Origin: Leptospiraceae bacterium | GTDB lineage: Bacteria; Spirochaetota; Leptospiria; Leptospirales; Leptospiraceae | Direction of reading: 5' to 3' | NCBI GenBank assembly: GCA_016711485.1 | Contig: JADJSX010000013.1 | Span: 86,889-150,888, forward strand | DNA: 64,000 nt | Part shown: positions 1 through 64,000 of the stretch, one piece after another | Layout of the letters: the number at the start of each line of letters is the position of its first letter | Position numbering within the stretch: position 1 is the stretch's first letter | The notes under the pieces: model-generated | Database searches by the model: none | What the model saw: only the letters and a program-made list of their open reading frames with translations | Told to the model about the DNA's origin: nothing | Program-made: the position numbers and the translations under genes

Positions 1-502
1 CTCCTAAGTCCGCAAGAAGTTTTTCTGTGATATTGTAATAGGCAAAACCACAAATCAAAGTCACTAGTATAACCGAAGCGATCAAATTATAATACTGGGT
101 AATCGACACTCCTGTCTGAAAATAAAGTCCTATTAGAATACAAATGAGTGCTCCTAGATACGCTATCATTGCCGGGAAGGAATGAATATAGGCTAGATCG
201 GAATAACGATGATATGCCGCACGATACGTTTCAGGTTTGACTTCTTTACCTGATGACAACTCTTCAAAGTAAATATCAAATGGTTTTAGAAATTTAATAT
301 TCTGAAAGACTATGAAAGTAAAACTCGTAGGTACTGTGAATGCACAGACTTTTAATACAACCATTGTCAGCTCTTCGGAAAATTCTCCCAGATAGAATAT
401 GAAGAATAAAATAATTGGAACCGTTATTAGATATCCAAACCCTTCCGTGTAGAGCCAATACTTACGTTTAAAGTCATTATATAAATTTGTATAATCTTTC
501 AT
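1..502 (-). CDS. partial CDS (N-terminal ~167 codons, continues beyond the window edge): predicted membrane protein, family unknown
   Basis: Minus-strand ATG at 500-502 (MKDYTNLYNDFKRKYW...) and open to coordinate 1. Hydrophobic stretches IITVPIILFFIFYL and IAYLGALICILIGLYF. Absent from the ORF track because it is truncated. Confidence 0.45.
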   Translation of the reverse strand, partial: MKDYTNLYNDFKRKYWLYTEGFGYLITVPIILFFIFYLGEFSEELTMVVLKVCAFTVPTSFTFIVFQNIKFLKPFDIYFEELSSGKEVKPETYRAAYHRYSDLAYIHSFPAMIAYLGALICILIGLYFQTGVSITQYYNLIASVILVTLICGFAYYNITEKLLADLG

Positions 503-760
503 TTGGTTTGCCTTTTTAGCAAAGTGTCTATTTGCTTTTATTGAAGAGTTTTTATTTGCTTACTTTCCTTCAAGTAAAATTTGTTTTCGTTTCAATAACT
601 GAAGTTTGCAGTGATGGAGTAAGAAGAATTTCATTAAATACTTGAGATAATTTTTCCACTTATATCAATACATCTATTTATGAAAGAAACATCATCCATT
701 TTTGCTTTAAACCTTTAATCTGTTGGATATATGGAAAAGTAATTATCGAAAAGTTGAATA

Positions 761-813
761 CCATTAACCATTAACCATTAACCATTAACCATTAACCATT
801 AACCATTAACCAT
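761..813. repeat. heptanucleotide tandem repeat (CCATTAA) x ~7.5
   Basis: Read directly: ccattaa repeated seven times plus ccat. It spans the TAA stop (806-808) of the cyclase gene and lies ~260 bp upstream of the ATG of the neighbouring minus-strand gene. Confidence 0.9.
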
Positions 814-3800
814 ATATTTCCCAAAACTTCCCATTCGGCATTAGCCCCTCTTCGTCTTTGGAAAATTCAGGTTTGATGCGATTTAGATAATACATCTTAA
901 CCACACCTTTGTTCTTAGCGGAGACTTCTCCTCGATACTCGCAATCGAAAAGGTCTTTTACAACTTCATAAGTTGAGTAGCTAATATTAATTCGCCCTGG
1001 AGTACCACTTGACTCCATACGACTTGCAGTGTTCACCGTATCCCCCCAAACATCGTATGCAAACTTGCGCTCTCCAATTACACCGGCAATGAGAGGTCCT
1101 GTATGGATACCAAGTCGTAACTCCCAGTAGGGAAATCCCATGTCTTCTTTTAACTTCTTCATCATATTCATAAATGATTGAATTTCCAAAGCCGCAAGAC
1201 AACAATCAATCGCATGAGTCGTATTTCGCCTTGGAATTCCACCCGCGCACATATAGCTATCGCCTATCGTTTTTAGTTTTTCTAAATTGAATCTCTCGCT
1301 TATCTTATCAAATTGAACAAAACATGCATCTAAGTCCTTGATTAGTTCCTGTGGAGTTAATGTTTCTGCAATCGTTGTAAATCCTTTGAAGTCAGTAAAC
1401 ATCACACTTACATTTTCAAATAATACTGGCTCTGCAAATCCTTTTTCTTTTAATTCGGCTGCTACATCTTTCGGGAGGATATTTAGGAGTAACTTCTCGG
1501 ATTTGTTACGCTCTGACTCTGCGGCTTCCAATAAAAAGGAATTATTTACGGCTAATGCTAATTGTTCACAGAGAGATTCAACAAATCGGATTTCATCATC
1601 CTTAAGTTTCTTCATTCCCCCAAACTTACCGATACTCATAATTCCAATTACTTCGTCGTTTACAAGAAGTGGAATCAAAAATACGAAATCAGTTTGAAAA
1701 TCCTTTTCCACCATTTTGTCTAGTTCGGATTTTCTATTCTCTCCAATTATTTTTATATTTTTTAGATACAAAGTTTTTTTACTTGTATATGTTAAATACA
1801 AACTACCCGATTCAGGAATGAGCGGAACTCTTAGTTTATTATATTTTTTCAATAAATCACTGTCAGTTCCCGAAATACATCTAGTAAACAATTCATTTTT
1901 TGTCTTGTCCACTAATTGCAGTTGAAATATATCTGTTTCTATTTTATTAGAAAGATTTTCCACTGCATGACTGAAAATTATATCTAAGTTATTAAAAGAA
2001 TTAATCACTTTGGAAAATTCATTTAGAAATTCAATTTGGGCTTTCGACTTTTCGGATTCTAATTGCGCCGCTAATGCTTTCTCTTTTTCTTCCTGCACCA
2101 GTTTGAATAGTGTCGCGCCTTGGATAACACCGGCAAGCTGTTCGGCTAATAGTGATAATTCGGTAATTTCTTCTTCTCTTAGACGGACAGATTCTATACT
2201 AAATAAATCGAGTGTGCCTATCGGGTTATTTTGCAAAATAATAGGAAGAGTCAGAAAAGATTTGTGTTTTAATACTGTTTGCATTGCCTTGCCACTTTCT
2301 GTTTTAACTTCTGCTTCTGCATCAGGGATAAAAATAGGGCTCTTTAAAATCAGTGCCCTCGAGTGAATACTATCAATATTCTTTGATGCTAAAGAAAGAA
2401 CACTGGAGCTAATCATCTTTTTGTGCTCAGGTGTAACGTAATCAGGAACAACTGCATTTGCAAATTTCAAAACATTCTCTTTTGGGTCTAGTGTGAATAA
2501 ACTATAATACGGTAAATTGTAATTATCCTTAACATAGGAAAGAATTATTTTCATTATCTCTTCCAAGTCAGAGGTTTCATTTACCTTTTTGATTAATAAA
2601 TTCAAGTCTTCCGTTTTCTGTTTGGCTTTTTCAACTTCTAACTTAGCGATTACACTTATACCACGTTCAATTTCTGCTTCGATTCGTGCGGTATCAGCTT
2701 GCGACTTTGCCTTTTCCATTTCTGCCAGTAGATTCGAATTATAGATTGCTCCTGTTAGCTGATCTGCAATTGTTTCTAATGTTGTAATTTCAGATTCTTT
2801 CAAATCCAGAATACGATCATAATTACCAAATCCTAATATTCCAATTACATCCCTCTTTAAAAGCAAAGGGATTAGTAAGGCGGACTTTAATTTATTAAAA
2901 TCAATGAGTTTCTTTTCCATTTCATTGATAGATTCCGTTAGTTCTTTTGTATAGAGAGTTTCTTTTGTTTGATAGACATATCCCAAGGCATGATCTATTT
3001 TCTCTAAACTAAATTCATAATTCAAAAGTTCTGATTCAGTTAAGGTTACATGATCCTTAACTGTGTTCGAAATATGATTTAATACAATTATATTTTTTTG
3101 ATTTTCAACTAGATACAAAGCACAAAGATCTATTCCAAAACTTTGATTCACAAATCCCATTGCTAAGTCTAAAATCCCTTTTATATTTAGATTGGAATTT
3201 ACAGATTTGGATATTTCGTTTAGTGTTTCCGTTTCCTGTTTTGCAATTACTGCCTTTTCTTTCGCTTTCTCGACTTGTTGTAGCAAATGATTCGTATCCA
3301 CTGAGCTTGCAATTTGAGAACATAGATTGGAGATTTTATGAATATCCATTTTAGAAAGTTTCATTTCCTTTTCAAAATTGGAAAAAGAAAATATTCCTAC
3401 ACATTCGTCTTTTCGCACGAGTGGGACTTGTAGAAACGAAACTATAGACAGTTTTTCAACTATTTCTTTATCAATTCCGAATTCAAATTTAGGAATTTTT
3501 CCCAAAAAGAATGGCTTCTTTCTTTGAAATGTTTTATATAACATTCCACCTTCATTTTCCTTCATCGGAACTTTTCTATTCATCAGGTAATCATATTTAT
3601 CCGCAGGAAGTTTGTTATAACTATAAATTTTAAAAGCGGATAAATACTCCCTCTTCTCATCCGGTAAAAATAACCATATCGCAGTAATTCCAAATTTATG
3701 ATAAAAGTATTTGGAAATTTCTGTGAAGATACTATTCAAATCAGATAGAGAATTTACAAGATGAGAAAATGTATTAAGCTCTTCGATTTCTTTTTTGGTT

Positions 3801-5737
3801 TCGGTTAATTCAATATAAGCTTGTCGTCTTTCCTCGGATTCAAAAAGACTTGCCAAAATATTTGCAAGGGAAGAAACAAAGTTTTCCTCATCGACAGTCC
3901 AATCTTTTTTTATTTCTATTTTTTCGCAGGAGATAACTCCTATTATTTTACCGCCAGAGCGAATCGGCGAGTCAAGAGCAGATTGTATTTTTAAAATTGT
4001 GTGATAGTCTTCATTGAACTCCATTATACCTGAATGCGTATATACGTCACTCGCCGAGAGTATGTCTTCTTCTTTTAGATACTGAAAGTATTTTGGAAAA
4101 TTAGAAAATAAAAAGTGCACACCTTGTTCATGTTTATTTTCTCTGGCAGTAAATAAATCGATACTCTTTAATTCATTTTTTACATCTTCGAGTTTCCAAA
4201 TACTAACTCTGTCTATATTTAAAATTTCGCAGCATCTCTCAGTAATCTCTCTTAATGCAGCCTCAAAACCAAAAAGCTCATTTGTTTTACTTTTACTTAA
4301 TTCTAATAGACGTTGGCTGTATTTTTCTTTTTCTCTCACACCATCAGAAATTTTACTTTCCAAACTTTGGGTTAATACCTGTAAGTCGTCACTTAGTTTT
4401 TCTGCTACTTCAAATCCACCTGCAAAACGACGGGAGAGGATGATTGATTGCATAAAAATAAATGCTACGAAACCATACTGCACTAGAAGCGGTGATACTA
4501 TCAGACTCATTCCATTCAAAATATCATTAACAACAGTAAGAGCAAATATTGCCCAACTGACTAATATTAATTTTGCGCCTGGCAGACGTTGGACTGCGGA
4601 AAAGATTTGCACTTTGAAAATATAAACTATTGATAACAATACAGTAATCTGTGCGGGTAATAATGTATATGCGTATATTTTTAAAGGAAATAAAATTACG
4701 ATGGCAGATAATGGAAAAAGAATAAAACTTAAAACTCGAATCCATTTTTTTTCGAATTCAGTCGGAAACAAGGAATGGATGTATTGGGCAAATACATAGC
4801 TACCGTAATAAAAAGCAAAATATTCAAACTTGTGCATGATTAAAAAAGACAGGTTCGGTACAATATCTAAAATTACCGATTCATCCAAACTAGAAGTTCG
4901 AATAGCAAATAGAATACAGAATAGTCCAAAGTATAAGGCTGTCTTATCTTTTTTTCGATTCAAATACAATCCAAGATGGTAAAGTCCCATCATAAGAAGA
5001 GAAGCAATTACGAATAAATCGAGAATTAACTTTTGTTTGGCATGCTTTTCAATTTCTATAGTAGAACCAAGTTTAAAAGGTAACCATAACCCAGACATTA
5101 TATGATGAAAATTTGATACATGCACAAGGATTTCAATTTCGTTTTTATCGGGAATCCGAGGAAGGCGCGAAAGCGTTTTCGCGCCTTCCTCGGATTCGAA
5201 ATTATATAAAAATCCATCAATCGGAAAATGGCGATACTGCCGAAATGGAACCGAATCCTCTTTGGACATCCCAACCTTTCCATTTACAGAGGCAAGTTTT
5301 CCATTGATATACATTTCGTATGATGTTCCTGCGTCGGTCATTGCGATGGATAATCCATGTTCGTGTAGGCGATGCATATATGCGTCACCTACACGAACGG
5401 ATTTTGCGGGAACGAATTCCGGCAATAGCACCCGCAAACGATAAGTTGCATAACCATCGACCGGATAACCATGATTTTGCCATTGGGAGGGAACGGGGAT
5501 GTAATTAGGAACAGACTCTTTCCAATAAAACTCCCATTCTCCATCGAGGTCAATCGTACCACCTTCCATTAACGAGTGGTTTAAACCACTCGTTAATGGA
5601 AGCTCTCGCAAATCCAATACACCTTTCACTGCCTTCGGTGGAATTTTCTTTGACTCTTGCGGATTACAAGAAAAAAGAAAAAGTATAAAAAACAGAAGTA
5701 GAATGTAAATAGAACGGTTCATGGTAATAGTGGACAA
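806..5737 (-). CDS. 7TMR-DISM receptor / multi-GAF / class III adenylate (guanylate) cyclase, 1643 aa
   Basis: Signal peptide, 7TMR-DISMED2-like periplasmic region (LDLRELPL...GEWEFYW), a 7-TM block, several GAF-like modules, and a C-terminal cyclase domain (FTDFKGFT...IGDSYMCAGG...HTGPLIAGVIGERKFAYDVWGDTVNTASRMES). Confidence 0.85.
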   Translation of the reverse strand: MSTITMNRSIYILLLFFILFLFSCNPQESKKIPPKAVKGVLDLRELPLTSGLNHSLMEGGTIDLDGEWEFYWKESVPNYIPVPSQWQNHGYPVDGYATYRLRVLLPEFVPAKSVRVGDAYMHRLHEHGLSIAMTDAGTSYEMYINGKLASVNGKVGMSKEDSVPFRQYRHFPIDGFLYNFESEEGAKTLSRLPRIPDKNEIEILVHVSNFHHIMSGLWLPFKLGSTIEIEKHAKQKLILDLFVIASLLMMGLYHLGLYLNRKKDKTALYFGLFCILFAIRTSSLDESVILDIVPNLSFLIMHKFEYFAFYYGSYVFAQYIHSLFPTEFEKKWIRVLSFILFPLSAIVILFPLKIYAYTLLPAQITVLLSIVYIFKVQIFSAVQRLPGAKLILVSWAIFALTVVNDILNGMSLIVSPLLVQYGFVAFIFMQSIILSRRFAGGFEVAEKLSDDLQVLTQSLESKISDGVREKEKYSQRLLELSKSKTNELFGFEAALREITERCCEILNIDRVSIWKLEDVKNELKSIDLFTARENKHEQGVHFLFSNFPKYFQYLKEEDILSASDVYTHSGIMEFNEDYHTILKIQSALDSPIRSGGKIIGVISCEKIEIKKDWTVDEENFVSSLANILASLFESEERRQAYIELTETKKEIEELNTFSHLVNSLSDLNSIFTEISKYFYHKFGITAIWLFLPDEKREYLSAFKIYSYNKLPADKYDYLMNRKVPMKENEGGMLYKTFQRKKPFFLGKIPKFEFGIDKEIVEKLSIVSFLQVPLVRKDECVGIFSFSNFEKEMKLSKMDIHKISNLCSQIASSVDTNHLLQQVEKAKEKAVIAKQETETLNEISKSVNSNLNIKGILDLAMGFVNQSFGIDLCALYLVENQKNIIVLNHISNTVKDHVTLTESELLNYEFSLEKIDHALGYVYQTKETLYTKELTESINEMEKKLIDFNKLKSALLIPLLLKRDVIGILGFGNYDRILDLKESEITTLETIADQLTGAIYNSNLLAEMEKAKSQADTARIEAEIERGISVIAKLEVEKAKQKTEDLNLLIKKVNETSDLEEIMKIILSYVKDNYNLPYYSLFTLDPKENVLKFANAVVPDYVTPEHKKMISSSVLSLASKNIDSIHSRALILKSPIFIPDAEAEVKTESGKAMQTVLKHKSFLTLPIILQNNPIGTLDLFSIESVRLREEEITELSLLAEQLAGVIQGATLFKLVQEEKEKALAAQLESEKSKAQIEFLNEFSKVINSFNNLDIIFSHAVENLSNKIETDIFQLQLVDKTKNELFTRCISGTDSDLLKKYNKLRVPLIPESGSLYLTYTSKKTLYLKNIKIIGENRKSELDKMVEKDFQTDFVFLIPLLVNDEVIGIMSIGKFGGMKKLKDDEIRFVESLCEQLALAVNNSFLLEAAESERNKSEKLLLNILPKDVAAELKEKGFAEPVLFENVSVMFTDFKGFTTIAETLTPQELIKDLDACFVQFDKISERFNLEKLKTIGDSYMCAGGIPRRNTTHAIDCCLAALEIQSFMNMMKKLKEDMGFPYWELRLGIHTGPLIAGVIGERKFAYDVWGDTVNTASRMESSGTPGRINISYSTYEVVKDLFDCEYRGEVSAKNKGVVKMYYLNRIKPEFSKDEEGLMPNGKFWEIYG

Positions 5738-6034
5738 CTATGTTAGGAATAAGATTTTTTGGCAATATGTTTTAGAGAACTGACTGGGAAAACTGTATTT
5801 TCCCGCATCCAATCAGCAAAGCCCAGATTAAAGAAAGAGAATACTACGAGAAATACACCACCAGTTCGAACAAAGAATTTATCTCGAGTGAGTTACTGTC
5901 TCAAGCGATAACCGCAATATTACAAAACTGCGAATGGGAAAGTTCAAGAGAATAAAAAATGTATCGAAATGCCACTTTATCTAAAAGTTGTTACTTCTAG
6001 TAAACTCAATGTCGCCTCTTTAAGTCACTCCATA

Positions 6035-6180
6035 ATTCTCAGTAACCTTCTTAAGTTGACAGCTTTGCCACTCAACTCCATAGGACTTGCAGTATCACCC
6101 CTGACATAGTAGATAAACTTGCGCTCTCCTATCATACCAGCACACATTAATCTATCGCCTATCTTTTTTCCTCGTGTGGT
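6035..6180 (-). pseudogene. degenerate remnant of a class III nucleotidyl cyclase catalytic domain
   Basis: Minus-strand translation IGDRLMCAGMIGERKFIYYVRGDTASPMELSG matches IGDSYMCAGG...IGERKFAYDVWGDTVNTASRMESSG of the upstream cyclase, with an internal deletion and flanking stops. DNA similarity to 1000-1270 is visible by eye. Confidence 0.5.
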
Positions 6181-6300
6181 TCAAAACATCATTGGATGAA
6201 AAGACATAAGTCCTATTTTGTTTTAAACGTTAAATCTATGAGATAAAATAATGGGCGAAGTTGAATGCGAATTATCCACCAGGCGCCACGAAAGACCTAA

Positions 6301-7404
6301 TTAATCTGAAAAGATCTTTTTAATTTTCTCATTTGTAATCGGTTTGGAGATATAGGAAGTGATAGAATTATAACTCTTTGCTTTTTGAATATCTTCTTTA
6401 TCAATAGATGAGGATAATATTGTTATATCCAATTTAATATTATTTTTTTCCAACTCTTCTACAAATTGCCAACCATTCATTTCAGGCATAAAAATATCTA
6501 AAAACAATTTATCGGGTCTAGTTTCTTCAATTATTTTACTGAGTGCAAAAGCAGGATCATTAAAAACAGAAACATTCATATCTGAGAAGTAATTTGAAAA
6601 AATTTGTTTTGTAATCTTCAACTGAATATCATCATCGTCTACCAAAAATACGGTTTTTATCTGGCTTTTGTTTGATTTTCTAAAACTAAATTCACTTTGT
6701 TCATTGCTATTTAGTAAATCATTGAGTCTTTGGATTATTTCATCTAACTCAAGTGTTGATTTTCCAATATCCTTTAAGGTATCAAGATAACTTTCTGGAT
6801 TATTTTTTGCTATTTCCAAACAACCAAGAATATTTGAGACAGGTCCTCTCAGTAAGTGGGAGTTTATAAAAGAGTAATTTTGAATTTGGGATTGTTTTTC
6901 ATTTGCAGTCTGTTTTAATTTTTCAATGAGAGATTCTAACTCTTCTATCTTAGGAGAATTTTTCCCTTGCAAAAAAAACTCCATGTTTTCTTCCAATTCT
7001 CTCAATTTTAAATTTTTGGAATTATAGATTTGCTGAGTCCGAGACAAACGGACGTTAATCGCATTTAAGAGTTCGGATTTTCTAAATGGTTTCGTTAAAT
7101 AATCATCGGCAGATAAATTCATTCCTTTTCTAAAATCAATTCGGTCTGATTTTCCTGTAAGAAAGATAAATGGAATCGATTTTATTGAATCTATTTTGCG
7201 AATTTCTGTAAGTACCTGAAAACCATTTTTGATTGGCATCGAAATATCACAGAGAATTAAATCTGGAATTTCTTTTTTTGCTAATTCAATTCCATCTTCT
7301 CCATCATTACTGAGTATAACTTGGAAATTATTCATTTGGAGGATATTTTGTATTATCTCCCTCATATCAGCTTCGTCTTCAATAACAAGGATTTTATACT
7401 TCAT
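6301..7404 (-). CDS. response regulator with two receiver (REC) domains flanking a HisKA-like segment, no ATPase domain
   Basis: N-terminal REC (ILVIEDEADMRE...DLILCDISMP...LTGK), a middle segment resembling a phospho-acceptor helix (SHLLRGPVSNILGCLEI), and a C-terminal REC (VFLVDDDDIQL...LDIFMPEMNG). Its start overlaps the upstream gene by 4 bp. Confidence 0.8.
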   Translation of the reverse strand: MKYKILVIEDEADMREIIQNILQMNNFQVILSNDGEDGIELAKKEIPDLILCDISMPIKNGFQVLTEIRKIDSIKSIPFIFLTGKSDRIDFRKGMNLSADDYLTKPFRKSELLNAINVRLSRTQQIYNSKNLKLRELEENMEFFLQGKNSPKIEELESLIEKLKQTANEKQSQIQNYSFINSHLLRGPVSNILGCLEIAKNNPESYLDTLKDIGKSTLELDEIIQRLNDLLNSNEQSEFSFRKSNKSQIKTVFLVDDDDIQLKITKQIFSNYFSDMNVSVFNDPAFALSKIIEETRPDKLFLDIFMPEMNGWQFVEELEKNNIKLDITILSSSIDKEDIQKAKSYNSITSYISKPITNEKIKKIFSD

Positions 7405-9875
7405 GTATCAAATAACCTCTCTACTTGTTTTATTAATTCGTCTGTCCGATAAGGCTTTTGGAGTATTGGAAACTTTTGACCTTTTATTTTTTGGAGATCT
7501 TTGGGAAATCCAGAAGTTAATAATATTTTTATATCAGGAAAATCATTCAAAGCATTCTCAACTAATTTGTTTGTGTCTATACTTCCAGGAAGTAAAACAT
7601 CAGTAAACAGAAGATCAATATCTTTCTCTTCTAAAAGTATTTTAAGTGCCTGGTTCGAGTTTGTAGCTCTTAAAACCATATATCCGGAAAACGTCAAAAT
7701 CGCTTCGATTAAATCCAAGAGACTTTCTTCATCATCCACAACTAAAATTTTTTTAGAATTATTTTTGGGAAGAGCTTTAACACTATTAGCCTCAAATTCC
7801 TGTTCTTCTAAAACTCCAGCCAAAGGAAAAACCAAAGTAACCTCTGTACCTTTGCCTACCTCACTATCAATTCGAATTCCACCATTAGATTGTTCTACAA
7901 AACTATATACATTAGGAAGACCTAATCCAGTTCCCTTTCCATCCGGTTTGGTTGTAAAAAAAGGAATAAATACTTTTTGTATATTTTCTTCACTGATCCC
8001 GATTCCATTATCTTGAACGGAAATTTTAACATAGTCTCCACTTTTGATAGGAAGATTATACTTAAATACATCTTGATCAGAAATAAATTCACTTAATAGT
8101 TTGATATGAATTTTTCCATGTTGCTTAACTGCGTCTCTTGCATTGATACAAAGATTTAAAATTGCATTTTCAAAATCAGTAGGATTACACTTAATTAAAC
8201 TGCTATTTTTATTAATTTCTAATACTAATTCTTGATCAACTAATAACCTTATCAAAATCTCATTCAGATTTTCTAAAATTATCTTTGGGTTAAATACTTC
8301 ACTACCGTCATTTGTTTTTCGAGAAAAGGAAAGTAACTTTTGAGTGATCTCACTACCTCGAAGCGCAGTATTCACAGTTTTTTCAATTCTTTCTATCGCC
8401 AAATTAATGTTACCTTCTTGGAGATTCATTTCTGCGATTTCTAAACTTCCGACAATAATGCCAAGAACGTTGTTAAAATCATGTGCAATCCCGCCCGACA
8501 ACTGACCTAAGGCTTCCATTTTTTGGAAACGTCTTTGCTGTTCTTCTCTGCCTTTTTTTAATTGCATTTCTGCTTTGAACTCTTCTTCTCGCCTGATAGA
8601 ATCAAGAGCAAAGGAAATATCTTCTCCAATTTCATCTAATAGTTTTTCGTATTCTTCTCCAAAAATATTTGCCTCAGAACTATATACCAAGAGAACACCG
8701 ATTATTTTGTCATTGCATCTAAGTGGGATTGTGGATACTGATTTGTAACCCCTCTTTAATGCATCATCGCGCCAGGGCAACACTCTGTTATCCGTTTCAA
8801 TATTTTGGCAAATGATACTATGCCCTTCTCGAATTGAAATTGCTATCGGTCCGTTTTTTGCTTCTTTCTCTAAATCAAGGAGATTGTATTGTTTTAGATA
8901 GCCGCTTTCATGCCCTGCATATGTAGTGGGAGTGACAGTTCTTTTTTCCTCGTCATAAAGCCCTATCCAAGCCATTCTGAATCCACCATGCTCTACAACT
9001 ACTTTGCAAATTTCTTGGAACAGAGGAATTTTTTCTCTCACTTTAACAATAGTTTGATTGATATAACTTAGAGTGGAATAAAGCCTATTCAATTGAAGAA
9101 TTCGGCTTTCGGCTTGTTTGATATCCGTAATGTCTCGCACCAATGCCACTATGAAATGTTCATTATTAATTTTGCAAGATCCTATTCTTACTTCAACAGG
9201 AAATCGAGTTCCAATTTTTTGATAATGATACGAATAATGAGTATATGCCTCTCCTTCTAGAGTCTTATCCCAAATTTCGCGTGATTTCTCCAAATTCAAA
9301 TGCTGATCAATTTGCAAAACATTCATGCCTACTAATTCCGCTCGCGAATATCCCAAACACTCACAAGCGCGACGGTTTACATCAATTATAATTCCTTTAA
9401 AATCGTGCATATAAAAAGCATCTGCCGCTTGTTCGATTAAAGCTTGAAACCGAACTTCCTTTATATATAAATCCGCCTCAAAATTTTTTTTTATCTTACG
9501 ATTTTTTGCTTCATTCAATTCTCTTTCAAGAGCGGGCAAAAATCTAGAAGGATTATCTTTCATGATATAATCATGAATACCCGCTTTCATTGCTTTGACT
9601 GCAACTTCTTCTCCAACAGTCCCCGAAACCATTATGAAAGGAATATCTAATTCATTTTTTTTATAAACATCTAGTACATCTAAACCATTAAATTCACCTA
9701 AGGCATAATCCGTGATGATACAATCCCATTCACTATTTTTCATTTCCTTACTAACAGCGTTTAACGTTTCAACTCGTTTGTATTCTACCTCATATCCACC
9801 GTCTTGTAGAATATTCATTTCGAGTATCGCATCATCTTCGTTATCCTCTACTAGTAAGATCTTTATATTTTTCAT
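7401..9875 (-). CDS. hybrid sensor histidine kinase (REC-PAS-GAF-HisKA-HATPase-REC)
   Basis: N-terminal REC (ILLVEDNEDDA...), H-box IAHDFNNVLGII, ATPase motifs (VQDNGIGIS, GTGLGL), and a C-terminal REC (ILVVDDEESL...TDVLLPG). Confidence 0.85.
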   Translation of the reverse strand: MKNIKILLVEDNEDDAILEMNILQDGGYEVEYKRVETLNAVSKEMKNSEWDCIITDYALGEFNGLDVLDVYKKNELDIPFIMVSGTVGEEVAVKAMKAGIHDYIMKDNPSRFLPALERELNEAKNRKIKKNFEADLYIKEVRFQALIEQAADAFYMHDFKGIIIDVNRRACECLGYSRAELVGMNVLQIDQHLNLEKSREIWDKTLEGEAYTHYSYHYQKIGTRFPVEVRIGSCKINNEHFIVALVRDITDIKQAESRILQLNRLYSTLSYINQTIVKVREKIPLFQEICKVVVEHGGFRMAWIGLYDEEKRTVTPTTYAGHESGYLKQYNLLDLEKEAKNGPIAISIREGHSIICQNIETDNRVLPWRDDALKRGYKSVSTIPLRCNDKIIGVLLVYSSEANIFGEEYEKLLDEIGEDISFALDSIRREEEFKAEMQLKKGREEQQRRFQKMEALGQLSGGIAHDFNNVLGIIVGSLEIAEMNLQEGNINLAIERIEKTVNTALRGSEITQKLLSFSRKTNDGSEVFNPKIILENLNEILIRLLVDQELVLEINKNSSLIKCNPTDFENAILNLCINARDAVKQHGKIHIKLLSEFISDQDVFKYNLPIKSGDYVKISVQDNGIGISEENIQKVFIPFFTTKPDGKGTGLGLPNVYSFVEQSNGGIRIDSEVGKGTEVTLVFPLAGVLEEQEFEANSVKALPKNNSKKILVVDDEESLLDLIEAILTFSGYMVLRATNSNQALKILLEEKDIDLLFTDVLLPGSIDTNKLVENALNDFPDIKILLTSGFPKDLQKIKGQKFPILQKPYRTDELIKQVERLFDT

Positions 9876-9881
9876 TTCATT

Positions 9882-10331
9882 TTACTTGTTATTAGGAAAC
9901 TCGTTTAAAACTAACCAATACAAACCAAGTTGTTTTACGGATTGGGAAAACTGTTCAAAATCGACTGGCTTTTGGATGTAACTATTTACTCCAAGGGAAT
10001 AACTTCGAATCAAGTCTTGTTCCTCCTTTGAAGATGTTAGTATGACAACAGGAATCATTTTGGTCGATTCACTAGTTTTAACTTCTTTTAGGACTTCCAG
10101 TCCATCTACTTTGGGAAGTTTCAGATCGAGCAAAATCAATTGGGGATTAACGGATAAATCTCGATCCTTGTATTTCCCTCGACCAAATAAATAATCGAGA
10201 GCTTCTACTCCATCACTTGCAACAACTATTTCATTGAGAATATTATTATCCTTCAATGCTTCTACTGTTAGTAGCACATCATCAGGATTATCCTCTACAA
10301 GTAAAATTATCTTTTCCGGTTTTGTTTTCAT
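9882..10331 (-). CDS. single-domain CheY-like response regulator receiver
   Basis: IILLVEDNPDDVLL...LILLDLKLPKVDGLEVLKEVK...PVVILTSS. Only 6 bp separates it from the downstream gene. Confidence 0.85.
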   Translation of the reverse strand: MKTKPEKIILLVEDNPDDVLLTVEALKDNNILNEIVVASDGVEALDYLFGRGKYKDRDLSVNPQLILLDLKLPKVDGLEVLKEVKTSESTKMIPVVILTSSKEEQDLIRSYSLGVNSYIQKPVDFEQFSQSVKQLGLYWLVLNEFPNNK

Positions 10332-10346
10332 TGTTTACTCCTTTTG

Positions 10347-12620
10347 TCAAACAGTAAAATAAAATGTAGCACCTTTATCAACTTCTGCCTCTGTCCAAAT
10401 CCTACCACCTAGTTTATTAATTACTCGCAATGTAGTGGCTAATCCAATACCAGTGCCTTCAAATTCACTTGAGCTATGAAGTCTCTGGAACGCACCAAAT
10501 AACTTATTAGAATATTTCATATCAAATCCTACCCCATTGTCTCTAATATAGTAGACAGTTGTATTTTCTTTCTCAAAAGATCCAAATTCGATTTTCGTTT
10601 TTTCTTTATTACGTGAATACTTCCATGCATTTGAGAGGAGATTTTGTAAAGCAACTTGAATGAATGTTTTATCGACAAATGCAGTTATGCCAGGTTGAAT
10701 GATAAAATCTCCCTTCCGATAAGGCTCCTGTGTAATTAAATCATTTGAGATAGTTAAGGCTAACTCAGAGATATCTACTTTTTCTTTATTTACCTGCATT
10801 TGGCTAATTCTAGATAGCCGCAGAAGGTCATCGATCAATATTCCCATTTTTTGACTTGCATTTCGAATTCTTTTAAAATAATCTTGCCCTTCTTCTGGTA
10901 AAAGGTCAGAGAATTTTTTTGCTATTAAATTACTAAATCCATCTATACCTCTGAGTGGAGTGCGTAAATCATGTGATACAGAATAAGAAAAAGCCTCTAA
11001 TTCTTTATTTAACGATCTAAGCTCAACTTCTTTTTGTGTTAAATCATAATTAATCGCTGTTATTTGCTCTAAGGATTGTGATAATTGATTGGTTCTCTCT
11101 TCTACTAATTTTTCCAATTGATTTTTATATTGTTCTAATTCTAATTCGGCATTTTTTTGATTTGTAATATCACGGCTGGTTCCTACTGCAAAAATGGGAT
11201 GTTTGTTTTCGTTTTCCCCTTCTGTCGAAATAAATGCATCAATGGATAACCATCGTAATCCTTTATCTTTATGCAAAATTCGAAATTGTCGCGAATACTT
11301 TCCATTTCCCTCTTTTCCGATTGCTTGAATAAATGCATTCTGTAATTCTACAACATCATCAGGATGTAAAATGGAAGTTAATTCTTCGAATTTTACTTCC
11401 GCTTTATTAAACCCGTGATGCATTTGACATCGTTCGTTAAAATAAAATATATTGGCAACAATATCATGTCTCCAAACTCCCATTTCTGTTGCTTCATAAG
11501 CCATCTGCAATAGATGTTCGTTTTCAAAAATAGATTTCTGAATATTCTTCAATTCAGTGATATCTCTAGCGGTTACGACTGAGCCTACGATTTTTCCTTC
11601 TGGGTTTCGAATGGGAGCAAAGCTATAAGTCCCGAACCAAGTCTCTTGGGTGTCTTTACGTTTTAGAATATGTTCGACATTGGTTGCGGTTTCTCCACGT
11701 AAAGCTCTGGGCACTGCCCAGTTATCAAATAGGGTTAACTCACCATTAACCTCATATACTTCAAAAAACAATGAATACTCTGCTAATGTCTTTACGCATT
11801 CCTCAATATTTTTAAAACGATGAAACTTAGCAAATGCTCCATTGAAATGAGTGAAATTTCCATTTTCATCTGAGATGAATACCGCATCAGCCATACTCGT
11901 TAATGCAGCTTCAAATCTTTCCTGACTTTCTTGTAACTTTTTTTCTACTTCTTTTTTTTCTGTAATATCTCTCGAAATGACAAGTATACTTTCGTTATTA
12001 TCACTATCGCAAATAGGAACTAAGTAATTATTGTAAGTGCGGATACTTCGATTATCTCCCATACCACTATGTTCTATATACTGAGTTTGTTTTGTGGAAA
12101 TCGCTCTTTGAAATGCCGCTCTCATTTGGATTATTGACTCACCCATAAGAAAGTCATAATAGTATTTACCTTCAATGTCTTTTTCTGAAAATCCTTCTGC
12201 ATAATGATTTAGAAATAAGTATTTACCATCTGTATCATAAATGGTGATATAATCAGGAATTGCCTCGACCAAGGACTTCCATTTTTTTTCACTTTTTTGA
12301 AATAAATCTTCTTTGAAATGAGTTAAGGCTAATTTTAAATTTCTGACTCCAACAACAAACAAAGCAAAGATGGCTATGTTAATGTATATATTCCATAACG
12401 AAAATTCCAATCCTTTCAAATCATTCGATTGAAAAAGACCATAGAGCAAAAATAGATTTCGGAATATTATGAACAAAAAGGCAAATATAAATGCTAACCA
12501 ACCGCTAGGCTTGTGTGAAAGATAGATTCGTATTAAATAATAAAATACAATGAACTGAAAGATACTTTCCAAGATTAATAGATAGAATGGATTCATATTG
12601 TTTGCATTTGACTTTTCCAA
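10347..12620 (-). CDS. membrane PAS-domain sensor histidine kinase
   Basis: N-terminal TM helices, three PAS/PAC-like blocks, H-box VSHDLRTPLRGI and HATPase motifs (IRDNGVGFD, GTGIGL). It is the first gene of a four-gene minus-strand phosphorelay operon. Confidence 0.85.
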   Translation of the reverse strand: MEKSNANNMNPFYLLILESIFQFIVFYYLIRIYLSHKPSGWLAFIFAFLFIIFRNLFLLYGLFQSNDLKGLEFSLWNIYINIAIFALFVVGVRNLKLALTHFKEDLFQKSEKKWKSLVEAIPDYITIYDTDGKYLFLNHYAEGFSEKDIEGKYYYDFLMGESIIQMRAAFQRAISTKQTQYIEHSGMGDNRSIRTYNNYLVPICDSDNNESILVISRDITEKKEVEKKLQESQERFEAALTSMADAVFISDENGNFTHFNGAFAKFHRFKNIEECVKTLAEYSLFFEVYEVNGELTLFDNWAVPRALRGETATNVEHILKRKDTQETWFGTYSFAPIRNPEGKIVGSVVTARDITELKNIQKSIFENEHLLQMAYEATEMGVWRHDIVANIFYFNERCQMHHGFNKAEVKFEELTSILHPDDVVELQNAFIQAIGKEGNGKYSRQFRILHKDKGLRWLSIDAFISTEGENENKHPIFAVGTSRDITNQKNAELELEQYKNQLEKLVEERTNQLSQSLEQITAINYDLTQKEVELRSLNKELEAFSYSVSHDLRTPLRGIDGFSNLIAKKFSDLLPEEGQDYFKRIRNASQKMGILIDDLLRLSRISQMQVNKEKVDISELALTISNDLITQEPYRKGDFIIQPGITAFVDKTFIQVALQNLLSNAWKYSRNKEKTKIEFGSFEKENTTVYYIRDNGVGFDMKYSNKLFGAFQRLHSSSEFEGTGIGLATTLRVINKLGGRIWTEAEVDKGATFYFTV

Positions 12621-12999
12621 TTACCATAGTTTTACTATTGGAATCTTAAAGCAAGAACATTAAAGAAAACTAGAATACGCACGCAATAAACCAATACTAA
12701 TTACGTGTGTATCACAAGTAGATCTACCTTATTTTAGCTACTCAGAAATTTTGGAATTTAATTTTTCTAAGTTAAATGGACTTAAGATAAAATCTATATT
12801 ACCAAATTTCGCTAGATCGTCTATTGTTCCTTAATCCCTATTTTTCTCTTTCTTAACTGAATGACATTGGGGAGTTAGAAAGAAAAAAGATATTCCATTT
12901 TGTTTCATGCCAATACAATTTGTTTGCTTTCTTTTTTAATTCCGGGACAGAATACAAATAAATTATTCTATCACATCTACTCCGATCAATCTCATATGC

Positions 13000-13075
13000 G
13001 CATAATTCATATTACCCAATTAAATTCTATAATTTCCTTTGTTGCGTAACGTCAGTTATTAAATATTCCGTCACC
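13000..13075 (-). other. degenerate minus-strand copy of the small-ORF/hairpin element family (5' portion only; ATG mutated to ATA)
   Basis: Its reverse complement reads ...taataactgacgttacgcaacaaaggaaattATAgaatttaattgg, matching the conserved upstream box (ttattaactgacgttacgcaaaa), the RBS and the start region of the copies at 55390 and 63545. It abuts the STAS gene stop. Confidence 0.3.
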
Positions 13076-13407
13076 TAAAACGATGCCAATGCTTCATTCA
13101 CTGTATCAAAGATTTCAAAATTACTTTGCATCTTCGTTTGTCTAAATACGTTCTTTGACTCCAGACTAACGTTCGCTAATTTAATTCGAATTTCACGCTG
13201 CTGACATTCAAACAAAAGATTTACCAACATTCCAAGACCAGATGAATCAATAAATGTAACTTTTTCCAGAGAGATAATTATTTTTTTATTCTCACTTTTT
13301 AGTAATGTCCTTAAAAATTTTTTAATCGGAGGCGCTGAATACAAGTCAATCGCTTCTATCAATTCAACCACATCTACACCATTTACTTCTTTATGTATAT
13401 AACTCAT
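13075..13407 (-). CDS. STAS-domain anti-sigma-factor antagonist (SpoIIAA/RsbV-like)
   Basis: 110 aa containing the ISLEKVTFIDSSGLGMLVNL core typical of STAS domains. Confidence 0.75.
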   Translation of the reverse strand: MSYIHKEVNGVDVVELIEAIDLYSAPPIKKFLRTLLKSENKKIIISLEKVTFIDSSGLGMLVNLLFECQQREIRIKLANVSLESKNVFRQTKMQSNFEIFDTVNEALASF

Positions 13408-13452
13408 TTTATTTATTTCCTCTTTTAATTTTAAAATTCTAACATATCTGGT

Positions 13453-13656
13453 CTAACTTTCAAATATGCGTCTAATATTGATTTTGCTCGTTCCTTTTTT
13501 TTCAATTATTTTTGTCTGTAATAAAGAATCTAATTTTTGGAGATTCGAATTTATCGAATAATGATTGTAAATCGACAAATCCTTTTCTTGAATGTATTTA
13601 TTTATTTCAGAAATATCATCCTGCCTAAAATAAAAATTAATCCGTTTGCTTTTCAT
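13453..13656 (-). CDS. hypothetical small protein (67 aa)
   Basis: ORF with a 4-bp ATGA overlap with the upstream KGG gene. No recognisable domain. Confidence 0.35.
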   Translation of the reverse strand: MKSKRINFYFRQDDISEINKYIQEKDLSIYNHYSINSNLQKLDSLLQTKIIEKKGTSKINIRRIFES

Positions 13657-13868
13657 GAATTCGAATCCTCATTATTGTAACTATGAAACTCAGGTTTCAT
13701 TCCATAACCCTCTCCTACTTCCTCTATGGTTTTTCGCTCGCGGATAACAGGAATTCCACTTTTAGTTTGTTTACCAACCTGATGAATTTCTACCTCTTTC
13801 CCTTTTTCTTGGTGTTTAATACCACCTTTTCGTCCATAGGGATTAGGGATATTCTTGTCTTCACTCAT
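13653..13868 (-). CDS. KGG-repeat general stress protein (71 aa)
   Basis: PYGRKGGIKHQEKGKE matches the KGG stress-protein repeat. The gene sits upstream of the STAS gene. Confidence 0.55.
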   Translation of the reverse strand: MSEDKNIPNPYGRKGGIKHQEKGKEVEIHQVGKQTKSGIPVIRERKTIEEVGEGYGMKPEFHSYNNEDSNS

Positions 13869-14074
13869 AGATTTGTCTAGAATAAAATTGCGTTTTTGAT
13901 TATAGGATAGAATTTATAAATACATAGTATTTGTTTAGCTGATTGGATATATTCAACATGAACTTGACGTAAGCAGATGCGTTACTTGATCAATTAAAAA
14001 TTAGAGGCTAACTCCCAATACCCGTTAGTAGAAATAGCCTTATGATTTTTTAAAAACCACTTGTCATAAATATA

Positions 14075-14250
14075 CTAACTCACCTTACGCAAAATTGGTA
14101 ATTTATGGAAAGAAGGAAAATCATGAGAATATTAGATAAAGCTAATAAATTAATGAATAAGCAGGTTTGGGCGGCAGCCCAAGTCGCCGACAGGCTCCAA
14201 ATCTCTCACCTCAACGCGCTTGCGCGTAAGGTGAGATACTAAATATTTTT
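14075..14250 (+). other. small-ORF/hairpin element copy A; includes a candidate 39-codon ORF at 14123..14242
   Basis: Conserved upstream box (ctaactcaccttacgcaaaattggtaattt), RBS aaggaaaatcATG, and ORF MRILDKANKLMNKQVWAAAQVADRLQISHLNALARKVRY*. The 3' hairpin tctcacct-caacgcgcttgcgcgt-aaggtgaga contains the stop codon and is followed by a T-rich run. Confidence 0.35.
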
Positions 14251-14259
14251 CCTATCGTA

Positions 14260-14895
14260 ATGGCATACTTTTTAAATAAACTCGACACGAGTCCCGAGCT
14301 TACGACTACATCTTATTCCAAAAGAAATCCAGCAAAAAGGATTTTCATTTCTGGAATTATCCTATTTATCATTATTGCTATTTCTATATTTATTCTATTG
14401 AACTACGATCCAAGTAATCCAAATGCCGAAAAAGATTTGACTCTTCTCCATGCGAGATATAAAAAGGGAGAGAAGTTAGATAAAAAGGAATTTGCACTTT
14501 ATTGTTTGCTTTTAGAGAAAGTTTGGAAAATGCATCTTCTCAGTTGCTACTGCCCAGATGGTGTGATTAATCCAACTAAGGGAATTGATTGGACAAATCC
14601 CCCCAACTCGCCTGAAAAGTTGGGAAGTGAATGGGTGGAAGTTACAGAACCAGAAAAAGTAAAAAACACAGATTCTAGGATTTTTATGAATCGAGTTAGT
14701 AAAGAAAGAATTTCTTTTGATAGGAAAACTCCTGGCAAGGACGGTTTTTCAGGAAAAGATCATTGGCACAGGTTCAACCCATTGCCAATAGAAGGGAAAA
14801 ATAAAATGGATTATTATTTAGATGAATGTGGAAAGCCGGTAAAGAAAGGAAGTAGCAAATCACATATTGAGGTTAAAAATCTTGGTAACTATTGA
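14260..14895 (+). CDS. membrane-anchored hypothetical protein (211 aa) whose extracytoplasmic domain carries a possible HNH-like His/Asn motif
   Basis: N-terminal TM helix (IFISGIILFIIIAISIFILL) followed by a soluble domain containing GKDHWHRFNPLPIEGKNK...SKSHIEV. Assignment to a nuclease fold is speculative. Confidence 0.55.
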   Translation: MAYFLNKLDTSPELTTTSYSKRNPAKRIFISGIILFIIIAISIFILLNYDPSNPNAEKDLTLLHARYKKGEKLDKKEFALYCLLLEKVWKMHLLSCYCPDGVINPTKGIDWTNPPNSPEKLGSEWVEVTEPEKVKNTDSRIFMNRVSKERISFDRKTPGKDGFSGKDHWHRFNPLPIEGKNKMDYYLDECGKPVKKGSSKSHIEVKNLGNY

Positions 14896-14905
14896 TAATT
14901 CAGTT

Positions 14906-15340
14906 ATGCAAAAATTTGATTCTTTGATTCTTCATGATCTCCCAATCAAGAATTTGAATTTACTCTTTGAAGAGAAAAAGGCAATCATTGTTTTAGAAGA
15001 ATATGATGATTTAACAGATTTATATCAACCATTGACTTTAAGTTTCCTCGGCTTACATAATTTTATTTCTAAATATCCTGACAAATACGAATTTAGCGTT
15101 GTCGGTTGCAAAGATGCTACTTGCAAAAAAATAAAAGATGGTGAATACGAAGCGTTATTCGCATTGGAAATGCAAGACGGACAACCAGTCTACTCTCTTA
15201 CTATCGGCTTCACTTCTCTCACTATCAATCGAACGTTATCCGATAAAGCTATCGAATACAAAAAAGCAAACCTCGAAACTCGCTATGAAAAAATAGAATG
15301 GTTTGAAAAAAACAATCTCGCTCTTCCTGAATGGGTGTGA
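14906..15340 (+). CDS. hypothetical protein (144 aa from the Met at 14906; the ORF track extends it to 14867)
   Basis: The ORF lies immediately downstream of 14260..14895. The ATG at 14906 falls 11 bp after the upstream stop, whereas the longer ORF would overlap it by 29 nt. No recognisable domain. Confidence 0.5.
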   Translation: MQKFDSLILHDLPIKNLNLLFEEKKAIIVLEEYDDLTDLYQPLTLSFLGLHNFISKYPDKYEFSVVGCKDATCKKIKDGEYEALFALEMQDGQPVYSLTIGFTSLTINRTLSDKAIEYKKANLETRYEKIEWFEKNNLALPEWV

Positions 15341-15423
15341 ATAGTTTCCGCTCGGAATTTTAACAAGACTACTTATTATGCTGCGCTCCAAGAAGCAGCA
15401 TTGAGTTGGAGCACGGATAAGCT

Positions 15424-17637
15424 CTAAAATAGTTCACTCCATTTTTTTACTATTGGAATTCCTGGTTTTAAGTTATTAATTGTTTTAATAGAACTTATTT
15501 CAAATGGTTTATCCAATTTCATAAAATAATAATGACTAACCCCTCTGGTTGATTCAATGTCAGGAGAACGATACTTTTCCAATTCCTCTCTCTTGCACAA
15601 ACGAATCGATTTTATTTTAGCGTACCAAGGCAAGGTTTCACCTTTATTTGAATATCCAATAAAAAATTTGCATTTAAAAATATTACTATCTTGTTCAATC
15701 ACATTCCCGTCTTTTATAGCATGGAAGAAAAAGATTTTTTCGTCTTTTACCAGTTCAATTTCTTCTTTTCGAACAAAACCTATTAGAGTAAATAAATCTT
15801 CTGGAGGTAAAGTTTCATTATCCGGATATTGAATGTAAGAATGTCGCAATGTTTCCATTGGTCTTTTACTTACAGTGTCATGTGTAAAAAATGAAATTCG
15901 ATAGAGTTGCGTAAACTGGTTTGATTGATGTGTAAATACTTTTTCGATAAATTCTTTTATTTCTAAACTATCCCGACTTGGAGACATGGGAAACGCTCCT
16001 ACCCCGGGAAGTATTTCATAATACTTTGAATAATCATATTTTCTATTGCCTGGATAAATGATATAACTCCCAACAGATTTACGAATTGCCTCATTGTAAG
16101 CATGCATTTTATACAGGTCAGCACTTTTATAGATGCTCGATTTTTCTAGTCTCTTCTCTTTTAAAAGACTTTCGTCAGTCTCGGTAGTTTGATTTCCGTT
16201 CTCTTGGAATAATTCTTCGAGTCTATCAAGTCTATACTTTGCATCAAAGTGCAAATAAGCAATATTACCCGCTTGCACTGCATTTTCCTCTAATTTCTGT
16301 GAGTCCAATTCTTCTGAAAAAGGTAATATAGCAATTGTATAATCAGGTCTAAACGTGCGCGAATAAGAACCCTTTAAAGGCTTATAGGAATTCTCCGCAA
16401 CAGAAACTTGATTGTAGGATTGAAATGATCTATTATAGTAAAAATGTATTCGTAAATTTCTAACTCTATCAATAAAAACAGAAATTGTTTCTTTCCCTTC
16501 TTTCAAATTGACTAACATCTTATCTTTAGAAATTTGAATAAACTGATTTGCGCTTTTCTCTTGATTTACATATTCTAACTTACATTGCTTTAGGATTTCA
16601 AATATTTTAATATAAACCCAGTACTCATATAAAACATCAACGCCTCGATTATTACCCTCGAACGCTTCTCTATTTCCATCCCAAGATAGAGAAATTGCAT
16701 TTTCAACTAAATTGTATATTTCTAAAATTTGTCTGTATCCTTCTCGTTTTAACAAAGTCTGGTTATTAAATGGAATATAATCTAAACTACCAACATCGGA
16801 AAACATCTGAGCGGATAACAAGTATTCAACCGAATCTTTTATCATTCTAGATTCTGAAACAGAAGTAGGAGAAGGTTTTTTTTCTTCTACGTAATTGCAA
16901 ATATTTAAAAAGTATTCCAAAGCAAATTTTAAAAATCGATTCGGAGCAGTATCATAGCTATCATACTTTCTTTGGGATAATATTTTTTCAGGTAAGAAGC
17001 CCAACACATTCACTGAATTATTATTCTCTACTCGATACCAATTCTTTCCATATCGAATTGGCTCTGCAAAGAAATCTGCGCTCGCCCCAAAAGAACTATC
17101 CTTGTATTCCCATTCTGATTCTAATGCTCGATGTGGATTTCTTAAAATCATTTCGGAATAGTATTCCAATTTTTCTTGCGATAATCTACTTTTTAAAAAT
17201 AGAAATTGCTCTAAAACAATTTTCTTTTCTTCGTCAGGATTAGTAATAAATGTATGAGTGGTAGGGCTTGACCATTCCAGAAGAAGTTGTTCACAAAAGG
17301 TAGAAATTTCTTCTGTTAGTAATTTGTATTCGGAGAAATTAAACTTAACAGGAACAATATCAAAAAGAATCTTATCGGTATTAACCTTTAGATATCCTGA
17401 ACCAATAAAATTTACTACTTTAAAACTTCCACTTATAGAATCCTTAAACTGATTGACTTCAAAATTTATTTTATTTAAGTTTTGTAAACTAGAATCTACT
17501 GAGGCTAGTTCATAATTACCGCTTTGTAAATGTAACTTCCATTTATAGCGAATATTTTCTTTAAGCTGTATCGATCTATCGGAATCGGGAAAGAAAGTTA
17601 TGCTTCCTTCGTTTGCTTTTTTGGGATTCGATAGCAA
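15424..17637 (-). CDS. large hypothetical protein (737 aa) with a candidate PD-(D/E)xK nuclease motif, adjacent to an R-M pair
   Basis: A long ORF whose central region (RPDYTIAILPFSEE...LHFDAKYRL) fits a PD...D-x-K pattern. It is co-oriented with and 73 bp downstream of the putative restriction enzyme gene. Confidence 0.55.
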   Translation of the reverse strand: MLSNPKKANEGSITFFPDSDRSIQLKENIRYKWKLHLQSGNYELASVDSSLQNLNKINFEVNQFKDSISGSFKVVNFIGSGYLKVNTDKILFDIVPVKFNFSEYKLLTEEISTFCEQLLLEWSSPTTHTFITNPDEEKKIVLEQFLFLKSRLSQEKLEYYSEMILRNPHRALESEWEYKDSSFGASADFFAEPIRYGKNWYRVENNNSVNVLGFLPEKILSQRKYDSYDTAPNRFLKFALEYFLNICNYVEEKKPSPTSVSESRMIKDSVEYLLSAQMFSDVGSLDYIPFNNQTLLKREGYRQILEIYNLVENAISLSWDGNREAFEGNNRGVDVLYEYWVYIKIFEILKQCKLEYVNQEKSANQFIQISKDKMLVNLKEGKETISVFIDRVRNLRIHFYYNRSFQSYNQVSVAENSYKPLKGSYSRTFRPDYTIAILPFSEELDSQKLEENAVQAGNIAYLHFDAKYRLDRLEELFQENGNQTTETDESLLKEKRLEKSSIYKSADLYKMHAYNEAIRKSVGSYIIYPGNRKYDYSKYYEILPGVGAFPMSPSRDSLEIKEFIEKVFTHQSNQFTQLYRISFFTHDTVSKRPMETLRHSYIQYPDNETLPPEDLFTLIGFVRKEEIELVKDEKIFFFHAIKDGNVIEQDSNIFKCKFFIGYSNKGETLPWYAKIKSIRLCKREELEKYRSPDIESTRGVSHYYFMKLDKPFEISSIKTINNLKPGIPIVKKWSELF

Positions 17638-17710
17638 CGACTATCTATTAAAAAATGGTAAAAATTATTGTTATTTTATACTAGAATCATTAATTAGAAT
17701 TTAAATAATA

Positions 17711-18442
17711 TCAATACATAGAAGAGTTATGCTCTAATATTTTATTCCAATCGATATTGCCTTCAAATGAAAATTCGGCCGATAACTCTTCACTAAGTTG
17801 ATTTAGCATTTGAGAATATGCTTTTAAAAAATCTTCATTATTCTTTTGAGCCATAAATCCTAGAGGTTCGATAATTTCTTTATATAAATTAGGATTTCCA
17901 GAAATAAACTCCCAAAAACTTTGTCCGCATAACTTTAAATATTCGCCTTTATCAGGCTGGTTGTCTCTGCCGTAGCAACATCCATTAACCGCTACTATGT
18001 TTATTTTTTGAGTATTTGTCCCTAATGTTTTTTTTGCCTTTCTAAATTGGTCTATCATTTTTTTTATCTGACTACTATTCCCCCAATTGGGGCCAGATTT
18101 AATTGAAACTATATATTTAATTCCTTCTTTAAAAAATTCAAGATCAATTCCCTCTGTAGATGATTTATATCCATTGTTTACTGTTGATGAAATATGAATT
18201 GCAAGACTTTCCAGAAATTCTCCAAATAATCCTTCTTCTTGCGAAGATAAATGAGCATCCAAAATACTTTTCACTAAATCATAAAAGGTATGAATATTTT
18301 TTGCTTTATAAAGATATGGATTCTTCCTTTTTAAAATCGTTTTTAATTTTAATTTTTCCAGACTCTTTAATCGTTTTGAATGAAAACTTCCAATATGATC
18401 CTCTACATATTTTTTTACTTCGTCAATTGAGATTGTATTCAT
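17711..18442 (-). CDS. putative Type II restriction endonuclease (243 aa), partner of the adjacent methyltransferase
   Basis: Its start abuts the methyltransferase stop with no gap. It carries a PD-(D/E)xK-like element (GIDLEFF...IKYIVSIKSG). The call rests mainly on context. Confidence 0.4.
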   Translation of the reverse strand: MNTISIDEVKKYVEDHIGSFHSKRLKSLEKLKLKTILKRKNPYLYKAKNIHTFYDLVKSILDAHLSSQEEGLFGEFLESLAIHISSTVNNGYKSSTEGIDLEFFKEGIKYIVSIKSGPNWGNSSQIKKMIDQFRKAKKTLGTNTQKINIVAVNGCCYGRDNQPDKGEYLKLCGQSFWEFISGNPNLYKEIIEPLGFMAQKNNEDFLKAYSQMLNQLSEELSAEFSFEGNIDWNKILEHNSSMY

Positions 18443-19303
18443 TTATTTTCCAATTAGATTCTTTCTTTTACTTAGAAGTTCTGTCTCTGCCAATTTATAA
18501 TATTCAGAAAGTATTTCAATGCCAATACCTTTTCTAAACATTCTTTCCGCAACAGTTATCGTTGTACCTGATCCCATAAATGGATCTAAAACAACATCTC
18601 CTTCTTTCGTAAATAGATTTATGAACCATTCTGGTAAAGCTTCAGGGAATGCAGCACTATGGTTTTTATTATTACACTCAGTTGCAAGATGCAAAACATT
18701 ATTTGGATACACCCTATCACGATCAATCCAATTAGAGATATTCTTTCCAAATCCACTTCCATTTTTTGCATTATCACGAATTTTATCAGTGTCACTTAAA
18801 TTCTTTAATCTGTTCTTTGACCATTCTCCAACAGGAACCATTACTGCTTCTTGATACATATTAAATTTTCTATCTTTATTAAATTGCAAAAGTCGCTCCC
18901 AAGAATCTCGAAATCGATTTGGCCACTTTCCAGGATATGAATTTTTCTTATGCCAAATAAACTCCTCTGTCCATAACCAACCAATTTTTCTAAGCTCTAA
19001 GATTAGTTCCAAAACGTAAGTATGCCTTTCACCATTTTCTGCTTTCTCTTTAATATTCAGAATAAAAGTTCCAGTTGGTTTTATTACTCGAAATAATTGC
19101 ACCGCTATCGGTAAGAACCAATTTACATATTCCTCTGGTTTAACTCCACCATACGTTTTGATTCTTCTGTCAGCATATGGAGGAGATGTCACAATTAAAT
19201 CAATAGAGTTATTTGGAAAAGTTTTTAATATTTTTAAGCAATCACCGCAATGAATTTCAAAGTTATTGGATTTTTTCCCTTTCATACGACTAATGTCGGC
19301 CAA
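18443..19303 (-). CDS. beta-class DNA methyltransferase (N4-cytosine or N6-adenine; SPPY catalytic motif)
   Basis: Motif IV (DLIVTSPPYADRR) lies N-terminal to motif I (LDPFMGSGTT), the circularly permuted order typical of beta-class amino-methyltransferases. Confidence 0.8.
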   Translation of the reverse strand: MADISRMKGKKSNNFEIHCGDCLKILKTFPNNSIDLIVTSPPYADRRIKTYGGVKPEEYVNWFLPIAVQLFRVIKPTGTFILNIKEKAENGERHTYVLELILELRKIGWLWTEEFIWHKKNSYPGKWPNRFRDSWERLLQFNKDRKFNMYQEAVMVPVGEWSKNRLKNLSDTDKIRDNAKNGSGFGKNISNWIDRDRVYPNNVLHLATECNNKNHSAAFPEALPEWFINLFTKEGDVVLDPFMGSGTTITVAERMFRKGIGIEILSEYYKLAETELLSKRKNLIGK

Positions 19304-19392
19304 TGATATTTTTTGTAAAACAGAATTTATGTCCCGTCATAGTAAGCAGGAGACTATTAATAGTATAAATTGATGTTCAGTATTTTCCTATT

Positions 19393-19743
19393 TTACCTGC
19401 ATCGACTAATCTCGATTATCCAAAAAACTTCAGCATTTGATACTTTTAATTTATGATTATCAATCGTAAAAACCCATCGCTTACGGGTTACTGCATCTTT
19501 GTCTTTAGAAAATGATTTTTCATTAAATTTATCTTTAACCGCTTTAAAAGGAATAATGTAATAATCATTGTAAACATTTTCATCACCGTAGACGATTAAA
19601 TCAAAATTATCCTTGGTAGCTTCTCGAAACTTTTCCATTTTGCTAGCTGAAAAATCACCCCAATATTTATTTTTTGGGTCAGCTTTGCGAATATAATTGG
19701 TTTGCTTCAACGCATCGCGATTCAAGTATATCAGATTCTTCAT
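19393..19743 (-). CDS. hypothetical protein (116 aa)
   Basis: ORF only; no recognisable domain. It lies within the putative defence island. Confidence 0.4.
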   Translation of the reverse strand: MKNLIYLNRDALKQTNYIRKADPKNKYWGDFSASKMEKFREATKDNFDLIVYGDENVYNDYYIIPFKAVKDKFNEKSFSKDKDAVTRKRWVFTIDNHKLKVSNAEVFWIIEISRCR

Positions 19744-19855
19744 TTTTGATTATTGTCCTTTGTTTCTTTCAAAGCAAAACCAATGAGAATAAATATTGAA
19801 TGGATAGCAAGGAAAAAAATAGAATTTAATAGTTAAAACTAAAGTTTATAATTCA

Positions 19856-20152
19856 TTAAATCCTATCCAAATCAAAATCAATTTCTTTTACTGTAATTAG
19901 TTTATAACCCTCCATTCCGTTTTCAGATAGAAAACTCAAATCCATTTCTTTCCAAAATTTTTCTATTGTCCAATTTAAACCAAGACTTCTACCAATGAAT
20001 CGATTTGCTTTATGATTAGAAGTATTTCTAAAATAAGAAACAATTTCAATTATAGCTTTCTTTTCACTCTCCGCCCTTACCTGTTGAAAGAAATAATTTT
20101 CATAGAACCCAGATATAAATTCAAATTTGTATAAATAGTTTTTCATTTTCAT
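19856..20152 (-). CDS. hypothetical small protein (98 aa), downstream member of an overlapping gene pair
   Basis: ORF with a 4-bp overlap with 20149..20379. Confidence 0.35.
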   Translation of the reverse strand: MKMKNYLYKFEFISGFYENYFFQQVRAESEKKAIIEIVSYFRNTSNHKANRFIGRSLGLNWTIEKFWKEMDLSFLSENGMEGYKLITVKEIDFDLDRI

Positions 20153-20379
20153 TTATCTCGCTTTAACTTTTTGTTTTTCACAAGCAAATCAAAGACAGTT
20201 GAGTAAGTATAACCTATTGATTCAGTCATGCACATCGATAGTAAACTCATTGCTTTAAAAAGTTCCCTTTCGCTCATTTTTCGACCCAAATAAATCTCAG
20301 ACTGTTCTTGAAATTCTATTTTGCTAACACTATATACAATTTCATTGCTTTCTTGTTTTGTATTCATTTCATTTCTCAT
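20149..20379 (-). CDS. hypothetical small protein (76 aa), upstream member of an overlapping gene pair
   Basis: ORF only; no recognisable domain. Confidence 0.35.
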   Translation of the reverse strand: MRNEMNTKQESNEIVYSVSKIEFQEQSEIYLGRKMSERELFKAMSLLSMCMTESIGYTYSTVFDLLVKNKKLKRDK

Positions 20380-20441
20380 TTCAAATAATTATTTTTCATA
20401 CAATATCAATTTCTTCATAGGCTAATACAAATACACCGCAC

Positions 20442-20672
20442 TCAATGCTTACCTCTTCTTTCGAAAACTATTTCATCATTCAGTGTAATTTTAATCATAC
20501 CATATGAATAATCTTCTTCGATTACTTCTGATTCATTCCACTCAATAAGACCGTCAGGCAAATCAAAGTATTCCCGCTCTTTGATTTATTCTAATTCTTC
20601 GGATGTTGGAATTCTTTTTAATGCGACCTTTTCCCAAACTACTTTCGAAATTTCTAATGAATGCTCAGCCAT
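20442..20672 (-). pseudogene. small gene (~76 codons) interrupted by an in-frame TAA
   Basis: The minus-strand frame reads MAEHSLEISKVVWEKVALKRIPTSEELE-(TAA at 20586..20588)-IKEREYFDLPDGLIEWNESEVIEEDYSYGMIKITLNDEIVFERRGKH*. Both halves look protein-like. Confidence 0.25.
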
Positions 20673-21401
20673 TTTATTCTCTCCAAAAGTTATTTACAAT
20701 AAGAACTTCAGCTTAACGCTATAAATAGTTTTTCAGAAAATTCTTTAAAAACCATTCAAATTCAAACAAGATTTGTTCTATTTGTCGTTAGCCACAATGT
20801 AAATGGAAAATTTAATTGCTAGAATATTTTTTGAAATAAGGAAGAAAATATAAATTTACTTGGATATAATATTGCTTATCCTCTCAGAATCTATGGACCA
20901 AAAGCCATATAATAACGACACAAAATGTTTAAAGTGATTTATCAGTTATCATCGGTGGCGAAATTTTATTTTCAACTGATAAACACGGATGCACACTGAT
21001 ATGTTTTTTATACTGCTTCTTTTTTTGTGTTCAAACTCAAAAGCGATTGCGCTGCTTCCTACGGGTCGCTGTATAAATGTGTCCATCTGTGTTATTTCCA
21101 GGCTAATTGAAGTTTGCCGTTTGATTTGTTCGAACGTCAACAAAGGTAAAACGGAGCATTACAGCGTGTTACTTTCAAAAATGTCGCTGTTGCGGAATTT
21201 TATTTTAGTAATTAGAATATTTTTCACCGGCTAATCGTCTGTAAACCACCAAGACAGATTTAGAGTGAGTATTTTTTTCTTATTTGTATTCAATTCCTAG
21301 AACTGTAATATCATCCTGTTTTTCTGTTCCATTTAGAAATAGGTCAAGGTTAGTTAAGACATTTTGGATACTAGTTTTAAGGGGAAGATTTTTTGAATCT
21401 T

Positions 21402-24400
21402 TCAGAATCGAATACAATCTTTCTTCACCAAATTCTTCTTCGGCAGAGTTAAACTCTTCAAAATTCCATCTGTAAAAATAAATAATCGATCCCCGCGATT
21501 AAACTTTGTTTCCGCAAATTGATACTGAATATTTTTTTTCACGCCAACCATCATTCCCGTTTTTTCTAACGTCTCCATTTTATTATCTTTAATGCAGACT
21601 AAGGCTGGATGTCCTGCGGAAACATACCTAAAAAAATTCTCTTTCACGTTAATATCGATCATTGCGCAAGTCATTAAACTATTTAAGGAAATATATTTTT
21701 CCATAAATTCATTATTAAAAATACTCATAACCTCCGCAATTCCTAAATCAAGGTTTTTGATATTATCGTAAATACCTTTGATTGCCATCGTGATGAGTGC
21801 CGCTTGCACCCCATGTCCTGTAGCATCGGCAATAAAAATTCTATAGGTCGAATAGTTTAATTTGCTAATTCCATAAAAATCTCCACCTACTTCAGACATG
21901 GGTAAGTAAACAGGAACAATTTCAAGTTCTTCGACTAAGTTCTGCGGATAAATGAGAGTATTCTTTTGAATTTTTTTTGCAATTGAAAGATCTTGTTTAA
22001 TAATACTTAAAGTCTGGTTTAATTCATTTGTCCGCTCTACTACTTTTAATTCCAAGTTATGGTTATATTCAATTAGCTGCTCTGTCTTTTCTTTGAGTTT
22101 AATATGAACTCCTACACGGGAAAGTAATTCCTGTTTAGAAAATGGTTTAACAATATAATCATTTCCATCAGCATTAAATCCATCTAATAGATCGTTTGCC
22201 CTGTTTTTTGCCGTGAGAAATAATACAGGCAATTGGTTCATATCATATTTTTCTCGGATTTTTTGACTTACCTCAAATCCGGTCATCATCGGCATCATCA
22301 CATCTAGTAAAACAATATCTGGTTTTTCTCTTTCTAAAATAGCGAGTGCTTCCTTTCCATTATTTGCGGTTGTTACCCTGTAACCCCTAAAAGTAAAATG
22401 ATTGGAAATGACTTGTAGATTTATTGGCTCATCATCTACAACTAGTATATGTTTTTCCGCCGGGTTAGAATTTCCCAAATAGGTTGGTGTAAATTCGGGA
22501 AGGTTATCTTCTATGGATGAAACAATTTCGGATACTCTATCGACCGTAGAAGTCTGTGGTTTTTCGTAAGTAATCGGAAGAGTAAAAATAAATCTTGAAC
22601 CTTTCCCGAGTTCCGATTCCGCATAAATTTTTCCACCTTGCAGTTCCACTAATTGTTTAGTCATAGAAAGTCCAAGCCCTGTGCCTCCATATTGTCGTGT
22701 GTTGGATGCATCCACTTGCTCAAAGGATTCGAATATAGTTTCCAATTTGTCTGTGGGAATACCGATGCCTGTGTCGGTGATTGTGATTTGTATTAATTGC
22801 AGGTGAGGAAGCGTTTTAACACCTTCAATTAATATATCGTAATTTGCCAATTCAGCGTTTACTGTAACTAACCCTTCCTCTGTAAATTTAATCGCATTAC
22901 CGATGAGGTTATACAATATTTGCTGCAGCCTATTTTCGTCTGCAAAAACTGCTGGAATTGTTTCCGGTATATCGTTTATCAATTTCAATTTTTTATTTTT
23001 GGTAAGTGGCTCAGATAATTTTAGCACAAGGTTTGTAATGGAGTATATATCTACAGGCTGTAAATGAACTTGCAAATCTTTATGTTTGAGTTTGGAAAAA
23101 TCTAATATATCATCAATAAGGTTAGATAACCGTTTGCCGCTTGAAATAATTAGACCTAAATTCTCTTTTGTTTTTTGGGGCAAAATTCCAGTAGCTCCAT
23201 CCGATAAAGATTCGGCTAATCCTATTATGCCATTGAGCGGAGTACGAAGTTCATGAGATGTATTTGCAAGAAATTCATCTTTTAACTGATTTGCTTTTTC
23301 TAGATTCTTGATCGCTAGTTGTTGACTTGCCAGTATCTCCGCTTGCGCTAATTCATTTTGTCCTTTTAACTCATTAATTCTATCCGCAAGACCAAAAGAA
23401 AGTAATACGACTTCTATTGTTGAACCAAATTGAATAGCATGTTCAGTGAAAAAATTGAAAGGAAGGATTCCAAATGTTTTAATCACAGAAATTATTCCTC
23501 CAATCAAAGGAGCGCTCCATGCCAATAGATAAAATCTGGCAGGACGATATTTTTTTTTCATCATCAGAATTCCGGCCGTTAGACTCCATATGATAGAAAA
23601 AATCGCGGATAAAGTGGAACCTTTTATTGCATTGCTAACACTGATAAAAAAAGAAGATACAATACCAAAGATAAAAAGGGAAAATAAGATTTTATAAATT
23701 TTATAAAACAGTGGAATGTTCTTTTTAATTTGTAAATAATTAGAAGTAAAGGTTATTGTGCTTAAAGCAGCTAAATACAGCAAAATTGGATAAAAATCAT
23801 TGTATTGTTTTGGAGAACCAAGCCAGACATATTGATAGGTAATTCCGTAATAATTGGCCAGAAAAAGACTCAATAGAAGGATATACACAACATAAAAAAA
23901 ATAACTTCTATCCCGAATAGAAAACCAGATGAATAGATTATATAACGCCATTACTAGCATCACTCCAAAATACAAACCCATTCCGAGCATTTCTGTATTG
24001 ATCTTTTCCGAAAATTTTATCGGATGCCAGATTATCATTGGAAATTCTATAGTCCCTTCGTTTTCTATTCTAGCATAATATTTAGATGTATTTTCTGGAT
24101 TTATTTGAAATACAAAATTTCTATATTGTAATTCTCTTTCTTTGAAAGGAAGTAAATCGCCTGCCTTCTTATGGATCACTTTTTTTTCTTCAGTCAAAAT
24201 ATAAAAATCAATCTTATCCTGATTTGGACGGGTAAATTCTAAATAAAATTTTTCCTTTAGTTCTGTCTGGATTTGGAACCTAGCCCAGTATGCTGATTTA
24301 GTAAATCCGAAACCAGGAACTTCCTTTTTACTCCTAATCCATAATTTTTCCATCTCTGGTTTTTGAATATCTTCTATAGTTAACTTCCCTTCTTTGTCTT

Positions 24401-24527
24401 CTAGAATTTCTAGATAAAGTCCAAGCGGATATTTACCTTTATCCTCATTGAGAATTACAGGCTCGCTTGCGAAAATAGAACTCGTAAGGATGACCATTAA
24501 GATTGTTATGGATTTTTTCATATACAT
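21402..24527 (-). CDS. 7TMR-DISM sensor hybrid histidine kinase with a C-terminal PP2C (SpoIIE) phosphatase domain (1041 aa)
   Basis: Signal peptide, 7TMR-DISMED2-like region, 7 TM helices, H-box [13 protein letters not shown], HATPase motifs (DTGIGI, GTGLGL), a REC domain ([11 protein letters not shown]...DVMMPMM), and a C-terminal SpoIIE-like region (GGDFYG...[16 protein letters not shown]). Confidence 0.85.
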
Positions 24528-24560
24528 ATGTATCGGCTTAGATAGGCTGAGCGGATACGG

Positions 24561-27500
24561 TTATTTTGCCTCAAATTCAATAATAAACTTTGTCCCTTTA
24601 GATCGTTCCACTTTAATTTTACCGTGAATCTGTTTGGTCATGAGTTTAATCAACTGTATACCAAAACCAGTTGAATCTTCAATGGTTATAGAATCGGGAA
24701 TACCCACACCATGATCTTGGATGATTAATCTGCTTTTTCCGTCTTGTGTGGAAAAGTTTACAGTAATTAATCCATCATCATTTTCTTTAAACGCATGCTT
24801 CATGGCATTGGTTAAAATTTCGTTAACAATAATTCCAAGGGGAAAAAGAATTTCTGAATGCAAAATTAAGTTTTCAAGGTTTTTTTCAATTCTTACTGTA
24901 TGTTTATTGGAAAAATTTTCAATCACTTCATCTATAAGAGGAGAAAGGTATTCATTGACAGGCAATTCTTGAAAACCATCAGTACGATAGAGTTTATCGT
25001 ACAACACCATCATACTTCTTGCTCTACTCTGTGCATCTTGAAGTGCCTCGATTGCCGAAGGTTCTGTTAATGTATCCTCTTGAAGCATAAATAACCCAAT
25101 AATCATGTTCATATGATTTTTTATGCGATGATGTACTTCTCTCAGCAGTAGTTCTTTTTCCTGTAAAAGAGATTTTATTTTATCCTCTGCTTGTTTACTT
25201 TCAGTGATATCTTGGTGTGTTCCAAACATCATGAGGGGTTTTCCATCCTCAGTCCAAGAAGTTACTTTTCCTCTATCCAGAACCCAAACCCAATGTCCTT
25301 CTTTATGTTTCATTCGGGCTTCAAAATGATAGTATTCCAACTCACCTTTAAAATGTTTTTCTAACAATTCACCGCTTTGTTTTAAATCATCAGGATGGGT
25401 AAATTTCATCCAAGTTTCGATTGATACCGGAGAAATTTCCGCCAAATTGTATCCAATTACTTCAGCCCAACGCTCATTAAATACTGTATCACCAGTTTGT
25501 ACATTCCACTCCCATGTTCCTACATTTGTGCCTTTTAATATGTTTGCTATTTTTTGTTTTTCAGACATCAGTTGCATTTCTGCTTGTTTGCGTTCGGTAA
25601 TATCGTAAAGTACCACCAGATGATTGTCCTTGAATTTTTCTTTAAGAGGAACAGCACTCACCATAACAATTCTATAAGAATCATCCTTGCATCGGATCTG
25701 TAATTCTAGGGGTTTAAAAGGAGTTCCAGTCTTTTTCGACTCTTCCATACGTGCCTGCCATTGGACTGCCACCCAATCGCGGTATTCAATATCAGGATAT
25801 GCCTTGGGCCACCAATCGGATAACGTCGGAATATCCGATCGATCGTAGCCGAAAGTCTTAATAAATGCGTAATTTAGATAGGTAATATTTTGTTGTTCAT
25901 CGTTCAAAGCAAATGGCACGGGGGACGCCTCAATAATGGATCTAAATCTAGACTCGCTTTCTTTCAGTTCTTCCTCCGACTGCTTACGCTCGGTGATGTC
26001 TGTCGCAAATCCCAAAAAACGAGTTTCTGAAAGTTTTACGGCATCAACCTTCCAGATTTTTTTTTCACCAGACTTTGTCACATATCCCACTTCGTCACTT
26101 GAAAATCCGTCTTTCACAACCGTTTGAAAATTGATTATTGCTTTTTCGAGGTATTCTTCTTGTGTAAGCTTCGGAATTGATAAATTTATTAATTCATCTT
26201 CCGTGTATCCAGTGATTTTACATGCGGCTTTGTTTACTTCAAGATAATGTCCTTTTTCATTGACTATAAAAACACCATAGGGTGCATTTTCCACGTAAGA
26301 TTTAAATTTAGCTTCTCTTTCTCTTAAAACTTCCTCTGCCAGTTTGCGCTCGGTGATGTCACGAAAAACAAGTACGACACCAATAATATTGCCGTCTTTG
26401 TTTTTTATGGGGGCGCCTGAATCCGCGATTACCCGTTCTGTACCGTCCCGCGAAATGAGTAGAGTATGATTTGCCAATTCGATAATTTGCCCAGTGGAAA
26501 GAACTTTTTCAACTGGGTTCTCATGCGGTTTACGGGTGCTTTCGCTTATTATGTTGAAAACTGTGGCAAGTGGTTTACCCAATGCTTCCTCTTGGTTCCA
26601 ACCACAAAGTTCTTCTGCGACTTGGTTCATAATAATAACATTGCCCAAAGTGTCTGTTGTGATTACCCCATCCCCTATACTGCGCAAAGTTACAGCTAAC
26701 TGTTCTTTTTCTGCAGCTATGGTATTCTCTGCATTTTTACGCTCGGTGATGTTTCTCGCCATAGCTGAAGCGCCTATGATTTCGTTTCTTTCATTGCGGA
26801 TGGGGCTGTACAAACTTTCGTAATAGGAAAGTTGAGCATTTCCGAAGACCTGTATGGTGGAATGGGATTCTCCAGCCAAAGCACGATCATAATTTTCTTT
26901 TGCTTTCCGTATATCCTCTTCGCCTTTGATACAATCAAAAAGGTTCATTCCAATTTCTATGTCTTTGTTATACGCATATTTCATACTTTCGAAATGAGCT
27001 TTATTGAAATATAAATAGTTATAGTTTTCATCGATCGAAAGAACGATGACGTCCTTAAAACTTTCAAGACTTGATTTAAGGAGTGTCTGATATTTCAGCA
27101 ATTCTTCCTCTGCCCGCTTACGTTCGGTGATGTCACGCACAAATGCCGTTACTTCATCTGTGCCACTGACTACCATACGGGCTTCATAATTACGCACGCC
27201 CTGTTCAGGAATGGTCATCTGATATTCAAAGGTTTGCAGTGAACCAGTTTCCAGTGTCACACTGATTTGCAGGTCTATTAAATCAGCAAATTCAGGAGGG
27301 GTTATATCACGGTTGCGTTTGCCGATTATAGATGGAAGAGATTTAGCATAAAGATCACTTACGTCCGCCTTGAAGTCCAGATAAACGCCTTGGCGATCTA
27401 GACGAAACATCAAATCGGGAATAGCCAAGAGCATGGCTAGATTGCGATCATTGCTTTCATGTAGTGCAATCTCCGCTTGTTTGCGTTTTGTGATACTTCT

Positions 27501-28259
27501 GATAATACCGATCACCCCAATAATCTCACCCTTTGCATTGTGTAAAGTAGCACTGCTATCGGTAGACCAGCCCGACTTTTCTGATTCCGAGATATGGTAA
27601 TAGAAATCCACACTGTCTACCACCTCCCCTTTGAGTGCCTTTTCCAGACTTTCCATGACTCCATTATCTTTCAGGAACGGAAACAGCTCTAACGGATGCT
27701 TACCTAGAACCTTGTCTGCCGGAATGCCTGTGAGGTTTTCCATGAATGTATTCCAAACACGGTAACGCAAATCGAGGTCATATACAATGATCCCTTCTTG
27801 AGCGCCTTGAATGATTTGTTCGTTAAACTGGTATGCCTCAAGAAGAGACTCTTCCTTTCTTTTTTCATTCAATTTGGCTTCAAATAGCTTGAAAGCCATT
27901 TTAATGGAAGCGTCAAGAACGGTATTACTTGAATTTTTTACCACATAACCATAAGAGGTGATCTTTTCCGTTTTTTCTACAACTTCTGGTTCTGTGTGGC
28001 TGGATAAAAACACTACTGGAATATCGTGATCTTTCAAGATAATATCCGCAGCCTCTGTTCCATCGATACCTTCACCCAGATCGATATCCATAAGAACAAG
28101 ATCTATTTTTAGAGCGGAACTAACGGTAGCAACAGCCTCCTCTCCAGTACTTGATGTTATAACATTATATCCAAATTTTTCCAGAATTTTAGAAGTTACC
28201 ATTGCTAGAGTCGGCTCATCTTCTACTAGGAGGATTGTTTTGGGGGTTTTCTCAGTCAT
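24561..28259 (-). CDS. REC plus multi-PAS/PAC sensor histidine kinase with an HWE/HisKA_2-type core (1232 aa)
   Basis: N-terminal REC (ILLVEDEPTLA...DIDLGEGIDG), at least five PAS/PAC repeats, H-box HHRIKNHMNMIIGL, and HATPase motifs (IQDHGVGI, GFGIQL). Confidence 0.85.
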   Translation of the reverse strand: MTEKTPKTILLVEDEPTLAMVTSKILEKFGYNVITSSTGEEAVATVSSALKIDLVLMDIDLGEGIDGTEAADIILKDHDIPVVFLSSHTEPEVVEKTEKITSYGYVVKNSSNTVLDASIKMAFKLFEAKLNEKRKEESLLEAYQFNEQIIQGAQEGIIVYDLDLRYRVWNTFMENLTGIPADKVLGKHPLELFPFLKDNGVMESLEKALKGEVVDSVDFYYHISESEKSGWSTDSSATLHNAKGEIIGVIGIIRSITKRKQAEIALHESNDRNLAMLLAIPDLMFRLDRQGVYLDFKADVSDLYAKSLPSIIGKRNRDITPPEFADLIDLQISVTLETGSLQTFEYQMTIPEQGVRNYEARMVVSGTDEVTAFVRDITERKRAEEELLKYQTLLKSSLESFKDVIVLSIDENYNYLYFNKAHFESMKYAYNKDIEIGMNLFDCIKGEEDIRKAKENYDRALAGESHSTIQVFGNAQLSYYESLYSPIRNERNEIIGASAMARNITERKNAENTIAAEKEQLAVTLRSIGDGVITTDTLGNVIIMNQVAEELCGWNQEEALGKPLATVFNIISESTRKPHENPVEKVLSTGQIIELANHTLLISRDGTERVIADSGAPIKNKDGNIIGVVLVFRDITERKLAEEVLREREAKFKSYVENAPYGVFIVNEKGHYLEVNKAACKITGYTEDELINLSIPKLTQEEYLEKAIINFQTVVKDGFSSDEVGYVTKSGEKKIWKVDAVKLSETRFLGFATDITERKQSEEELKESESRFRSIIEASPVPFALNDEQQNITYLNYAFIKTFGYDRSDIPTLSDWWPKAYPDIEYRDWVAVQWQARMEESKKTGTPFKPLELQIRCKDDSYRIVMVSAVPLKEKFKDNHLVVLYDITERKQAEMQLMSEKQKIANILKGTNVGTWEWNVQTGDTVFNERWAEVIGYNLAEISPVSIETWMKFTHPDDLKQSGELLEKHFKGELEYYHFEARMKHKEGHWVWVLDRGKVTSWTEDGKPLMMFGTHQDITESKQAEDKIKSLLQEKELLLREVHHRIKNHMNMIIGLFMLQEDTLTEPSAIEALQDAQSRARSMMVLYDKLYRTDGFQELPVNEYLSPLIDEVIENFSNKHTVRIEKNLENLILHSEILFPLGIIVNEILTNAMKHAFKENDDGLITVNFSTQDGKSRLIIQDHGVGIPDSITIEDSTGFGIQLIKLMTKQIHGKIKVERSKGTKFIIEFEAK

Positions 28260-28803
28260 GTATTACAGCCACAAACAAATATTTAGAAATTCATTCGAAA
28301 TACATTTTTATTATAAGGTAAACTATTTTCAAGCTATATATATTTCTACTTCTATCAAGATTGTATAAACTCTATACTTTTCTGGCACAACTGATTTGAG
28401 GCAACAGAAAAATTATATTACGCATAACGGTTGTGATCTTTCAATCCTTCGATTGTCTTCTGTGCAAATTACGAGTATACGACTTTTAGCTACATTCTAT
28501 CTATACAATCTGGAAAAATTTCCCCCGTTTCATTCAAAACATCTTTTTGTGAAAGAATCTTTTTGTGTTAAGTTTTACATTTGTGGTAGGAGAAGTTGAA
28601 TGCAAATTAAACGATAGCCGCTAGAAATAAAATGCTAAACCGCATCCAGCTCTGATGGAGCTCCACGAATAATTTCAGGCATCCATTTGCTTGTTTTTTA
28701 AAAACTTACTACTCTTCCGTTCCAAAAATGTAAGAATCCGTATTACCTAATTCTAGTTGCAACGGCTAACGCCGTTGAAGAGTGATTTGGGAGTGGCTAT
28801 AAT

Positions 28804-31800
28804 TCATTTGATTTCTAACTCTTTTTTAAATTTCAAAATTCTTATTTCCTCGGGATCGAGTTTAATACAATCGTCTAAAATCACTTTGGCTCTTTCCATT
28901 CTTCCCAATCCTTTGTAAGTATCAATTAAATTCATAAGGTTGTCTAAATGCTCGGGGCGACGCATTCGAAATCTCTCGCCGAAATCAACCGCCCTTTCCA
29001 ATTTGCCAACCTGTCTTAGTGCATAAGAAACATCATACATATATTCAGATAAATGCGGATAATCGGAAATAACCTTTATACCATACTCAATTACATTTGG
29101 GAAATCTTTTTTTGCTTTGTATTCTTCTAGCTTTTCCAGATCAGCTTCGAGTTGGCTTGAATCCTTACTCCCTCCTTTGAAATGAATTTTAAGTAGAGAA
29201 AGATCATCAATTAATTTACCAGTATTTGAAATTTCTTCCTGAATTTTTTCTAAATCACCATCTGCTATTTTGATATGATTTAAAAATAAGTTTTCATCCT
29301 GATTAATAATCTCATATCCTTCTGAATCTTTTCCAATGCATATATCATCTCGTCCGTCAGAGCCAATTATAACAATATCATCCGAATGCAAAGAAAAAAC
29401 AGAAACGGAGATACTTCCCATTTGCCCCTGTGTCCCGAGCTTGGTATAATGTTTTGGATTTTCTATGAAACTTGCGAGTCCATCGCGATAGAGTGCAATA
29501 GGAGGATGCTCTGCATTCATATAGTACATCGTTCCTGTTTGCTCATCGACTAATCCAAACACAGCGGACATTAGCATCGATCCATCAAATCCTTCAAACG
29601 ATTTATGCATTTCAATAAACGCATTCTTAAGCCATCTCTCTGGATAAACAGTCTTTCCATAATCAGTAGCTTTTGTTCTTTGTATGATCGACTTAAAAAC
29701 AGTGCCTAACACCAATACTCCGCCGGCACCTTGAATCGACTTACCCATTGCATCCCCGTTTAAGAATACGGTATACTCTTTACCCTGCAATTCCATATTC
29801 TCAGCAATATTAATATCTCCGCCTAATTCGTATTCGTTTCTGCGGAAAATAAATGTTTTCTTTTGTTTAATAAAAAAATCAATCCCCACGTTTTTACTAA
29901 ATGCATTATTCTGTCCTAGAGGCTCAATGAGAAGTGTATTCAAAAAATAATCCCCGTCTTGTTGTTCTTTGAGTCCACGGACTTCGACGAGTGCTTGATT
30001 TAGATCGCGAGTTCTCTCTTCTACTTTTTCTTCTAGGTTAGCATATAACAATGAGTTTTCTACACTCACCGCAATCTGAGAAGATAAGACTTTTAGTATT
30101 TCTACTCTGTCTGGTGTAAAAGCATCTGTCGTAAGGTTATTTTCCAAGTAAACCACTCCCACTAAGTTTCCCTGGTTGATGATGGGATAACAGAGAATAG
30201 ACTTTGGTTGTCTTTTTACTACGTAAGAATCATTCGTAAACGCCCCTTTCTTCATCGCGTCATTTAACAGAATAATTCCCTTGGTTCGAATTACATAATT
30301 TACAATCGCGGAGGATAATTGTGATTTGTCCTCCAAAGGCTTTGCTTCTAATACCGTAATTGTGTCCGTATTTGCATTTCCTTCTGCTTCAATAATCCAG
30401 TTCTGATTTTCTTTTAGAATAAAAAATCCTCTTTCTGCTCCTGCGTTTTCAAATAGAATTTTCATCATCTTTTTTAGAAGTTTTCCTAAATGGATTTCAC
30501 CGGATATTGCTTGGGATGCTTTTACGACTGTGTTCAAATCTAGTAGAGTTCCAGTTGCGCTTGCATTTGAATTAGAGCTAACACTAACATCTTTCGCAAA
30601 TTCCTGTTTCGCATGACGCTTCAACTGTGGATATTTTTCTTCAAGCTGTTTTACCTTTGGCTCGCAGCCCCATTTTTTATAGGCGTAGTGGGCTTCTATT
30701 AAAAATATATTCGCAATTTGATCTTCTTCTTTTTCTAGCCACATCTTCGCTAAAAATTCGTTCGCCAGTGCTTCTTCTAAAAGGTACTCGTGTTCTTTCG
30801 CTAATGCGATCGCTTTTTTAAGTTCTTGTCTCGCTTTTTCAAAATCCCCCATTGAGTAAATCAAAAGCCCGTTTACGATATGGTATTTATGCCCGTAGTT
30901 CGCAGGACAATTCTCTGCCCAGACTTTCATACGTTCTTGGTTCTTTTGGATTTGTTCCAGATACTTAGTCTTATCCTCTTCGGATGAATCAGGTAATTCC
31001 AGAAGTGAGAGGCAAGAAAGAGAATCCCAGAAATTATGCTCAGCAACAAACATCATTCCAAAACATCCGCCTTCGTGTGGCTCCCCTTCTCTCGCATAAC
31101 GGTATGCTTCTAAAGGAGAACCAAAGAGGTAATTCAATGTTAGCTTATTCACATAATAATTAAAGAGTGTAGTTGAGTTTTTCGTCTCTTTCCAGATAGA
31201 GACAATTTCCTTTTCATTGAAAATATCTCCATTCATTTCCATTAGACTTTTTCCTAATCCTTGCAAAATTATGGACATTTCATAGTTGAGGCAAAACATA
31301 TGCTTTGGATCTTCTTGTTTTAATTTAGCAAAGTTAGAAAGAAATTTTGAAAAACTCGAACTTACTTCCGAAAGATTTTTCCGCATAAGCAAAGATTGAA
31401 AATTAAAATGGTTCGTGGAATAACCAGCATTCAAGAAATCACCTGAATCCATACCAGCTTGTATACTTTCTAAAAAGTAAGGCAGATCCAATCTGGCATG
31501 TTCTCTCCAATGGTTATTCATACAGGCAAAAAAGAAAAAACCTGCGCACTTGAGATTTTTTGCATTTAACTTTTCGATTATTTTGATTCCAAGCTTACCT
31601 AGTTTGTTTCCAAGTTCATAGTTCCCGATCCCTGAACCCATAATTATACCGTACAATATAAATGCCAGACCTGATTCCTTAGCAAGGCTATTATCCTCTA
31701 AAGTTAGGTTTACCATTTTTAAAACGGTCAATGGAAAAAGACTGGGTAATGTTATATAGGCAGGAACGATACTCACAGCTAGGATTCGCGTGATTGCCAG

Positions 31801-34575
31801 TTTTTCTGGCGAAGTCATTTGACGAAGATCAATAAGTTCTTCGATTTGCCTTTCTCCTTGTAACTGAAATGCTTTCATAACTTCAGGTGTCGGGTCATGG
31901 ACTTCTGGAAAATCTATCCCTAAAATAGCAAGGGCTTTAAGTCCTATATCCAAAGCTTCTCTAAGTTTATTTTGACCAACGTAAAGAGGAATTTGCAGTT
32001 CATACACAAGCGCTTTATCTAATATTGTATTAGTGTTTTCTAATATGATTGTAAAAAATTGATCTGCTTCTGCATGATTACCGTTTAAAGATTCAAGTTT
32101 GGCTCTATTGAGATAGATACTTAGAGCCTTTTGGTAAGAAGTTTCCCAAATGTCTTTAGGAAAAAATTGCATAGCAATTCGATAACAATCCAAGGCTACA
32201 TCATAAGCCGAAGAGGCTAATGCCTTTTCACCCGCAAGAACGTTTAAATCGATAAGTTGATTTTTTTCCTGCTCGCTCAATAGCATTGTACATTGATTCA
32301 ATTGTCCCACAATCGTAAAAATCAAATCCTCAATATCTTCTTCTTTGGTTATTTTTAAATAAGTCGATCCAATCGCATAATGATTCTTAGCCCTTTCTTC
32401 TTCCGAAATTAAAGAATAAGTAGCCTCTCGAATTTTATCATGAACAAACTTTACAGTATTTCCTCCGATAAGTAAAAAACCTTCATTGGAAATTTGCTCT
32501 AATTCAGTCTTCAACTCTCCGGAAGATTTACCAGAGATTTGCGAAAGCAGTTCTGTTTCGAATGTATCACCGATACAAGCGGCTAATTTTAATATTTCCA
32601 TTTGGTTAGGAGTAAGTTCCTGAACTTTCTCTACCATGAGGTCTATCACGTTCTCGGAAATTTTAGCCTCTCGGATTTTAGAAATATCCCATTTCCACTG
32701 GACAGAGGGTCTAGACAGGACAGTGGGTTGCAACCCACTGTCTAAATATACCAACCCATCTTTATAAAACGAGGTAAATAACTCATTTACAAAAAAAGGA
32801 TTTCCGTTTGTCTTCTCAAATAGAATCGTCGCGAGTTCCTTTGCATTTGACTCTTCACAATTCAAAGTATCTTTTACTAAATGGGTAATGTCCGAAATTC
32901 CGATTGGGGTTAGAATTATTTCTTTGTATACAAATCCTGACTTTTTTAATTCCGCAAGCATTAACGAAAATGGATCTGTAGGCAACACCTCATTATCCCG
33001 AAACGATAACATAAGATACAGATATTTCATTTCTGGATTCGATAGAATTGTTTGAATTAGTTTGATACTAGGTGTATCCGCCCATTGCATGTCATCCAAG
33101 AATATCGCAATAGGATGTTCCTTCGTGCAAAATGCTTGAATGAAATTCTGAAATACTAAATTGAATCTATTCTGTGATTCCGTGGAACCTAGTTCTGCGG
33201 GTTGTTGTTGTTTGCCTATCAAGGTTTCTAGTTCGGGTATCACGTCTATGATGACCTGTCCATTTGAACCAACAGCCTGTAAAAGCCTCTCTTTCCACTG
33301 CGAAATAGACTCAGATTTCTCTGTTAATATCTGCTGGATTAAACTCTGAAATGTTTGGGTGATCGCCCCATACGGAATGGCTCGTTTGAACTGATCGTAT
33401 TTTCCTGAACCAAAATATCCTTTGTATTCCGTAATCGGTTTATTGACCTCGTTGATTAATGCCGATTTGCCGATGCCGGAATGTCCAGATATTAATTGTA
33501 AAGACGCACGGCTGTGCGTCTTTACATCGCCGTTGGAGGACGTGCCGCCGCGCGTCCCTACGATATCCTTGAAGGATTCAATGATTTGGTTAATTTCATT
33601 TGTTCGCCCATATAATTTTTCGGGTATTTGGAATTTGCCCGAATGATCGTGGGTGCCTATTTTGAAATCGTCGGATGGATTAATCAAAGTTATCCCCTCT
33701 CCTCTTAGGAGAGGGGATAATTCTTTAGATTGGACAACTCCAGCAGGGTCAGGGGAGAGGTTATTCAAACACCATTCCAAATCATATAGAAGACCTGCAA
33801 TGCTCTGATACCTATCTTCCGGATTCTTTTGTAATAATTTCATTATTATATCGGACAGCGTAGAGACGCACGGCTGTGCGTCTCTACTATGCGGTGGAAT
33901 TGGCATTTTGGCGATATGGGCATGGACTAATTCCATCGGGTCTGTATTGGTAAAGGGGAGTTCTCCCGTAAGAAGTTGATAGAAGGTAACGCCTAACGAG
34001 TAGTAGTCCGTGCGATAGTCCACTGTTCGGTTCATTCTACCTGTTTGTTCCGGAGATATATAGGCTAACGTTCCTTCCAGATTGTTCTTCATATTGATCT
34101 CTGGACTTTCTTTCGTTAAAAAAGAAACAGAACCAAAGTCAATTAAATTCAGAGTCTTGCTATTAGAGTTATAAACGATGTTATGCGGTTTCAAATCCTT
34201 ATGAATCATATTGTGCTTTTGGATTTCTGCCAAAGCCTTTGTAGCCGCTATCGCAATTTCTACAAACTCTTCTATGCCGAAATTTTTCTTTTCATCCAAT
34301 AATGCTGCAAGAGAAGATGCACCTATATCCTCAAAAATAATGACTAAGCTATTTTTATAAGATTCTACTCCTAAAACTTTTACAGAATGTGCTAAAGAAA
34401 ATTTCTTAATAATATCATATTCTTTTCGAAACGCTTCTAATTCATGATTAGTAGGATACTCTTTATTTAGGTATTTCAAAATAACGGGTGTATCCCCTTT
34501 CTTGGCACGGTATACTATGCTTTTTTCTCCAACATGAAGTTCAGCTTTTATTTCATAGCCTGTTAGTGTTATCAT
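28804..34575 (-). CDS. giant Ser/Thr protein kinase / P-loop NTPase (STAND-like) / TPR / GAF / PP2C (SpoIIE) protein (1923 aa)
   Basis: Hanks-kinase motifs (HKDLKPHNIV, DFGSV, SPEQ), P-loop GHSGIGKSAL, long TPR-like helical region, a GAF domain, and a PP2C/SpoIIE C-terminus with a final TPR-like tail. Confidence 0.85.
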   Translation of the reverse strand: MITLTGYEIKAELHVGEKSIVYRAKKGDTPVILKYLNKEYPTNHELEAFRKEYDIIKKFSLAHSVKVLGVESYKNSLVIIFEDIGASSLAALLDEKKNFGIEEFVEIAIAATKALAEIQKHNMIHKDLKPHNIVYNSNSKTLNLIDFGSVSFLTKESPEINMKNNLEGTLAYISPEQTGRMNRTVDYRTDYYSLGVTFYQLLTGELPFTNTDPMELVHAHIAKMPIPPHSRDAQPCVSTLSDIIMKLLQKNPEDRYQSIAGLLYDLEWCLNNLSPDPAGVVQSKELSPLLRGEGITLINPSDDFKIGTHDHSGKFQIPEKLYGRTNEINQIIESFKDIVGTRGGTSSNGDVKTHSRASLQLISGHSGIGKSALINEVNKPITEYKGYFGSGKYDQFKRAIPYGAITQTFQSLIQQILTEKSESISQWKERLLQAVGSNGQVIIDVIPELETLIGKQQQPAELGSTESQNRFNLVFQNFIQAFCTKEHPIAIFLDDMQWADTPSIKLIQTILSNPEMKYLYLMLSFRDNEVLPTDPFSLMLAELKKSGFVYKEIILTPIGISDITHLVKDTLNCEESNAKELATILFEKTNGNPFFVNELFTSFYKDGLVYLDSGLQPTVLSRPSVQWKWDISKIREAKISENVIDLMVEKVQELTPNQMEILKLAACIGDTFETELLSQISGKSSGELKTELEQISNEGFLLIGGNTVKFVHDKIREATYSLISEEERAKNHYAIGSTYLKITKEEDIEDLIFTIVGQLNQCTMLLSEQEKNQLIDLNVLAGEKALASSAYDVALDCYRIAMQFFPKDIWETSYQKALSIYLNRAKLESLNGNHAEADQFFTIILENTNTILDKALVYELQIPLYVGQNKLREALDIGLKALAILGIDFPEVHDPTPEVMKAFQLQGERQIEELIDLRQMTSPEKLAITRILAVSIVPAYITLPSLFPLTVLKMVNLTLEDNSLAKESGLAFILYGIIMGSGIGNYELGNKLGKLGIKIIEKLNAKNLKCAGFFFFACMNNHWREHARLDLPYFLESIQAGMDSGDFLNAGYSTNHFNFQSLLMRKNLSEVSSSFSKFLSNFAKLKQEDPKHMFCLNYEMSIILQGLGKSLMEMNGDIFNEKEIVSIWKETKNSTTLFNYYVNKLTLNYLFGSPLEAYRYAREGEPHEGGCFGMMFVAEHNFWDSLSCLSLLELPDSSEEDKTKYLEQIQKNQERMKVWAENCPANYGHKYHIVNGLLIYSMGDFEKARQELKKAIALAKEHEYLLEEALANEFLAKMWLEKEEDQIANIFLIEAHYAYKKWGCEPKVKQLEEKYPQLKRHAKQEFAKDVSVSSNSNASATGTLLDLNTVVKASQAISGEIHLGKLLKKMMKILFENAGAERGFFILKENQNWIIEAEGNANTDTITVLEAKPLEDKSQLSSAIVNYVIRTKGIILLNDAMKKGAFTNDSYVVKRQPKSILCYPIINQGNLVGVVYLENNLTTDAFTPDRVEILKVLSSQIAVSVENSLLYANLEEKVEERTRDLNQALVEVRGLKEQQDGDYFLNTLLIEPLGQNNAFSKNVGIDFFIKQKKTFIFRRNEYELGGDINIAENMELQGKEYTVFLNGDAMGKSIQGAGGVLVLGTVFKSIIQRTKATDYGKTVYPERWLKNAFIEMHKSFEGFDGSMLMSAVFGLVDEQTGTMYYMNAEHPPIALYRDGLASFIENPKHYTKLGTQGQMGSISVSVFSLHSDDIVIIGSDGRDDICIGKDSEGYEIINQDENLFLNHIKIADGDLEKIQEEISNTGKLIDDLSLLKIHFKGGSKDSSQLEADLEKLEEYKAKKDFPNVIEYGIKVISDYPHLSEYMYDVSYALRQVGKLERAVDFGERFRMRRPEHLDNLMNLIDTYKGLGRMERAKVILDDCIKLDPEEIRILKFKKELEIK
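33507..33563. repeat. 54-bp in-frame GC-rich insertion inside the kinase gene; it contains a REP-like motif and abuts a palindrome
   Basis: cgtagggacgcgcggcggcacgtcc (minus-strand sense, 33538-33562) is near-identical to the REP motif cgtagggacgcgcggcgcacgtcc flanking the RAYT at 60360 and 60987. The insertion encodes DIVGTRGGTSSNGDVKTH, which the paralogue 37028..40855 lacks. An adjacent perfect palindrome aaagacgcacggctgtgcgtcttt lies at 33500-33523. Confidence 0.55.
33861..33886. repeat. second GC-rich perfect palindrome (tagagacgcacggctgtgcgtctcta) inside the kinase coding region
   Basis: It shares the same core (gacgcacggctgtgcgtc) as the palindrome at 33500-33523. It lies in-frame and encodes HSRDAQPCVST. 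Confidence 0.45.
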
Positions 34576-34644
34576 AATCAGCCACCCGTAGCAAACCTTA
34601 AACTTTAATTAACTTAAAGTTCTAGAGATAAAAAATGTCAACTT

Positions 34645-37023
34645 TTACATATTAAGTTCATCTTTTAATTTTAGAAGCCTTTCATCTTGCGAATTCAACT
34701 TTAAACTATCCTTTAATATTACCTTTGCCCTGTCTTTATTGCTATTCTTTAAATAGGCATCCACTAGGTTTACAATATTTTCTATATTTTCAGGTTCTCT
34801 AAGTCTCACGCGTTCTCCAAAATCAATTGCCAAAACATAATTTTCTAGAAAATTGTAGGCATACGAGATTTGAAAAATGTAGTCTGTTAAATGCGGATAA
34901 TGTAGAATAACTTCTTTTCCTAGTTCAATTATCTTCTGATATTCTCCGGCTTGCTTATGTTGTTCTAATAACTGTAACGATTCCTCTAAATTAATTCGAT
35001 CTTGAATGGGGTATTCTTGAAAGATAATTTTTAAAAGAGAAAGATCATCCATAAATTTACCATTGGACGCAATAGTTTGATAAATTGTAGACAAATCCCC
35101 GTTACTCTGTATTAGAGATTTTAAAAATAATCTCTCATCAGGGTTAATAATATCATAGCCTTCCTTTGGATCGACACCTAAAATTATATCATCCTTACCA
35201 TCAGAACCCATTATTACTACATCCCCTGGTTTAAGAGAAAAAAGAGAGATATGAATACTATCTGTTTGCAAGGGCGTTCCAAGCTTCGTATACTGCTTTA
35301 AATTTTTTAAAAATTCCGGGACTCCGTCACGATATAATACCATTTCAGGATGGTCTGCATTTAGATAATACATAGTTCCTGTCATTTCATCGATGAGTCC
35401 AAATACCACAGAGACAAGCATTGTTCCATCAAATGTCTCGAATGTTTTATGCATTTCAATGAAAGCGTTTTTTAGCCATCGCTCTGGATGGGTATTTTCA
35501 AATAAACTTGTGCCAGATGTCCGCTGCAGAATGGACTTGAAAGACGTTCCAAGAACAATCGCTCCACCCGCGCCCTGGATAGACTTTCCCATTGCATCTC
35601 CATTTAAGAATACCACATAACGTCTCCCTTTTAATACAATTGTATCGGAGATATTCAAATCGCCACCCAACTCATATTCATCTTTTCGAAATACAAATTG
35701 TTTCTTTTGCCTGATAAAAAATTCAACGGTTACATTAGGGCTAATAACGTTATTCTGTCCCAATGGCTCGATCAAAAGAGTATTTAAAAAGTAATCCGCA
35801 TCTTGCTGTTCCTTTAATCCACGAACTTCCGTAAGTAGACTCCGCACTTCGACTAATGCCTGATTCAAATCCCTAGTTCGTTCATCGACTTTCTCTTCCA
35901 AGTTTTCATATAACAATGAATTTTCTACAGAGACTGCAATTTGAGAAGAAAGAATTCTTAAGATTTCTACCCTTTCAGAAGTAAAGGCATTTGTTGTAAG
36001 ATTGTTTTCTAAGTAAACTACGCCTGTCAAATTTCCTTGGTTTAAAATGGGATAACAAAGAATAGACTTAGGCTTATTTGACTTCACATACATATCATGT
36101 ATAAACATCCCATCGTTTACAGCATCATTCAATAAAACCATCGCCTTGGCTCGAATAACATAATTTACTATATTAGGCGAAAGTTCCCAAAGAGATGAAT
36201 CACGATTATCCGCACTAATTGAGTCTAGTGGCTTTGCTTGCAATACTCTAATTTGATTTGTGCTCGCATTTCCTTCTGCCTGTATAAGCCAGACACCTTT
36301 TGACTTATACATAAAAAAACCCCTCTCTGCTCCCGCACTTTCAAAGAGGATAACAAGCATTTTTTCCATTAATTTTTCAAGTTCAATTTCACCTGAGATG
36401 GCGCGAGAAGCCTGAAGAACTGAATCCAAATCAAGGCGATTTCCAGTTGAAGTGGTGCTATATGTAATTTCTGATTTATCCAAACCGTATTTATTCAAAT
36501 ATATATATTTTCTTTCTAATTCTTGCAGTTTTAATGGCAGACCCCATTTAGAGTAATAGGAATGGGCTTCTGTAATATGAACTTTTGCGTAAATTTCTTT
36601 TCCCTGAGAATCCCAGAGATTTCCTACCAGTTCATGGGCTAATGCAAGTTCTAAAATTGCATCATTTGCTTTACAGTCTTCGATTGCATTATCAAATAAA
36701 GATATGGTTTCTTTCTTATTCCCGTTAAGCTTAGAAACCTCTGCTTTTAAAATTAGGGATTTATGATTGTATTCCACAGGATTATCTTTTGATAATGAAT
36801 CGAGTCTTTCTATATTATCCTCAATCTCTAATAAAAAATCCTTTTTTAATTCGTCGGAAACGAAATTAGAATTGTGTAGAAGGCTAAGTGAGAGAGAATA
36901 ATAGAAAATATCCTCAGGGCTAAATTTTACTTTTTTTTCTTCGGTTCGAATAGATACGATATACTCGTTTAATTTCTTTACATCTCCTGAAAAATAATGA
37001 AGTAATAATTTAGTTAATTGCAT
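34645..37023 (-). CDS. TPR / GAF / PP2C (SpoIIE) phosphatase protein (792 aa), paralogue of the C-terminal two-thirds of 28804..34575
   Basis: Long stretches are near-identical to the fused paralogue (NLTGVVYLENNLTTNAFTSERVEILRILSSQIAVSVENSLLYENLEEKV...GLKEQQDADYFLNTLLIEPLGQNN). It starts 4 bp after the upstream gene's stop. Confidence 0.85.
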   Translation of the reverse strand: MQLTKLLLHYFSGDVKKLNEYIVSIRTEEKKVKFSPEDIFYYSLSLSLLHNSNFVSDELKKDFLLEIEDNIERLDSLSKDNPVEYNHKSLILKAEVSKLNGNKKETISLFDNAIEDCKANDAILELALAHELVGNLWDSQGKEIYAKVHITEAHSYYSKWGLPLKLQELERKYIYLNKYGLDKSEITYSTTSTGNRLDLDSVLQASRAISGEIELEKLMEKMLVILFESAGAERGFFMYKSKGVWLIQAEGNASTNQIRVLQAKPLDSISADNRDSSLWELSPNIVNYVIRAKAMVLLNDAVNDGMFIHDMYVKSNKPKSILCYPILNQGNLTGVVYLENNLTTNAFTSERVEILRILSSQIAVSVENSLLYENLEEKVDERTRDLNQALVEVRSLLTEVRGLKEQQDADYFLNTLLIEPLGQNNVISPNVTVEFFIRQKKQFVFRKDEYELGGDLNISDTIVLKGRRYVVFLNGDAMGKSIQGAGGAIVLGTSFKSILQRTSGTSLFENTHPERWLKNAFIEMHKTFETFDGTMLVSVVFGLIDEMTGTMYYLNADHPEMVLYRDGVPEFLKNLKQYTKLGTPLQTDSIHISLFSLKPGDVVIMGSDGKDDIILGVDPKEGYDIINPDERLFLKSLIQSNGDLSTIYQTIASNGKFMDDLSLLKIIFQEYPIQDRINLEESLQLLEQHKQAGEYQKIIELGKEVILHYPHLTDYIFQISYAYNFLENYVLAIDFGERVRLREPENIENIVNLVDAYLKNSNKDRAKVILKDSLKLNSQDERLLKLKDELNM

Positions 37024-37027
37024 GGGT

Positions 37028-40000
37028 TTAGTTCTTTAAATAAGGATACGTTTTTTCCATCGTCGCAAGCTTTGGTTTACATCCCCATTTCTGGTAAGCA
37101 TAATGCGCCTCAGTAAGGTGTGCCTTGGCAAACATTTCTTTTTTTTGCGCAAACCAATACTTAGCCGCAAGCTCGTTAGCAATCGCTTCTTCTAACAAAT
37201 ACTGATGCTCTTTCGCAAGTGAAATTGCTTTGTCATAGAGTTCGAGTGCATCATCCGTATTACCTGCTATTCGGGTAAGCTCTGCTTCTACAATATAGTA
37301 TTTATGTCCGTAGTTCGCAGGACAGTTCTCAGCCCAAACTTTCATACGTTCTTGGTTCTTTCGTATTTTATCAAGTGGAGGTTCTTTTGAAGCAAGGCAG
37401 GATAGTGAATGAAAGAAATATTGCTCTGGTGTGCTTGTAAGTCCGAACGATCCACCTTCACAAGGCAATGCTAACTCGCTATATTCGAATGCCTTCTCAT
37501 AGTCCTCAAATATATAATACAAAATCGTTTTACATTGGTAGTACCAATACAAACAACTAGCATTTTGTGTTTCTTTCCATAAATTTGAATCTTTCTCTTC
37601 GTCAAACTTTTCTCCCGTCAAAGAAAATTTATCAGAATGAGTGCCCGTGAGATTCAAGACTAGTTGTTCCCAAAGTTCGTACGCTCGCTGAGAATCCTCC
37701 TGATTCAGGCTTACTATTTTTTTATAATAGTCTTTTGATCTCTCTTCTATTAAGTTAAGATTTTCTCTAGCATGAAAAGGCTGGAATAATAAATAGTTAA
37801 TTGAGTATGAGGAATATTGAAAGTCGCCCGTATTCATTCCTGACTCAAACGATGCGGTTAAATATTTTTTATTTTCTTTGATTGGCTTTTTCCAGTGATT
37901 TACCATTCCCCCAAAAAAGAAAAATGTTTTGGATTTCATTTCTTTTGCGTTTAATCTTTCAATAAGCGTCACACCTAACTCGCCAAATTTTTGTCCAACT
38001 TCATAATTTCCAAGAGCAGAGCCAAGAATTACTCCATACAAAACATAAGCAAATGCAGCGTATTCTGAATTTCCAAACTCTAAAGAAATATTTACCATTT
38101 TCAATACTAGGATAGGAAAATAAGCTGGATTCGAAATGAAAGCAGGTGCAATAGAAGCGGATAATAAACGTAATGCGGCTAAATGAATAGGATTTTTAGT
38201 GATAGGAAGTTCTAAAAGACTTTCGATAGTTCTCTCCCCCAGTCTAGAATTTGCTTCCCCAATTAAAGCACCAACAGATTCATTGCTAGCGCCGGGGAGC
38301 GGAAATCCAAGTATAGCCAGTGTATCAATTCCAGTATCAAGAGCTTCCTTAAGCTTGGCAAGACTAGTGTAGTAAGAGATTTTAATTTCATTTATACTTG
38401 CTTTTTCTAGATTTGTTTTAGCATATTTTAAAAGAGTTTCGAAACATGCATCTGCTTCTTTATTATTACCATTTAAATATTCTGCCTTAGCAAGATCAGT
38501 GTAAATATTTAAAGTTATATCATACTTACTTTCCCATGATTCCGCGGGTAATAATGTTAATCCGACTCTGATTAGGATTAATGCAGATTCGTAAGCAGAA
38601 GAAGCAAATGCTTTATCTATTGCTTTTAGATTCAAATCCAAAAGCATTTCTTGCTCATTACTCCCAGTAACATGCAATATCCCTTGGTTCAATTGGTTCA
38701 CGATTGTAAATATAAAGTCATCTAGATCATATAAACCTTCTTTACATAAACTCAAAAAGGTAGTGCCTATCTTATAATGATTTAGAGATTTTTCTTCCTC
38801 TGTCATGAAGGTATAAGTAGCCTCTCGAATTTTATCATGGGCAAACCGCACCTCTCCTCCTCCAAGTAAAAGATAACCTTCATTGGCTATCTGTGCTAAA
38901 ATTTCTTCAGTTTCAGCGAGAGATTTATTTATAATACGTGAGAATACAGAAACGAGAAACCAGTTACCGACACAAGCGGCTAATTTTAGTAAGTCTCTCT
39001 TTTCTGAACTTAATAACGAAATATTGGAGCGAGTATGCTCAATTACATTTTCTGAAACTGCAACCTGCTTTACCTTCGCTATTTCCCATTTCCATGAATC
39101 ATAATAGTAAACGACGCCATCTCTATACAAAGAGCGAAAAACCGAGTTTACAAAAAAAGGATTTCCCCCTGTCTTAGAATGAATGATCTGAGAAAGTTCC
39201 GAGCTAGACTTTTCGCTAGAATCCAGAGTATCCGCAACCAACTGATTGACATCATTTTCACTTAGTGGGTTAATAGAAATATTTGTTATTTCTAATCTAG
39301 TCTTCTTTACCTCTTCTAAAATTACTGCAAAAGGATGTATCGCATCTACCTCATTTGAACGATAGGCTAAGATAATAAATAGAGACTGTAATGAGCTATC
39401 GGTTAGAATTGTTTTTAAAAGATTTAAGCTAGAAATATCAGCCCATTGCAAATCGTCTAAAAACAATACAAGCGGATGATCTTCTTTACAAAAAATTCGA
39501 ATTAAATTTACGAACAAAAGATTTAGTCGATTCTGTCCTTCCATAGCCGGAAGCTCTGTTGCATTTGGCTGCTCTCCAATAATCAACTCTAATTCTGGAA
39601 TAATATCCGTAAGAACTTTTCCATTAATTCCAACTATTTCTAATATCTCTATTTTATATTTTTCTAACTCTAACGTATCTAGAGTAAGAATCTGCTCGAC
39701 CAAATTGCGAAATCCTTGTATGAGCGCATAATAAGGGATATTCCTTTTAAATTTATCAAACTTCCCTGAAATAAAACGCCCTTTGTATTCGACAATAGGT
39801 TTTTGAACTTCCTGAATAAGTGCCGTTTTCCCAATTCCCGAAATTCCAGATACTACGGCTAATGCCAATGAGCCTCTGCTTGCCTTCTCGAATGTTTGAA
39901 TCAACCGCTCGCTTTCTGCTTTTCTTCCATATAATTGCTCTGGAATTTGAAATCTGGAAGATTGATCCTTGGTTGCAAGTAGGAAAGATTCTATTTTTCC

Positions 40001-40855
40001 ATTAGTTTCCCATCTACTCAAACATTCCTTTAGATCATGGAGAATTCCATTTGAAGACTGATACCTGTCCTCTGGATTTTTTTCCAGAAGTTTTAGGATA
40101 ATATTAGATAGTCCTGATATCTCTGTCTGTTCCACTAGCCCTGGGTTTAAACCCTGAGTTAGTAGAACGTCGTTAGGCGGAATTGGTTTCTTCGCCAAAT
40201 GTGCATATACCAATTCCATCGGATTTTTAGATATAAAAGGAAGATTTCCTGTAAGCATCTGATAGAATGTAACCCCTAGAGAATAATAATCAGTACGATA
40301 ATCGATACTTCGATTCATTCGTCCTGTTTGTTCTGGAGAAATGTAAGAAAGTGTTCCTTCTAAATTCTGAGTTTTGATAGAGGGATTTTCCCTTGTGAGT
40401 AAAGTTGCATTTCCGAAATCTATGATTTGTAAAACCTTTGTCCCTGGATTAAAAATCAAATTATGTGGTTTAATATCCTTATGCACTGCACCGAGGGAAT
40501 GAAGTTCTCCAAGTGCTTTTACTGCGAGCATAGCAATTTCTAAAAACTCTGGGATAGGAAACTGACCTTTCTCTTTTAAAAGTTCACGAAGAGACTTACC
40601 TTGAATATCCTCAAATACTAAGATGGGACTATTTTTGTATTTTTCAAATGCAATTGGTTTTACAATACAAGGCAAAGAAATTTTTTGCAAAAAATCAAAT
40701 TCCTTTCGAAATCTTTCTAATTCTATTTGCGTAGGATATTCTTCATTTAAGTATTTTACAATTACCGGTTTGCCGGATTTTTCCCCTCTATATACAATGC
40801 TCTTATCTCCTCTGTGAAGTTCTGTTTCAATTGAATAGCCCTGCAAAGTAATCAT
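37028..40855 (-). CDS. Ser/Thr protein kinase / P-loop NTPase / TPR protein (1275 aa), paralogue of the N-terminal two-thirds of 28804..34575
   Basis: Kinase motifs (HKDIKPHNLIF, DFGNA, SPEQ), P-loop GISGIGKTAL, and a TPR-like region whose C-terminus (KAHLTEAHYAYQKWGCKPKL) mirrors the linker in the fused paralogue. Confidence 0.85.
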   Translation of the reverse strand: MITLQGYSIETELHRGDKSIVYRGEKSGKPVIVKYLNEEYPTQIELERFRKEFDFLQKISLPCIVKPIAFEKYKNSPILVFEDIQGKSLRELLKEKGQFPIPEFLEIAMLAVKALGELHSLGAVHKDIKPHNLIFNPGTKVLQIIDFGNATLLTRENPSIKTQNLEGTLSYISPEQTGRMNRSIDYRTDYYSLGVTFYQMLTGNLPFISKNPMELVYAHLAKKPIPPNDVLLTQGLNPGLVEQTEISGLSNIILKLLEKNPEDRYQSSNGILHDLKECLSRWETNGKIESFLLATKDQSSRFQIPEQLYGRKAESERLIQTFEKASRGSLALAVVSGISGIGKTALIQEVQKPIVEYKGRFISGKFDKFKRNIPYYALIQGFRNLVEQILTLDTLELEKYKIEILEIVGINGKVLTDIIPELELIIGEQPNATELPAMEGQNRLNLLFVNLIRIFCKEDHPLVLFLDDLQWADISSLNLLKTILTDSSLQSLFIILAYRSNEVDAIHPFAVILEEVKKTRLEITNISINPLSENDVNQLVADTLDSSEKSSSELSQIIHSKTGGNPFFVNSVFRSLYRDGVVYYYDSWKWEIAKVKQVAVSENVIEHTRSNISLLSSEKRDLLKLAACVGNWFLVSVFSRIINKSLAETEEILAQIANEGYLLLGGGEVRFAHDKIREATYTFMTEEEKSLNHYKIGTTFLSLCKEGLYDLDDFIFTIVNQLNQGILHVTGSNEQEMLLDLNLKAIDKAFASSAYESALILIRVGLTLLPAESWESKYDITLNIYTDLAKAEYLNGNNKEADACFETLLKYAKTNLEKASINEIKISYYTSLAKLKEALDTGIDTLAILGFPLPGASNESVGALIGEANSRLGERTIESLLELPITKNPIHLAALRLLSASIAPAFISNPAYFPILVLKMVNISLEFGNSEYAAFAYVLYGVILGSALGNYEVGQKFGELGVTLIERLNAKEMKSKTFFFFGGMVNHWKKPIKENKKYLTASFESGMNTGDFQYSSYSINYLLFQPFHARENLNLIEERSKDYYKKIVSLNQEDSQRAYELWEQLVLNLTGTHSDKFSLTGEKFDEEKDSNLWKETQNASCLYWYYQCKTILYYIFEDYEKAFEYSELALPCEGGSFGLTSTPEQYFFHSLSCLASKEPPLDKIRKNQERMKVWAENCPANYGHKYYIVEAELTRIAGNTDDALELYDKAISLAKEHQYLLEEAIANELAAKYWFAQKKEMFAKAHLTEAHYAYQKWGCKPKLATMEKTYPYLKN

Positions 40856-40856
40856 A

Positions 40857-41690
40857 TTATACCCCTTTTTTGACTTTTACTTTAATTACACAATATCCAA
40901 GTTTTTCATTTCTCATATTTGCCCATTTCATAGCAATATCAGTTAAATGCTCAAACTCTTTTTCCCCGAATCTCTCGATTAATAATTCTCTTCGTCTTGC
41001 TAATTCATCTTTATAGTAATCTAAAACTTTTCTAGTAGATTCTTTTGTAATATCTCTAATTTCTAAAAGTTTAAATCCGATTTTTTCCAGAAGGTTAGGA
41101 AAATCTTTTACTTCATATAAAGAAGAGACTGATATATGTTTTTGCAAAATATTTTCATCCTCTTTCGTAAATGTTTCTAACCGAGTAAAATCAGCAATTA
41201 ATAATATAGATTCTGGTTTTAAAACTCGATGGGCTTCTTTCAATGCATCTATACCCATATGCACAAAAGATTCAAAAAACCAACCACCATCAAAAGAATT
41301 CGCTTCAAACTGTAACTTATTTGCATCAGCCACTAGAAATTTAGCTTTATGTTTAAAACCTTCTAGTTCAGCTACCTTATTGGCTTCGGTAGCTTGGTAT
41401 TGACTTGCTGTTACTCCAACAAGCTCACATCTTTTAGCTTCCACCAATCGAATTGCAGGAAGGCCGAATCCACAGCCTGCGTCATAAAATCGTTCTCCCT
41501 CTTTAATTTCAGTCCAGTTAATCATCATTTTAGTAAATCGAAGGGAAGCTTCAAACGGATTATCATCCAGATTGGTTTCATCTCGATACCCCGAGTGCAT
41601 ATGCCTTTTATGGATGATTTCCCAGAACATTGCTGTTATTGATTCATAAAACCTGCCGACTTCTTCTTGTTTATTTATTATATCTGTCAT
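40857..41690 (-). CDS. class I SAM-dependent methyltransferase
   Basis: Motif I YDAGCGFGLPAIRL, motif post-I ELVGVT and acidic FLVADANKL, the pattern of Rossmann-fold methyltransferases. Confidence 0.7.
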   Translation of the reverse strand: MTDIINKQEEVGRFYESITAMFWEIIHKRHMHSGYRDETNLDDNPFEASLRFTKMMINWTEIKEGERFYDAGCGFGLPAIRLVEAKRCELVGVTASQYQATEANKVAELEGFKHKAKFLVADANKLQFEANSFDGGWFFESFVHMGIDALKEAHRVLKPESILLIADFTRLETFTKEDENILQKHISVSSLYEVKDFPNLLEKIGFKLLEIRDITKESTRKVLDYYKDELARRRELLIERFGEKEFEHLTDIAMKWANMRNEKLGYCVIKVKVKKGV

Positions 41691-41735
41691 GCTTTTTAAG
41701 TTTATCCCCTTTCTTTCTGATTTTATCTGTAACTT

Positions 41736-42503
41736 TTACTTAGCTGTCTTTCCACCATCGACTGAAATCGCAGCTCCAACCACAAAAGAAGCATCCTCAG
41801 ACGCAAGCCACAAAGCCGATTTTGCAATTTCTTCCACATTTCCCATCCTACCTAATGCGTAAGATTTTAATCTATCCTTTTTCACTTGTTCTCGATCCTG
41901 TGCTCCTTTATAAAAAGTCTCATCCATTTCTGTCAGAACTCCTCCAGGGCAAAGTGCATTGATTCGAATTCCTTTTTTTCCATATTCAAAGGCTGTACTC
42001 TTGGTTAGCCCTAGGATTGCATGTTTAGAAGCTGAATAAGGAGCAAACTTTTCTTTACCTCGGAGACCTAATGCAGAGGACATATTTATGATTATCCCCT
42101 GTTCTTTTTTTAACATATGTTGTAATTCATATTTCATACATAAAAAAACTCCTGTGACATTAATCTGCATTACTTTATGCCATTCTTCTTCAGGGTAGTT
42201 AACTAAATCAGATTCGAGTCCAGCAGTCCCGGCATTATTAATCGCAATATGTAAATCACCGAATCGTTCCACTGTCTCTGAAATCAATGCAGATACTTCT
42301 TTAGAGTTACTTACATCCGTTTTTAAAAACAAAGCACGAGTGTGATTGGGATCTATTTCGTTTAAGGCTGATTGTCCTTTTTCTGAATTTGTACCGCAAA
42401 TAGCAACGTTAGCCCCTTCTTTGATAAAAGAAGAAGCTATAGCTTTGCCAATGCCCGAAGTCCCGCCTGTTACTAATACAACTCTATTTTTGAATCGTTC
42501 CAT
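41736..42503 (-). CDS. short-chain dehydrogenase/reductase (SDR) family oxidoreductase
   Basis: VVLVTGGTSGIGKAIA glycine motif, NNAG, and catalytic YSASK. Confidence 0.85.
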   Translation of the reverse strand: MERFKNRVVLVTGGTSGIGKAIASSFIKEGANVAICGTNSEKGQSALNEIDPNHTRALFLKTDVSNSKEVSALISETVERFGDLHIAINNAGTAGLESDLVNYPEEEWHKVMQINVTGVFLCMKYELQHMLKKEQGIIINMSSALGLRGKEKFAPYSASKHAILGLTKSTAFEYGKKGIRINALCPGGVLTEMDETFYKGAQDREQVKKDRLKSYALGRMGNVEEIAKSALWLASEDASFVVGAAISVDGGKTAK

Positions 42504-42506
42504 ACA

Positions 42507-43211
42507 TTATTCGCCCTTATGATACCAAATTAAATTTTCTTTCGCTTCCTTATCAATTTTTTTTAATAAACTATAATCTATTTCGTCTAGACTTCGAATT
42601 AAATACTTCACATTTGATTTTACCATTTCTTTTTTTTGAAATCCTGTCTTAAGGGAAGGTATACCAATGAAAGGAACCTTATGTTTCTTCGCTACCAGTG
42701 CGACTGTATTTGTTTCATCGATAAAAAGTGCCTGTTTATATTTTAAATTATAAACTTCCTTTATAATCTCTTTTACGCCCGGGCGCATAGTATTAGTTCG
42801 AATGTATTTTTCATCACTAAAAAAATGTGAATACTTAGACATATGTGTTGAAAAGTATTCCATTCCCGCGCCCCCATAGCCCAAAACTTTCAAATCTAGA
42901 AAGTGCATTAATTTTAAAAATTTAAGGATCCCTCTTTTTTTATTTATCACAAACTTTTTTTCTACTTTTGCTCTTTCTTCATAATAAATTTTTAGCACTT
43001 CATCAGAGGAAAGAGCCAGATGAAAATGATTATTTAAAAAAGAAGTAATATGTTCTTTGGATTGCGCAAATGCATTGTTTTCCACTTCGGCAGTATATTT
43101 TCCACCCCATTTTTTTACCATTGCTTCCAAAATGTGTCGGTAAATATTGTCTAATAGAACCCCATCAAGATGCACAAACACATATTCGATTACTTCCAGT
43201 TTTTTTGACAT
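42507..43211 (-). CDS. hypothetical protein, possibly HAD-like hydrolase fold
   Basis: FVHLDGVLLDN resembles HAD motif I and ALFIDETNTVALVAKKHKVPFIG resembles a later HAD motif. Weak. Confidence 0.4.
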   Translation of the reverse strand: MSKKLEVIEYVFVHLDGVLLDNIYRHILEAMVKKWGGKYTAEVENNAFAQSKEHITSFLNNHFHLALSSDEVLKIYYEERAKVEKKFVINKKRGILKFLKLMHFLDLKVLGYGGAGMEYFSTHMSKYSHFFSDEKYIRTNTMRPGVKEIIKEVYNLKYKQALFIDETNTVALVAKKHKVPFIGIPSLKTGFQKKEMVKSNVKYLIRSLDEIDYSLLKKIDKEAKENLIWYHKGE

Positions 43212-44542
43212 TAATAAATTTCTCGCTCTTCCATTAACCGTCCGTATCTACTAATCGCTTCTTTTAGATTTGCCTCATCTAAAGGCAAAACCGATGAAAT
43301 CACGAAACCAGCGAAATAATGCTCTTCTTGTTCGGGGTCAGGTTTAAACCATTTCATTTTACATTTGCCAGTTACAAAGCCAGCAATATCAAAATGCATT
43401 AAGAAATCTAAATCAGTACCTCGAATTGATTTTTCTAAAGGCTGTGCTCCTTCGGATTGAATCATAAATCCAGTTTGAGATAAATTTTCAACGCTACAAA
43501 TCCATTTCTTTGTAACGCCAGCTTCTTGGTATCGAATCGAAATATTATTTTTAAATTTATCAAGAATACGAAATCGCGGATCAATTTCATATTCTTGCTC
43601 TTGTTCTGACTTGGCATCTTTATATTTTGCAAGCGGAAGAATGGCGGCGATAACATTTACTTTGCATACTTCTAAGTTATCTTGGTAAGCCATAAATTCC
43701 ATATCACAAAATCGCCAGGCACCTGTGTCCTTATTTAGTTTGAGAGAATTAATTTTTGTTTCATACTTAACCGGTTTATTGAGAACAGAGTATTGAAAGT
43801 ATTCAGAATTCAATTTTAGTAAAGCGAATGTAATTCCTTCGAAGGGAACCCCGCCATATTTATGACAAATAGCAATATACATAAGTCGTGCCGCTTCCGT
43901 TAGTTCCATACCCGAATGATGTTTTAGATTAGGCGGCAAAAAGAACTTATGCTCTGTAGGCGTGAAAAGGTTTGCATAGAATTGATCTTTTTTAGCTAAA
44001 TCAGGAACTTTTTCTAATATGTCAGAAATCATTGCCTTCTCAACATTCTTGATATGCATATTTTTTAAATGAAACATTTGCAAAATCTTAATTTCATCTG
44101 CCTCTGAAACGTCGTCTTGCAATACGTATACAGATTGTTTTTCATCTAACGCATAAAACTGAAAAAGATATTGGCGCTCCTCTTCTGTAACCAAACCCTC
44201 AGCCATAAACCGATTGGCACTTTCCACATGCAATCTTTGCGGAATTGTTCGAAGAAGATAGGCGTCTCCATTCGGACCTTTTCTTTTTCGGTAATAGTTT
44301 AAAAGAAATTGGAACTCATCTTGCGTAACATTGGAGGCAATGCTGTCTTCAAATATAGGAATCGGAATTTGTTTCGGTAAAGCACGCCTGAGATTTGAAA
44401 GAAGAGAATCTTCCTGGTAATAAGTTCTTGTATAATGTTTATCAACGGGTAATACTTCGGGAATTCCTAATTTATTTGCTTTAACTACTTCTTCATTCAT
44501 TTGCCAATATCCCCTAAAGAAAACTATTATAGCAATGTTCAA
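43211..44542 (-). CDS. hypothetical protein (443 aa) with a possible C-terminal PilZ-like segment
   Basis: The C-terminal ...SIRYQEAGV...ENLSQTGFMIQSE loosely fits the PilZ RxxxR ... D/NxSxxG pattern. Low certainty. Confidence 0.4.
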   Translation of the reverse strand: MNIAIIVFFRGYWQMNEEVVKANKLGIPEVLPVDKHYTRTYYQEDSLLSNLRRALPKQIPIPIFEDSIASNVTQDEFQFLLNYYRKRKGPNGDAYLLRTIPQRLHVESANRFMAEGLVTEEERQYLFQFYALDEKQSVYVLQDDVSEADEIKILQMFHLKNMHIKNVEKAMISDILEKVPDLAKKDQFYANLFTPTEHKFFLPPNLKHHSGMELTEAARLMYIAICHKYGGVPFEGITFALLKLNSEYFQYSVLNKPVKYETKINSLKLNKDTGAWRFCDMEFMAYQDNLEVCKVNVIAAILPLAKYKDAKSEQEQEYEIDPRFRILDKFKNNISIRYQEAGVTKKWICSVENLSQTGFMIQSEGAQPLEKSIRGTDLDFLMHFDIAGFVTGKCKMKWFKPDPEQEEHYFAGFVISSVLPLDEANLKEAISRYGRLMEEREIY

Positions 44543-44691
44543 TATTGAAAAATAAAATACAATTTATTTTTAAGAATACAAATAAAAAATGTAATAAGTC
44601 AGTAATTTTTTTAGTAAAACATGGTTTTTCCTCTAAACAAAGAATTGTTACAGCAAACCAATTTTTAATTTCTTTTCAAGCTTGCATCACA

Positions 44692-45095
44692 ATGATAATC
44701 CTCATGGATAAAATTTTAGTAACAGGCGTAACAGGGATGATATCGGAGAAATCGCAGCAAAAGTTTTAACAGAAGAAGGACATGCGGGTAATACGTATAA
44801 CCTCGCTGGTTATGATTACGACAATTTAGAATTAGCTTCTACGTTTACAGAAGTTTTAGGAAAGCAGGTGAACTACAATGATATTGACCCAGAAGATTAC
44901 AGGAAAATGTTGCAAGAAAACAAAATGCCGAACTGGAAAATAGAAATCCTTCTCAAGCTAAACGCCGCATGGAAAGCAGGAAGCAGGCTAAAGTCAAACG
45001 AGGAAACAAAAACTCTACTAGGTCGTGAACCTAGAAGATTTGAAGCATTTCTCAAGACGAACAAAGAAAATTTTACTCAAAATCTTCCGGCTTAG
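44692..45095 (+). pseudogene. NmrA/atypical-SDR family NAD(P)-binding protein remnant (N-terminal Rossmann start fused out-of-frame to a C-terminal segment)
   Basis: MDKILVTGVTG is followed by a frame break and then ...IGEIAAKVLTEEGHAGNTYNLAGYDYDNLELASTFTEVLGKQVNY...KENFTQNLPA* in another frame. The ORF track shows two fragments (44545..44769 and 44868..45095). Confidence 0.55.
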
Positions 45096-45125
45096 AGCGT
45101 ATATCTGCAACATGCCAACCTTCTA
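45065..45125. repeat. ~65-bp dispersed repeat, copy 1 (conserved gene 3'-end module)
   Basis: gaaaattttactcaaaatcttccggcttagagcgtatatctgcaacatgccaacctt matches the copies at 45907 and 47198. Its minus-strand frame encodes EGWHVADIRSKPEDFE*. Confidence 0.6.
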
Positions 45126-45148
45126 TGAGAAATGGTAGATAAAAATAT

Positions 45149-45421
45149 ATGCTTTACAAAAAACCTTCTTTGCTAAGGATTAAAGGAAAGGTGGGTCAAA
45201 AAATGGAAGCATATAGAATTCAAACAAAGCTAGTTTCTGAAATCATAAAACTCCCGCAAATTACTAAATGGATTGGGCAAGAAGTAGAAATTATCATTCT
45301 TCCGATAAAAGAGGTAGAAACAAGCATCCTACAAAAAATAAATTCTCTCGTTGGAACTGTATTAGAATATATCGACCCTTTTGAACCGATAGAAGAAAAT
45401 TCCTGGGAAGCCCTACATTGA
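45149..45421 (+). CDS. putative antitoxin of a VapBC-like pair (true start possibly at the internal Met, MEAYRIQTKL...)
   Basis: Small ORF overlapping the downstream PIN gene by 4 bp, with the swapped-hairpin-like segment QEVEIIILPIKE. Confidence 0.5.
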   Translation: MLYKKPSLLRIKGKVGQKMEAYRIQTKLVSEIIKLPQITKWIGQEVEIIILPIKEVETSILQKINSLVGTVLEYIDPFEPIEENSWEALH

Positions 45422-45807
45422 TTGTAATAGATACTCATATTTGGATTTGGTTGGTTACGGAACAGTTTCATTTATTCACTGAAAAACAAAATAAATCCCT
45501 GAACGACAATAAAGAGAATCTTCTATTATCCTCAATTTCTCAATGGGAGATCGCAAAAAAAGTTGAAATGGGAAAACTGAAACTTTCAATGGACGTTTTA
45601 GATTGGATACAGTTAGCAATTCGGATATCCAAAATCAAAGTTATTGATTTAACACCTGAAATAGTAGTTCAATCAACTAAGTTGACCGATTTTCATAAAG
45701 ATCCAGCAGACCAATTAATAGCGGCTACTTCCCTCATAATGAGTTGCCCTCTTGTTACCTCTGATTCTAAGATTATTAGTCATAATTACATTAATACAGT
45801 TTATTAA
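45418..45807 (+). CDS. PIN-domain toxin (VapC-like ribonuclease)
   Basis: MIVIDTHIWIW (acidic Asp near the N-terminus), ...DQLIAATSLIMSCPLVTSDSKI (conserved D and TSD). Confidence 0.75.
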   Translation: MIVIDTHIWIWLVTEQFHLFTEKQNKSLNDNKENLLLSSISQWEIAKKVEMGKLKLSMDVLDWIQLAIRISKIKVIDLTPEIVVQSTKLTDFHKDPADQLIAATSLIMSCPLVTSDSKIISHNYINTVY

Positions 45808-45906
45808 TTACACCAAGCCCAACTAAAAATCCACATGCTAAAGTGCTTTATCTCAAGTTAACGTAAGAAAGATTTACCGCAAAGAAAAAAGCATACAACA
45901 GAAAAG

Positions 45907-45965
45907 AGAATTTTACTCGAAGTCCTCTGGCTTAGAGCGTTTATCTGCATCCTGCCAACCTTGCG
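45907..45965. repeat. ~65-bp dispersed repeat, copy 2, forming the 3' end of gene 45913..46404
   Basis: gaattttactcgaagtcctctggcttagagcgtttatctgcatcctgccaaccttg. The minus-strand frame encodes QGWQDADKRSKPEDFE*. Confidence 0.6.
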
Positions 45966-46404
45966 AGGTGAGGATAAGAACCTTTTGCCGTAGCCACTCG
46001 ATGGCAGTGCCGGAGGCTATTAGGTAGTAGCTGTCGTTTTGACAGAGTACATAGTCTAGGTTTTTGTTGGTTTGGCAACAGACAGTGCGCGGAAATTCGG
46101 AAAGAAAATGTACGAGGGATTGATCTTCTTCAAAAATAAAAACATTGGGTTGTTCACTCTTATCAAAAAGAATATAGGTTTCTCTTTGCTGGATAAATTC
46201 ATCCAACCATTCCCATGCATCTTGCTGACGGACACTATAACGAGGATGAATATTATGCCATATAGGAAAGTAACCATTTCCTTCCGTGAATTTTTCTCGG
46301 AATTTTTTTCGAAATAGGTTGCTTTCTTCTAGATTCAATTCTTGAATTCTAGATTTTACAATGGTAATCGTTTCATATATATTTTCTTTTATAAAATCAG
46401 TCAT
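45913..46404 (-). CDS. hypothetical protein (163 aa)
   Basis: ORF only; no recognisable domain. Its C-terminal 16 codons are shared with the two other repeat copies. Confidence 0.5.
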   Translation of the reverse strand: MTDFIKENIYETITIVKSRIQELNLEESNLFRKKFREKFTEGNGYFPIWHNIHPRYSVRQQDAWEWLDEFIQQRETYILFDKSEQPNVFIFEEDQSLVHFLSEFPRTVCCQTNKNLDYVLCQNDSYYLIASGTAIEWLRQKVLILTSQGWQDADKRSKPEDFE

Positions 46405-46672
46405 TTTCTTTCATTATATCTCTAAAGTAGGGCAAACAATCCATAAGAATATGCCCAACAATATTCTTTTTTCCTTCTGTCTGGTATCCAACATGAAATA
46501 AATCAGGACCATCATAGGTATGAGGCGCATCAATATTAACCTCAGAATTATGTTTTGATTTCCATTGAACTGGTCTAGATTTACCATATATATCTTTAGC
46601 CCATTTCGTTACTTTAAATTCTTCGATTGGAACATTTGTTCGTTTGAAGGCTTCTTTTAACGCATCATCCAA
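46397..46672 (-). CDS. hypothetical protein (91 aa), possibly the frameshifted continuation of 46719..47069
   Basis: The reading frame extends upstream without a stop (GYEFNKEDDLDWRGKAKTLDDALKEAFK...) to within a few bases of the stop of the upstream ORF. Confidence 0.35.
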   Translation of the reverse strand: MDDALKEAFKRTNVPIEEFKVTKWAKDIYGKSRPVQWKSKHNSEVNIDAPHTYDGPDLFHVGYQTEGKKNIVGHILMDCLPYFRDIMKEND

Positions 46673-46718
46673 AGTCTTTGCCTTGCCTCTCCAATCGAGA
46701 TCATCTTCTTTGTTAAAC

Positions 46719-47069
46719 TCATAACCCTGTTAGAACACCAAGTTCTTTGAAATAATTCTGACCATTCTCATCACAATTAAAAAGACGAATCCCTTTTACA
46801 ATCCAAAGTAAATCTACAAACTCTTTTCGCTCCCGATAAGTGAGCCTTTCTCTATTCTTTATTTTCTCTTGTGGAAAGAGTCCGGTCATTGAGCAGCAGC
46901 TTCCAAGTTTGCGTGTCGAAATGTGTTTTTCTTCTTCTGTTCCATTTCTTGCCATAGCCACGGGGGATTTAGACTGCTTTGGGGTTTCGGAATCGACCTG
47001 TAAATAAATGCCAATTCCAAACGTTAATGCCAAGGCAACCCCTGCAAGCAGAATCTTGAAAGGAAACAA
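46719..47069 (-). CDS. hypothetical secreted/membrane protein (116 aa), possibly the N-terminal part of a frameshifted gene
   Basis: N-terminal hydrophobic segment (FKILLAGVALALTFGIGIYL). Its stop lies adjacent to the open upstream frame of 46397..46672. Confidence 0.4.
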   Translation of the reverse strand: MFPFKILLAGVALALTFGIGIYLQVDSETPKQSKSPVAMARNGTEEEKHISTRKLGSCCSMTGLFPQEKIKNRERLTYRERKEFVDLLWIVKGIRLFNCDENGQNYFKELGVLTGL

Positions 47070-47197
47070 TTTCGGGGGTATTGCTCTATACCCGCTGCTC
47101 GTATTTGGAACTGGGAGTTTAGTAAGATATGCCAGAGTAAGGATAAAGTAAAATCGGCAAGTTTTAAGTAAATATATTTTTAGTAGTTAGGAGGATA

Positions 47198-47250
47198 ATT
47201 CTACTCGAAGTCCTACGGCTTAGATCTATTATCCGCAACAACCAACCTTG
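47198..47250. repeat. ~65-bp dispersed repeat, copy 3 (intergenic, degenerate, 1-nt deletion)
   Basis: aattctactcgaagtcctacggcttagatctattatccgcaacaaccaaccttgg. A frameshift relative to copy 2 indicates a decayed gene 3' end. Confidence 0.5.
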
Positions 47251-47435
47251 GGATGTTGGTTTCCAAAGCAAAGAATGGCAAAACAATCCTTTGGTTATCA
47301 ACGAGTTATTGTGCTGACAATAGAAGCAATTTTTATAAAAATGTATATCGATATAAATGAAGGCACACCTAAATCTCCTGAAATCATTTCTATCAGCAAT
47401 TCTGATTCAAAAAAGTGCGTTCGGTTCTACCAAAC

Positions 47436-47478
47436 ACTAAAAATAATTTCCTAAGGGGTAATTACTTTTAGTGTTTGG
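47436..47478. other. perfect 13-bp inverted repeat (CCAAACACTAAAA...TTTTAGTGTTTGG) with a 17-nt spacer
   Basis: Read directly. It lies in the ~680-bp region upstream of the GAF-PP2C gene. Confidence 0.6.
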
Positions 47479-47747
47479 TATATAATAGTTTCGGATCGTT
47501 TACTCCAATTCAGATTCCTTCTATCGTCCTGAAATTACTGCAACTTGTATTGTTTCTTTGTGGACATACATCCTATATGTTTTTTATTAGAGTCAATTTG
47601 GCAGTAAAACTTTTTTTGAGTTTTGGGTAGTTAAGTTCGTGTTGTGACTTCCGTCTATCTTCCATTTAGTTGTATGGAATATCCTTTTTAGACAGGCTCT
47701 TATAAAAAAATACTGTAATATTCTAGTAAGAAAAGGCGGATAACGTT

Positions 47748-49511
47748 ATGGAAATTTTCGAAGAGTTGTTTTCACAAAATCCAATCGGAATTTTAATCTG
47801 GTCGAAGACAGGGCAAATTAAATATATGAATCAATCTTTACTTGGTATTTTGAAATATAAAATTCCTCCTTCCCATTTACAAGATTGTGCCAGTAAAGAA
47901 GAAAACCTAAATGAATCGAATCTTTTAGGAATCCTACATAATACCAACAAAAAATTCAAAACGTATACGAAAGAATTTTTTACCGAAAACAAAGAATCCG
48001 TACGGGTAGATATAATGACCAGCCTTGTGAATTTCAAAGAGGATACTTATTATTACTCACAGATTCGAAAGCATAAATCCAATATTAGTCCAACTAAGAC
48101 AGAAACCTTAAAAAAACAAAATGAAGTCTTACTCAAATTAACCAAAAGTGAAACCATAGACAGCGGAGATTTGGAAGCATCGGTAAAAGAAATAACTGAA
48201 GCCGCAACAGAAGCTCTAGGATGCGAAAGATCAAGTGTCTGGTTTTATACCGCGGATAATCAATCTATACTCTCAATGGATTTATTTCAGAAAACGCAAA
48301 CTCTTCATTCCAGTGGAGCTGAACTTTTTGCAAAAGATTTTCCTGCCTATTTTAAATATCTTTCAGAGGAAAGAGTTCTCGGTGCGGATAACGCACATAC
48401 AGATCCAAGCACTCATGAATTTAGCAAAATTTATTTAACTCCACTGAACATCAATTCGATGTTAGACGCTCCTATCCGTCTTCATGGGAAGATGGTTGGA
48501 GTCATTTGCAATGAAACCGTTGGCGAATTTAGAAACTGGACACAAGAGGAATTAAATTTTTCCGCTTCTCTTGCAGATTTAATTTCGAGAGCTATCGAAG
48601 CACAGATTCGTAAAAAAGCAGAAGATGAAATTAAACAAATAAATGAAAACCTCGAATTAAAAGTAGAAGAACAAACAAAAGAAATCAGAGAATCACTAAA
48701 TCAAATTACTAAGTTAAAAGAATTTCAAGATGGAGATTATTTTTTAACATCTCTAGTATTAAATCCACTCATTGGAAATAAAAATTCTTCTAATATAATT
48801 CTTACAGATTTTATTGTGAAACAAAAAAAACAATTTCATTTTAGAAAATCGTCCGGACAGATTGGTGGAGATTTTTGCATAACAGAAACTCTTAGTTTTC
48901 AGAATGCCGAAAATCGTTATGTATTTTTCCTAAATGCAGACGCAATGGGAAAATCCATGCAAGGAGCAAGCGGAGCGATTGTTATCGGAACAGCCATTTT
49001 AAATATTCTCTGGCAGGCTAAGAACAAAGGCATGTCTAACTTATCCGCAGAAGAATGGCTTCAATTAACAGTTTTAGAATTGAATAATATATTTCTAACT
49101 TTTGATGGTTCTATGATTATATCAGCATTTTTTGGATTGATAGGTGAGACTAATCGTGATTTACTTTTCAGTAATTTTGAGCATCCACAGGCAGTTCTCT
49201 TTAGAGATGGGAAGGCTAGCTTTTTAGAGTTAAACAATCAACATGTCAAGTTAGGACTCCTATCCGTAGACACAGTTCCGATTGAACGAAAATTTTTACA
49301 GCCTGATGATATCCTGATTATAGGAAGTGACGGAAAAGATGATATCGAAATCAGCTCCAATAAGGAAGGTAGATCTATCAATGAGGATGAAACTGCGATT
49401 TTAGAGCTCATTGAAAAAAGTGGAGGAAACCTTAAAAAACTAGAAATTCTTCTAGAAGAAAAAGGAACTCTCATCGATGATTTATCCCTTATGAGCATAA
49501 GTATTTCCTAA
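47748..49511 (+). CDS. GAF-domain / PP2C (SpoIIE) serine phosphatase regulator (RsbU-like), 587 aa
   Basis: GAF region (GCERSSVWFYTADNQSILSMD...HGKMVGVICNE), a coiled linker, and a SpoIIE-like C-terminus (EFQDGDYFLTSLVLNPL...GGDFC...FLNADAMGKSMQGASGAIVIGTA...IGSDGKDD). Confidence 0.8.
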   Translation: MEIFEELFSQNPIGILIWSKTGQIKYMNQSLLGILKYKIPPSHLQDCASKEENLNESNLLGILHNTNKKFKTYTKEFFTENKESVRVDIMTSLVNFKEDTYYYSQIRKHKSNISPTKTETLKKQNEVLLKLTKSETIDSGDLEASVKEITEAATEALGCERSSVWFYTADNQSILSMDLFQKTQTLHSSGAELFAKDFPAYFKYLSEERVLGADNAHTDPSTHEFSKIYLTPLNINSMLDAPIRLHGKMVGVICNETVGEFRNWTQEELNFSASLADLISRAIEAQIRKKAEDEIKQINENLELKVEEQTKEIRESLNQITKLKEFQDGDYFLTSLVLNPLIGNKNSSNIILTDFIVKQKKQFHFRKSSGQIGGDFCITETLSFQNAENRYVFFLNADAMGKSMQGASGAIVIGTAILNILWQAKNKGMSNLSAEEWLQLTVLELNNIFLTFDGSMIISAFFGLIGETNRDLLFSNFEHPQAVLFRDGKASFLELNNQHVKLGLLSVDTVPIERKFLQPDDILIIGSDGKDDIEISSNKEGRSINEDETAILELIEKSGGNLKKLEILLEEKGTLIDDLSLMSISIS

Positions 49512-49817
49512 TATTCAGAAACGGTAGACGATATATCACTTCTCATAAATAAGCCCCCTACTTTTTACGAAAGCGGTATTCCCAATTGCCAAAAGAGAAG
49601 TTAGGCGATACGCTAAAGCTATTTAGTATAGAAGAAAACCTTTAAAGTAGAATTTTGAGGACTTGCAGTGATTTCTTGTAATGATAAATCGAGACTTTAC
49701 TGAATTAAATACGTGAATGATAAGTAAGATTTTTTTATAATTTCATGAATTTTTATTTACATTATTTTTTAGAAAAATTATAGAAGTAAAAACTATATTT
49801 TTCTGGGGGATTTTTCT

Positions 49818-52800
49818 ATGAGATTCAATTTCCAAATATTTGTACTATTCATTTTATTTTTTTTTCTATTTCCCAATTTTTCTAAACAAATTCTAAGTAA
49901 TCCAATTCCGCAAGTTAATACGAAAGAAAGTATTTGTGAAGAAAAATTAAATAATCTCCTTGAATCTTTTGAAAATGGGAAAAATTTATTTTCTAAAGGT
50001 AAATACTCTGAAGCGCATAGATGTTTTCAGATATTTGTACAAAATATAAATAACAATCAAGACAATATGCAGAATAGAAAACATATACGCGAAGCTTATA
50101 TTTATAAAGGAGCAATTGAAACTTTATTGGGAGATTTTCCTAGTTCAATAAAAAGTTACCAAGATGCTTTAACCGCGATATATTCTCCTCCTATCAATAA
50201 TAAAGAAATTGAGTCTATTGATACTAAAAAAGAATTAGCCATGATTTATAATAATATTTATATTTCCGCCGCACATGACAAACAAGAAAAACTAGCAAGC
50301 GAATACAAAAAAAAACATGATAAAATAAGGAGTTTGGAAAAGGAAAAGGGAGCGACTAACAAATTGTATGCCGATGATTCCTTTGAACGTGGTTCTATTT
50401 ATTTTGGAGATGGAATTTTTAATTTAGAAAAAGGACTTAAGTTACGTCAGTCCCCAGATAAAGAAAAGGAAATGGTTGAGACTTTAGAGAAGGCAGTTCT
50501 AGCTTTAGAATATGCAGAAAAAGAATACTCTAAAAGTGAAGAAAGTGTAGCTAAAAATGTAATGTTAATTACTACATTGTTAAACGATTCCGCTGGTTTA
50601 GAAGTTAGCGGCAAACCAGAAGAAGCCCAAAAAAAATTCAAACTAGCTATCGACAAAAGAGAAACGTCTAAAGTGGAAGATAAGTATTTGGAAAGGACAT
50701 CGCAAACATTATTAAAATTAGTTGAGATAAAAAGAGAAATGAATAAAATTACTCCAGGAAAATACAAAGAAGAAGAAATACAAAAACAAAGTAATTATGC
50801 TAGAAAAATTCAAGAGTTCATATACCCAGACCAAAAGGATTGTAATAATCTACCGAAAAGAACATGGAATCTTCAGTTAGCTAATTATTATTTGGGAGAG
50901 GCTAATGATTTATTCAACAAAAACCGATTTGATGATTCACTCGTAAAAGCAGATTGCGCAGAAAAATATTTACAACTACCCGAAAAAGAGGATATTTATT
51001 ACAATCAATACTCGGAAGGTAGACAGTTTTTAATCAAAATCTTTACAGTTCAGAAAAATTTTTATAAAAAGAAAAACTTACAAAAGGACAAACTCAGAAA
51101 ATTAAATAGGATTTTAGATTTAATTCGAGAATATTATCTTTATTCTTACTCAATTGGATCAGATAAAGAAGATGAAATCAAAAGAGAAAAATACAGAGAT
51201 TTTTTTGAAGAAACTTTTTTGAGTTATACAAGAAAGAAAGAAGATATTAAGGATGCATTTATAGTTTCAGAAAAGTTTAGAAGTATTTCCATTTCTGATT
51301 TTATTAATTTAGACAAATCATTGTCTGTTCCTAACATAAATTCAGAAGATAAAAAGAAATTAATCAAACTAAAAAAAGAAATGAATCAAACAGCCGCTCA
51401 AAGTATGGCTTTTCGATTTTTGGATTTAGATTTAGTAGATATTTCACAGAAAAATAATAGTTTAACTTCCGAGTTCGAAAAACTGGATATTAAATTAAAA
51501 AAAGAAAATCAAGAATATAAAAAATTAAGGTACTCCTCGGATTTAAATTTTAAAGTGGATGATTTAATATCCTCCCTTAGTGCGGCTAACAAAGTTATGC
51601 TACATTTCTTTTTTACTGATGTAGAAAAAAATTCGGGAAACCTCCATGTTACAATTTTGGGTTCCAAGACAAAAGCTTGTTCAGGAATTTGTTCTTATTA
51701 CTACAAAGATATAATTGAATCCGAGTTAAGTAAAAAAATTCTATTTTATAAATTGTTATTATCAATAAATCCAAGAGAAATTAAAGGAGTGGCTGAAAAT
51801 TTATTAGTTATGGTAGATAAAGGTAATATTTCTGTACATAGCGATAAAGAAGAAGAAGTAAAAACATTTATTGGATCATTAGAAAAATCTAAAACAGAAA
51901 AAAAGTTAGATCATCCTTGTCCTGTGAAAAATGAAAAGTTTAATAAATGTGAGATTTACATTATCCCTAAAGACAAATATCCAATTTGGATCAAAGAGTT
52001 ATCCCAAGAGTTACATACACAATTAATCAGTCCCCTCTATCAAAATAAATATATCCAGCCAACATCAGAAAAAGAAATTGGGGAACAACTTGTAATTGCT
52101 CCTGATAAGTCTCTTTATTTTCTACCGTTTTCTGCCTTGATAGATGAAAATGGAAAATATTTTTTAGAGTCCCATGCACATTCCTATACTTTGTCTGCAG
52201 ATGTTTGGTACTATAATCACAAAAGATATATCGGAACGGAACATACAACCTTAGAGGGATTAATTGTCGGTGCATTCCAAGATTTTGAAACCCTACCAAA
52301 CTATTGTCAAAATGAATCATTAAAAGGACCAATAAAATTTATGACTTGTGTATTATCTGAATATCTCTCCGTACATGGGGAAGAAATGGATCTTATTAAA
52401 AAAACTTTCAATTCTGTAAAAAAAGAAATTATAGATATTCAAAAAAATATTCCTTCCAAGTTTTTAGACAACGCTGTTTATACACTGAAAGGCAATCTAG
52501 CGACAAAAGAGAACTTACAAGATATTTTGACTCTGAGTGAAAGTAGATATGTGCGTTATTTGCATATTGTAGGGCATGGAGTTAGTAATTCTTTAAGACC
52601 GGGTTTAAATTCTATTTTACTTTCTCCCGAATCATTGGAACCAAACCAAGCAGATGAAAAAAAAGAAATCGAAAATAGTTTATCTAGATTTTTAACGGAA
52701 GCAGATGTGATGGGAATGAACTTTTCTTCGGAATTAGTTACATTAAGCAGTTGTAGTTCGGCGACTGGTTTTGAATCGGACGCAGAGGGTAATATTGGTT

Positions 52801-53057
52801 TGCCTAGAGCCTTCATTATGAGTGGAGCTAGAAATGTATTAGGACCACTTTGGAACGTTAGTTCAACTAAAACAAAGGAGATAATGGGAAAATTTTATCA
52901 AACCGTAAATAAACTTAGAGCAGAAGAAAAATTAGGAGAAAGAAAGTCTGAAAATGAAGCCTTAATTTTACAAAATACATTAAACGAATTTCGGAAAAGA
53001 GAAGATCTTCATAATCATCCCTATTATTGGGCTGCGTTTGTCATTTATGGAGAGTAA
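49818..53057 (+). CDS. secreted TPR-like protein with a C-terminal CHAT protease domain (1079 aa)
   Basis: Signal peptide; long helical-repeat N-terminal region; C-terminal CHAT signature with the His/Cys dyad (RYLHIVGHGVSN...ELVTLSSCSSATG...GARNVLGPLWNVS). Confidence 0.8.
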   Translation: MRFNFQIFVLFILFFFLFPNFSKQILSNPIPQVNTKESICEEKLNNLLESFENGKNLFSKGKYSEAHRCFQIFVQNINNNQDNMQNRKHIREAYIYKGAIETLLGDFPSSIKSYQDALTAIYSPPINNKEIESIDTKKELAMIYNNIYISAAHDKQEKLASEYKKKHDKIRSLEKEKGATNKLYADDSFERGSIYFGDGIFNLEKGLKLRQSPDKEKEMVETLEKAVLALEYAEKEYSKSEESVAKNVMLITTLLNDSAGLEVSGKPEEAQKKFKLAIDKRETSKVEDKYLERTSQTLLKLVEIKREMNKITPGKYKEEEIQKQSNYARKIQEFIYPDQKDCNNLPKRTWNLQLANYYLGEANDLFNKNRFDDSLVKADCAEKYLQLPEKEDIYYNQYSEGRQFLIKIFTVQKNFYKKKNLQKDKLRKLNRILDLIREYYLYSYSIGSDKEDEIKREKYRDFFEETFLSYTRKKEDIKDAFIVSEKFRSISISDFINLDKSLSVPNINSEDKKKLIKLKKEMNQTAAQSMAFRFLDLDLVDISQKNNSLTSEFEKLDIKLKKENQEYKKLRYSSDLNFKVDDLISSLSAANKVMLHFFFTDVEKNSGNLHVTILGSKTKACSGICSYYYKDIIESELSKKILFYKLLLSINPREIKGVAENLLVMVDKGNISVHSDKEEEVKTFIGSLEKSKTEKKLDHPCPVKNEKFNKCEIYIIPKDKYPIWIKELSQELHTQLISPLYQNKYIQPTSEKEIGEQLVIAPDKSLYFLPFSALIDENGKYFLESHAHSYTLSADVWYYNHKRYIGTEHTTLEGLIVGAFQDFETLPNYCQNESLKGPIKFMTCVLSEYLSVHGEEMDLIKKTFNSVKKEIIDIQKNIPSKFLDNAVYTLKGNLATKENLQDILTLSESRYVRYLHIVGHGVSNSLRPGLNSILLSPESLEPNQADEKKEIENSLSRFLTEADVMGMNFSSELVTLSSCSSATGFESDAEGNIGLPRAFIMSGARNVLGPLWNVSSTKTKEIMGKFYQTVNKLRAEEKLGERKSENEALILQNTLNEFRKREDLHNHPYYWAAFVIYGE

Positions 53058-53312
53058 TTATTTGTCCTTTTTATCTCCAATTGGAAAAACAAATGACTTT
53101 TTCTTATTTCTGTAGTCAGCCCGATTTTCCGAATCAACTTTACAGTTATTATCCGAATTGTCCCAAATGCAGGCAAATTTGGAATCAATTGTAAAGTTTA
53201 AACAAACTTCTTTCTCTTTTTGTTGGTTACATTTTTCTTCGTTTGTTTCGGAAAATAAAAAAGTAGAAGAAACAAACATTAAAAAAGCGAGTAATCGTAC
53301 AATCATTTTCAT
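53058..53312 (-). CDS. small secreted Cys-rich protein (84 aa)
   Basis: Signal peptide (MKMIVRLLAFLMFVSSTFLFS) and five Cys. It is convergent with and abuts the CHAT gene. Confidence 0.5.
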   Translation of the reverse strand: MKMIVRLLAFLMFVSSTFLFSETNEEKCNQQKEKEVCLNFTIDSKFACIWDNSDNNCKVDSENRADYRNKKKSFVFPIGDKKDK

Positions 53313-53408
53313 ACGTCACCTCCTAAGGTTCGTTCATTCTTGACTATAATTATCAGGAATGTCAACTACTTTATTGACGAATTAATTATAAAAAATTAAC
53401 AAGGTGAA

Positions 53409-55169
53409 ATGAAATCTTTATTTTTCCTTTTTTGTTTTTCCTTTGGAATATTTGCCCAAACTAATCTAAATCAAAATACAAATTTGTTTTCACCAAATGA
53501 GTTTGATAAAGCGGTATTAACATTGAATATCTATGATATTCAAAATAATAGTTTTTATTTAGAAATTGATTTTAGTAAATACCCGGAAGAAAAGCCAAAT
53601 GTTTTACCTAAATTTCTTTTGGGTCAAGCACTTGATTTTAATAAGTATTATTGGGAAGTAAAAGAAAAAGAATTTTCTTTTTATAGAGACGAAACGCAAA
53701 TACCCGTAATTTTTTTAATGAATGAAACAGTTCCTCTAGAAGTTTCCTCTGTTTATTGCATAAGAGAAAGCAAAAAGGTTTATTTATTTTTATATGGGGG
53801 AAGTTCTTCTGATATTCAAGAAGTAAAAAAAGTAAGTGTTAGTTTATATGAAAAAGATAGTAAAAGTTTTTTAACCAAAATAAAAGAAATTAATATTCCA
53901 GAAAGTATGAAATATGCGAGACCACCAGTAGTTTTAGATAGTATTGTAAAAGGTGTGTACCCTGGAAAACCTATTAGTTTTTTGGGATATAACTTGGATA
54001 AAGTTTCTAGAATTTATCTAATGGATAAAAAGTTAGGTAGTAATGGTTTAATGAATGAAGCCTATTTACAATACGAAGATAGTGGAATTACAGTAAATCC
54101 GATTTCCGAAGCGGATAAGGAGTTTATATCCCCCAGTAATAAAGACCAAGTGAAGGAAAAATTAACATTTTCTTTGCATGGTGATTACAATAAAATGTTA
54201 AATGATAGTAGGGATGTAAGTTTTGCCGGAAAATATTTTGGAGTAAAACTAGATGCCATCCTTTATAGTAATGGTCGTGTTTCTAGTCCCTTTGAAATCA
54301 CTCTATTATCCAGTCACTGGAAAAAATATGCGATATTCTTTAGTGTATTTATCATATTTATATTAGTTGCATTAGTTGGGATTATCACACGAAAATTATT
54401 ATACCTCCCCAATCTTTTAATTGATACAAATACGAACTCTTATTCTCTAAGTGCACTTCAAGCTTTTTGTTGGACGGTTGCATTATTATTTAGTTATGGG
54501 TATATAGCATTTTGCCGCGCCATTATTATTCAAAGTGGGGAGATTCCTGAGTTTCCTTCGAGTTTGCTAATCTTAATGGGAATTAGTTATGGGGGATTAC
54601 TCGGAGTATCCTCTATCCAAAAATTTGTTCCTCAAAAAGCACATAGGAGAAAAGAAGCTAGGTTAAGAGATCTTTTTTCTGTTGGGGAAGGAGATATTAA
54701 TTTGGCAAGAGTTCAGTTATTTGGATTTAATTTACTGGTTTTAATTGTTTATATTGTAAATATTCTAATCATTGATCCACTCAATGAATTACCGGAAGTT
54801 CCAATGACTTTAGAAGGACTTTTAATTGGTAGTCATGCAGGTTATATTGGCTCCAAGTTAGTCAATGACAAAGTATTTATCAATCTCATTTATCCTCTTC
54901 AAGTATTCACTAAAACGGAAGAACAAAAATTAATTCTAATTGGTGGTGGATTTAAAGAAGGAATTAAAGTGATCCTAGATGGAGAAGAACCGAGAGCGGC
55001 TAAGTTCATTAGTCCGAATCAAATAGAATGTATTCTTCCTGTTTTGCAAAATTCAGGCAGTAAACATCTCACCATTGTTTCTAGTGACGGAAGTATGACT
55101 GAATACATTTCGCCAATTGAGATAATAGAAAAGAACCAAAAAGTTGAAATAGATTCAACTTCCACTTAG
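53409..55169 (+). CDS. membrane protein (586 aa): signal peptide, extracytoplasmic N-terminal domain, ~5 TM helices, C-terminal Ig-like (IPT/TIG-like) region
   Basis: Hydrophobic segments (YAIFFSVFIIFILVALVGII, LQAFCWTVALLFSYGYIAF, LLILMGISYGGLLGV, LFGFNLLVLIVYIVNILII, LLIGSHAGYIGSKLV). C-terminal LILIGGGFKEGIKVILDGEE...IECILPV resembles an IPT domain. Confidence 0.6.
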   Translation: MKSLFFLFCFSFGIFAQTNLNQNTNLFSPNEFDKAVLTLNIYDIQNNSFYLEIDFSKYPEEKPNVLPKFLLGQALDFNKYYWEVKEKEFSFYRDETQIPVIFLMNETVPLEVSSVYCIRESKKVYLFLYGGSSSDIQEVKKVSVSLYEKDSKSFLTKIKEINIPESMKYARPPVVLDSIVKGVYPGKPISFLGYNLDKVSRIYLMDKKLGSNGLMNEAYLQYEDSGITVNPISEADKEFISPSNKDQVKEKLTFSLHGDYNKMLNDSRDVSFAGKYFGVKLDAILYSNGRVSSPFEITLLSSHWKKYAIFFSVFIIFILVALVGIITRKLLYLPNLLIDTNTNSYSLSALQAFCWTVALLFSYGYIAFCRAIIIQSGEIPEFPSSLLILMGISYGGLLGVSSIQKFVPQKAHRRKEARLRDLFSVGEGDINLARVQLFGFNLLVLIVYIVNILIIDPLNELPEVPMTLEGLLIGSHAGYIGSKLVNDKVFINLIYPLQVFTKTEEQKLILIGGGFKEGIKVILDGEEPRAAKFISPNQIECILPVLQNSGSKHLTIVSSDGSMTEYISPIEIIEKNQKVEIDSTST

Positions 55170-55389
55170 ACTTCCTTGCGAATTTTGGGGTATTTATCAT
55201 ATGAACTTATTTAGTCATTTCTATTTTAATTACCCTTCCATTTCCACTCTAGAAAATTTCTTTTTATTTTTAGCAAGCTCTCTATTTTTATTTTTTATTC
55301 CAATACAGGAAAAACCTATCTGCGGCTAAAGGCAAATATTTTCTATAAACAGGGAGACTTCCAAAAAGCTGCAGAGGTTTATTCTAAAT

Positions 55390-55565
55390 TATTAACTGAC
55401 ATTACGCAAAATTGATAATTTACGGAGCCAAAGATGATTTTGAGAATATTAGAGAATGCTAATGAATTAATAAATTCAATAGCCTGCGGCAGCAAGCCCA
55501 CCGCTAGGTGCAAACCTCAAGCGGAAGCTGGACTCACCTTGCGTAAGGTGAGTTATTAAATGTAT
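55390..55565 (+). other. small-ORF/hairpin element copy B; candidate 41-codon ORF at 55434..55559
   Basis: Upstream box ttattaactgacattacgcaaaattgataattt, RBS ggag, and ORF MILRILENANELINSIACGSKPTARCKPQAEAGLTLRKVSY*. The 3' hairpin ctcacctt-gcgt-aaggtgag is followed by ttattaaat. Confidence 0.35.
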
Positions 55566-55579
55566 ATCCTGGGGAATCC

Positions 55580-55819
55580 ATGTTCTTGTTAGCTGCTGCA
55601 AAGAGTTTTAGGCTAAGTAACCAACTTGAATTAGCCGCAGACTATTCAGAAAGATTGAAATTAAGAGAGCCTATGAATCTAATTAACCTAATTCTACTGA
55701 TTGAGATTTACATTGACTTAAAAATGTATGCAAGAGCCAAAAAGATATTAGACAATGCATTGTATGTAGACAGTGCCAATACAAAACTTTCTGAATTAAA
55801 AAAACGACTTGCAATATAA
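55580..55819 (+). pseudogene. C-terminal fragment (79 aa) homologous to the TPR-like tails of the PP2C-family proteins 28804..34575 and 34645..37023
   Basis: ADYSERLKLREPMNLINLILLIEIYIDLKMYARAKKILDNAL...LSELKKRLAI aligns with VDFGERFRMRRPEHLDNLMNLIDTYKGLGRMERAKVILDDCIKLD...ILKFKKELEIK and IDFGERVRLREPENIENIVNLVDAYLKNSNKDRAKVILKDSLKLN...LLKLKDELNM. Confidence 0.5.
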
Positions 55820-55869
55820 TCGAAAAATATACACGTACCTAATTTTATTCTAGGATAAGTGAGGCTTCC

Positions 55870-56067
55870 ATGAGCCAAATAAAGAGTATAGAAAAGCTAC
55901 CACAAGAGGCAAGGGACTTAGTGGAGGTTGGGTTAAGAGCGGATCAAGTGAAAAGAGAGTCGACATTATCCTATTACATCGGTTTGGGAAAATTTACAGA
56001 AAGCCAGAAAAAACGAATAAGGACGAAACATGAAAAAAGAAATATGGAAATACCTGACAAAGGTTAA
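55870..56067 (+). CDS. hypothetical small protein (65 aa)
   Basis: ORF only; it overlaps the start of the next ORF in a different frame. Confidence 0.3.
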   Translation: MSQIKSIEKLPQEARDLVEVGLRADQVKRESTLSYYIGLGKFTESQKKRIRTKHEKRNMEIPDKG

Positions 56068-56530
56068 TAAACTACAAAGTATATTTAAAATAATTTTACT
56101 AACAATTTTATTTATAAACCCTATTTTAATCGCGGATGATCAATCGAATGATTTAAGAATTTCTACATCAGACAACAATAGCAGTGGTTGCGATTTAGCT
56201 GTTGCAGGCTTTGATACTAAGGAGCAATTTTTAAGTTTTTTTGAGAAATTAAAAAAAGCTGCTTCCCAAAAAGATAAAAAGGCACTTTCCGAGTTGATGC
56301 ATTATCCACTAAATACATTCGCGAAAAATTATCCAAAGTCTATTAAGAATAAAAAAATATTTATAAAAGACTTTGATAAAGTGATGTCAACTAAATTACT
56401 GGATTTAATTCAAAATCAAGAAGTGGAAAAAATATTTTGTAAAAGTGATGGTGTGATGCTTGGAAATGGCGAAGTTTGGATTAATGTCTATAAGAAGCAA
56501 GTATTGGTAACTACATTAACTTCAAATTAA
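56030..56530 (+). CDS. hypothetical secreted protein (166 aa)
   Basis: N-terminal hydrophobic segment (IFKIILLTILFINPILIA). No recognisable domain. Confidence 0.5.
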   Translation: MKKEIWKYLTKVNKLQSIFKIILLTILFINPILIADDQSNDLRISTSDNNSSGCDLAVAGFDTKEQFLSFFEKLKKAASQKDKKALSELMHYPLNTFAKNYPKSIKNKKIFIKDFDKVMSTKLLDLIQNQEVEKIFCKSDGVMLGNGEVWINVYKKQVLVTTLTSN

Positions 56531-56720
56531 ATAAAAACCTTTCCTTAAAGACGTAAGAGTATTTAAGAGTTACTCGTTATTTGCGGCAAATGATTACTAG
56601 CCCTATTGTGCGAGTTTCGACTAATACAATAACTTTGAGAAGCACAACAGACATTTTTCTAATTTGATAAATACTCATTTTACATAATCAGTATCTCTTG
56701 ATTTATAGTAAGGAAAGTCT

Positions 56721-59700
56721 ATGAAAACACTTGTAAAATTTTTTCTCGAACGTCCTATCTTAGTTAATATAATCGTACTTTTAGTATTTGGTTATTCCTT
56801 AACTTCCATTTCTAAAATGAAAAAAGAAGCCTTTCCTGAATTAGCGTTAGGTCGATTTGTCATAACAACGATTTACCCGGGAGCGTCGGCGGGAGACATT
56901 GAGTTAAATGTCACTTTGCCCATTGAAGAAACATTAAGAGAAGTGGAAGGTATACAAGAATTAAAATCCTATTCGAGAGAAAGTGTATCAATCGTTGACA
57001 TTACCGCAAATGAAAATTATGAAAAACAAGAATTACAAAGAATGTATATGGACATTGATAGTGCATTATCCACTGTTAAAAATCTCCCTTCGGGATTAGA
57101 TAATAAACCTATCTTAGAAGAAATTTCCTCTAGTGATCTTCCTGTTGTAGAAATAACATTTTCCGGTGAATACAAAGACCTAATTCAATTTCTTCCCAAG
57201 GTGGAAGATGAAATCGCCGGCATAAACGGAATAGCCTCTGTAACACGAATTGGTTTAGGGGACGAAGAAGTTCATATTTTAGTTGATCCACTAGAAGCCA
57301 AAAAAAATTACGTAGACCTTCTCATGATCGCAAATGCAATTAAAAAAAGAAATATACATGGATCCGGTGGAACCTTACAATCCTTTACCGATGAAAAAAA
57401 AATCGTTTCCTACGAAAAATTTAATACTCCAGAAGAAGTATTAAATACAAATATTTTAATGTCACAGGATGGATTCGGTGTAAAATTAAAAAATGTAGCA
57501 ACGATTGAATACAAAGAAAAAGATACAAAGTTAATCGTACGAAACAACGGAAAGAGAGGAGCGTCTTTATTAATAAAAAAACAATCGACAGCAGATATAT
57601 TAAAAACAATTGATTCCGTTTCTGAGTATTTGGACAAATTACAATTACCCGCAGGTGTAAGTTTTAAAAAATTAAACGATGGTTCTAAACTCACTCGAAA
57701 TAGAATTCAACTGGTAATGGGAAATGCGATAGTCGGATTTATACTCGTTGTTATAAGTTTGTTTATCGTGTTTGATATAAAAACAGCTCTATGGACAGGA
57801 TTTGGAATTCCATTTACACTTCTAACTTGTCTCGTTATTTTATACTCGAAAGGTCTTACATTAAATATGTTTGTCCTAGGAGGATTTATTTTAGTCATTG
57901 GAATGTTGGTGGATGATGCAATAGTTATTGCAGAAACGATTAACCGCAATCTAGAAAATGGTTTACCACCAATAGAAGCCGCATCCTCCGCTGTAGCCGA
58001 AGTTTGGAAACCAGTAATCGCATCCTCCGCTACCACAATGGTTGCTTTTTCTCCATTAGTTAGTCTCGGCGGACTTCCTGGAAAATTTATTTGGATGATA
58101 CCTCTCGTTGTAATTTTGTGTTTAACCATATCTCTATTCGAAAGTTTTTTTCTACTTCCCGTTCACTTATCTGAGGGTAAACACAAACCAATCGAGAAAA
58201 AACAATTCATTCTAAAATTAGAAGAAATGTATAGAGGTTTACTTCAATTAACCTTCCGAAACAAAAAGAAATTTTTATTGTCCATTTTTGTTTTACTCGT
58301 AAGCACTTTTTTAATCGGAAAATTTCTACTTAAAAAAGAACCATTCCCACAAGAAGGTGCGGAAGGATTTATCGTTTCCCTAGTACTTCCCAAAGGATCT
58401 AGTTTAGAAAGAACCGAAACAGTTGTAAAAAAAATCGAAGAAGAATTATTAAAATTACCAGAAATAGAATTAGATGGATTCAGTGCTCGCGTAGGAACAA
58501 ATAGCGAAAACAATGCCACAGAAATCGGAAGCCAAGCAAATGCGGGAGTAATTTTTGTATATTTAAAACCATACCAAAATCGCAAAAGAACAGCAGAAGA
58601 AATAAGAGAATCAATCAAACTTAAACTCGATGAAGTTATCAAAAAAGAAGTGGATAATTTCACAACCAAAATCATTCGATTTGGACCACCTTTAGGAAGG
58701 CCATTTGAAATTAGAGTTGTGAGCAATGATAGTGAAATCAGAAAAAGTAAAATGGAAGAAATAAAAAAATACTTATCGACTATCGGTGGCATATATGATA
58801 TAGACGACGATGAATTGGAAGGAAAAGGAGAATTGAATTTAGTGATTAATCATGATTTGCTTTCACGTTCAGGATTAACAGTTGAAGACTTGATGAATTC
58901 CTTTCATATTGCTTACGAAGGACTTGTAGTAACCGATATTGTTACATTGGATAAAACTTTGGAATTCCGATTAAAGTTAAACGAAAAGGCAAGATCAGAC
59001 ATCAACTTCATTTATAAATTACCTCTCTTAAATAAACTAGGACAGGAGATTAACTTAAAACAAATTCTAACCGTGAGTGAATCCAAATCCTTAGAAGAAA
59101 TGAAACATATAGACAGAAAAAGATTCGGAGCAGTATTTGGAAATTTAGACAGAGGAAAAATTACGCCCGAAGAAGTGATGTTGAAAGTTAAAGAAAAATT
59201 TCCATCCGGAGAAACCTACAAAATTGATTATTCGGGTGAACCAATCGAAAATCAAAAGATATTTAAAAATTTAGGTGTTGCCGCCATCATTGCACTCTTG
59301 AGTGTATATTTAATCATAGTATTTATATTTAACTCCTTCTTTAAACCTTTCATTGTAATACTCGCAATCCCTTTTGGGATAATCGGTGTTATTTACTCTA
59401 TTTTCCTGCATGGAATGGCTCTATCTATGTTTGTGGGAATTGCATTGATTGGATTAATGGGGGTAATCGTGAATAACTCCATACTAATGGTCTACACTAC
59501 TTCGGAAGGATCAGAAGGTGGACTTACTGATGAAATAATCATAAATGGCGCAGTTCAAAGGCTAAGACCTATTATGCTCACAACGATTACAACAATCCTT
59601 GGTCTACTACCAACCGCCTACGGAATCGGTGGACATGATCCTGTACTGTCCCCAATGAGTCTTGCTCTATCTTACGGTTTGTTATTTGGAACGATTGTTG

Positions 59701-59768
59701 TATTGTATTTTATACCGGTGATATATTCCTATGCAAATCATATGGAAAAAGTATTTCAAAGGAAATAA
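56721..59768 (+). CDS. RND-family efflux transporter permease (AcrB-like, 1015 aa)
   Basis: Typical RND N-terminus (FFLERPILVNIIVLLVFGYSL...), two large periplasmic loops and 12 TM segments. No membrane-fusion-protein gene lies adjacent. Confidence 0.85.
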   Translation: MKTLVKFFLERPILVNIIVLLVFGYSLTSISKMKKEAFPELALGRFVITTIYPGASAGDIELNVTLPIEETLREVEGIQELKSYSRESVSIVDITANENYEKQELQRMYMDIDSALSTVKNLPSGLDNKPILEEISSSDLPVVEITFSGEYKDLIQFLPKVEDEIAGINGIASVTRIGLGDEEVHILVDPLEAKKNYVDLLMIANAIKKRNIHGSGGTLQSFTDEKKIVSYEKFNTPEEVLNTNILMSQDGFGVKLKNVATIEYKEKDTKLIVRNNGKRGASLLIKKQSTADILKTIDSVSEYLDKLQLPAGVSFKKLNDGSKLTRNRIQLVMGNAIVGFILVVISLFIVFDIKTALWTGFGIPFTLLTCLVILYSKGLTLNMFVLGGFILVIGMLVDDAIVIAETINRNLENGLPPIEAASSAVAEVWKPVIASSATTMVAFSPLVSLGGLPGKFIWMIPLVVILCLTISLFESFFLLPVHLSEGKHKPIEKKQFILKLEEMYRGLLQLTFRNKKKFLLSIFVLLVSTFLIGKFLLKKEPFPQEGAEGFIVSLVLPKGSSLERTETVVKKIEEELLKLPEIELDGFSARVGTNSENNATEIGSQANAGVIFVYLKPYQNRKRTAEEIRESIKLKLDEVIKKEVDNFTTKIIRFGPPLGRPFEIRVVSNDSEIRKSKMEEIKKYLSTIGGIYDIDDDELEGKGELNLVINHDLLSRSGLTVEDLMNSFHIAYEGLVVTDIVTLDKTLEFRLKLNEKARSDINFIYKLPLLNKLGQEINLKQILTVSESKSLEEMKHIDRKRFGAVFGNLDRGKITPEEVMLKVKEKFPSGETYKIDYSGEPIENQKIFKNLGVAAIIALLSVYLIIVFIFNSFFKPFIVILAIPFGIIGVIYSIFLHGMALSMFVGIALIGLMGVIVNNSILMVYTTSEGSEGGLTDEIIINGAVQRLRPIMLTTITTILGLLPTAYGIGGHDPVLSPMSLALSYGLLFGTIVVLYFIPVIYSYANHMEKVFQRK

Positions 59769-59846
59769 CCTTAGGACCATCCGGCATGCCAGATCATTTG
59801 AATTGTTGAGTAAAAACATGTGGGGAGCTTATCAAATCCATCCGGA

Positions 59847-60018
59847 CTAAAACTTCCCCTCTCTCTCCAGAATTATCTTCAACAATTCCGTATCATTCTT
59901 CTCCTCGGCAATCTTCTTGGCTTGGTCATTGTATTTTTTGGCGTTAGACTTATCGCCTAACTTTAGGTAGATCTCGGCGAATGTGTTGAGATAATTTGGG
60001 TATGCGTTATTCCTTTTT
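59847..60018 (-). pseudogene. C-terminal TPR-like gene fragment truncated at its 5' end by the REP cluster
   Basis: The minus-strand frame ...SNRQKRNNAYPNYLNTFAEIYLKLGDKSNAKKYNDQAKKIAEEKNDTELLKIILEREGKF* has no in-frame ATG. The frame opens at a stop codon inside the REP tandem repeat. Confidence 0.45.
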
Positions 60019-60020
60019 TG

Positions 60021-60130
60021 TCTATTAGATTAGAGGACGTCTGCCGGTTCTATTAGAGGACGTCCGCCGGTTCTATTAGAGGACGTCCGCCGGTTCTATT
60101 AGAGGACGTCCGCCGGGCGTCCCTACGGGA
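60021..60130. repeat. tandem array (~4 x 23 bp, tctattagaggacgtccgccggt) of GC-rich REP-like palindromic units abutting the RAYT stop codon
   Basis: Read directly. The unit contains the palindrome GGACGTCC. The array ends in cgtccctacggg, which provides the TAG stop of the transposase. Confidence 0.75.
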
Positions 60131-60761
60131 TTAATCGTTCTAAATCGTTCTCCCAGTTTTTGGGATTTTTTTGAATGTATGTCTTAATATAATAAAATTC
60201 TTTTTCATCTCGTATGATATGGTCATGGTAGCGAGATTGCCAAACAGTTAATCCAGAAGTACGTTGAATTTCATTAATGCGTTTTGTAACAACAGATTTG
60301 AATCCTGCAAAAAAAGACGATATTGATTTCGGCAAATAATTTTTATTATTTCCGCCCCGTAGGGACGCGCGGCGCACGTCCTGTATACGATAAATCACGT
60401 CCTCTATACATTTAACGTTCTGTTTTTCGTTATCGTTTGGAATTTCGTTATCGTTTGGAATTTCAATTATAGGACGTCCGCCGGACGTCCCAACGTGGGT
60501 AATAATGGCGTGAATGTGATTGGGCATAATGATATATTCCGCACAGGATAATTCCTTTCGAATTTCAAAGGATCTTAACCATTCTTCTTCGACTATTTTG
60601 CCGAGATCATTTAAAACCATTTTCGAATCAGAAATTTTACCAAATAAACGTTCTCTGTTTTTCGTAACGACTGTAACAAAATAATACCCTGCGCTCGAGT
60701 AATCAAAACCTTGCAATCTGGGCGATTTTCTATTAAAAAATTTTTGTCTATATAGTGTCAT
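60123..60761 (-). CDS. REP-associated tyrosine transposase (RAYT; IS200/IS605-like Y1 HUH transposase), 212 aa
   Basis: HUH motif IIMPNHIHAII and catalytic-Tyr motif QSRYHDHIIRDE, with a YYFVTVVTKNRERLF N-terminus. The region between the motifs is expanded by REP-like GC-rich segments (encoding VGTSGGRPI and RIQDVRRASLRGG) and an 18-bp tandem duplication encoding IPNDNE twice. Confidence 0.8.
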   Translation of the reverse strand: MTLYRQKFFNRKSPRLQGFDYSSAGYYFVTVVTKNRERLFGKISDSKMVLNDLGKIVEEEWLRSFEIRKELSCAEYIIMPNHIHAIITHVGTSGGRPIIEIPNDNEIPNDNEKQNVKCIEDVIYRIQDVRRASLRGGNNKNYLPKSISSFFAGFKSVVTKRINEIQRTSGLTVWQSRYHDHIIRDEKEFYYIKTYIQKNPKNWENDLERLIP

Positions 60762-60927
60762 TTTTGCAATTTATAAAATAGCTATACATTTGTATACATT
60801 TTTAACATATCCAGAACAGCTGTATTATTTCGATAAAGGGAAAAAATTAGTTAGAAATTATATTTTATTTAAGAGGCGTAAATTATATCGGGGATACGTA
60901 TTTTTTTTAAGAAAATTTTTAGGACGT

Positions 60928-61020
60928 GCAAATATTTTTAGGACGTCCGCCGGACGTCCCTACGGGAATTCAATAAATTTTTCAATATCCACGTAGGGAC
61001 GCGCGGCGCACGTCCTATAT
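60928..61020. repeat. REP/BIME-like GC-rich palindrome cluster upstream of the RAYT
   Basis: taggacgtccgccggacgtcccta is a perfect palindrome. The inverted pair cgtccctacg ... cgtagggacg lies 26 bp apart, and gtagggacgcgcggcgcacgtcc is shared with 60358-60382 and with the kinase-gene insertion. Confidence 0.7.
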
Positions 61021-61274
61021 AGGATAAATCACGTCCTAAAAACGATAAATCACGTCTAAAAATAATAAATCACGCAATCTATACGATACAAAAAAAACAA
61101 ATCGTCTAAACAACAAGATCAATCGAATTTTTAAAAATCGGGAGATGTTCGTATTTTGTCATAAAAATCTTTCCGCCTGACGGCGGATCAACTAACAAAT
61201 TCGAATTCCTTCTTTCGTGTCAAACAATATCGAACATGTGAACATCTTCATTGAAAGCGAACAAACGTTTTGGA

Positions 61275-61318
61275 CTACTGCATAAAAACGTGTCCACTTT
61301 TTATGCAGTAGTCCATTA
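61275..61318. other. strong stem-loop: 17-bp perfect inverted repeat GGACTACTGCATAAAAA / TTTTTATGCAGTAGTCC with a 9-nt loop
   Basis: Read directly. It lies ~200 bp downstream of the minus-strand gene 61513..62067. Confidence 0.6.
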
Positions 61319-61512
61319 TTGGTTATCCATATTATGCAATACTTTTTTTTGAGTCTTTTCCAATTGAGATCATTGGGTATAATTTTAAGTTCCGTCAATG
61401 TCTGCGGGTTCCACGATCGAGAGGTTCATTTTACAGTATTTCTTTTGTGACATTTACAAATTAAGGATCGATTTTTGAGAATCGACCCTGTCGGCTATCG
61501 TTGAAAAAATCT

Positions 61513-62067
61513 TTATTTCTTAATTCGATGGTCTTCACCTTTTTTACTAACGTTCTTACCTGCGGGATGTTCCTCGCCGGACTTCATCTTTCTTAGTATT
61601 TCAGAAGCATTTTGTCTTACACTAACTGAATTGTCATTTTCTACTTTTTTAAGTGTAGATTCTACTCTTGCTTTATTTCCTTTGTAAAACCCTCGCACAT
61701 AACTCGAAGTAGCCATTGCTCGGTACGATTCATTGATAGAATTATCCTGAATTCGATTTTCCAGAAAATCTAAAACACTTGAATCTGTGGAAAAATTACT
61801 GAGTAAACCGAATGCCTTCATTCTCAGACCAGCTCTCTGGTTAGAGTCATCAGCAATTACTATCAAGTAGGCTTGCGGATTTGTTGGTTCAATCGAGCGT
61901 ATCCCAGCTAACATATCTACTGAATCTGGGTGCCTAATCTCTGCAATGTACATGCGAATTTTTTCCAACTTTTCTTGGTTAATAGACTGTGCTTGCAAAG
62001 AAGAATAGATTGCAAATAGGATGATGCCAATTACTAAGAGTTGCATTTTTTTTATTTTATATTTCAT
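61513..62067 (-). CDS. hypothetical secreted protein (184 aa), possibly HEAT-like repeats
   Basis: Signal peptide (MQLLVIGIILFAIYSSLQA). Helical repeats. No firm domain assignment. Confidence 0.5.
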   Translation of the reverse strand: MKYKIKKMQLLVIGIILFAIYSSLQAQSINQEKLEKIRMYIAEIRHPDSVDMLAGIRSIEPTNPQAYLIVIADDSNQRAGLRMKAFGLLSNFSTDSSVLDFLENRIQDNSINESYRAMATSSYVRGFYKGNKARVESTLKKVENDNSVSVRQNASEILRKMKSGEEHPAGKNVSKKGEDHRIKK

Positions 62068-62090
62068 TTTAAATTTCTCCTAAATTCCTT

Positions 62091-63440
62091 TTAATAAACA
62101 AGTGGATGTCTTCGTAAGACCCATCCCTGCTCTCCAGTGAATCGAGACTGATCAAATCCAGCCGTCCCTGACCAGAACATAACATTTCTAGCCCCTGAAT
62201 TATTTTCCGCAGTTCCATCGCAGTTTACCAAACTGACTGGGTTTTGCGTACAACGTGGGGTTTCAGAGATTGGATCTCGGTTGTAAACACTTTGAGTTGA
62301 ATTATAGTTGCTCTCCGCCAAATGATAAAGCCCAAGCCAGTGCCCTGCTTCATGAGCGATTGTTTCCCCCATTAAAGTCAGCTCTGCATCTGTGGGAGTG
62401 GCTCCGGGAGTTCCTAAATGAGTGTCAAATACTACAACCATAGCTGAGTTTCGAGTCCCGACCTTTCCGGGTAATCCGGGTATTCCCCCAGACACACCGA
62501 GAACCCCACTTACAGTATCATTTTTTACAAAAAAGATATTCAACGCATCTGCTTTTTCAACGGATGCATTATTTGCAAATAATCCACCTAAAGAGCCCGC
62601 GGCGACAGAATCTCTATCTAAACTAGTGAGAGTTAAGTAGGCAGCATTATTTAGAGTTGTCGAGGTTATTACCGGTCTTATTCTTACACTGTTTTGCGTA
62701 TATAGGGTAGTTAATCTAGTGATGGCAGTCGCAATTCCAGCCTCGGAAGCAGCCGGATTGGATCCAGCAACAAATATAAGGTGAACATTTATCTTCTTTT
62801 CAGTAGACCAGATTTTACTCATACCTCTTTGGCTATGATCGGAGGTTGAAGAATCCGGCAAAAAACTATTTTCTTCCGACGTTGCTGGTATTAGAGAACG
62901 AACTTTACGAACAGTTACAGGTAAAGAATTCGAACGAACGATAGGCACAAAACCTAACGCTGCATTAAATGCCGATGATATACTGACTGGATTACCGTCA
63001 GATAATAAAGAGGTGTAAAGAGAACTATTGCTTCCATACCAATGCATGACAGTCGCAGTCTGTTCCCCAGTGCTGTTTCGTGTATAGAACAACGAGGCCC
63101 CTTCGTATTGAATAAAATCCAATCCCACACCGCCGGAAGTTTGATTTTGTTCCACTTGTACAATCGCAGTCGGATTACTCGGACCAGTTCCAGAAAACGT
63201 AACATCCGGTATAGTATATCCTGCGATGCCTGCTCCAAAATAATCTGTAATTGGCGAAGAAAACGCACTGGTAGTTGTTTCCGAAAACTCATACTTGGGT
63301 CCGGAAGATGCACTTCCTGTTAATGCCGATAGCAAAAGCAGGCTTGTAAGTGTGTTGTCTTTTTTCTTAGCTCTACATCCGGGAAGTCCAAATAAAAAAA
63401 CTAACAAAACAAAGATTATTTTTATCCATTTATTTTTCAT
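62091..63440 (-). CDS. lipoprotein zinc metalloprotease (metzincin-type HExxHxxGxxH)
   Basis: Lipobox LFGLPGC, followed by a catalytic motif IAHEAGHWLGLYH and a downstream conserved Cys pair. Confidence 0.7.
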   Translation of the reverse strand: MKNKWIKIIFVLLVFLFGLPGCRAKKKDNTLTSLLLLSALTGSASSGPKYEFSETTTSAFSSPITDYFGAGIAGYTIPDVTFSGTGPSNPTAIVQVEQNQTSGGVGLDFIQYEGASLFYTRNSTGEQTATVMHWYGSNSSLYTSLLSDGNPVSISSAFNAALGFVPIVRSNSLPVTVRKVRSLIPATSEENSFLPDSSTSDHSQRGMSKIWSTEKKINVHLIFVAGSNPAASEAGIATAITRLTTLYTQNSVRIRPVITSTTLNNAAYLTLTSLDRDSVAAGSLGGLFANNASVEKADALNIFFVKNDTVSGVLGVSGGIPGLPGKVGTRNSAMVVVFDTHLGTPGATPTDAELTLMGETIAHEAGHWLGLYHLAESNYNSTQSVYNRDPISETPRCTQNPVSLVNCDGTAENNSGARNVMFWSGTAGFDQSRFTGEQGWVLRRHPLVY

Positions 63441-63544
63441 TTTTTAACCTCTTAATCACTGACTATAGTATAGATTTACCCTTAGTGATTTTACCAAAAT
63501 ACAACTTTGAAGAAATTTTGTCATTTTTTATTTCAATAGCTAAT

Positions 63545-63720
63545 TATTAACTGACGTTACGCAAAAAAGGAAAATTATGAAGTTTGAAGATAAATTAAGA
63601 ATATTAGAAAATGCTAATGAATTAATAAATTCAATAGCCCGCGGCAGCGAGCCCACCGCTAGGTGCAAACCTCCCGTGGACGCAGGACTCACCTTGCGTA
63701 AGGTGAATTATTAACTTACG
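63545..63720 (+). other. small-ORF/hairpin element copy C; candidate 45-codon ORF at 63577..63714
   Basis: Upstream box ttattaactgacgttacgcaaaa, RBS aaggaaaattATG, and ORF MKFEDKLRILENANELINSIARGSEPTARCKPPVDAGLTLRKVNY*. It carries the 3' hairpin ctcaccttgcgtaaggtga. Only the GC-rich core differs from copy B. Confidence 0.35.
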
Positions 63721-63830
63721 TTACACATAAAAGGAAATTATGGAATTAAAAGTGAAATTCTCGATTTTAGAAGAATCTAATGAATTAATAGCGATAGCGT
63801 AAGGTGAGTTATTAAATATTTTTAAACGCA
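63721..63830 (+). other. small-ORF/hairpin element copy D, in tandem with C; it lacks the GC-rich core (candidate 20-codon ORF at 63740..63802)
   Basis: It begins directly at C's terminal ttattaa: cttacgttacacataaaaggaaattATG, ORF MELKVKFSILEESNELIAIA*, then gcgtaaggtgagttattaaatattttt. Relative to C it has a 75-nt in-frame deletion. Confidence 0.3.
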
Positions 63831-64000
63831 GAATGCCAGAAAAAATAGTGCATGGATTTGAACTTGAAGCAGTGGATTATACTACGTAACCTTTTAATAC
63901 AGCAGAATTGATTGTGCGAGTGGCAACTCAAATTGAAATAAAACATTCTCGTGAAAAATTAGTAGAACTGAATACTACAAAAGATAAATTCTTTAGTATC

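Follow-up and report, generated by a model that had tools for sequence, protein, structure and literature searches.

Modular repeats in a Leptospiraceae contig as probable miniature transposons with IS701-family ends

Introduction

In a 64,000-nt stretch of DNA from a Leptospiraceae bacterium (the window), short units combining a conserved AT-rich block, a GC-rich core and a 3′ hairpin recur at scattered positions and have been read as small genes running from an ATG to a TAA. The question raised by this locus is whether such units constitute a family of diversifying mini-genes or products of cassette recombination, as proposed in the initial annotation, or elements of another kind. The analysis presented here indicates that they are very probably non-autonomous miniature transposons (MITEs) with the ends of IS701-family insertion sequences, and that the mini-gene observation becomes largely ordinary once they are seen as such.

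Units in the window

The modular repeat family is real, since the window contains 8 matches to the 12-nt end motif GCGTAABGTSAR where shuffles predict 0.03, and 4 instances of the AT block where 0.00 are expected. Four full copies (A–D) and a degenerate minus-strand copy lie where the initial annotation had placed them. The conserved 3′ hairpin that it described, CTCACCTT-GCGT-AAGGTGAG, is found in copies B and C, with an extended version in A. The features are listed below in window coordinates (IRL and IRR, left and right inverted repeats).

13020–13062, minus strand: truncated remnant (minus-strand reading: TTAATAA, IRL CTGACGTTACGCAA and about 20 nt of 5′ region)
14072–14078, plus strand: left target-site duplication of copy A, ATACTAA, the same heptamer again at 14236–14242
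14079–14235, plus strand: MITE copy A, 157 bp (nhmmer E 2.8e-28), with an A-type, GC-rich core that includes the hairpin TTGGGC-GGCA-GCCCAA
14079–14092, plus strand: IRL of copy A, CTCACCTTACGCAA
14126–14158, plus strand: AT block of copy A
14204–14236, plus strand: extended 3′ hairpin of copy A
14224–14235, plus strand: IRR of copy A, GCGTAAGGTGAG
14236–14242, plus strand: right target-site duplication of copy A, ATACTAA, containing the TAA that closes a 45-codon ORF (14105–14242)
55389–55395, plus strand: left target-site duplication of copy B, TTATTAA
55396–55552, plus strand: MITE copy B, 157 bp, with hairpins (E 4.4e-47; IRL CTGACATTACGCAA)
55443–55475, plus strand: AT block of copy B
55541–55552, plus strand: IRR of copy B
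55553–55559, plus strand: right target-site duplication of copy B, TTATTAA, containing the TAA of its ORF
63544–63550, plus strand: left target-site duplication of copy C, TTATTAA
63551–63707, plus strand: MITE copy C, 157 bp, with hairpins (E 9.5e-47; IRL CTGACGTTACGCAA, IRR GCGTAAGGTGAA)
63598–63630, plus strand: AT block of copy C
63708–63714, plus strand: C–D tandem junction, a single TTATTAA that is both the right heptamer of C and the left heptamer of D
63715–63808, plus strand: MITE copy D, 94 bp (E 1e-13; degenerate IRL CTTACGTTACAC, IRR GCGTAAGGTGAG)
63809–63815, plus strand: right target-site duplication of copy D, TTATTAA

Copy D retains the AT block and lacks the GC core. The remnant, which sits directly downstream of a STAS gene (13075–13407, minus strand), is missing the AT block, the core and the right end, and matches locus L157 at 94 % over 35 nt.

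Terminal repeats and target-site duplication

Every unit is bounded by CTSACNTTACGCAA ... TTGCGTAAGGTGAG; the 5′ box and the 3′ end are reverse complements of each other and thus form a pair of terminal inverted repeats 12–14 bp long, CTSACNTTACGC(AA). An exact 7-bp direct repeat flanks all full copies in the window, TTATTAA at B, C and D and ATACTAA on both sides of A. Neither the inverted repeats nor the two-sided heptamer repeat had been recognized in the initial annotation.

With each species represented by one genome, a scan located the end motif at more than 120 loci in many phyla, often at contig ends, with matching ends paired either at 47–364 bp (52 cases) or at 1102–1180 bp, the short derivatives spanning many bacterial phyla. 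Of 59 end pairs, 35 had flanks that agreed over a length of exactly 7 bp, compared with 0–1 at each of the lengths 4–6 and 8–10 bp and 6 at 3 bp. The heptamer pairs TTAATAA/TTAATAA (n=16) and TTATTAA/TTATTAA (n=14) show the flanking repeats to be direct, not inverted. Tandems sharing a heptamer, like C–D, also occur at loci L166, L092 and L068.

Relationship to IS701-family insertion sequences

The same ends and 7-bp TTAWTAA duplication bound insertion sequences of 1.1–1.18 kb in other bacteria. These long elements encode proteins of 349–364 aa that score 326–333 bits, above the cutoff of 250, on the NCBIfam model NF049921, 'IS701 family transposase', and also match Pfam DDE_5. Plasmid-borne elements of Acinetobacter schindleri, with a gene annotated 'transposase', and of Polaromonas, with a gene annotated 'IS701 family transposase', likewise combine these ends with 7-bp duplications. 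Because ends and duplication are common to IS701-family insertion sequences and to dozens of derivatives of 47–364 bp, the window units are most readily understood as MITEs. The initial annotation had itself held that a unit whose ends were the terminal repeats of a known insertion sequence would be an ordinary miniature transposon; the ends are indeed IS701-family repeats, and by that test the units are exactly this.

The putative link between the MITEs and IS701 elements is drawn solely from the 12–14 bp ends and the 7-bp duplication. No similarity was detectable between the MITE interior and the insertion sequences sampled, no IS701-type transposase is encoded within the 64-kb window, and no Leptospiraceae names appear among the best 120 transposase homologues listed.

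Related copies and mobility

The same MITE subfamily is present in further MAGs of Leptospiraceae as well as in metagenomes. It gives rise to 70 predicted small proteins, whose attached organism names are all Leptospiraceae and 12 of which bear locus tags of one MAG. The locus of copy B is 99.98 % identical to the metagenome contig L165, and C-type copies with 94–99 % identity occur at the unrelated loci L157, L166 (duplication TTAATTA, likewise a tandem) and L167 (duplication TTAATAA). The related Leptospiraceae assembly GCA_017996175.1 has an orthologous peptidase locus that carries no element, homology to the window stopping at the heptamer. This apparently empty site is consistent with insertion, although the orthologue is 73 % identical and its distal flank unalignable, so that the two loci are not a clean before-and-after pair.

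Proposed mode of insertion

We infer that the MITEs are mobilized by an IS701-group transposase provided in trans, which would bind both ends and excise or copy the element. Insertion would then proceed at a TTAWTAA-like heptamer through a 7-bp staggered cut, the repair of which would leave the heptamer duplicated on either side of the MITE. Each insertion may thereby regenerate a preferred target beside itself, and new copies would consequently often land next to old ones with one heptamer in common; the C–D tandem may have arisen by a new insertion into such a regenerated neighbouring heptamer.

Interior modules and possible RNA function

The interior consists of a conserved AT-rich block and GC-rich hairpin modules, of which there are a few alternatives. 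The cores had been thought to differ completely between copies; they are instead a few discrete modules, each conserved from genome to genome. Copies B and C are 92 % identical across 120 nt, and the A-type core is a separate module found again in other genomes. The AT block and four hairpins are more conserved than the intervening sequence and show some compensatory changes, which is not predicted by a pure 'junk' reading of the interior.

This conservation raises the possibility that the MITE was co-opted as, or is by construction, a mobile cassette with a regulatory or RNA role, whose hairpins would work in the transcript, for example as a terminator, attenuator or stabilizer serving adjacent genes, or as a small RNA. 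Such a role is unlikely on the present evidence and does not exclude the MITE explanation, with which it is compatible. In its favour, 94.9 % of cells retain the four hairpins, a share that falls to 27–36 % with partners slid, and the larger inserts fall within hairpin loops, so that the stems are spared. Four pairs have changed on both sides, and the observed covariation score was reached by 0 of 500 shuffles, although shuffling is known to over-call when the sequences are related and the compensatory changes are few and map to two or three subfamily splits. Moreover, the majority of stems are invariant and therefore carry little information for or against RNA function, while templated repair of quasi-palindromes can keep or regenerate MITE hairpins at the DNA level without any RNA function. 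A search of Rfam gave no family match even at E ≤ 1, save one AT-rich noise hit, in line with the earlier impression that no described family is involved.

In B and C, the first GC hairpin and the AT block behind it score as terminator-like on the minus strand, where two pairs of the hairpin are G·T that correspond to A·C mismatches on the plus strand; the 3′ hairpin on the plus strand is not called a terminator. All examined copies are intergenic, and in the window a start codon on the same strand lies 18 nt past the end of copy A and another 21 nt past the end of copy B. Nevertheless, the copies show no bias in orientation: 6 point the same way as the following gene and 5 the opposite way, and for 7 no downstream ORF was found. 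The window C/D locus is one of these 7, the ATG at 63833 opening just 18 codons.

Coding potential

That the units are genuine small-protein genes, with their own promoter, ribosome-binding site and ATG and a peptide whose N-terminal helix, (K)LRILxxxNELIxSI, is conserved and whose C-terminal part varies, is highly improbable. The AT block is open in one frame in all copies, usually with an ATG ahead, and gene callers have entered hypothetical proteins for many of them. The length of several module insertions is divisible by 3 (+33 and +36 nt), but these insertions were drawn from a protein-based search, which is biased toward in-frame copies. The ORFs of A, B, C and D measure 138, 126, 138 and 63 nt; the earlier lengths for B, C and D stand, while that for A had been given as 120 nt. 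The TAA noted within TTATTAA sits in the 7-bp duplication beside the element and not in the element itself, and copy D closes at another TAA, within its IRR. As the stops come from the right inverted repeat (TAA, TGA) or from the flanking duplication (TAA), any frame terminates there, and at L136, where the duplicated heptamer is TTATTTA, the ORF continues into the flank.

The signals expected of a gene family are not maintained, contrary to what had been supposed. Related copies end in all three frames: one 3′ DNA segment is read as GTLVTHLA, ARWSLTLRKVS or GHAGHSPCVR, a second set from common 3′ DNA as THPNSIISFVKK, LTRTQSFLFKKEMI or SPKLNHFFCEEMIM, and a 2-nt core indel separates L123-type from L136-type copies. 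Several copies have no canonical ATG, its position being occupied by ACG in B (where an ATG further downstream, at 55434, is used instead), AAG in L158, AGG in L159 and ATA in the remnant. Most copies outside the window lack a Shine–Dalgarno sequence, and the TTAACT/GATAAT pair, described as conserved with a 17-bp spacing, occurs only in copy B, at 16 nt, with no match at the corresponding position in A, C or D. Variable sites of the AT block are distributed 9:5:11 over codon positions 1:2:3, without a clear third-position excess, and the apparent amino-acid covariation of R/E with C/K results from the exchange of a C-G for a T-A pair within a hairpin. With inconsistent frames, lost ATGs and IS701-family terminal repeats, which the initial annotation had itself counted as grounds against its reading, neither diversifying mini-genes nor cassette recombination finds support.

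The mini-gene appearance is rather a side effect of the construction of the element ends and insertion site. The AT block is by chance open in one frame after an ATG, stops are rare in the GC-rich modules, and the IRR together with the duplicated heptamer stops each frame (GCG-TAA, AGG-TGA, TAT-TAA).

Two other kinds of short repeat, REP/BIME elements mobilized by RAYT transposases and the attC gene cassettes of integrons, can be dismissed almost entirely: the units are short, hairpin-bearing and sometimes tandem, and the window holds, at 60123–60761, a RAYT-like ORF that weakly matches Y1_Tnp, but the repeats surrounding this ORF differ in sequence (GGACGTCCGCCGGRCGTCCCTACGGGA) and contain no MITE modules, REPs lack the paired terminal inverted repeats and fixed 7-bp target duplication that the units possess, the copies are scattered across 50 kb with no array beside an integrase, and the ends, read directly, do not match RYYYAAC/GTTRRRY attC core sites.

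Comparison with known systems

Correia/NEMIS of Neisseria and MITEAba12 of Acinetobacter (PMC6382973) are examples of bacterial MITEs that descend from DDE insertion sequences. Like these, the window units are short (94–157 bp), have terminal inverted repeats and a target-site duplication of fixed length, encode no transposase, share their ends with a full-length insertion sequence, and occur as many scattered intergenic copies whose incidental small ORFs are picked up by annotation pipelines. They differ in that their ends and 7-bp TTAWTAA duplication are those of the IS701-family group, not of the families that mobilize Correia/NEMIS and MITEAba12, and in that the interior shows no detectable descent from a parent insertion sequence, being composed of a conserved AT block and alternative hairpin modules in loops.

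With the IS701 elements of the NF049921 group, exemplified by the 'IS701 family transposase' element of Polaromonas naphthalenivorans pPNAP01 and homologues on Acinetobacter plasmids, the units share CTSAYNTTACGC at both ends and a 7-bp AT-rich duplication (TATTTAA, TTATTTA or TTAWTAA). For ISAba11, Rieck et al. in 2012 are said to have given a typical repeat of 5 bp. This best-studied relative is reported to have 13-bp inverted repeats and, in one case, a 6-bp duplication (PMC7519801). Unlike the NF049921-group elements, the window units lack a transposase and are only a tenth as long.

The pneumococcal BOX elements (boxA-boxB-boxC) are likewise a modular repeat family, which resembles the window units in its conserved end modules, its optional internal hairpin modules in variable number, and its intergenic placement with a possible effect on neighbouring transcripts. 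However, BOX elements have neither clear transposase-matched terminal inverted repeats nor a fixed target duplication, whereas the window family has both.

Structure and termini of the repeat units

Direct reading of coordinates, combined with pattern searches, recovered all the repeat units listed in the initial annotation, that is four full copies (A-D) and a truncated minus-strand copy (the remnant), which lie together within 64 kb.

Positions of the repeat units in the window
14079-14235: copy A (14072-14242 with heptamers)
55396-55552: copy B (55389-55559 with heptamers)
63551-63707: copy C (left heptamer from 63544; heptamer 63708-63714 common to C and D)
63715-63808: copy D (with right heptamer to 63815)
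about 13020-13055, minus strand: remnant (heptamer 13056-13062)

Every unit carries terminal inverted repeats (left CTSACNTTACGCAA, right TTGCGTAAGGTGAG), the 3′ end being the reverse complement of the 5′ 'box', a relationship that had been overlooked. Directly outside the inverted repeats, on both sides and in direct orientation, lies a heptamer, which reads TTATTAA in B, C and D and ATACTAA in A. Copy A is the clearest case of a direct repeat because its non-consensus ATACTAA, if inverted, would read TTAGTAT on the opposite side. The combination of terminal inverted repeats with a flanking direct repeat of fixed length characterises DDE-type transposable elements. Eight occurrences of the 12-nt end motif GCGTAABGTSAR were counted in the window, compared with 0.03 expected from dinucleotide-preserving shuffles, and four of the AT block, the conserved AT-rich internal segment (0.00 expected). 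The elements are 94-157 bp long, and their longest ORFs (20-45 aa) revealed no transposase similarity in a profile comparison and shuffle test. The GC-rich cores, described previously as completely different between copies, are in fact related at least in B and C, which share 92 % identity over a 120-nt stretch that takes in the core. We conclude with high confidence that the units form a MITE family whose ends are common to IS701-type insertion sequences.

Partner insertion sequences in other genomes

A scan for the end motif plus heptamer, covering one genome per bacterial species, yielded at least 120 loci, many of them at contig ends, as expected because the repeat is multi-copy. The groups among the matches listed include Chloroflexi, Ignavibacteria, Chlamydiae, Legionella, Rickettsia, Campylobacterales, Bacteroidota, Acidobacteria, Planctomycetes, Cyanobacteria, Patescibacteria and Leptospiraceae. 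Pairing of left and right ends within these loci resolved two size classes: numerous short elements (47-364 bp) and long ones (about 1115-1180 bp), each of the latter with one ORF of 349-364 aa. Against NCBIfam NF049921 'IS701 family transposase' (cutoff 250), the encoded transposase reaches 326-333 bits. It also has matches to Pfam DDE_5 and DDE_Tnp_1, and a Y-x2-R-x3-E-x6-K signature is invariant in 8/8 long-element transposases. Both the ends and the 7-bp duplication of the units are common to these 1102-1180 bp elements of other genomes. The shortest non-autonomous derivatives bounded by IS701-type ends measure 47 bp, and examples of the end sequence with a TTAWTAA heptamer are found on contigs L041 (212-1331), L065 (202-1381) and L119 (6200-6246).

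The family score and domain matches belong to partner elements in other genomes; the 64-kb window itself holds no IS701-type transposase. Homologues of the transposase are numerous in the protein collection (>7,700, mostly on 1.1-1.6 kb contigs), and no Leptospiraceae name occurs among the best 120 of them in a profile search. They were also detected by tblastn in 451 plasmid records. The elements on an Acinetobacter schindleri plasmid and on Polaromonas pPNAP01 have the ends CTGATGTTACGCAG ... CTGCGTAACATCAG; their genes are labelled 'transposase' and 'IS701 family transposase', and their flanks read TTATTTA/TTATTTA and TATTTAA/TATTTAA, respectively.

Among the 59 end pairs from other genomes with both flanks available, flank identity of exactly 7 bp was observed in 35, compared with 0-1 at 4-6 and 8-10 bp and 6 at 3 bp, and the heptamers present on both sides were TTAATAA 16 times and TTATTAA 14 times. 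The peak of identity at exactly 7 bp, together with matching heptamers, indicates that the heptamer is a target-site duplication of 7 bp, strongly biased towards TTAWTAA, and no part of the inverted repeat.

Interior of the units and its possible function

By sequence comparison, the interior is not recognisably a deleted transposase gene. Derivation of the ATG and first 20 codons from the N-terminus of the parent transposase was not supported (profile-profile probability 0.2%; shuffle p 0.15-0.94 over 86 distinct N-termini), the likeness being a faint one, seen by eye, between ILDKSNELIxSIA and LLDLYSDYLISSF (transposase N-terminus M..LLDLYSDYLISxFG). No full-length IS was found among the nhmmer matches to the MITE profile. 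An alignment of 12 distinct copies and a consensus fold revealed four conserved hairpins.

Conserved hairpins of the units
Hairpin 1: TATTAG/CTAATG, inside the AT block
Hairpin 2: CGC-GGCA-GCG (in copy A, TTGGGC-GGCA-GCCCAA)
Hairpin 3: CACC-GYTA-GGTG
Hairpin 4 (3′ hairpin): ACTCACC, pairing with GGTGAGT of the right inverted repeat

The 'variable core' consists of large inserts that occupy the hairpin 2 and hairpin 4 loops. The insert modules can be read as LMLRPLGSNIEFG, as GIARLKxSxQAMGG/DSLAEGERLSERGD, and as a 3′ module that itself contains a ATCATTTCTTT/AAGAAATGAT hairpin. In all sequence examined, these internal GC modules were encountered only inside MITE copies, so they were rejected as independent mobile elements.

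Loop-confined length variation and compensatory stem changes would fit a mobile structured cassette in which the AT block and the four hairpins are functional, either in transposition or at the RNA level. Stem pairing holds in 94.9% of cells, compared with 27-36% when the partners are slid, and four base pairs have changed on both sides; the evidence for hairpin conservation is nevertheless modest, since most stems are invariant and a small number of splits between subfamilies account for the changes. Folds of single copies pair the two inverted repeats (z -2.6 to -5.5 in full-length copies, -1.6 in D), as is expected of any MITE. In B and C, hairpin 2 together with the AT block that follows it on the minus strand scored as terminator-like, and the 3′ hairpin on the plus strand was not called as a terminator. 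Rfam 15 produced no match in the whole window at gathering thresholds, and at E ≤ 1 only a noise match of 20.6 bits to a trypanosome mitochondrial rRNA model (gathering score 60). The interior could act as a transposition module that, by bending or synapsis, brings together the ends of a 150-bp element, or as a portable transcription terminator, attenuator or small RNA, rewiring the genes next to each insertion. Each of these roles, in cis during transposition or at the RNA level, is of low probability. The underlying IS701-type group, whose 7-bp TTAWTAA target is strict and whose MITE derivatives occur in some dozen phyla, may in addition be an undescribed pan-bacterial MITE superfamily; this reading as a whole, functional cassette and superfamily together, is improbable.

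The coding interpretation

The initial annotation had read the units as apparent diversifying mini-genes, each with a promoter box, ribosome-binding site, ATG, hairpin and stop. It had also named the findings that would speak against this reading, namely loss of the frame, loss of the ATG, or the ends of a known IS. All three were found.

Retention of the frame from ATG to TAA, recorded in that annotation, is automatic because the right end terminates all frames: the right inverted repeat plus heptamer hold ..GCG TAA.., ..AGG TGA.. and ..TAT TAA. The ORF stops of A, B and C fall in the duplicated heptamer, outside the element, and those of D and of the copies L123 and L151 are the TAA inside the right inverted repeat; in L136, where the heptamer is TTATTTA, the ORF continues into the flank. 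A 2-nt indel in the core separates L123-type from L136-type copies. Among 70 predicted proteins, one 3′ DNA is read in three frames (GTLVTHLA*, ARWSLTLRKVS.. and GHAGHSPCVR*), and the alternative 3′ module likewise has three frame readings (THPNSIISFVKK, LTRTQSFLFKKEMI and SPKLNHFFCEEMIM). At the canonical ATG position, B has ACG, L158 AAG, L159 AGG and the window remnant ATA. C, D and the remnant possess a Shine-Dalgarno sequence, which most relatives lack. Variable sites of the AT block are distributed over codon positions 1:2:3 as 9:5:11, a small sample (11 related sequences with few independent changes) that carries no clear coding signature. The peptide pair ARGSEP/ACGSKP covaries perfectly in the 26/26 peptides carrying this stretch because one hairpin base pair is swapped from C-G to T-A.

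The supposedly conserved TTAACT/GATAAT box is present in B, with a spacing of 16 nt, and has no match at that place in A, C or D. A sigma-70 promoter was rejected, the match being confined to B and the per-region match counts being no higher than in shuffles. Readings of the units as REP/RAYT repeats or integron attC sites were ruled out on sequence and architecture.

Distribution and mobility in Leptospiraceae

Elements with the AT block of the window copies are present on three Leptospiraceae MAG contigs (L034, L060 and L064). A scan with the AT-block pattern detected further ones in metagenome contigs, and an nhmmer profile of the subfamily recovers AT-block copies with E 1e-48 to 1e-14. 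A profile search with the mini-ORF peptide returned the 70 predicted proteins (29-104 aa), none of transposase length; 13 of them bear organism names, in every case 'Leptospiraceae bacterium', and 12 of the 70 carry locus tags of one Leptospiraceae MAG. The window itself comes from an uncultured member of Leptospiraceae: its M43 peptidase shares 73% identity with a 'Leptospiraceae bacterium' protein, compared with 34-38% with Leptospira proteins. A contig from a wastewater-type metagenome matches window positions 50434-55682 at 99.98% identity.

Copies 94-99% identical to C are located in flanks unrelated to the window.

C-type copies in unrelated flanks
L157: C-type copy, with a B-type copy 175 nt further on
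L166: C-type copy, duplication TTAATTA, with a second element next to it and a heptamer in common
L167: single C-type copy, duplication TTAATAA

L166 and the window-matching metagenome contig derive from one sample. At the orthologous peptidase locus of GCA_017996175.1 (L171), the 600-nt upstream region is without element and without end motif, and the alignment with the window comprises the gene and about 105 nt upstream, ending within 3 nt of the heptamer position. This locus is consistent with an empty site, albeit one whose distal flank is unalignable, so that it does not form a clean filled/empty pair.

Tandems with one common heptamer recur in other phyla (L092, L068 and L099). This recurrence fits a model in which each insertion would regenerate the preferred heptamer target alongside, leading to tandem arrays. 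In L167 (226-450), the C-type insertion lies at the centre of a perfect AT-rich palindrome, the sequence minus the element and one heptamer copy being TTGTTATTAATAATAACAA; to judge from this single case, insertion may favour a palindromic or hairpin-forming site rather than the heptamer alone. Two further metagenome contigs, L150 and L152, contain at positions 1-130 the 5′ two-thirds of an L123-type element, with unrelated sequence after ...CCCCAAATCCAGCA where the 3′ hairpin and right end would normally follow. Both copies are truncated or rearranged, and one of them is annotated as a 63-aa protein (P0010).

All examined copies are intergenic. A same-strand start codon follows the element end by 18 nt in A and 21 nt in B. 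The orientation relative to the next gene shows no bias across 18 loci (6 same, 5 opposite and 7 without a downstream gene found). The C/D locus of the window counts among these seven, since the ORF that begins with the ATG at 63833 is just 18 codons long.

Other repeats in the window

The window also contains a second repeat system, unrelated to the MITE units. GC-rich palindromic REP-like repeats (GGACGTCCGCCGGRCGTCCCTACGGGA) surround (60006-61060), and apparently interrupt at about 60345-60500, an ORF that looks RAYT-like from its weak Pfam Y1_Tnp (IS200-like) match (E 6e-4).

Further repeats and repeated ORFs
60123-60761, minus strand: 212-aa RAYT-like ORF
60029-60116: 23-bp REP-like unit, four in tandem
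60356-60385 and 60992-61019: inverted REP-like copies
33538-33565: diverged REP-like copy
759-811: (CCATTAA)x8 microsatellite, just downstream of the ORF at 806-5737
806-5737, minus strand: 1643-aa ORF
656-759: segment with a 75-79% match to metagenome contigs L127 (twice) and L153
28804-34575, 34645-37023 and 37028-40855, minus strand: adjoining giant ORFs (1923, 792 and 1275 aa)
45063, 45903 and 47191: 60-nt segment, the second and third copies 87% and 68% identical to the first

The segment at 656-759 is probably another dispersed repeat. The giant ORFs share many segments of 72-87% identity at a spacing of about 5.9-6.4 kb, which suggests that a large block of multi-domain genes was duplicated in tandem. 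The repeats at 45063-47250 are surrounded by small ORFs (80-160 aa) that may represent a small paralogous gene cluster.

Significance and comparison with known elements

In Leptospiraceae MAGs, annotation has turned the units into dozens of 'hypothetical proteins', spurious genes that are removed once the units are recognised as MITEs. They also break metagenome assemblies, and a MITE explains why several contigs start or end inside the element. Moreover, they mark recent transposition in an uncultured Leptospiraceae lineage, illustrate how a self-regenerated preferred heptamer may give rise to tandem arrays, and exemplify one IS701-type end sequence with short derivatives across many phyla. 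No paper on these end sequences, on IS701-derived MITEs or on the Leptospiraceae family was found in a search that lay mostly outside subscription journals and outside ISfinder, and literature matches to the end sequences were limited to unrelated primers.

On sequence grounds, the ends and the duplication tie the units to the NF049921 group of the IS701 family. Its best-studied relative, ISAba11, is reported to generate typically 5-bp repeats with limited target specificity. For ISAba11, 13-bp inverted repeats and, in one insertion, a 6-bp duplication have been described (PMC7519801). No general principle is altered by the units: elements of this kind are well understood, although for this lineage and this IS group we found no earlier description. 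Like other bacterial MITEs, they are short (MITEs measure roughly 50-600 bp) and transposase-free, have terminal inverted repeats, a duplication of fixed length and the ends of an autonomous element, and occur as dispersed copies whose positions differ between genomes.

Follow-up and report, generated by a model that had tools for sequence, protein, structure and literature searches.

The window analysed here, a 64-kb stretch of DNA from an uncultured Leptospiraceae bacterium with a GC content of 34% in this stretch, contains a giant kinase gene whose reading frame includes several palindromic elements. The gene and the elements within its ORF are as follows.

28804..34575, minus strand: host kinase gene, a 1923-aa ORF (from the ORF list and its translation)
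33860..33887: 28-nt perfect palindrome GTAGAGACGCAC-GGCT-GTGCGTCTCTAC, encoding SRDAQPCVST (aa 230-239) in a loop of the kinase C-lobe
33690..33720: 31-nt perfect palindrome TTATCCCCTCTCC-TCT-TAGGAGAGGGGATAA with no GTAG tag, encoding LSPLLRGEGI in the kinase/AAA linker
33538..33562, minus strand: GTAG-tagged REP of type B, 24 nt plus a leading C, encoding (I)VGTRGGTS (aa 338-346)
33497..33526: 30-nt perfect palindrome TGTAAAGACGCAC-GGCT-GTGCGTCTTTACA, a member of the 28-nt GTAG family, encoding (D)VKTHSRASL(Q) (aa 350-360)
32719..32742: 24-nt perfect palindrome GACAGTGGGTTGCAACCCACTGTC with no GTAG tag, encoding DSGLQPTV (aa 612-619)

By Pfam, the product of this gene carries Ser/Thr kinase, AAA_16 NTPase, TPR, GAF and SpoIIE phosphatase domains. 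An exact-protein lookup with the 1923-aa sequence matched no record; full-length homologues, mostly of 1863-1917 aa, belong to Leptospiraceae, and these kinases differ from one homologue to the next in the length of their linkers and loops. The initial annotation described a 54-bp insert at 33507-33563. The insert is real, but its peptide DIVGTRGGTSSNGDVKTH is encoded at 33514-33567, and it is composed of two adjacent elements, at 33497 and 33538, which belong to different REP families and are separated by about 11-12 nt. GC content reaches 58% at 33520-33579.

On the minus strand the 25-mer at 33538-33562 is CGTAGGGACGCGCGGCGGCACGTCC, of which 33538-33561 represents the 24-nt REP proper. As was also noted initially, two perfect palindromes share a common core: the 18-mer GACGCACGGCTGTGCGTC has exactly two occurrences, 33503-33520 and 33865-33882, where 100 shuffles gave an expectation of 0, and the full palindromes extend over 33497-33526 and 33860-33887. 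The former has a 13-bp stem (DNA hairpin of -14.9 kcal/mol, z -8.3) and the latter a 12-bp stem (-14.3 kcal/mol, z about -8). The description as REP-like palindromes thus holds for the 28- and 30-nt copies, but the 25-mer alone forms a weak hairpin (-6.1 kcal/mol, z -0.75). GTAG heads were found at 33860, at 33558-33561 on the minus strand, at 60359 and at 60993, while the copy at 33498 has a GTAA head and the compensating TTAC on the opposite arm; the two kinase palindromes differ in this compensated A-T versus G-C pair, and both stems are perfect. A short GC-rich stem-loop palindrome and a GT(A/G)G head, two of the marks of the GTAG REP superfamily, are both present. The 33860 copy is read in the other open frame than the 33497 copy. 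A target-site duplication was looked for and none was detected, so that the chemistry of insertion is left unconstrained by these data.

The paralogue in the window, 37028..40855, was found to be free of the 33497/33538 segment, in agreement with the initial comparison. In an alignment of 119 kinase homologues, both IVGTRGGT (aa 338-345) and THSRAS (aa 353-358) fall opposite gaps in at least 80% of the sequences. An independent ENA assembly of 99.88% identity carries all three kinase elements in identical form; in this single near-identical assembly, where all copies are present, no strain-level empty site or transposition event was seen. Other Leptospiraceae orthologues carry differing GTAG palindromes at the same codon position of the kinase/AAA linker. 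At the 33860 site about 10 residues of unrelated sequence (for example, EKNKTPKVI) are found in the orthologues, and the net gain is therefore only 1-2 codons, the copy taking the place of about 7 native loop codons. Such a near length-neutral replacement is not explained by simple insertion.

The AF2 model of the kinase (overall pLDDT 81) predicts disordered surface loops at the inserts. The pLDDT falls below 50 at the 33538/33497 inserts (aa 343-352 in the type-B region), at the 33690 palindrome (aa 276-298) and at the 32719 palindrome (aa 615-623), and both the insert flanks and the P-loop are modelled with confidence. The REP pair is modelled as a coil between the helix 325-339 and the strand 358-363, after which comes the Walker A motif GHSGIGKS; the double insert is thus predicted to sit right before the beta-strand running into the P-loop. 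The proposal of new loops next to the P-loop agrees with this position of the REP pair, but the 33860 copy replaces loop codons, and it is modelled as a coil between helices 213-222 and 238-247 with pLDDT of 74-85.

The two palindromic inserts of the kinase that carry no GTAG tag are unexplained by the REP model. Within the 119-homologue alignment, PLLRGEGITLINP of the 33690-33720 palindrome (hairpin of -14.7 kcal/mol) and LQPTVLSRPSV of the 32719 palindrome are specific to the query. The left arm of the latter, DSGL, resembles the native SEGL of orthologues and its right arm is the inverted copy, and a local inverted duplication is therefore possible at 32719-32742. In-frame palindromes with neither a GTAG tag nor a second copy also occur elsewhere in the window, at 5152-5197, 5563-5602 and 40129-40168. 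One further GTAG-type palindrome was identified inside a gene.

5359..5398: intragenic GTAG-type palindrome, core GTAGGTGACGCATATATGCATCGCCTAC, encoding VGDAYMHRL within ORF 806..5737

This ORF encodes a 7TM-DISM/GAF adenylate cyclase, in which the element constitutes a 17-aa insert missing from 120 homologues (hairpin of -15.9 kcal/mol). A peptide of the same type, GDAYMRHL, is found in the kinase linker of one homologue (P0012). No Pfam match was obtained for the N-terminal sensor domain of the cyclase with or without the inserts, and this domain is not comparable to the DISMED2 paralogue. Away from the RAYT locus there are four GTAG elements, each of them intragenic; they are distributed over two giant genes for modular signalling proteins, which together occupy 17% of the window. 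At a coding density of 80%, four intragenic elements out of four are not unusual (p about 0.4). Scans of the window for tRNA and Rfam families were empty.

The second locus of interest is that of RAYT (REP-associated Y1/HuH transposase), where REPs lie both within the gene and on both sides of it.

60123..60761, minus strand: RAYT ORF, 212 aa, with the HuH motif PNHIHAI and the Tyr motif WQSRYHDH
60359..60381, plus strand: REP of type B within the RAYT ORF, GTAGGGACGCGCGGCGCACGTCC, encoding part of RIQDVRRASLRGG
60472..60494, minus strand: REP of type A within the RAYT ORF, plus strand GGACGTCCGCCGGACGTCCCAAC, encoding VGTSGGRP
60941..61015: REPIN-like doublet upstream of RAYT, type A (60941-60963) and type B (60993-61015), inverted and 29 nt apart
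60029..60126: 23-nt tandem array of truncated type-A REPs just past the RAYT stop, ended by a full type-A REP (60104-60126)

The HuH and catalytic Tyr motifs together with the HMM match place this protein in the RAYT family; its homologues are named RayT by JGI, and E. coli TnpAREP (PDB 4er8) is a distant match (E = 0.0018). Residues 90-137 represent a 48-codon REP pair inserted into the loop that connects the HuH motif to the Tyr motif. After excision of these residues, the protein matched Pfam Y1_Tnp in a single stretch over profile positions 6-121 of 121 with 31.1 bits (cut-off 23), and NCBIfam REP_Tyr_transpos with 78.2 bits, just below the cut-off of 80. The proposal that VGTSGGRPI and RIQDVRRASLRGG are REP-derived is supported by this restored full-length match and by the REP copies at 60472-60494 and 60359-60381. 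These two copies form an inverted pair with the tags pointing outward, as in a REPIN, and their spacer includes an 18-nt tandem repeat at 60425-60464. The type-B copy at 60993-61015 is GTAGGGACGCGCGGCGCACGTCC, as at 60359-60381. The kinase REP at 33538 has one extra G and is otherwise identical to these type-B copies; a mismatch-only search therefore overlooked them. The similarity within one base claimed in the initial annotation was thus correct, except that the copy at 60359 is internal to the RAYT ORF and does not flank it. The type-A hairpin has a free energy of -8.7 kcal/mol (z -2.4).

The 64-kb window was found to contain six full REP A/B copies, three truncated units and two copies of the 28-mer. 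Within the window there is no RAYT with a VETHGRASL-type REP. In a metagenome scan with GTAGGGACGCGCGGCG, nearly all of the matches were due to chance and lay in GC-rich contigs, and none contained the full REP.

The 28-mer palindrome was found to be widespread. In a scan of contigs, at least 156 copies, mostly of the form GTAGAGACGCAC-NNNN-GTGCGTCTCTAC, were detected in at least 120 stretches, and the matches listed came from Bacteroidota, Chloroflexota, Spirochaetota, Desulfobacterota, Planctomycetota and others. A homologue of the window RAYT is also encoded in 11 of the 120 listed 8-kb stretches, compared with an estimated chance expectation of about 0.2 of 120 under the assumption of roughly one RAYT per genome. 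Conversely, 59 of 120 RAYT homologues (the best 120 of 1627) encode VETHGRASL or DARPCVST in-frame, between the HuH and Tyr motifs, where the window RAYT has its REP pair. Among the matches listed on contigs below 50% GC, 28 of 132 copies (about 21%) are located within open frames 200 aa or more in length, with hosts including a Type ISP restriction enzyme, T9SS surface proteins and a radical-SAM protein; all but one of these 28 are read in either of two stop-free frames, the exception (L109) having lost the GTAG tag. Clusters of 4-6 copies per 8 kb were observed in four stretches (L008, L044, L050 and L052). The 28-mer is preceded by Y in 44 of 55 cases and followed by R in 42 of 55, and this flank bias suggests that the true unit may be 30 nt long and preserve the frame by itself. 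A literature search with the 28-mer as a text string found unrelated primer sequences only.

Rickettsia palindromic elements (RPE) are longer than the elements described here, RPE-1 measuring about 100-150 bp. The parallel with RPE drawn in the initial annotation holds as an analogy: according to Ogata et al. (2000), as cited in PMC3733652, RPE are palindromic repeats inserted in-frame, as in the kinase, into genes that stay functional, and add extra peptides at the protein surface. In contrast to the 24-30 nt, GTAG-tagged elements of the window, RPE are CGTC-tagged (PMC3733652), reside in an alphaproteobacterium that is obligately intracellular, and lack an associated RAYT. The closer precedent is the intragenic GTAG REP, described in 2013 by Di Nocera, De Gregorio & Rocco (PMC3733652). 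In that study, GTAG palindromes of 20-40 nt adjoin RAYT genes ('REPtrons'), and some REPs, accepted as a minority class, lie wholly within ORFs of known proteins, to which they add extra amino acids as single or dimeric units and sometimes twice per gene. The kinase elements are alike in palindrome length, GTAG tag and read-through within an ORF, and their insertion represents a further case of a known type of event. They differ in that the 28-mer is tagged on both strands (GTAG...CTAC) and is nearly invariant between phyla, and in that the copies in the window are not mainly extragenic: they are either RAYT-associated or, away from the RAYT locus, all intragenic. The groups in which the 2013 survey reported GTAG repeats were Proteobacteria, Cyanobacteria, Chloroflexi and PVC bacteria; Spirochaetes and Bacteroidetes were not among them (PMC3733652).

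The REPIN-RAYT system (Bertels & Rainey 2011; PMC3337134, PMC5581495) is similar in the inverted REP doublet next to RAYT, here at 60941-61015, and in the HuH and Tyr motifs. The kinase copies, unlike REPINs, are singlets of two families, not inverted doublets, and the window RAYT has a REP pair inside its own reading frame, whereas the REPIN-RAYT studies dealt only with extragenic sequence flanking RAYT (PMC3337134, PMC5581495). E. coli TnpAREP and the IS200/IS605 Y1 HuH transposases recognise a hairpin plus GTAG on single-stranded DNA (PMC3479197, PMC8266576). The window RAYT belongs to the same catalytic family and presumably provides the route by which the REPs are mobilised, but in this RAYT and its clade the HuH strand is followed by a hypervariable loop, 14-116 aa long, inside which the REP lies.

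Altogether the GC-rich segments of the kinase are, with good probability, non-autonomous copies of GTAG-tagged REPs acquired after the split from the sequenced relatives. The proposal that REPs entered coding sequence with the frame kept is supported by the identity with the RAYT REPs, the absence from paralogue and homologues, the RAYT-linked palindrome family shared across phyla, the restored Y1_Tnp match of RAYT, and the modelled position of the inserts in loops. One family would be cognate to the RAYT lying 27 kb away; for the other, the 28-nt symmetric GTAG...CTAC palindrome, the cognate transposases would be members of the same RAYT clade in many phyla. By analogy with the biochemistry of E. 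coli TnpAREP and IS200/IS605, the HuH/Tyr transposase would bind the hairpin and GTAG tag on single-stranded DNA, and then cut and rejoin the DNA, by which copies would spread over the genome. Copies landing in coding DNA would survive selection if they are a multiple of three in length, avoid the frame reading TAG and fall in a tolerant loop or linker, and the survivors would be translated as the short peptides VxTHxRASL, RDAxPCVST and VGTRGGTS.

The kinase inserts are most likely neutral passengers and not functional additions. It is improbable that the intragenic hairpins were co-opted as binding sites for RAYT or another protein, as DNA or RNA hairpins modulating expression, or as loops tuning the NTPase. 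Co-option would fit the concentration of the four GTAG elements in two signalling genes, the perfect stems with their compensated pair, the differing palindromes at one linker codon position of several orthologues and the retention of a REP by the RAYT clade inside its own ORF, but that concentration is expected often enough at this coding density, the inserts at 231 and 351 occur in no other lineage among the 119 homologues, they fall in low-confidence loops of the AF2 model, and the hosts in other phyla are functionally unrelated, in agreement with the argument of Di Nocera et al. on intragenic REPs (PMC3733652). Less credible still is formation in place, by template switching or fold-back that copied native neighbouring sequence in inverted orientation without any mobile element. 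The untagged single-copy palindromes of the window, and above all the DSGL/SEGL resemblance at 32719-32742, agree with such a process; however, GACGCAC...GTGCGTC is common to both kinase palindromes and to more than 150 copies in unrelated phyla, and the kinase 24-mer is the RAYT-associated REP with one extra G, so that the GTAG elements did not arise by copying of local kinase sequence and their in-situ origin is effectively excluded. Native sequence of coincidental similarity or an assembly artefact, to which the variable loop lengths of the homologues might point, is refuted by the GC contrast with the window, the exact 18-mer repeat, the match to RAYT REPs and the identical elements in the separate ENA assembly.

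In-frame REP insertion is real and an already known kind of event, which is now extended to Leptospiraceae and, via the 28-mer family, to Bacteroidota and other phyla. Mobile hairpins are thereby shown to supply large modular signalling proteins regularly with loop insertions that are specific to a lineage. The detection of domains is disturbed by these loops: because of the inserts, the Y1_Tnp and AAA_16 matches are shortened or split, the latter beginning in the kinase at profile position 23 (aa 356) and covering positions 1-167 in the paralogue. The VETHGRASL and RDARPCVST signatures provide a simple flag for these inserts during annotation. The cognate REP retained within the RAYT gene is a more novel lead than the kinase insertions. 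We tentatively raise the possibility, which we hold to be rather unlikely as yet, that a cross-phylum RAYT clade retains its own cognate GTAG palindrome in-frame, in the HuH-Tyr loop, as a functional site of self-recognition or autoregulation, the internal copy being kept identical to the active REP of the genome as a frame-preserving unit of about 30 nt. If this were true, that unit would repeatedly give rise to loop insertions of 8-10 residues in the proteins of bacteria, and the REP inside RAYT would offer a testable handle on the recognition and control of REPs by RAYT, which are still poorly understood.

The window is AT-rich (34.1% GC), and protein matches identify its source as an uncultured Leptospiraceae bacterium. 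Other Leptospiraceae have full-length homologues of its giant kinase that mostly span 1863-1917 aa, the majority about 40 residues below the length of the query. The kinase gene and three of the elements within it were as follows.

28804..34575, minus strand: 1923-aa protein with Ser/Thr kinase, AAA_16 NTPase, TPR repeats, GAF and SpoIIE phosphatase
33497-33526: perfect palindrome of 30 nt, 13-bp stem; ssDNA fold -14.9 kcal/mol, z about -8
33860-33887: perfect palindrome of 28 nt, 12-bp stem; ssDNA fold -14.3 kcal/mol, z about -8
33538-33562, coding strand of the kinase (minus): 25-mer CGTAGGGACGCGCGGCGGCACGTCC

The 18-mer GACGCACGGCTGTGCGTC was found at exactly two sites in the window, 33503-33520 and 33865-33882, against none expected in shuffled sequence. 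A mismatch-only search gave no second copy of the 25-mer; direct reading of the RAYT (REP-associated Y1/HuH transposase) region indicated that GTAGGGACGCGCGGCGCACGTCC, at 60359-60381 and 60993-61015, is the kinase 25-mer less one G. The initial annotation had described these elements correctly apart from coordinates that were off by a few bases, and had placed the copy at 60359 beside the RAYT gene, within which it actually sits.

In the RAYT ORF (60123..60761, minus strand), the HuH motif reads PNHIHAI and the Tyr motif reads WQSRYHDH. The REPs at this locus are of two variants with a common head, CCCGTAGGGACG, and three differing positions; the copy in the kinase is type B.

REP type A: GGACGTCCGCCGGACGTCC(CTAC)
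REP type B: GTAGGGACGCGCGGCGCACGTCC
60941-61015: inverted REP doublet upstream of RAYT
60359-60381 and 60472-60494: inverted REP pair within the RAYT ORF
60029-60126: truncated tandem REP array and one full copy, directly past the RAYT stop codon

Tandem repeats of 23, 18 and 21 nt (60029-60116, 60425-60464 and 61009-61074) were also observed around these REPs and interrupting them; a shortened type-A REP makes up the 23-nt unit, and the 18-nt repeat is read as IPNDNE x2 within RAYT.

Assembly artefact was ruled out as the origin of the five elements in the kinase, because all five also occur in a separate ENA assembly, L244, which shares 99.88% identity with the window over 4204 nt. Absence of the kinase segment from the paralogue 37028..40855 was confirmed. 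The query was aligned with 119 homologues using MAFFT. At least 80% of the sequences had gaps at five query stretches, namely DPAG, PLLRGEGITLINP (in the linker), IVGTRGGT, THSRAS and LQPTVLSRPSV, and all except DPAG overlap a palindrome or REP. Inserts at aa 231 and 351 were found in the query lineage alone. The query reads FK-DIVGTRGGTSSNGDVKTHSRASLQ-LISG where the nearest orthologues read FK-EVAAGNTELV-LISG, and is longer by 16 codons. This difference fits a 24-nt REP plus 24-30 nt of palindrome, separated by a few native residues that have diverged (SSNGD), a division that we infer. At the position of the 33860 copy, orthologues have about 10 unrelated residues, for a net gain of no more than 1-2 codons. 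This copy replaced loop sequence in a nearly length-neutral manner, a mode for which simple insertion does not account.

Kinase residues 1-700 were modelled with AlphaFold2 using 49 homologues (mean pLDDT 81). The pLDDT was below 50 at residues 154-187, located by position around the predicted activation segment, and at 276-298, 343-352, 615-618 and 621-623; the palindromic inserts coincide with every such segment except 154-187. In the model, the segment of REP and palindrome is coil from helix 325-339 to strand 358-363, followed by the Walker A motif GHSGIGKS in a confidently modelled region (pLDDT about 92), and SRDAQPCVST is coil between helices 213-222 and 238-247. As earlier proposed, the inserts do form new loops beside the P-loop, and there is no indication of an altered fold.

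The two kinase palindromes are members of a second family, distinct from the RAYT-locus REPs. Scanning of species-representative genomes with AGACGCACNNNNGTGCGTCT gave at least 120 stretches with at least 156 copies. The matches listed included Bacteroidota, Chloroflexota, Spirochaetota (including a Leptospirales MAG), Desulfobacterota, Planctomycetota, Calditrichota, Bacillota and others, and among them the extended form was mostly GTAGAGACGCAC-NNNN-GTGCGTCTCTAC. BIME-like clusters of 4-6 copies per 8 kb were found in stretches L008, L044, L050 and L052 (Flavobacterium, Bacteroidales); these arrays are intergenic and regular, with a spacing of about 55-85 nt. Among the matches listed, 11 of 120 stretches also encoded a RAYT homologue (28-46% identity to that of the window), a number far above expectation if each genome has roughly one such gene. 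Target-site duplication was looked for at the 28-mer copies and none was detectable. Y precedes the palindrome in 44 of 55 copies and R follows it in 42, suggesting a 30-nt unit whose length alone would keep the frame.

Intragenic copies were counted in contigs below 50% GC (n=132 copies among the matches listed) by a stop-free frame of 200 aa or more that extended 30 or more codons to either side of the copy; 28 of the 132 were intragenic. Among the hosts were T9SS-sorted surface proteins, one of which has two copies, as well as a Type ISP restriction-modification enzyme and a radical-SAM/DUF6873 protein carrying its copy in an inter-domain linker. The palindrome has TAG in one frame on both strands, and therefore only two frames are open. 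An open frame is used by 27 of the 28 intragenic copies among the matches listed (VETHGRASL-type 21, RDARPCVST-type 6), the sole exception having lost its GTAG tag. In the window kinase, each open frame is used by one palindrome copy.

GTAG palindromes were also detected in kinases of other Leptospiraceae, read as VETHGRASL, VETHSHASL, VGTGRDLSL, VETRLIASL and VETRLIPSL, all of them located at query positions 272-278, within the kinase/AAA linker. Proteins P0004, P0006-P0011, P0024 and P0071 carry differing palindromes (VETHGRASL, VGTGRDLSL, VETRLIASL, VETHSHASL) at one codon position. The linker DNA is GTAGAGACGCACGGCCGTGCGTCTTTAC in locus L241 (10711-10738) and GTAGGGACAGGTCGCGACCTCTCCCTAC in locus L242 (10817-10844), with a common end codon position, ...TAC|AG ATT GGC; no further such element was found in these 25-kb loci. 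The linker thus either accepts such inserts or attracts them repeatedly; the differing palindromes at the same position in orthologues suggest a hot spot or the replacement of one REP by another. In the sensor domain of a Leptospiraceae 7TM-DISM histidine kinase (P0121), the peptide VGTGLRPVPT resembles a GTAG-type palindrome. Inserts of this sort seem common in large Leptospiraceae sensor proteins.

The intact RAYT gave a weak Pfam match over half of the profile and a split NCBIfam match. After removal of residues 90-137, a single full-length Y1_Tnp match was obtained (31.1 bits, cut-off 23), with REP_Tyr_transpos at 78.2 bits, below its cut-off of 80. Homologues of this core were gathered independently of any palindrome. 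Among the best 120 (P0241-P0360), a strict peptide of the VETHGRASL type (50) or the DARPCVST type (9) was present in 59, and 64 of the 68 occurrences fall in the loop of 14-116 residues that separates the HuH motif from the Tyr motif. The peptide is absent from short loops (about 24 aa), and long loops often contain several degenerate copies with low-complexity repeats. Palindrome DNA was seen at the loop position in RAYT ORFs of genome loci; loci from several phyla carrying the cognate palindrome in frame are L011, L016, L023, L030, L070, L093, L120 and L243. The closest homologue, in L243, is 71% identical over its N-terminal half. Its REP, GTAGGGACAGGCGGCGGCCTGTCC, differs from that of the window and occurs as identical copies within the loop and directly past the stop codon; the window RAYT shows the same pattern, its internal type-B copy matching the external one exactly. 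Since the copies are identical within each locus and differ between loci, internal and external REPs evolve together. No mention of this arrangement was found in the part of the RAYT/REP literature covered, which examines flanking extragenic sequence. The copies within RAYT may reflect either local hopping into a permissive loop or retention of a self-recognition or autoregulatory site.

Palindromes of 24-46 nt, perfect or nearly so, that lack the GTAG tag were found at 33690-33720, 32719-32742, 5152-5197, 5563-5602 and 40129-40168. The kinase, its paralogue and an adenylate cyclase carry them in frame, each being a lineage-specific insert against homologues, and two of the 40-nt elements have a common centre, GGTTTAAACC. 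At least one of them could have arisen equally well by local inverted duplication or from a mobile element.

Separately, a conserved element of about 120 nt is present in three copies between annotated long ORFs (14130-14250, 55440-55560 and 63595-63715; mean column identity 80%), with a conserved terminal hairpin, ACTCACCTTGCGTAAGGTGAGT; neither Rfam nor tRNA scans matched it. Small ORFs of 41-45 aa with similar sequences (…RILxxANxLxN…RKVxY) overlap the element, which may represent a family of small-protein genes or a leader.

The GTAG and CGTC REP superfamilies were defined by Di Nocera et al. 2013 (PMC3733652), who described REPs contained entirely in known protein-coding ORFs of Opitutus, Thauera, Xanthomonas, Rickettsia and others. 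The kinase case fits this intragenic class, and the type of event is already known; the parallel drawn to Rickettsia palindromic elements is no more than an analogy. Compared with that report, the host lineage is new, GTAG repeats being then unreported in Spirochaetes and Bacteroidetes; the palindrome is tagged on both strands and nearly invariant across phyla, and a copy lies within RAYT. The analysis shows that the inserts are identical in sequence to RAYT-linked REPs, are specific to the lineage, are restricted to open frames and lie in loops. By comparison with TnpAREP and IS200/IS605 (PMC3479197, PMC8266576), RAYT would recognise the hairpin and GTAG on single-stranded DNA and move or copy the element, and selection would purge every coding insertion that shifts the frame, places TAG in frame or disrupts structure. 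Intragenic REPs have been argued to be tolerated, not functional (PMC3733652), and the kinase inserts are probably neutral passengers.

Follow-up and report, generated by a model that had tools for sequence, protein, structure and literature searches.

The locus lies in a 64-kb window (the whole stretch of DNA that was analysed) from an uncultured Leptospiraceae lineage with a genome of about 34% GC. It consists of a gene for a REP-associated Y1 (HUH) transposase, here called RAYT, with REP sequences on both sides of the gene and tandem arrays built from parts of the same REPs. The gene and its flanking features are as follows.

60123..60761, minus strand: RAYT/TnpA_REP gene, 212 aa, ATG start (ORF call).
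60103..60130, minus strand: 3' flanking REP, GTAG followed by GGACGCC/CGG/CGGACGTCC (repeat comparison and fold).
60940..60967, minus strand: upstream REP of the A type, GTAG followed by GGACGTCC/GGC/GGACGTCC.
60989..61017, plus strand: upstream REP of the B type, GTAG followed by GGACGCGC/GGC/GCACGTCC, inverted relative to 60940-60967.
60029..60116, no strand assigned: 23-bp x 3.8 tandem array (TRF, 98% matches), the last unit of which merges into the full REP at 60103-60130.
61009..61074, plus strand: 21-bp x 3.2 tandem array (TRF), in which the 3' arm of REP-B (CACGTCCT) and an AT-rich spacer form the unit.

The sequence features named in the initial annotation were all recovered at or near where it had placed them, far beyond chance. 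For GGACGTCCGCCGG at two or fewer mismatches, 12 matches were found against 0.11 expected by chance, and for GGACGTCC there were 7 against 0.21. The REPs of the locus have 8-bp GC-rich stems and a GTAG foot, and their hairpins are about 80% GC, compared to 34% for the genome. REPs flank the RAYT gene as had been proposed (60103-60130, 60940-60967, and 60989-61017). The upstream copies form an inverted pair (60939-60969 and 60987-61017) that is 84% complementary, and as single-stranded DNA this pair (60935-61022) folds into one long, REPIN-like hairpin (z = −7.7). No REP dimers were found in the 64-kb window beyond this pair and the intragenic pair described below, whereas REPINs proper (Bertels & Rainey 2011), two inverted REPs with a short spacer that fold into a single long hairpin, are present in many copies per genome.

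The 23-bp unit was deduced to be the REP loop plus distal arm (AGGACGTCCGCCGG) followed by a 9-nt spacer, TTCTATTAG. The array had been placed at 60021-60130; its presence was upheld, with limits of 60029-60116 and 3.8 copies according to TRF. It had also been credited with supplying the stop codon of the gene. This codon, TAG (60125-60123, minus strand), is indeed supplied by a repeat, being the TAG in the 3' REP's GTAG foot (CCG TAG GGACG...), but this foot does not belong to a 23-bp unit proper. The same CCG-TAG-REP ending was found in the homolog P0001. The copy number of the 23-bp array is polymorphic, a conspecific metagenome contig (L002) having exactly one extra unit. The 21-bp array at 61009-61074 was absent from the initial list of repeats.

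Identity and fold of the transposase

The RAYT protein has 815 homologs, several of which are labelled RayT at source. Its HUH motif is intact (P-N-H82-I-H84, residues 82 to 84). Across an alignment of 21 sequences, H82, H84, W174, Y195, and N199 are invariant, and Q175, R184, and P200 are nearly so. The profile of this alignment matched PDB entry 4ER8, the E. coli TnpA_REP, with PNHIH corresponding to PEHMH, H82/H84 to H59-M-H61, and Y195/N199 to Y115/N119. The active-site residues of 4ER8 are Y115, H59/H61, and N119 (PMC3479197). Both the HUH residues and the catalytic Tyr are present in the alignment, and motifs, fold, and homologs agree with the original assignment to the REP-associated Y1 transposases.

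Two misreadings were corrected. The first concerned the catalytic Tyr, which had been placed in SRYHDHIIRDE. Homologs have either F or Y there, and the segment (SRYHDH, residues 176 to 181, after the WQ motif at W174-Q175) aligns with WQPRFWEH, the part of E. coli TnpA_REP that recognises GTAG. The catalytic Tyr deduced by alignment is instead Y195, in TYIQKNP (Y195-IQK-N199-P200). The equivalents of W94, Q95, and R104 were found by alignment to be W174, Q175, and R184, all conserved in RAYT, and their role in recognition of the GTAG foot is taken from PMC6006769 (Quentin et al. 2018). The second misreading was that of the long motif spacing, given as about 96 aa, as a sign of inactivity. The HUH-to-Tyr spacing of RAYT is 111 aa, compared to a range of 75 to 168 and a median of 91 in 96 homologs. 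Since this spacing is normal for the group, it provides no argument for inactivity.

NCBIfam REP_Tyr_transpos (NF047646) matched with E = 4e-18 in two stretches, at 65.7 bits against a curated cut-off of 80 bits, and Pfam Y1_Tnp (PF01797) matched likewise in two, at 20.3 bits against a cut-off of 23 bits, such curated cut-offs being operational criteria rather than biological ones. The splitting of each match was attributed to a 57-aa insert. The AF2 model (pTM, 0.70) has a core with pLDDT above 90, and its top 30 Foldseek matches were all IS200/IS605-type or REP transposases (ISDra2, IS608, IS200, and 4ER8) at a probability of 1.00. The protein ends 12 aa beyond the NP motif, and the C termini of homologs are short and unconserved.

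The core of the RAYT gene is 32.5% GC. As this is close to the host genome (about 34% GC), the gene has not recently come from a GC-rich donor. Three further metagenome contigs contain the ORF with 100% identity, and SNPs occur in their flanks. A promoter and terminator scan gave matches that were not above chance, those resembling promoters upstream of RAYT included, the sole plausible promoter-like site for RAYT being at 60910-60882 on the minus strand. No match was returned by blastn of the locus against a plasmid collection, and no Rfam family was detected at the gathering threshold in the whole window.

REPs within and beyond the RAYT gene

The initial annotation also reported REP-derived DNA inside the ORF, and this was borne out at 60355-60403 and 60471-60498. 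Three features lie within the coding region.

60471..60498, minus strand: in-frame intragenic REP of the A type that specifies THVGTSGGRP (residues 88 to 97), with its foot degenerated from GTAG to GTTG.
60425..60464, minus strand: 18-bp x 2.2 tandem duplication (TRF, 100%), giving IPNDNE twice, EIPNDNEIPNDNEK (aa 100-113).
60355..60403, plus strand: intragenic REP of the B type, with the GTAG foot on the plus strand and one repeat of its own 3' arm, encoding EDVIYRIQDVRRASLRG (aa 120-136).

The A-type copy is 86% identical to the reference REP at 60103-60130 and near-identical to that at 60940-60967, and the B-type copy matches the upstream one at 60989-61037 with 94% identity across 49 nt. 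Together they make up a 144-nt inverted pair with the feet outward (single-stranded DNA fold, z = −4.7). The 18-bp duplication is identical in three other metagenome contigs. Both the REP pair and the duplication are in frame and multiples of three, and they occupy a variable loop at about residues 88 to 145. The alignment places these inserts in the variable region between the HUH strand beta3 and alphaC, which in homologs can be as short as about 12 aa or as long as about 95 aa. In the AF2 model, the pLDDT of the loop is below 50 for residues 112 to 140 and 56 to 58 for residues 91 to 110; the insert is predicted to be a disordered peripheral surface loop beside a confidently folded core. 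Since it is in frame and predicted to be such a loop, the insert is probably tolerated rather than inactivating.

Comparable insertions were found in the homologs. GTAG-footed GC-rich hairpins are present within the ORF in four of the five homolog genes fetched, and L013 has an identical REP inside the gene and at the 3' end, the GTAG foot of the latter making the stop codon. The homologs P0024 and P0045 have almost no insert in the loop.

Outside the locus, the 64 kb to which the survey of REP spread was confined contain a single solo copy of the locus REP and two related double-foot palindromes, one of them at 33499-33524. The other two elements are as follows.

33537..33564, minus strand: solo copy of the locus REP, GTAG followed by GGACGCGC/GGCG/GCACGTCC, in frame in a gene for a 1923-aa Ser/Thr kinase-ATPase.
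33859..33888, no strand assigned: double-foot REP palindrome, GTAGAGACGCAC-GGCT-GTGCGTCTCTAC, in frame in the kinase-ATPase gene (fold z = −6.4).

The kinase-gene REPs lie about 27 kb from RAYT. The solo REP contributes to a 14-aa net insertion (VGTRGGTSSNGDVK) immediately ahead of the kinase P-loop, and one palindrome replaces native codons with the length almost unchanged. The palindrome of 33859-33888 encodes VETHGRASL in many RAYT homologs; a full-text literature search for this peptide gave no match. A scan of genome contigs with GGACGTSCGCCGSRCGTCCCTACG gave one match, an intergenic double-foot REP in an Anaerolineae MAG of 67% GC with no RAYT adjacent. Metagenome contigs scanned with a slightly wider pattern gave 5 matches, all on unrelated short contigs of 54 to 67% GC, neither collection including the source genome.

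Two gene remnants were located beyond the 23-bp array.

59847..60017, minus strand: startless TPR-like C-terminal fragment, 56 codons and a stop, opening after a TAA inside the 23-bp array.
59767..59865, minus strand: second gene remnant, 33 codons with an in-frame stop, adjoining the TPR-like fragment.

The TPR-like fragment scored 19.8 bits with Pfam TPR_8, below the threshold of 25.7 bits. Its sole relative is P0121, a 57-aa ORF with 90% identity spanning 59850-59999, and the similarity ends about 30 nt short of the 23-bp array. Nothing TPR-like was found in the three frames of 60762-61512, on the far side of RAYT, to account for the missing 5' part of the ORF. The second remnant was detected by blastn (79% over 53 nt, E = 1e-6) and tblastn (52% over 33 aa, E = 5e-5), and its source was identified as a convergent gene directly after an AcrB-like gene in the relative L006 (AcrB 92% identical), the sequence of which stops 335 nt past AcrB. 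The L006 gene fragment gave no Pfam match; it may resemble the C terminus of NAD synthase, a likeness that we do not claim. In the relative L007 (63% AcrB identity), AcrB is followed by different genes, and neither a RAYT nor a REP is present.

Because the startless fragment adjoins a second gene remnant, the site was deduced to be a decayed intergenic rearrangement scar. The earlier view was that the transposase and its REPs had inserted into a TPR gene or spread into it. The decay and rearrangement of the region stand, but the only relative of the supposed gene is 57 aa long, and the data point only weakly to the RAYT/REP unit as the cause.

Class assignment and alternative explanations

On the basis of its motifs and architecture, we consider the locus very probably to be a REPtron, composed of a gene for a subclass 2.4 TnpA_REP (RAYT group 4) and its cognate REPs. 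The equivalence of subclass 2.4 and RAYT group 4 follows Quentin, Siguier, Chandler & Fichant 2018 (PMC6006769) and Bertels et al. 2017 (PMC5581495). According to the former, REPs inserted in frame between HuH and Y are unique to the subclass, and its HUH-to-Tyr spacing is described as long and variable (median, 88), with inserts tolerated. The presence of its own REPs in frame between the catalytic motifs of RAYT is an already published hallmark of subclass 2.4. Criteria for the subclass also include an 8-aa insertion at the end of helix alphaB and a position within its clade in a core-domain tree. Several further traits in the same text are shared with the locus: the motifs NHIH, WQ, and Y-I-x-x-N-P; a hypervariable beta3-alphaC insertion with short repeats; in-frame intragenic REPs and a long HuH-to-Y distance; GT[AG]G-footed long REPs and double-foot REPs (GT[AG]G...C[TC]AC); the lack of a C-terminal tail domain; and a low REP copy number.

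Some differences were also noted. RAYT has NHIH/WQ/YIQKNP, compared to the published NH[IFV]H/WQ/YIxNNP, so that K replaces the first N; the consensus in the 21-sequence alignment is YIxxNP. The stem base has two G-C pairs (GGA...TCC), whereas three are published for subclass 2.4. The hosts described for the subclass are mainly Cyanobacteria and Bacteroidetes with scattered other phyla, whereas the host here is an uncultured member of the Leptospiraceae (Spirochaetota). The flanking half-REP-plus-spacer arrays, including the one with polymorphic copy number, and the stop codon formed by a GTAG foot are not mentioned for subclass 2.4 in the consulted part of PMC6006769.

The E. coli TnpA_REP (RayT/YafM, 4ER8, subclass 2.2) shares with RAYT the HUH/Y1 fold, the HUH motif, the catalytic Tyr, the Asn of the Y---NP helix, and the WQ..R region that contacts the GTAG foot. 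In both cases the gene is flanked by inverted REPs with a GTAG foot and an imperfect GC-rich hairpin. However, 4ER8 is only about 15% identical to RAYT over the fold alignment, its HUH-to-Tyr spacing is 54 aa without the beta3:alphaC insert, and its active site is completed by a C-terminal tail (E161) that RAYT does not have. E. coli REPs number in the hundreds and are all extragenic, with none within the transposase gene.

By analogy with the E. coli enzyme, RAYT would bind single-stranded REP hairpins, with the WQ...R region reading the 5' GTAG foot, and DNA would be cleaved and rejoined via Y195, the metal being held by H82/H84 and N199. The REPs in this scheme are the inverted pair upstream, the single 3' copy with its foot as stop codon, and the 144-nt inverted pair inside the gene, the last occupying together with the 18-bp duplication the hypervariable stretch between beta3 (HUH strand) and helix alphaC. 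The 23-bp, 21-bp, and 18-bp reiterations most likely arose by replication slippage at hairpins, which would be ongoing in the population.

In-frame insertion outside transposase genes has precedents. GC-rich GTAG-tagged palindromes, single or as dimers, add 10 to 50 aa in frame to conserved proteins (Di Nocera et al. 2013, PMC3733652). The insertions into RAYT and the Ser/Thr kinase-ATPase resemble these REPs and the Rickettsia palindromic elements (RPEs). The REPs of Di Nocera et al. 2013 (PMC3733652), in contrast, are mainly in DNA-repair and replication genes of other phyla, and insertion into the transposase gene was described instead by Quentin et al. 2018.

The locus extends a published transposase class that carries its own in-frame target repeats to an uncultured, AT-rich Leptospiraceae lineage. 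Its relevance beyond annotation is small, and we regard it as a neat but ordinary case. It is a possible model for REP-cluster growth and for REP accumulation in a permissive loop, because the 80% GC hairpins stand out in a 34% GC genome and the array copy number changes in the population. A bolder reading, which we regard as improbable, is that the RAYT loop is an actively remodelled, self-targeted landing pad. The arrays, the 49-nt near-identity, and the kinase palindrome would then be footprints of ongoing rewriting, driven by RAYT or by hairpin slippage, that can overwrite and insert into host coding DNA, and the intragenic copies could feed back on transposase expression.

We consider it unlikely that RAYT is a dead relic, inactivated by REP insertions and duplications with its frame left open as GC-rich palindromes rarely hold stops. 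All catalytic and GTAG-contact residues are intact, and the lengths of both the 144-nt insert and the 18-bp duplication are divisible by three. The sub-threshold and split HMM matches and the 57 REP- or repeat-derived residues between the motifs are consistent with a relic, but inserts at least as long are usual among the 96 homologs and are published as tolerated (PMC6006769), and in the AF2 model the insert here is a disordered loop on the periphery of a core that is confidently folded. The degenerate GTTG foot of one internal REP, the few REP copies in the window, and the position of the locus among gene remnants likewise fit inactivation. Against this, the ORF is identical in three other samples, and nearby noncoding DNA varies.

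A second alternative is that the intragenic REPs are functional, for example in autoregulation, with the enzyme binding or cutting the gene or mRNA that encodes it, or as a master copy that is protected and seeds REPs. It is suggested by their recurrence at the same loop in most homologs, where in AT-rich hosts they must be actively maintained, by the 94% identity over 49 nt between internal and external copies, and by the long coding-strand hairpin of the internal pair (z = −4.7). The recurrence is explained equally by a permissive loop combined with an enzyme near its own gene. REPs are also in frame in unrelated genes, and the insert was deduced to be dispensable because P0024 and P0045 are almost without it. 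We judge this function to be quite improbable.

RAYT was also compared to the IS200/IS605 TnpA enzymes (IS608 and ISDra2). These share the fold, the chemistry, and flanking hairpins with a 5' guide tetranucleotide, but they have the class 1 Y---Q motif, are about 150 aa long without an insert, and occur as identical multicopy elements, often with tnpB. Class 1 membership was rejected, as RAYT has a Y---NP motif, is present once in 64 kb, and has no large ORF next to it. That the locus is not a domesticated REPtron but an autonomous hairpin-bounded IS200/IS605-type IS that inserted into a TPR gene is very unlikely: hairpins on both sides of the gene, the adjoining gene fragments, the presence of homologs within variable or defence islands in unrelated genomes, and the patchy, HGT-like distribution given for subclass 2.4 in the literature would suit an IS, but the Y motif is of class 2, the locus is single copy in 64 kb with no adjacent tnpB-like ORF, the search beyond the element did not recover the missing TPR 5' part, the hairpins have REP-type GTAG feet and are arranged in inverted dimers and tandem arrays, not as defined IS ends on the left and right, and the same hairpin occurs alone, without a RAYT gene, in the kinase gene 27 kb away.

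REP repeats in and around the RAYT gene

The GC content of the window is about 34%, so that the GC-rich elements around the REP-associated tyrosine transposase (RAYT) gene are conspicuous. The sequence features listed in the initial annotation were all found to be real by repeat finding and motif counts, with small coordinate corrections. GGACGTCCGCCGG, allowing up to 2 mismatches, occurred 12 times (0.11 expected), and GGACGTCC occurred 7 times (0.21 expected).

Features of the RAYT locus and related elements (arrays and duplication from Tandem Repeats Finder)
60123..60761, minus strand: RAYT ORF, 212 aa, with HIH at aa 82-84, SRYHDH at aa 176-181 and TYIQKNP at aa 194-200
60029-60116: tandem array, 23-bp unit x 3.8
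60425-60464: perfect duplication, 18-bp unit x 2.2
61009-61074: tandem array, 21-bp unit x 3.2
59767-59865, minus strand: 33-codon pseudogene remnant (FTQQFK*SGMPDGPK...) with an in-frame stop, adjoining the TPR fragment
33499-33524 and 33859-33888: double-foot palindromes of the VETHGRASL type

The full repeat unit is a classical REP, with a GTAG foot on the 5' side and an 8-bp GC-rich hairpin behind it. The stem is perfect in type A (GTAG-GGACGTCC-GGC-GGACGTCC) and imperfect in type B (GTAG-GGACGCGC-GGC-GCACGTCC). Upstream of RAYT, A and B copies face each other and jointly form a long single-stranded DNA hairpin (z = -7.7). At the 3' end, one A-like REP lies on the coding strand; the ORF reads ...ATC CCG TAG-GGACGCC..., with the GTAG foot providing its TAG stop. 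The 23-bp unit combines loop and distal arm from this 3' REP with a 9-nt spacer (TTCTATTAG), and the 21-bp unit combines the upstream B REP's distal arm with an AT-rich spacer, the reiterated part in both arrays being the hairpin side away from the foot. Within the ORF, an A REP whose foot has changed to GTTG is paired with a B REP that has one reiterated arm; this 144-nt inverted pair is in frame, its feet point outward, and on the coding strand it folds as one long hairpin (z = -4.7). The repeat finder matched intragenic 60355-60403 to 60989-61037 upstream of the ORF (94% identity, 49 nt) and intragenic 60471-60498 to both 60940-60967 and 60103-60130. Non-coding DNA between the REP cluster and a 184-aa gene contains, at 61278-61318, a perfect hairpin that is long, AT-rich and unrelated to the REPs (GGACTACTGCATAAAAA...TTTTTATGCAGTAGTCC).

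Catalytic residues and loop insert of the transposase

The NCBIfam REP-associated tyrosine transposase model matched RAYT (E=4e-18), as did Pfam Y1_Tnp, each in two stretches and under the curated cut-off. A large protein database held 815 homologs, the best at 48-53% identity, and several bore the source-given name RayT; lengths were 170-268 aa among the best 120. In a 21-sequence alignment, H82, H84, W174, Y195 and N199 were among the invariant residues, and the profile of this alignment found E. coli TnpA_REP (PDB 4ER8), whose active site is Y115, H59/H61 and N119 (PMC3479197). PNHIH of RAYT aligned with PEHMH of 4ER8, and WQSRYHDHIIRDE...TYIQKNP with WQPRFWEHAIRNT...DYIYINP. The HUH motif proposed for the ORF was thereby upheld, its two histidines being both invariant and aligned to 4ER8. 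SRYHDH had been taken for the catalytic tyrosine motif; its tyrosine position, however, is F or Y in the homologs. Since TYIQKNP aligns with the 4ER8 active site instead, the catalytic tyrosine is predicted to be Y195, and the SRYHDH stretch was assigned as the putative GTAG-recognition region. The AlphaFold2 model had a core pLDDT above 90, with values of 56-58 at aa 91-110 and below 50 at aa 112-140, and its 30 best PDB matches were all IS200/IS605-type transposases or 4ER8.

The HUH-to-Tyr spacing had also been considered unusually long. Counted from the second His to the Tyr, it is 111 aa in RAYT; across 96 homologs it spans 75-168 aa with a median of 91, so that the RAYT value is unremarkable. 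Among homologs, the stretch from the HUH strand to the next helix comprises between roughly 12 and roughly 95 residues. VETHGRASL, the translation of the palindrome GTAGAGACGCACGGNCGTGCGTCTCTAC, is very frequent in it; ETHG was present in 59 and RASL in 67 of the best 120 homologs. For subclass 2.4 of TnpA_REP, equal to RAYT group 4 of Bertels, Quentin et al. (2018; PMC6006769) give the motifs NH[IFV]H, WQ and YIxNNP, a median length of 194 aa, a median HuH-Y distance of 88 aa, and a beta3:alphaC insertion that differs in length and sequence and has short repeats inside; the REPs are canonical long and 'double foot' GT[AG]G...C[TC]AC, and their in-frame presence between HuH and Y is named as unique to this subclass. 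The insert between HUH and Tyr is therefore a family trait, already published by these authors. Sequences of 16 nt flanking group 4 RAYTs are only modestly repeated, at about 14 per replicon (Bertels et al. 2017), which the low REP density in the window fits.

In an independent check of this trait, GTAG-footed GC-rich hairpins were found inside the ORF in four of five homolog genes compared at the DNA level (host GC, 30-44%). The closest homolog (P0001, locus L013) has one and the same REP internally and as its 3' flank; as in the window, the ORF ends in CCG-TAG-REP and tandem arm-plus-spacer units run up to a full REP. The locus, found in a Leptospiraceae host, thus belongs to a kind that has been described before.

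On the model of E. coli TnpA_REP and IS608, RAYT would bind REP hairpins on single-stranded DNA with the GTAG foot as guide, then cleave and rejoin via Y195, with H82, H84 and N199 as metal ligands. The REPs near the gene and in the permissive loop probably reflect preferential action near the site of synthesis and tolerance by the loop, and the arm-plus-spacer arrays may be best explained by slippage at hairpins.

Of the five homologs with context fetched, four were co-oriented inside defence loci (L013, P0001; L014/L015, P0087; L016, P0004; L017, P0009): two within type I R-M operons (hsdM/S ... RAYT ... hsdR), one between Cas6 and Cas7 genes, and one beside an AAA_15/AAA_21 ATPase pair amid toxin-antitoxin genes. 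With only five contexts, enrichment cannot be distinguished from the build-up of mobile genes that is usual for islands of this kind. The RAYT in the window has no defence-locus context.

Population variation and gene debris

The identical protein was found on two further metagenome contigs (L002, L003), and a third (L004) reaches no further than codon 55; wherever these contigs cover the ORF, they match the window at 100% identity, with SNPs in nearby non-coding DNA. Relative to window 60029-60116, the conspecific contig L002 (GCA_020051655.1), with its identical ORF, carries exactly one extra 23-bp unit, and the half-REP array is therefore naturally polymorphic in copy number. The RAYT core has a host-like GC content of 32.5%, so the gene is no fresh import from a GC-rich donor. 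For the RND efflux pump gene next door, the best named relatives come from Leptospiraceae MAGs (61-63% identity). GC-rich contigs from Anaerolineae and from other, unrelated metagenome sources (L001, 269-292; L008-L012) carry the identical hairpin, GGACGTCCGCCGGACGTCC, in the form of a double-foot REP (GTAG...CTAC); this REP sequence is therefore common to very distant hosts of this RAYT subclass.

The transposase-plus-REP unit had been proposed to have landed in, or expanded into, a TPR gene. The frame at 59847-60017 (minus strand) is indeed startless and follows a TAA located in the 23-bp array. A search of 5.8 billion proteins gave it a single relative, P0121, an ORF of 57 aa in a Leptospiraceae MAG, with 90% identity across 50 aa; the match begins at residue 8 of that ORF (window position 59999), and Pfam alignments suggest that the ORF itself starts mid TPR repeat. 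Simple insertion was not borne out: the missing 5' part was sought across the other side of RAYT and not found, and a second gene remnant lies alongside. The source of this 33-codon remnant is a convergent gene that follows AcrB and overlaps its stop codon in L006, a contig whose AcrB is 92% identical; the remainder of that gene is absent from the window's locus. What lies between AcrB and the following gene is thus gene debris together with a REPtron (RAYT gene with its cognate REPs).

REPs in a kinase gene and other features of the window

Elsewhere in the 64 kb, the locus REP occurs as a single copy (33537-33564). This copy and the two double-foot palindromes all lie in frame in one gene, 28804..34575 (minus strand), encoding a 1923-aa Ser/Thr kinase-AAA (ATPase)-TPR-GAF-PP2C protein. 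Alignment against 12 homologs placed a net 14-aa insertion (VGTRGGTSSNGDVK) at 33499-33564, directly before the P-loop. At aa 230-240, where the homologs have native residues, the length is changed by about one residue only, as if the palindrome had replaced sequence rather than been inserted. REPs in frame within host genes are already known (Di Nocera et al. 2013, PMC3733652).

Two intergenic stretches, 55387-55560 and 63540-63715 (plus strand), hold copies of one conserved element about 170 nt long (84% identity), each directly upstream of an ATG and with the core AATAGCCYGCGGCAGCRAGCCCACCGCTAGGTGCAAACCTC...GGACTCACCTTGCGTAAGGTGA. The element had no Rfam match at the gathering threshold and may represent a leader or riboswitch-like RNA not described before. 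GC skew flips from negative to positive at about 46-48 kb, where gene orientation turns from minus to plus (last minus-strand ORF ending at 46404, first plus-strand ORF starting at 47748); this switch could represent a replication origin or simple gene-strand bias.
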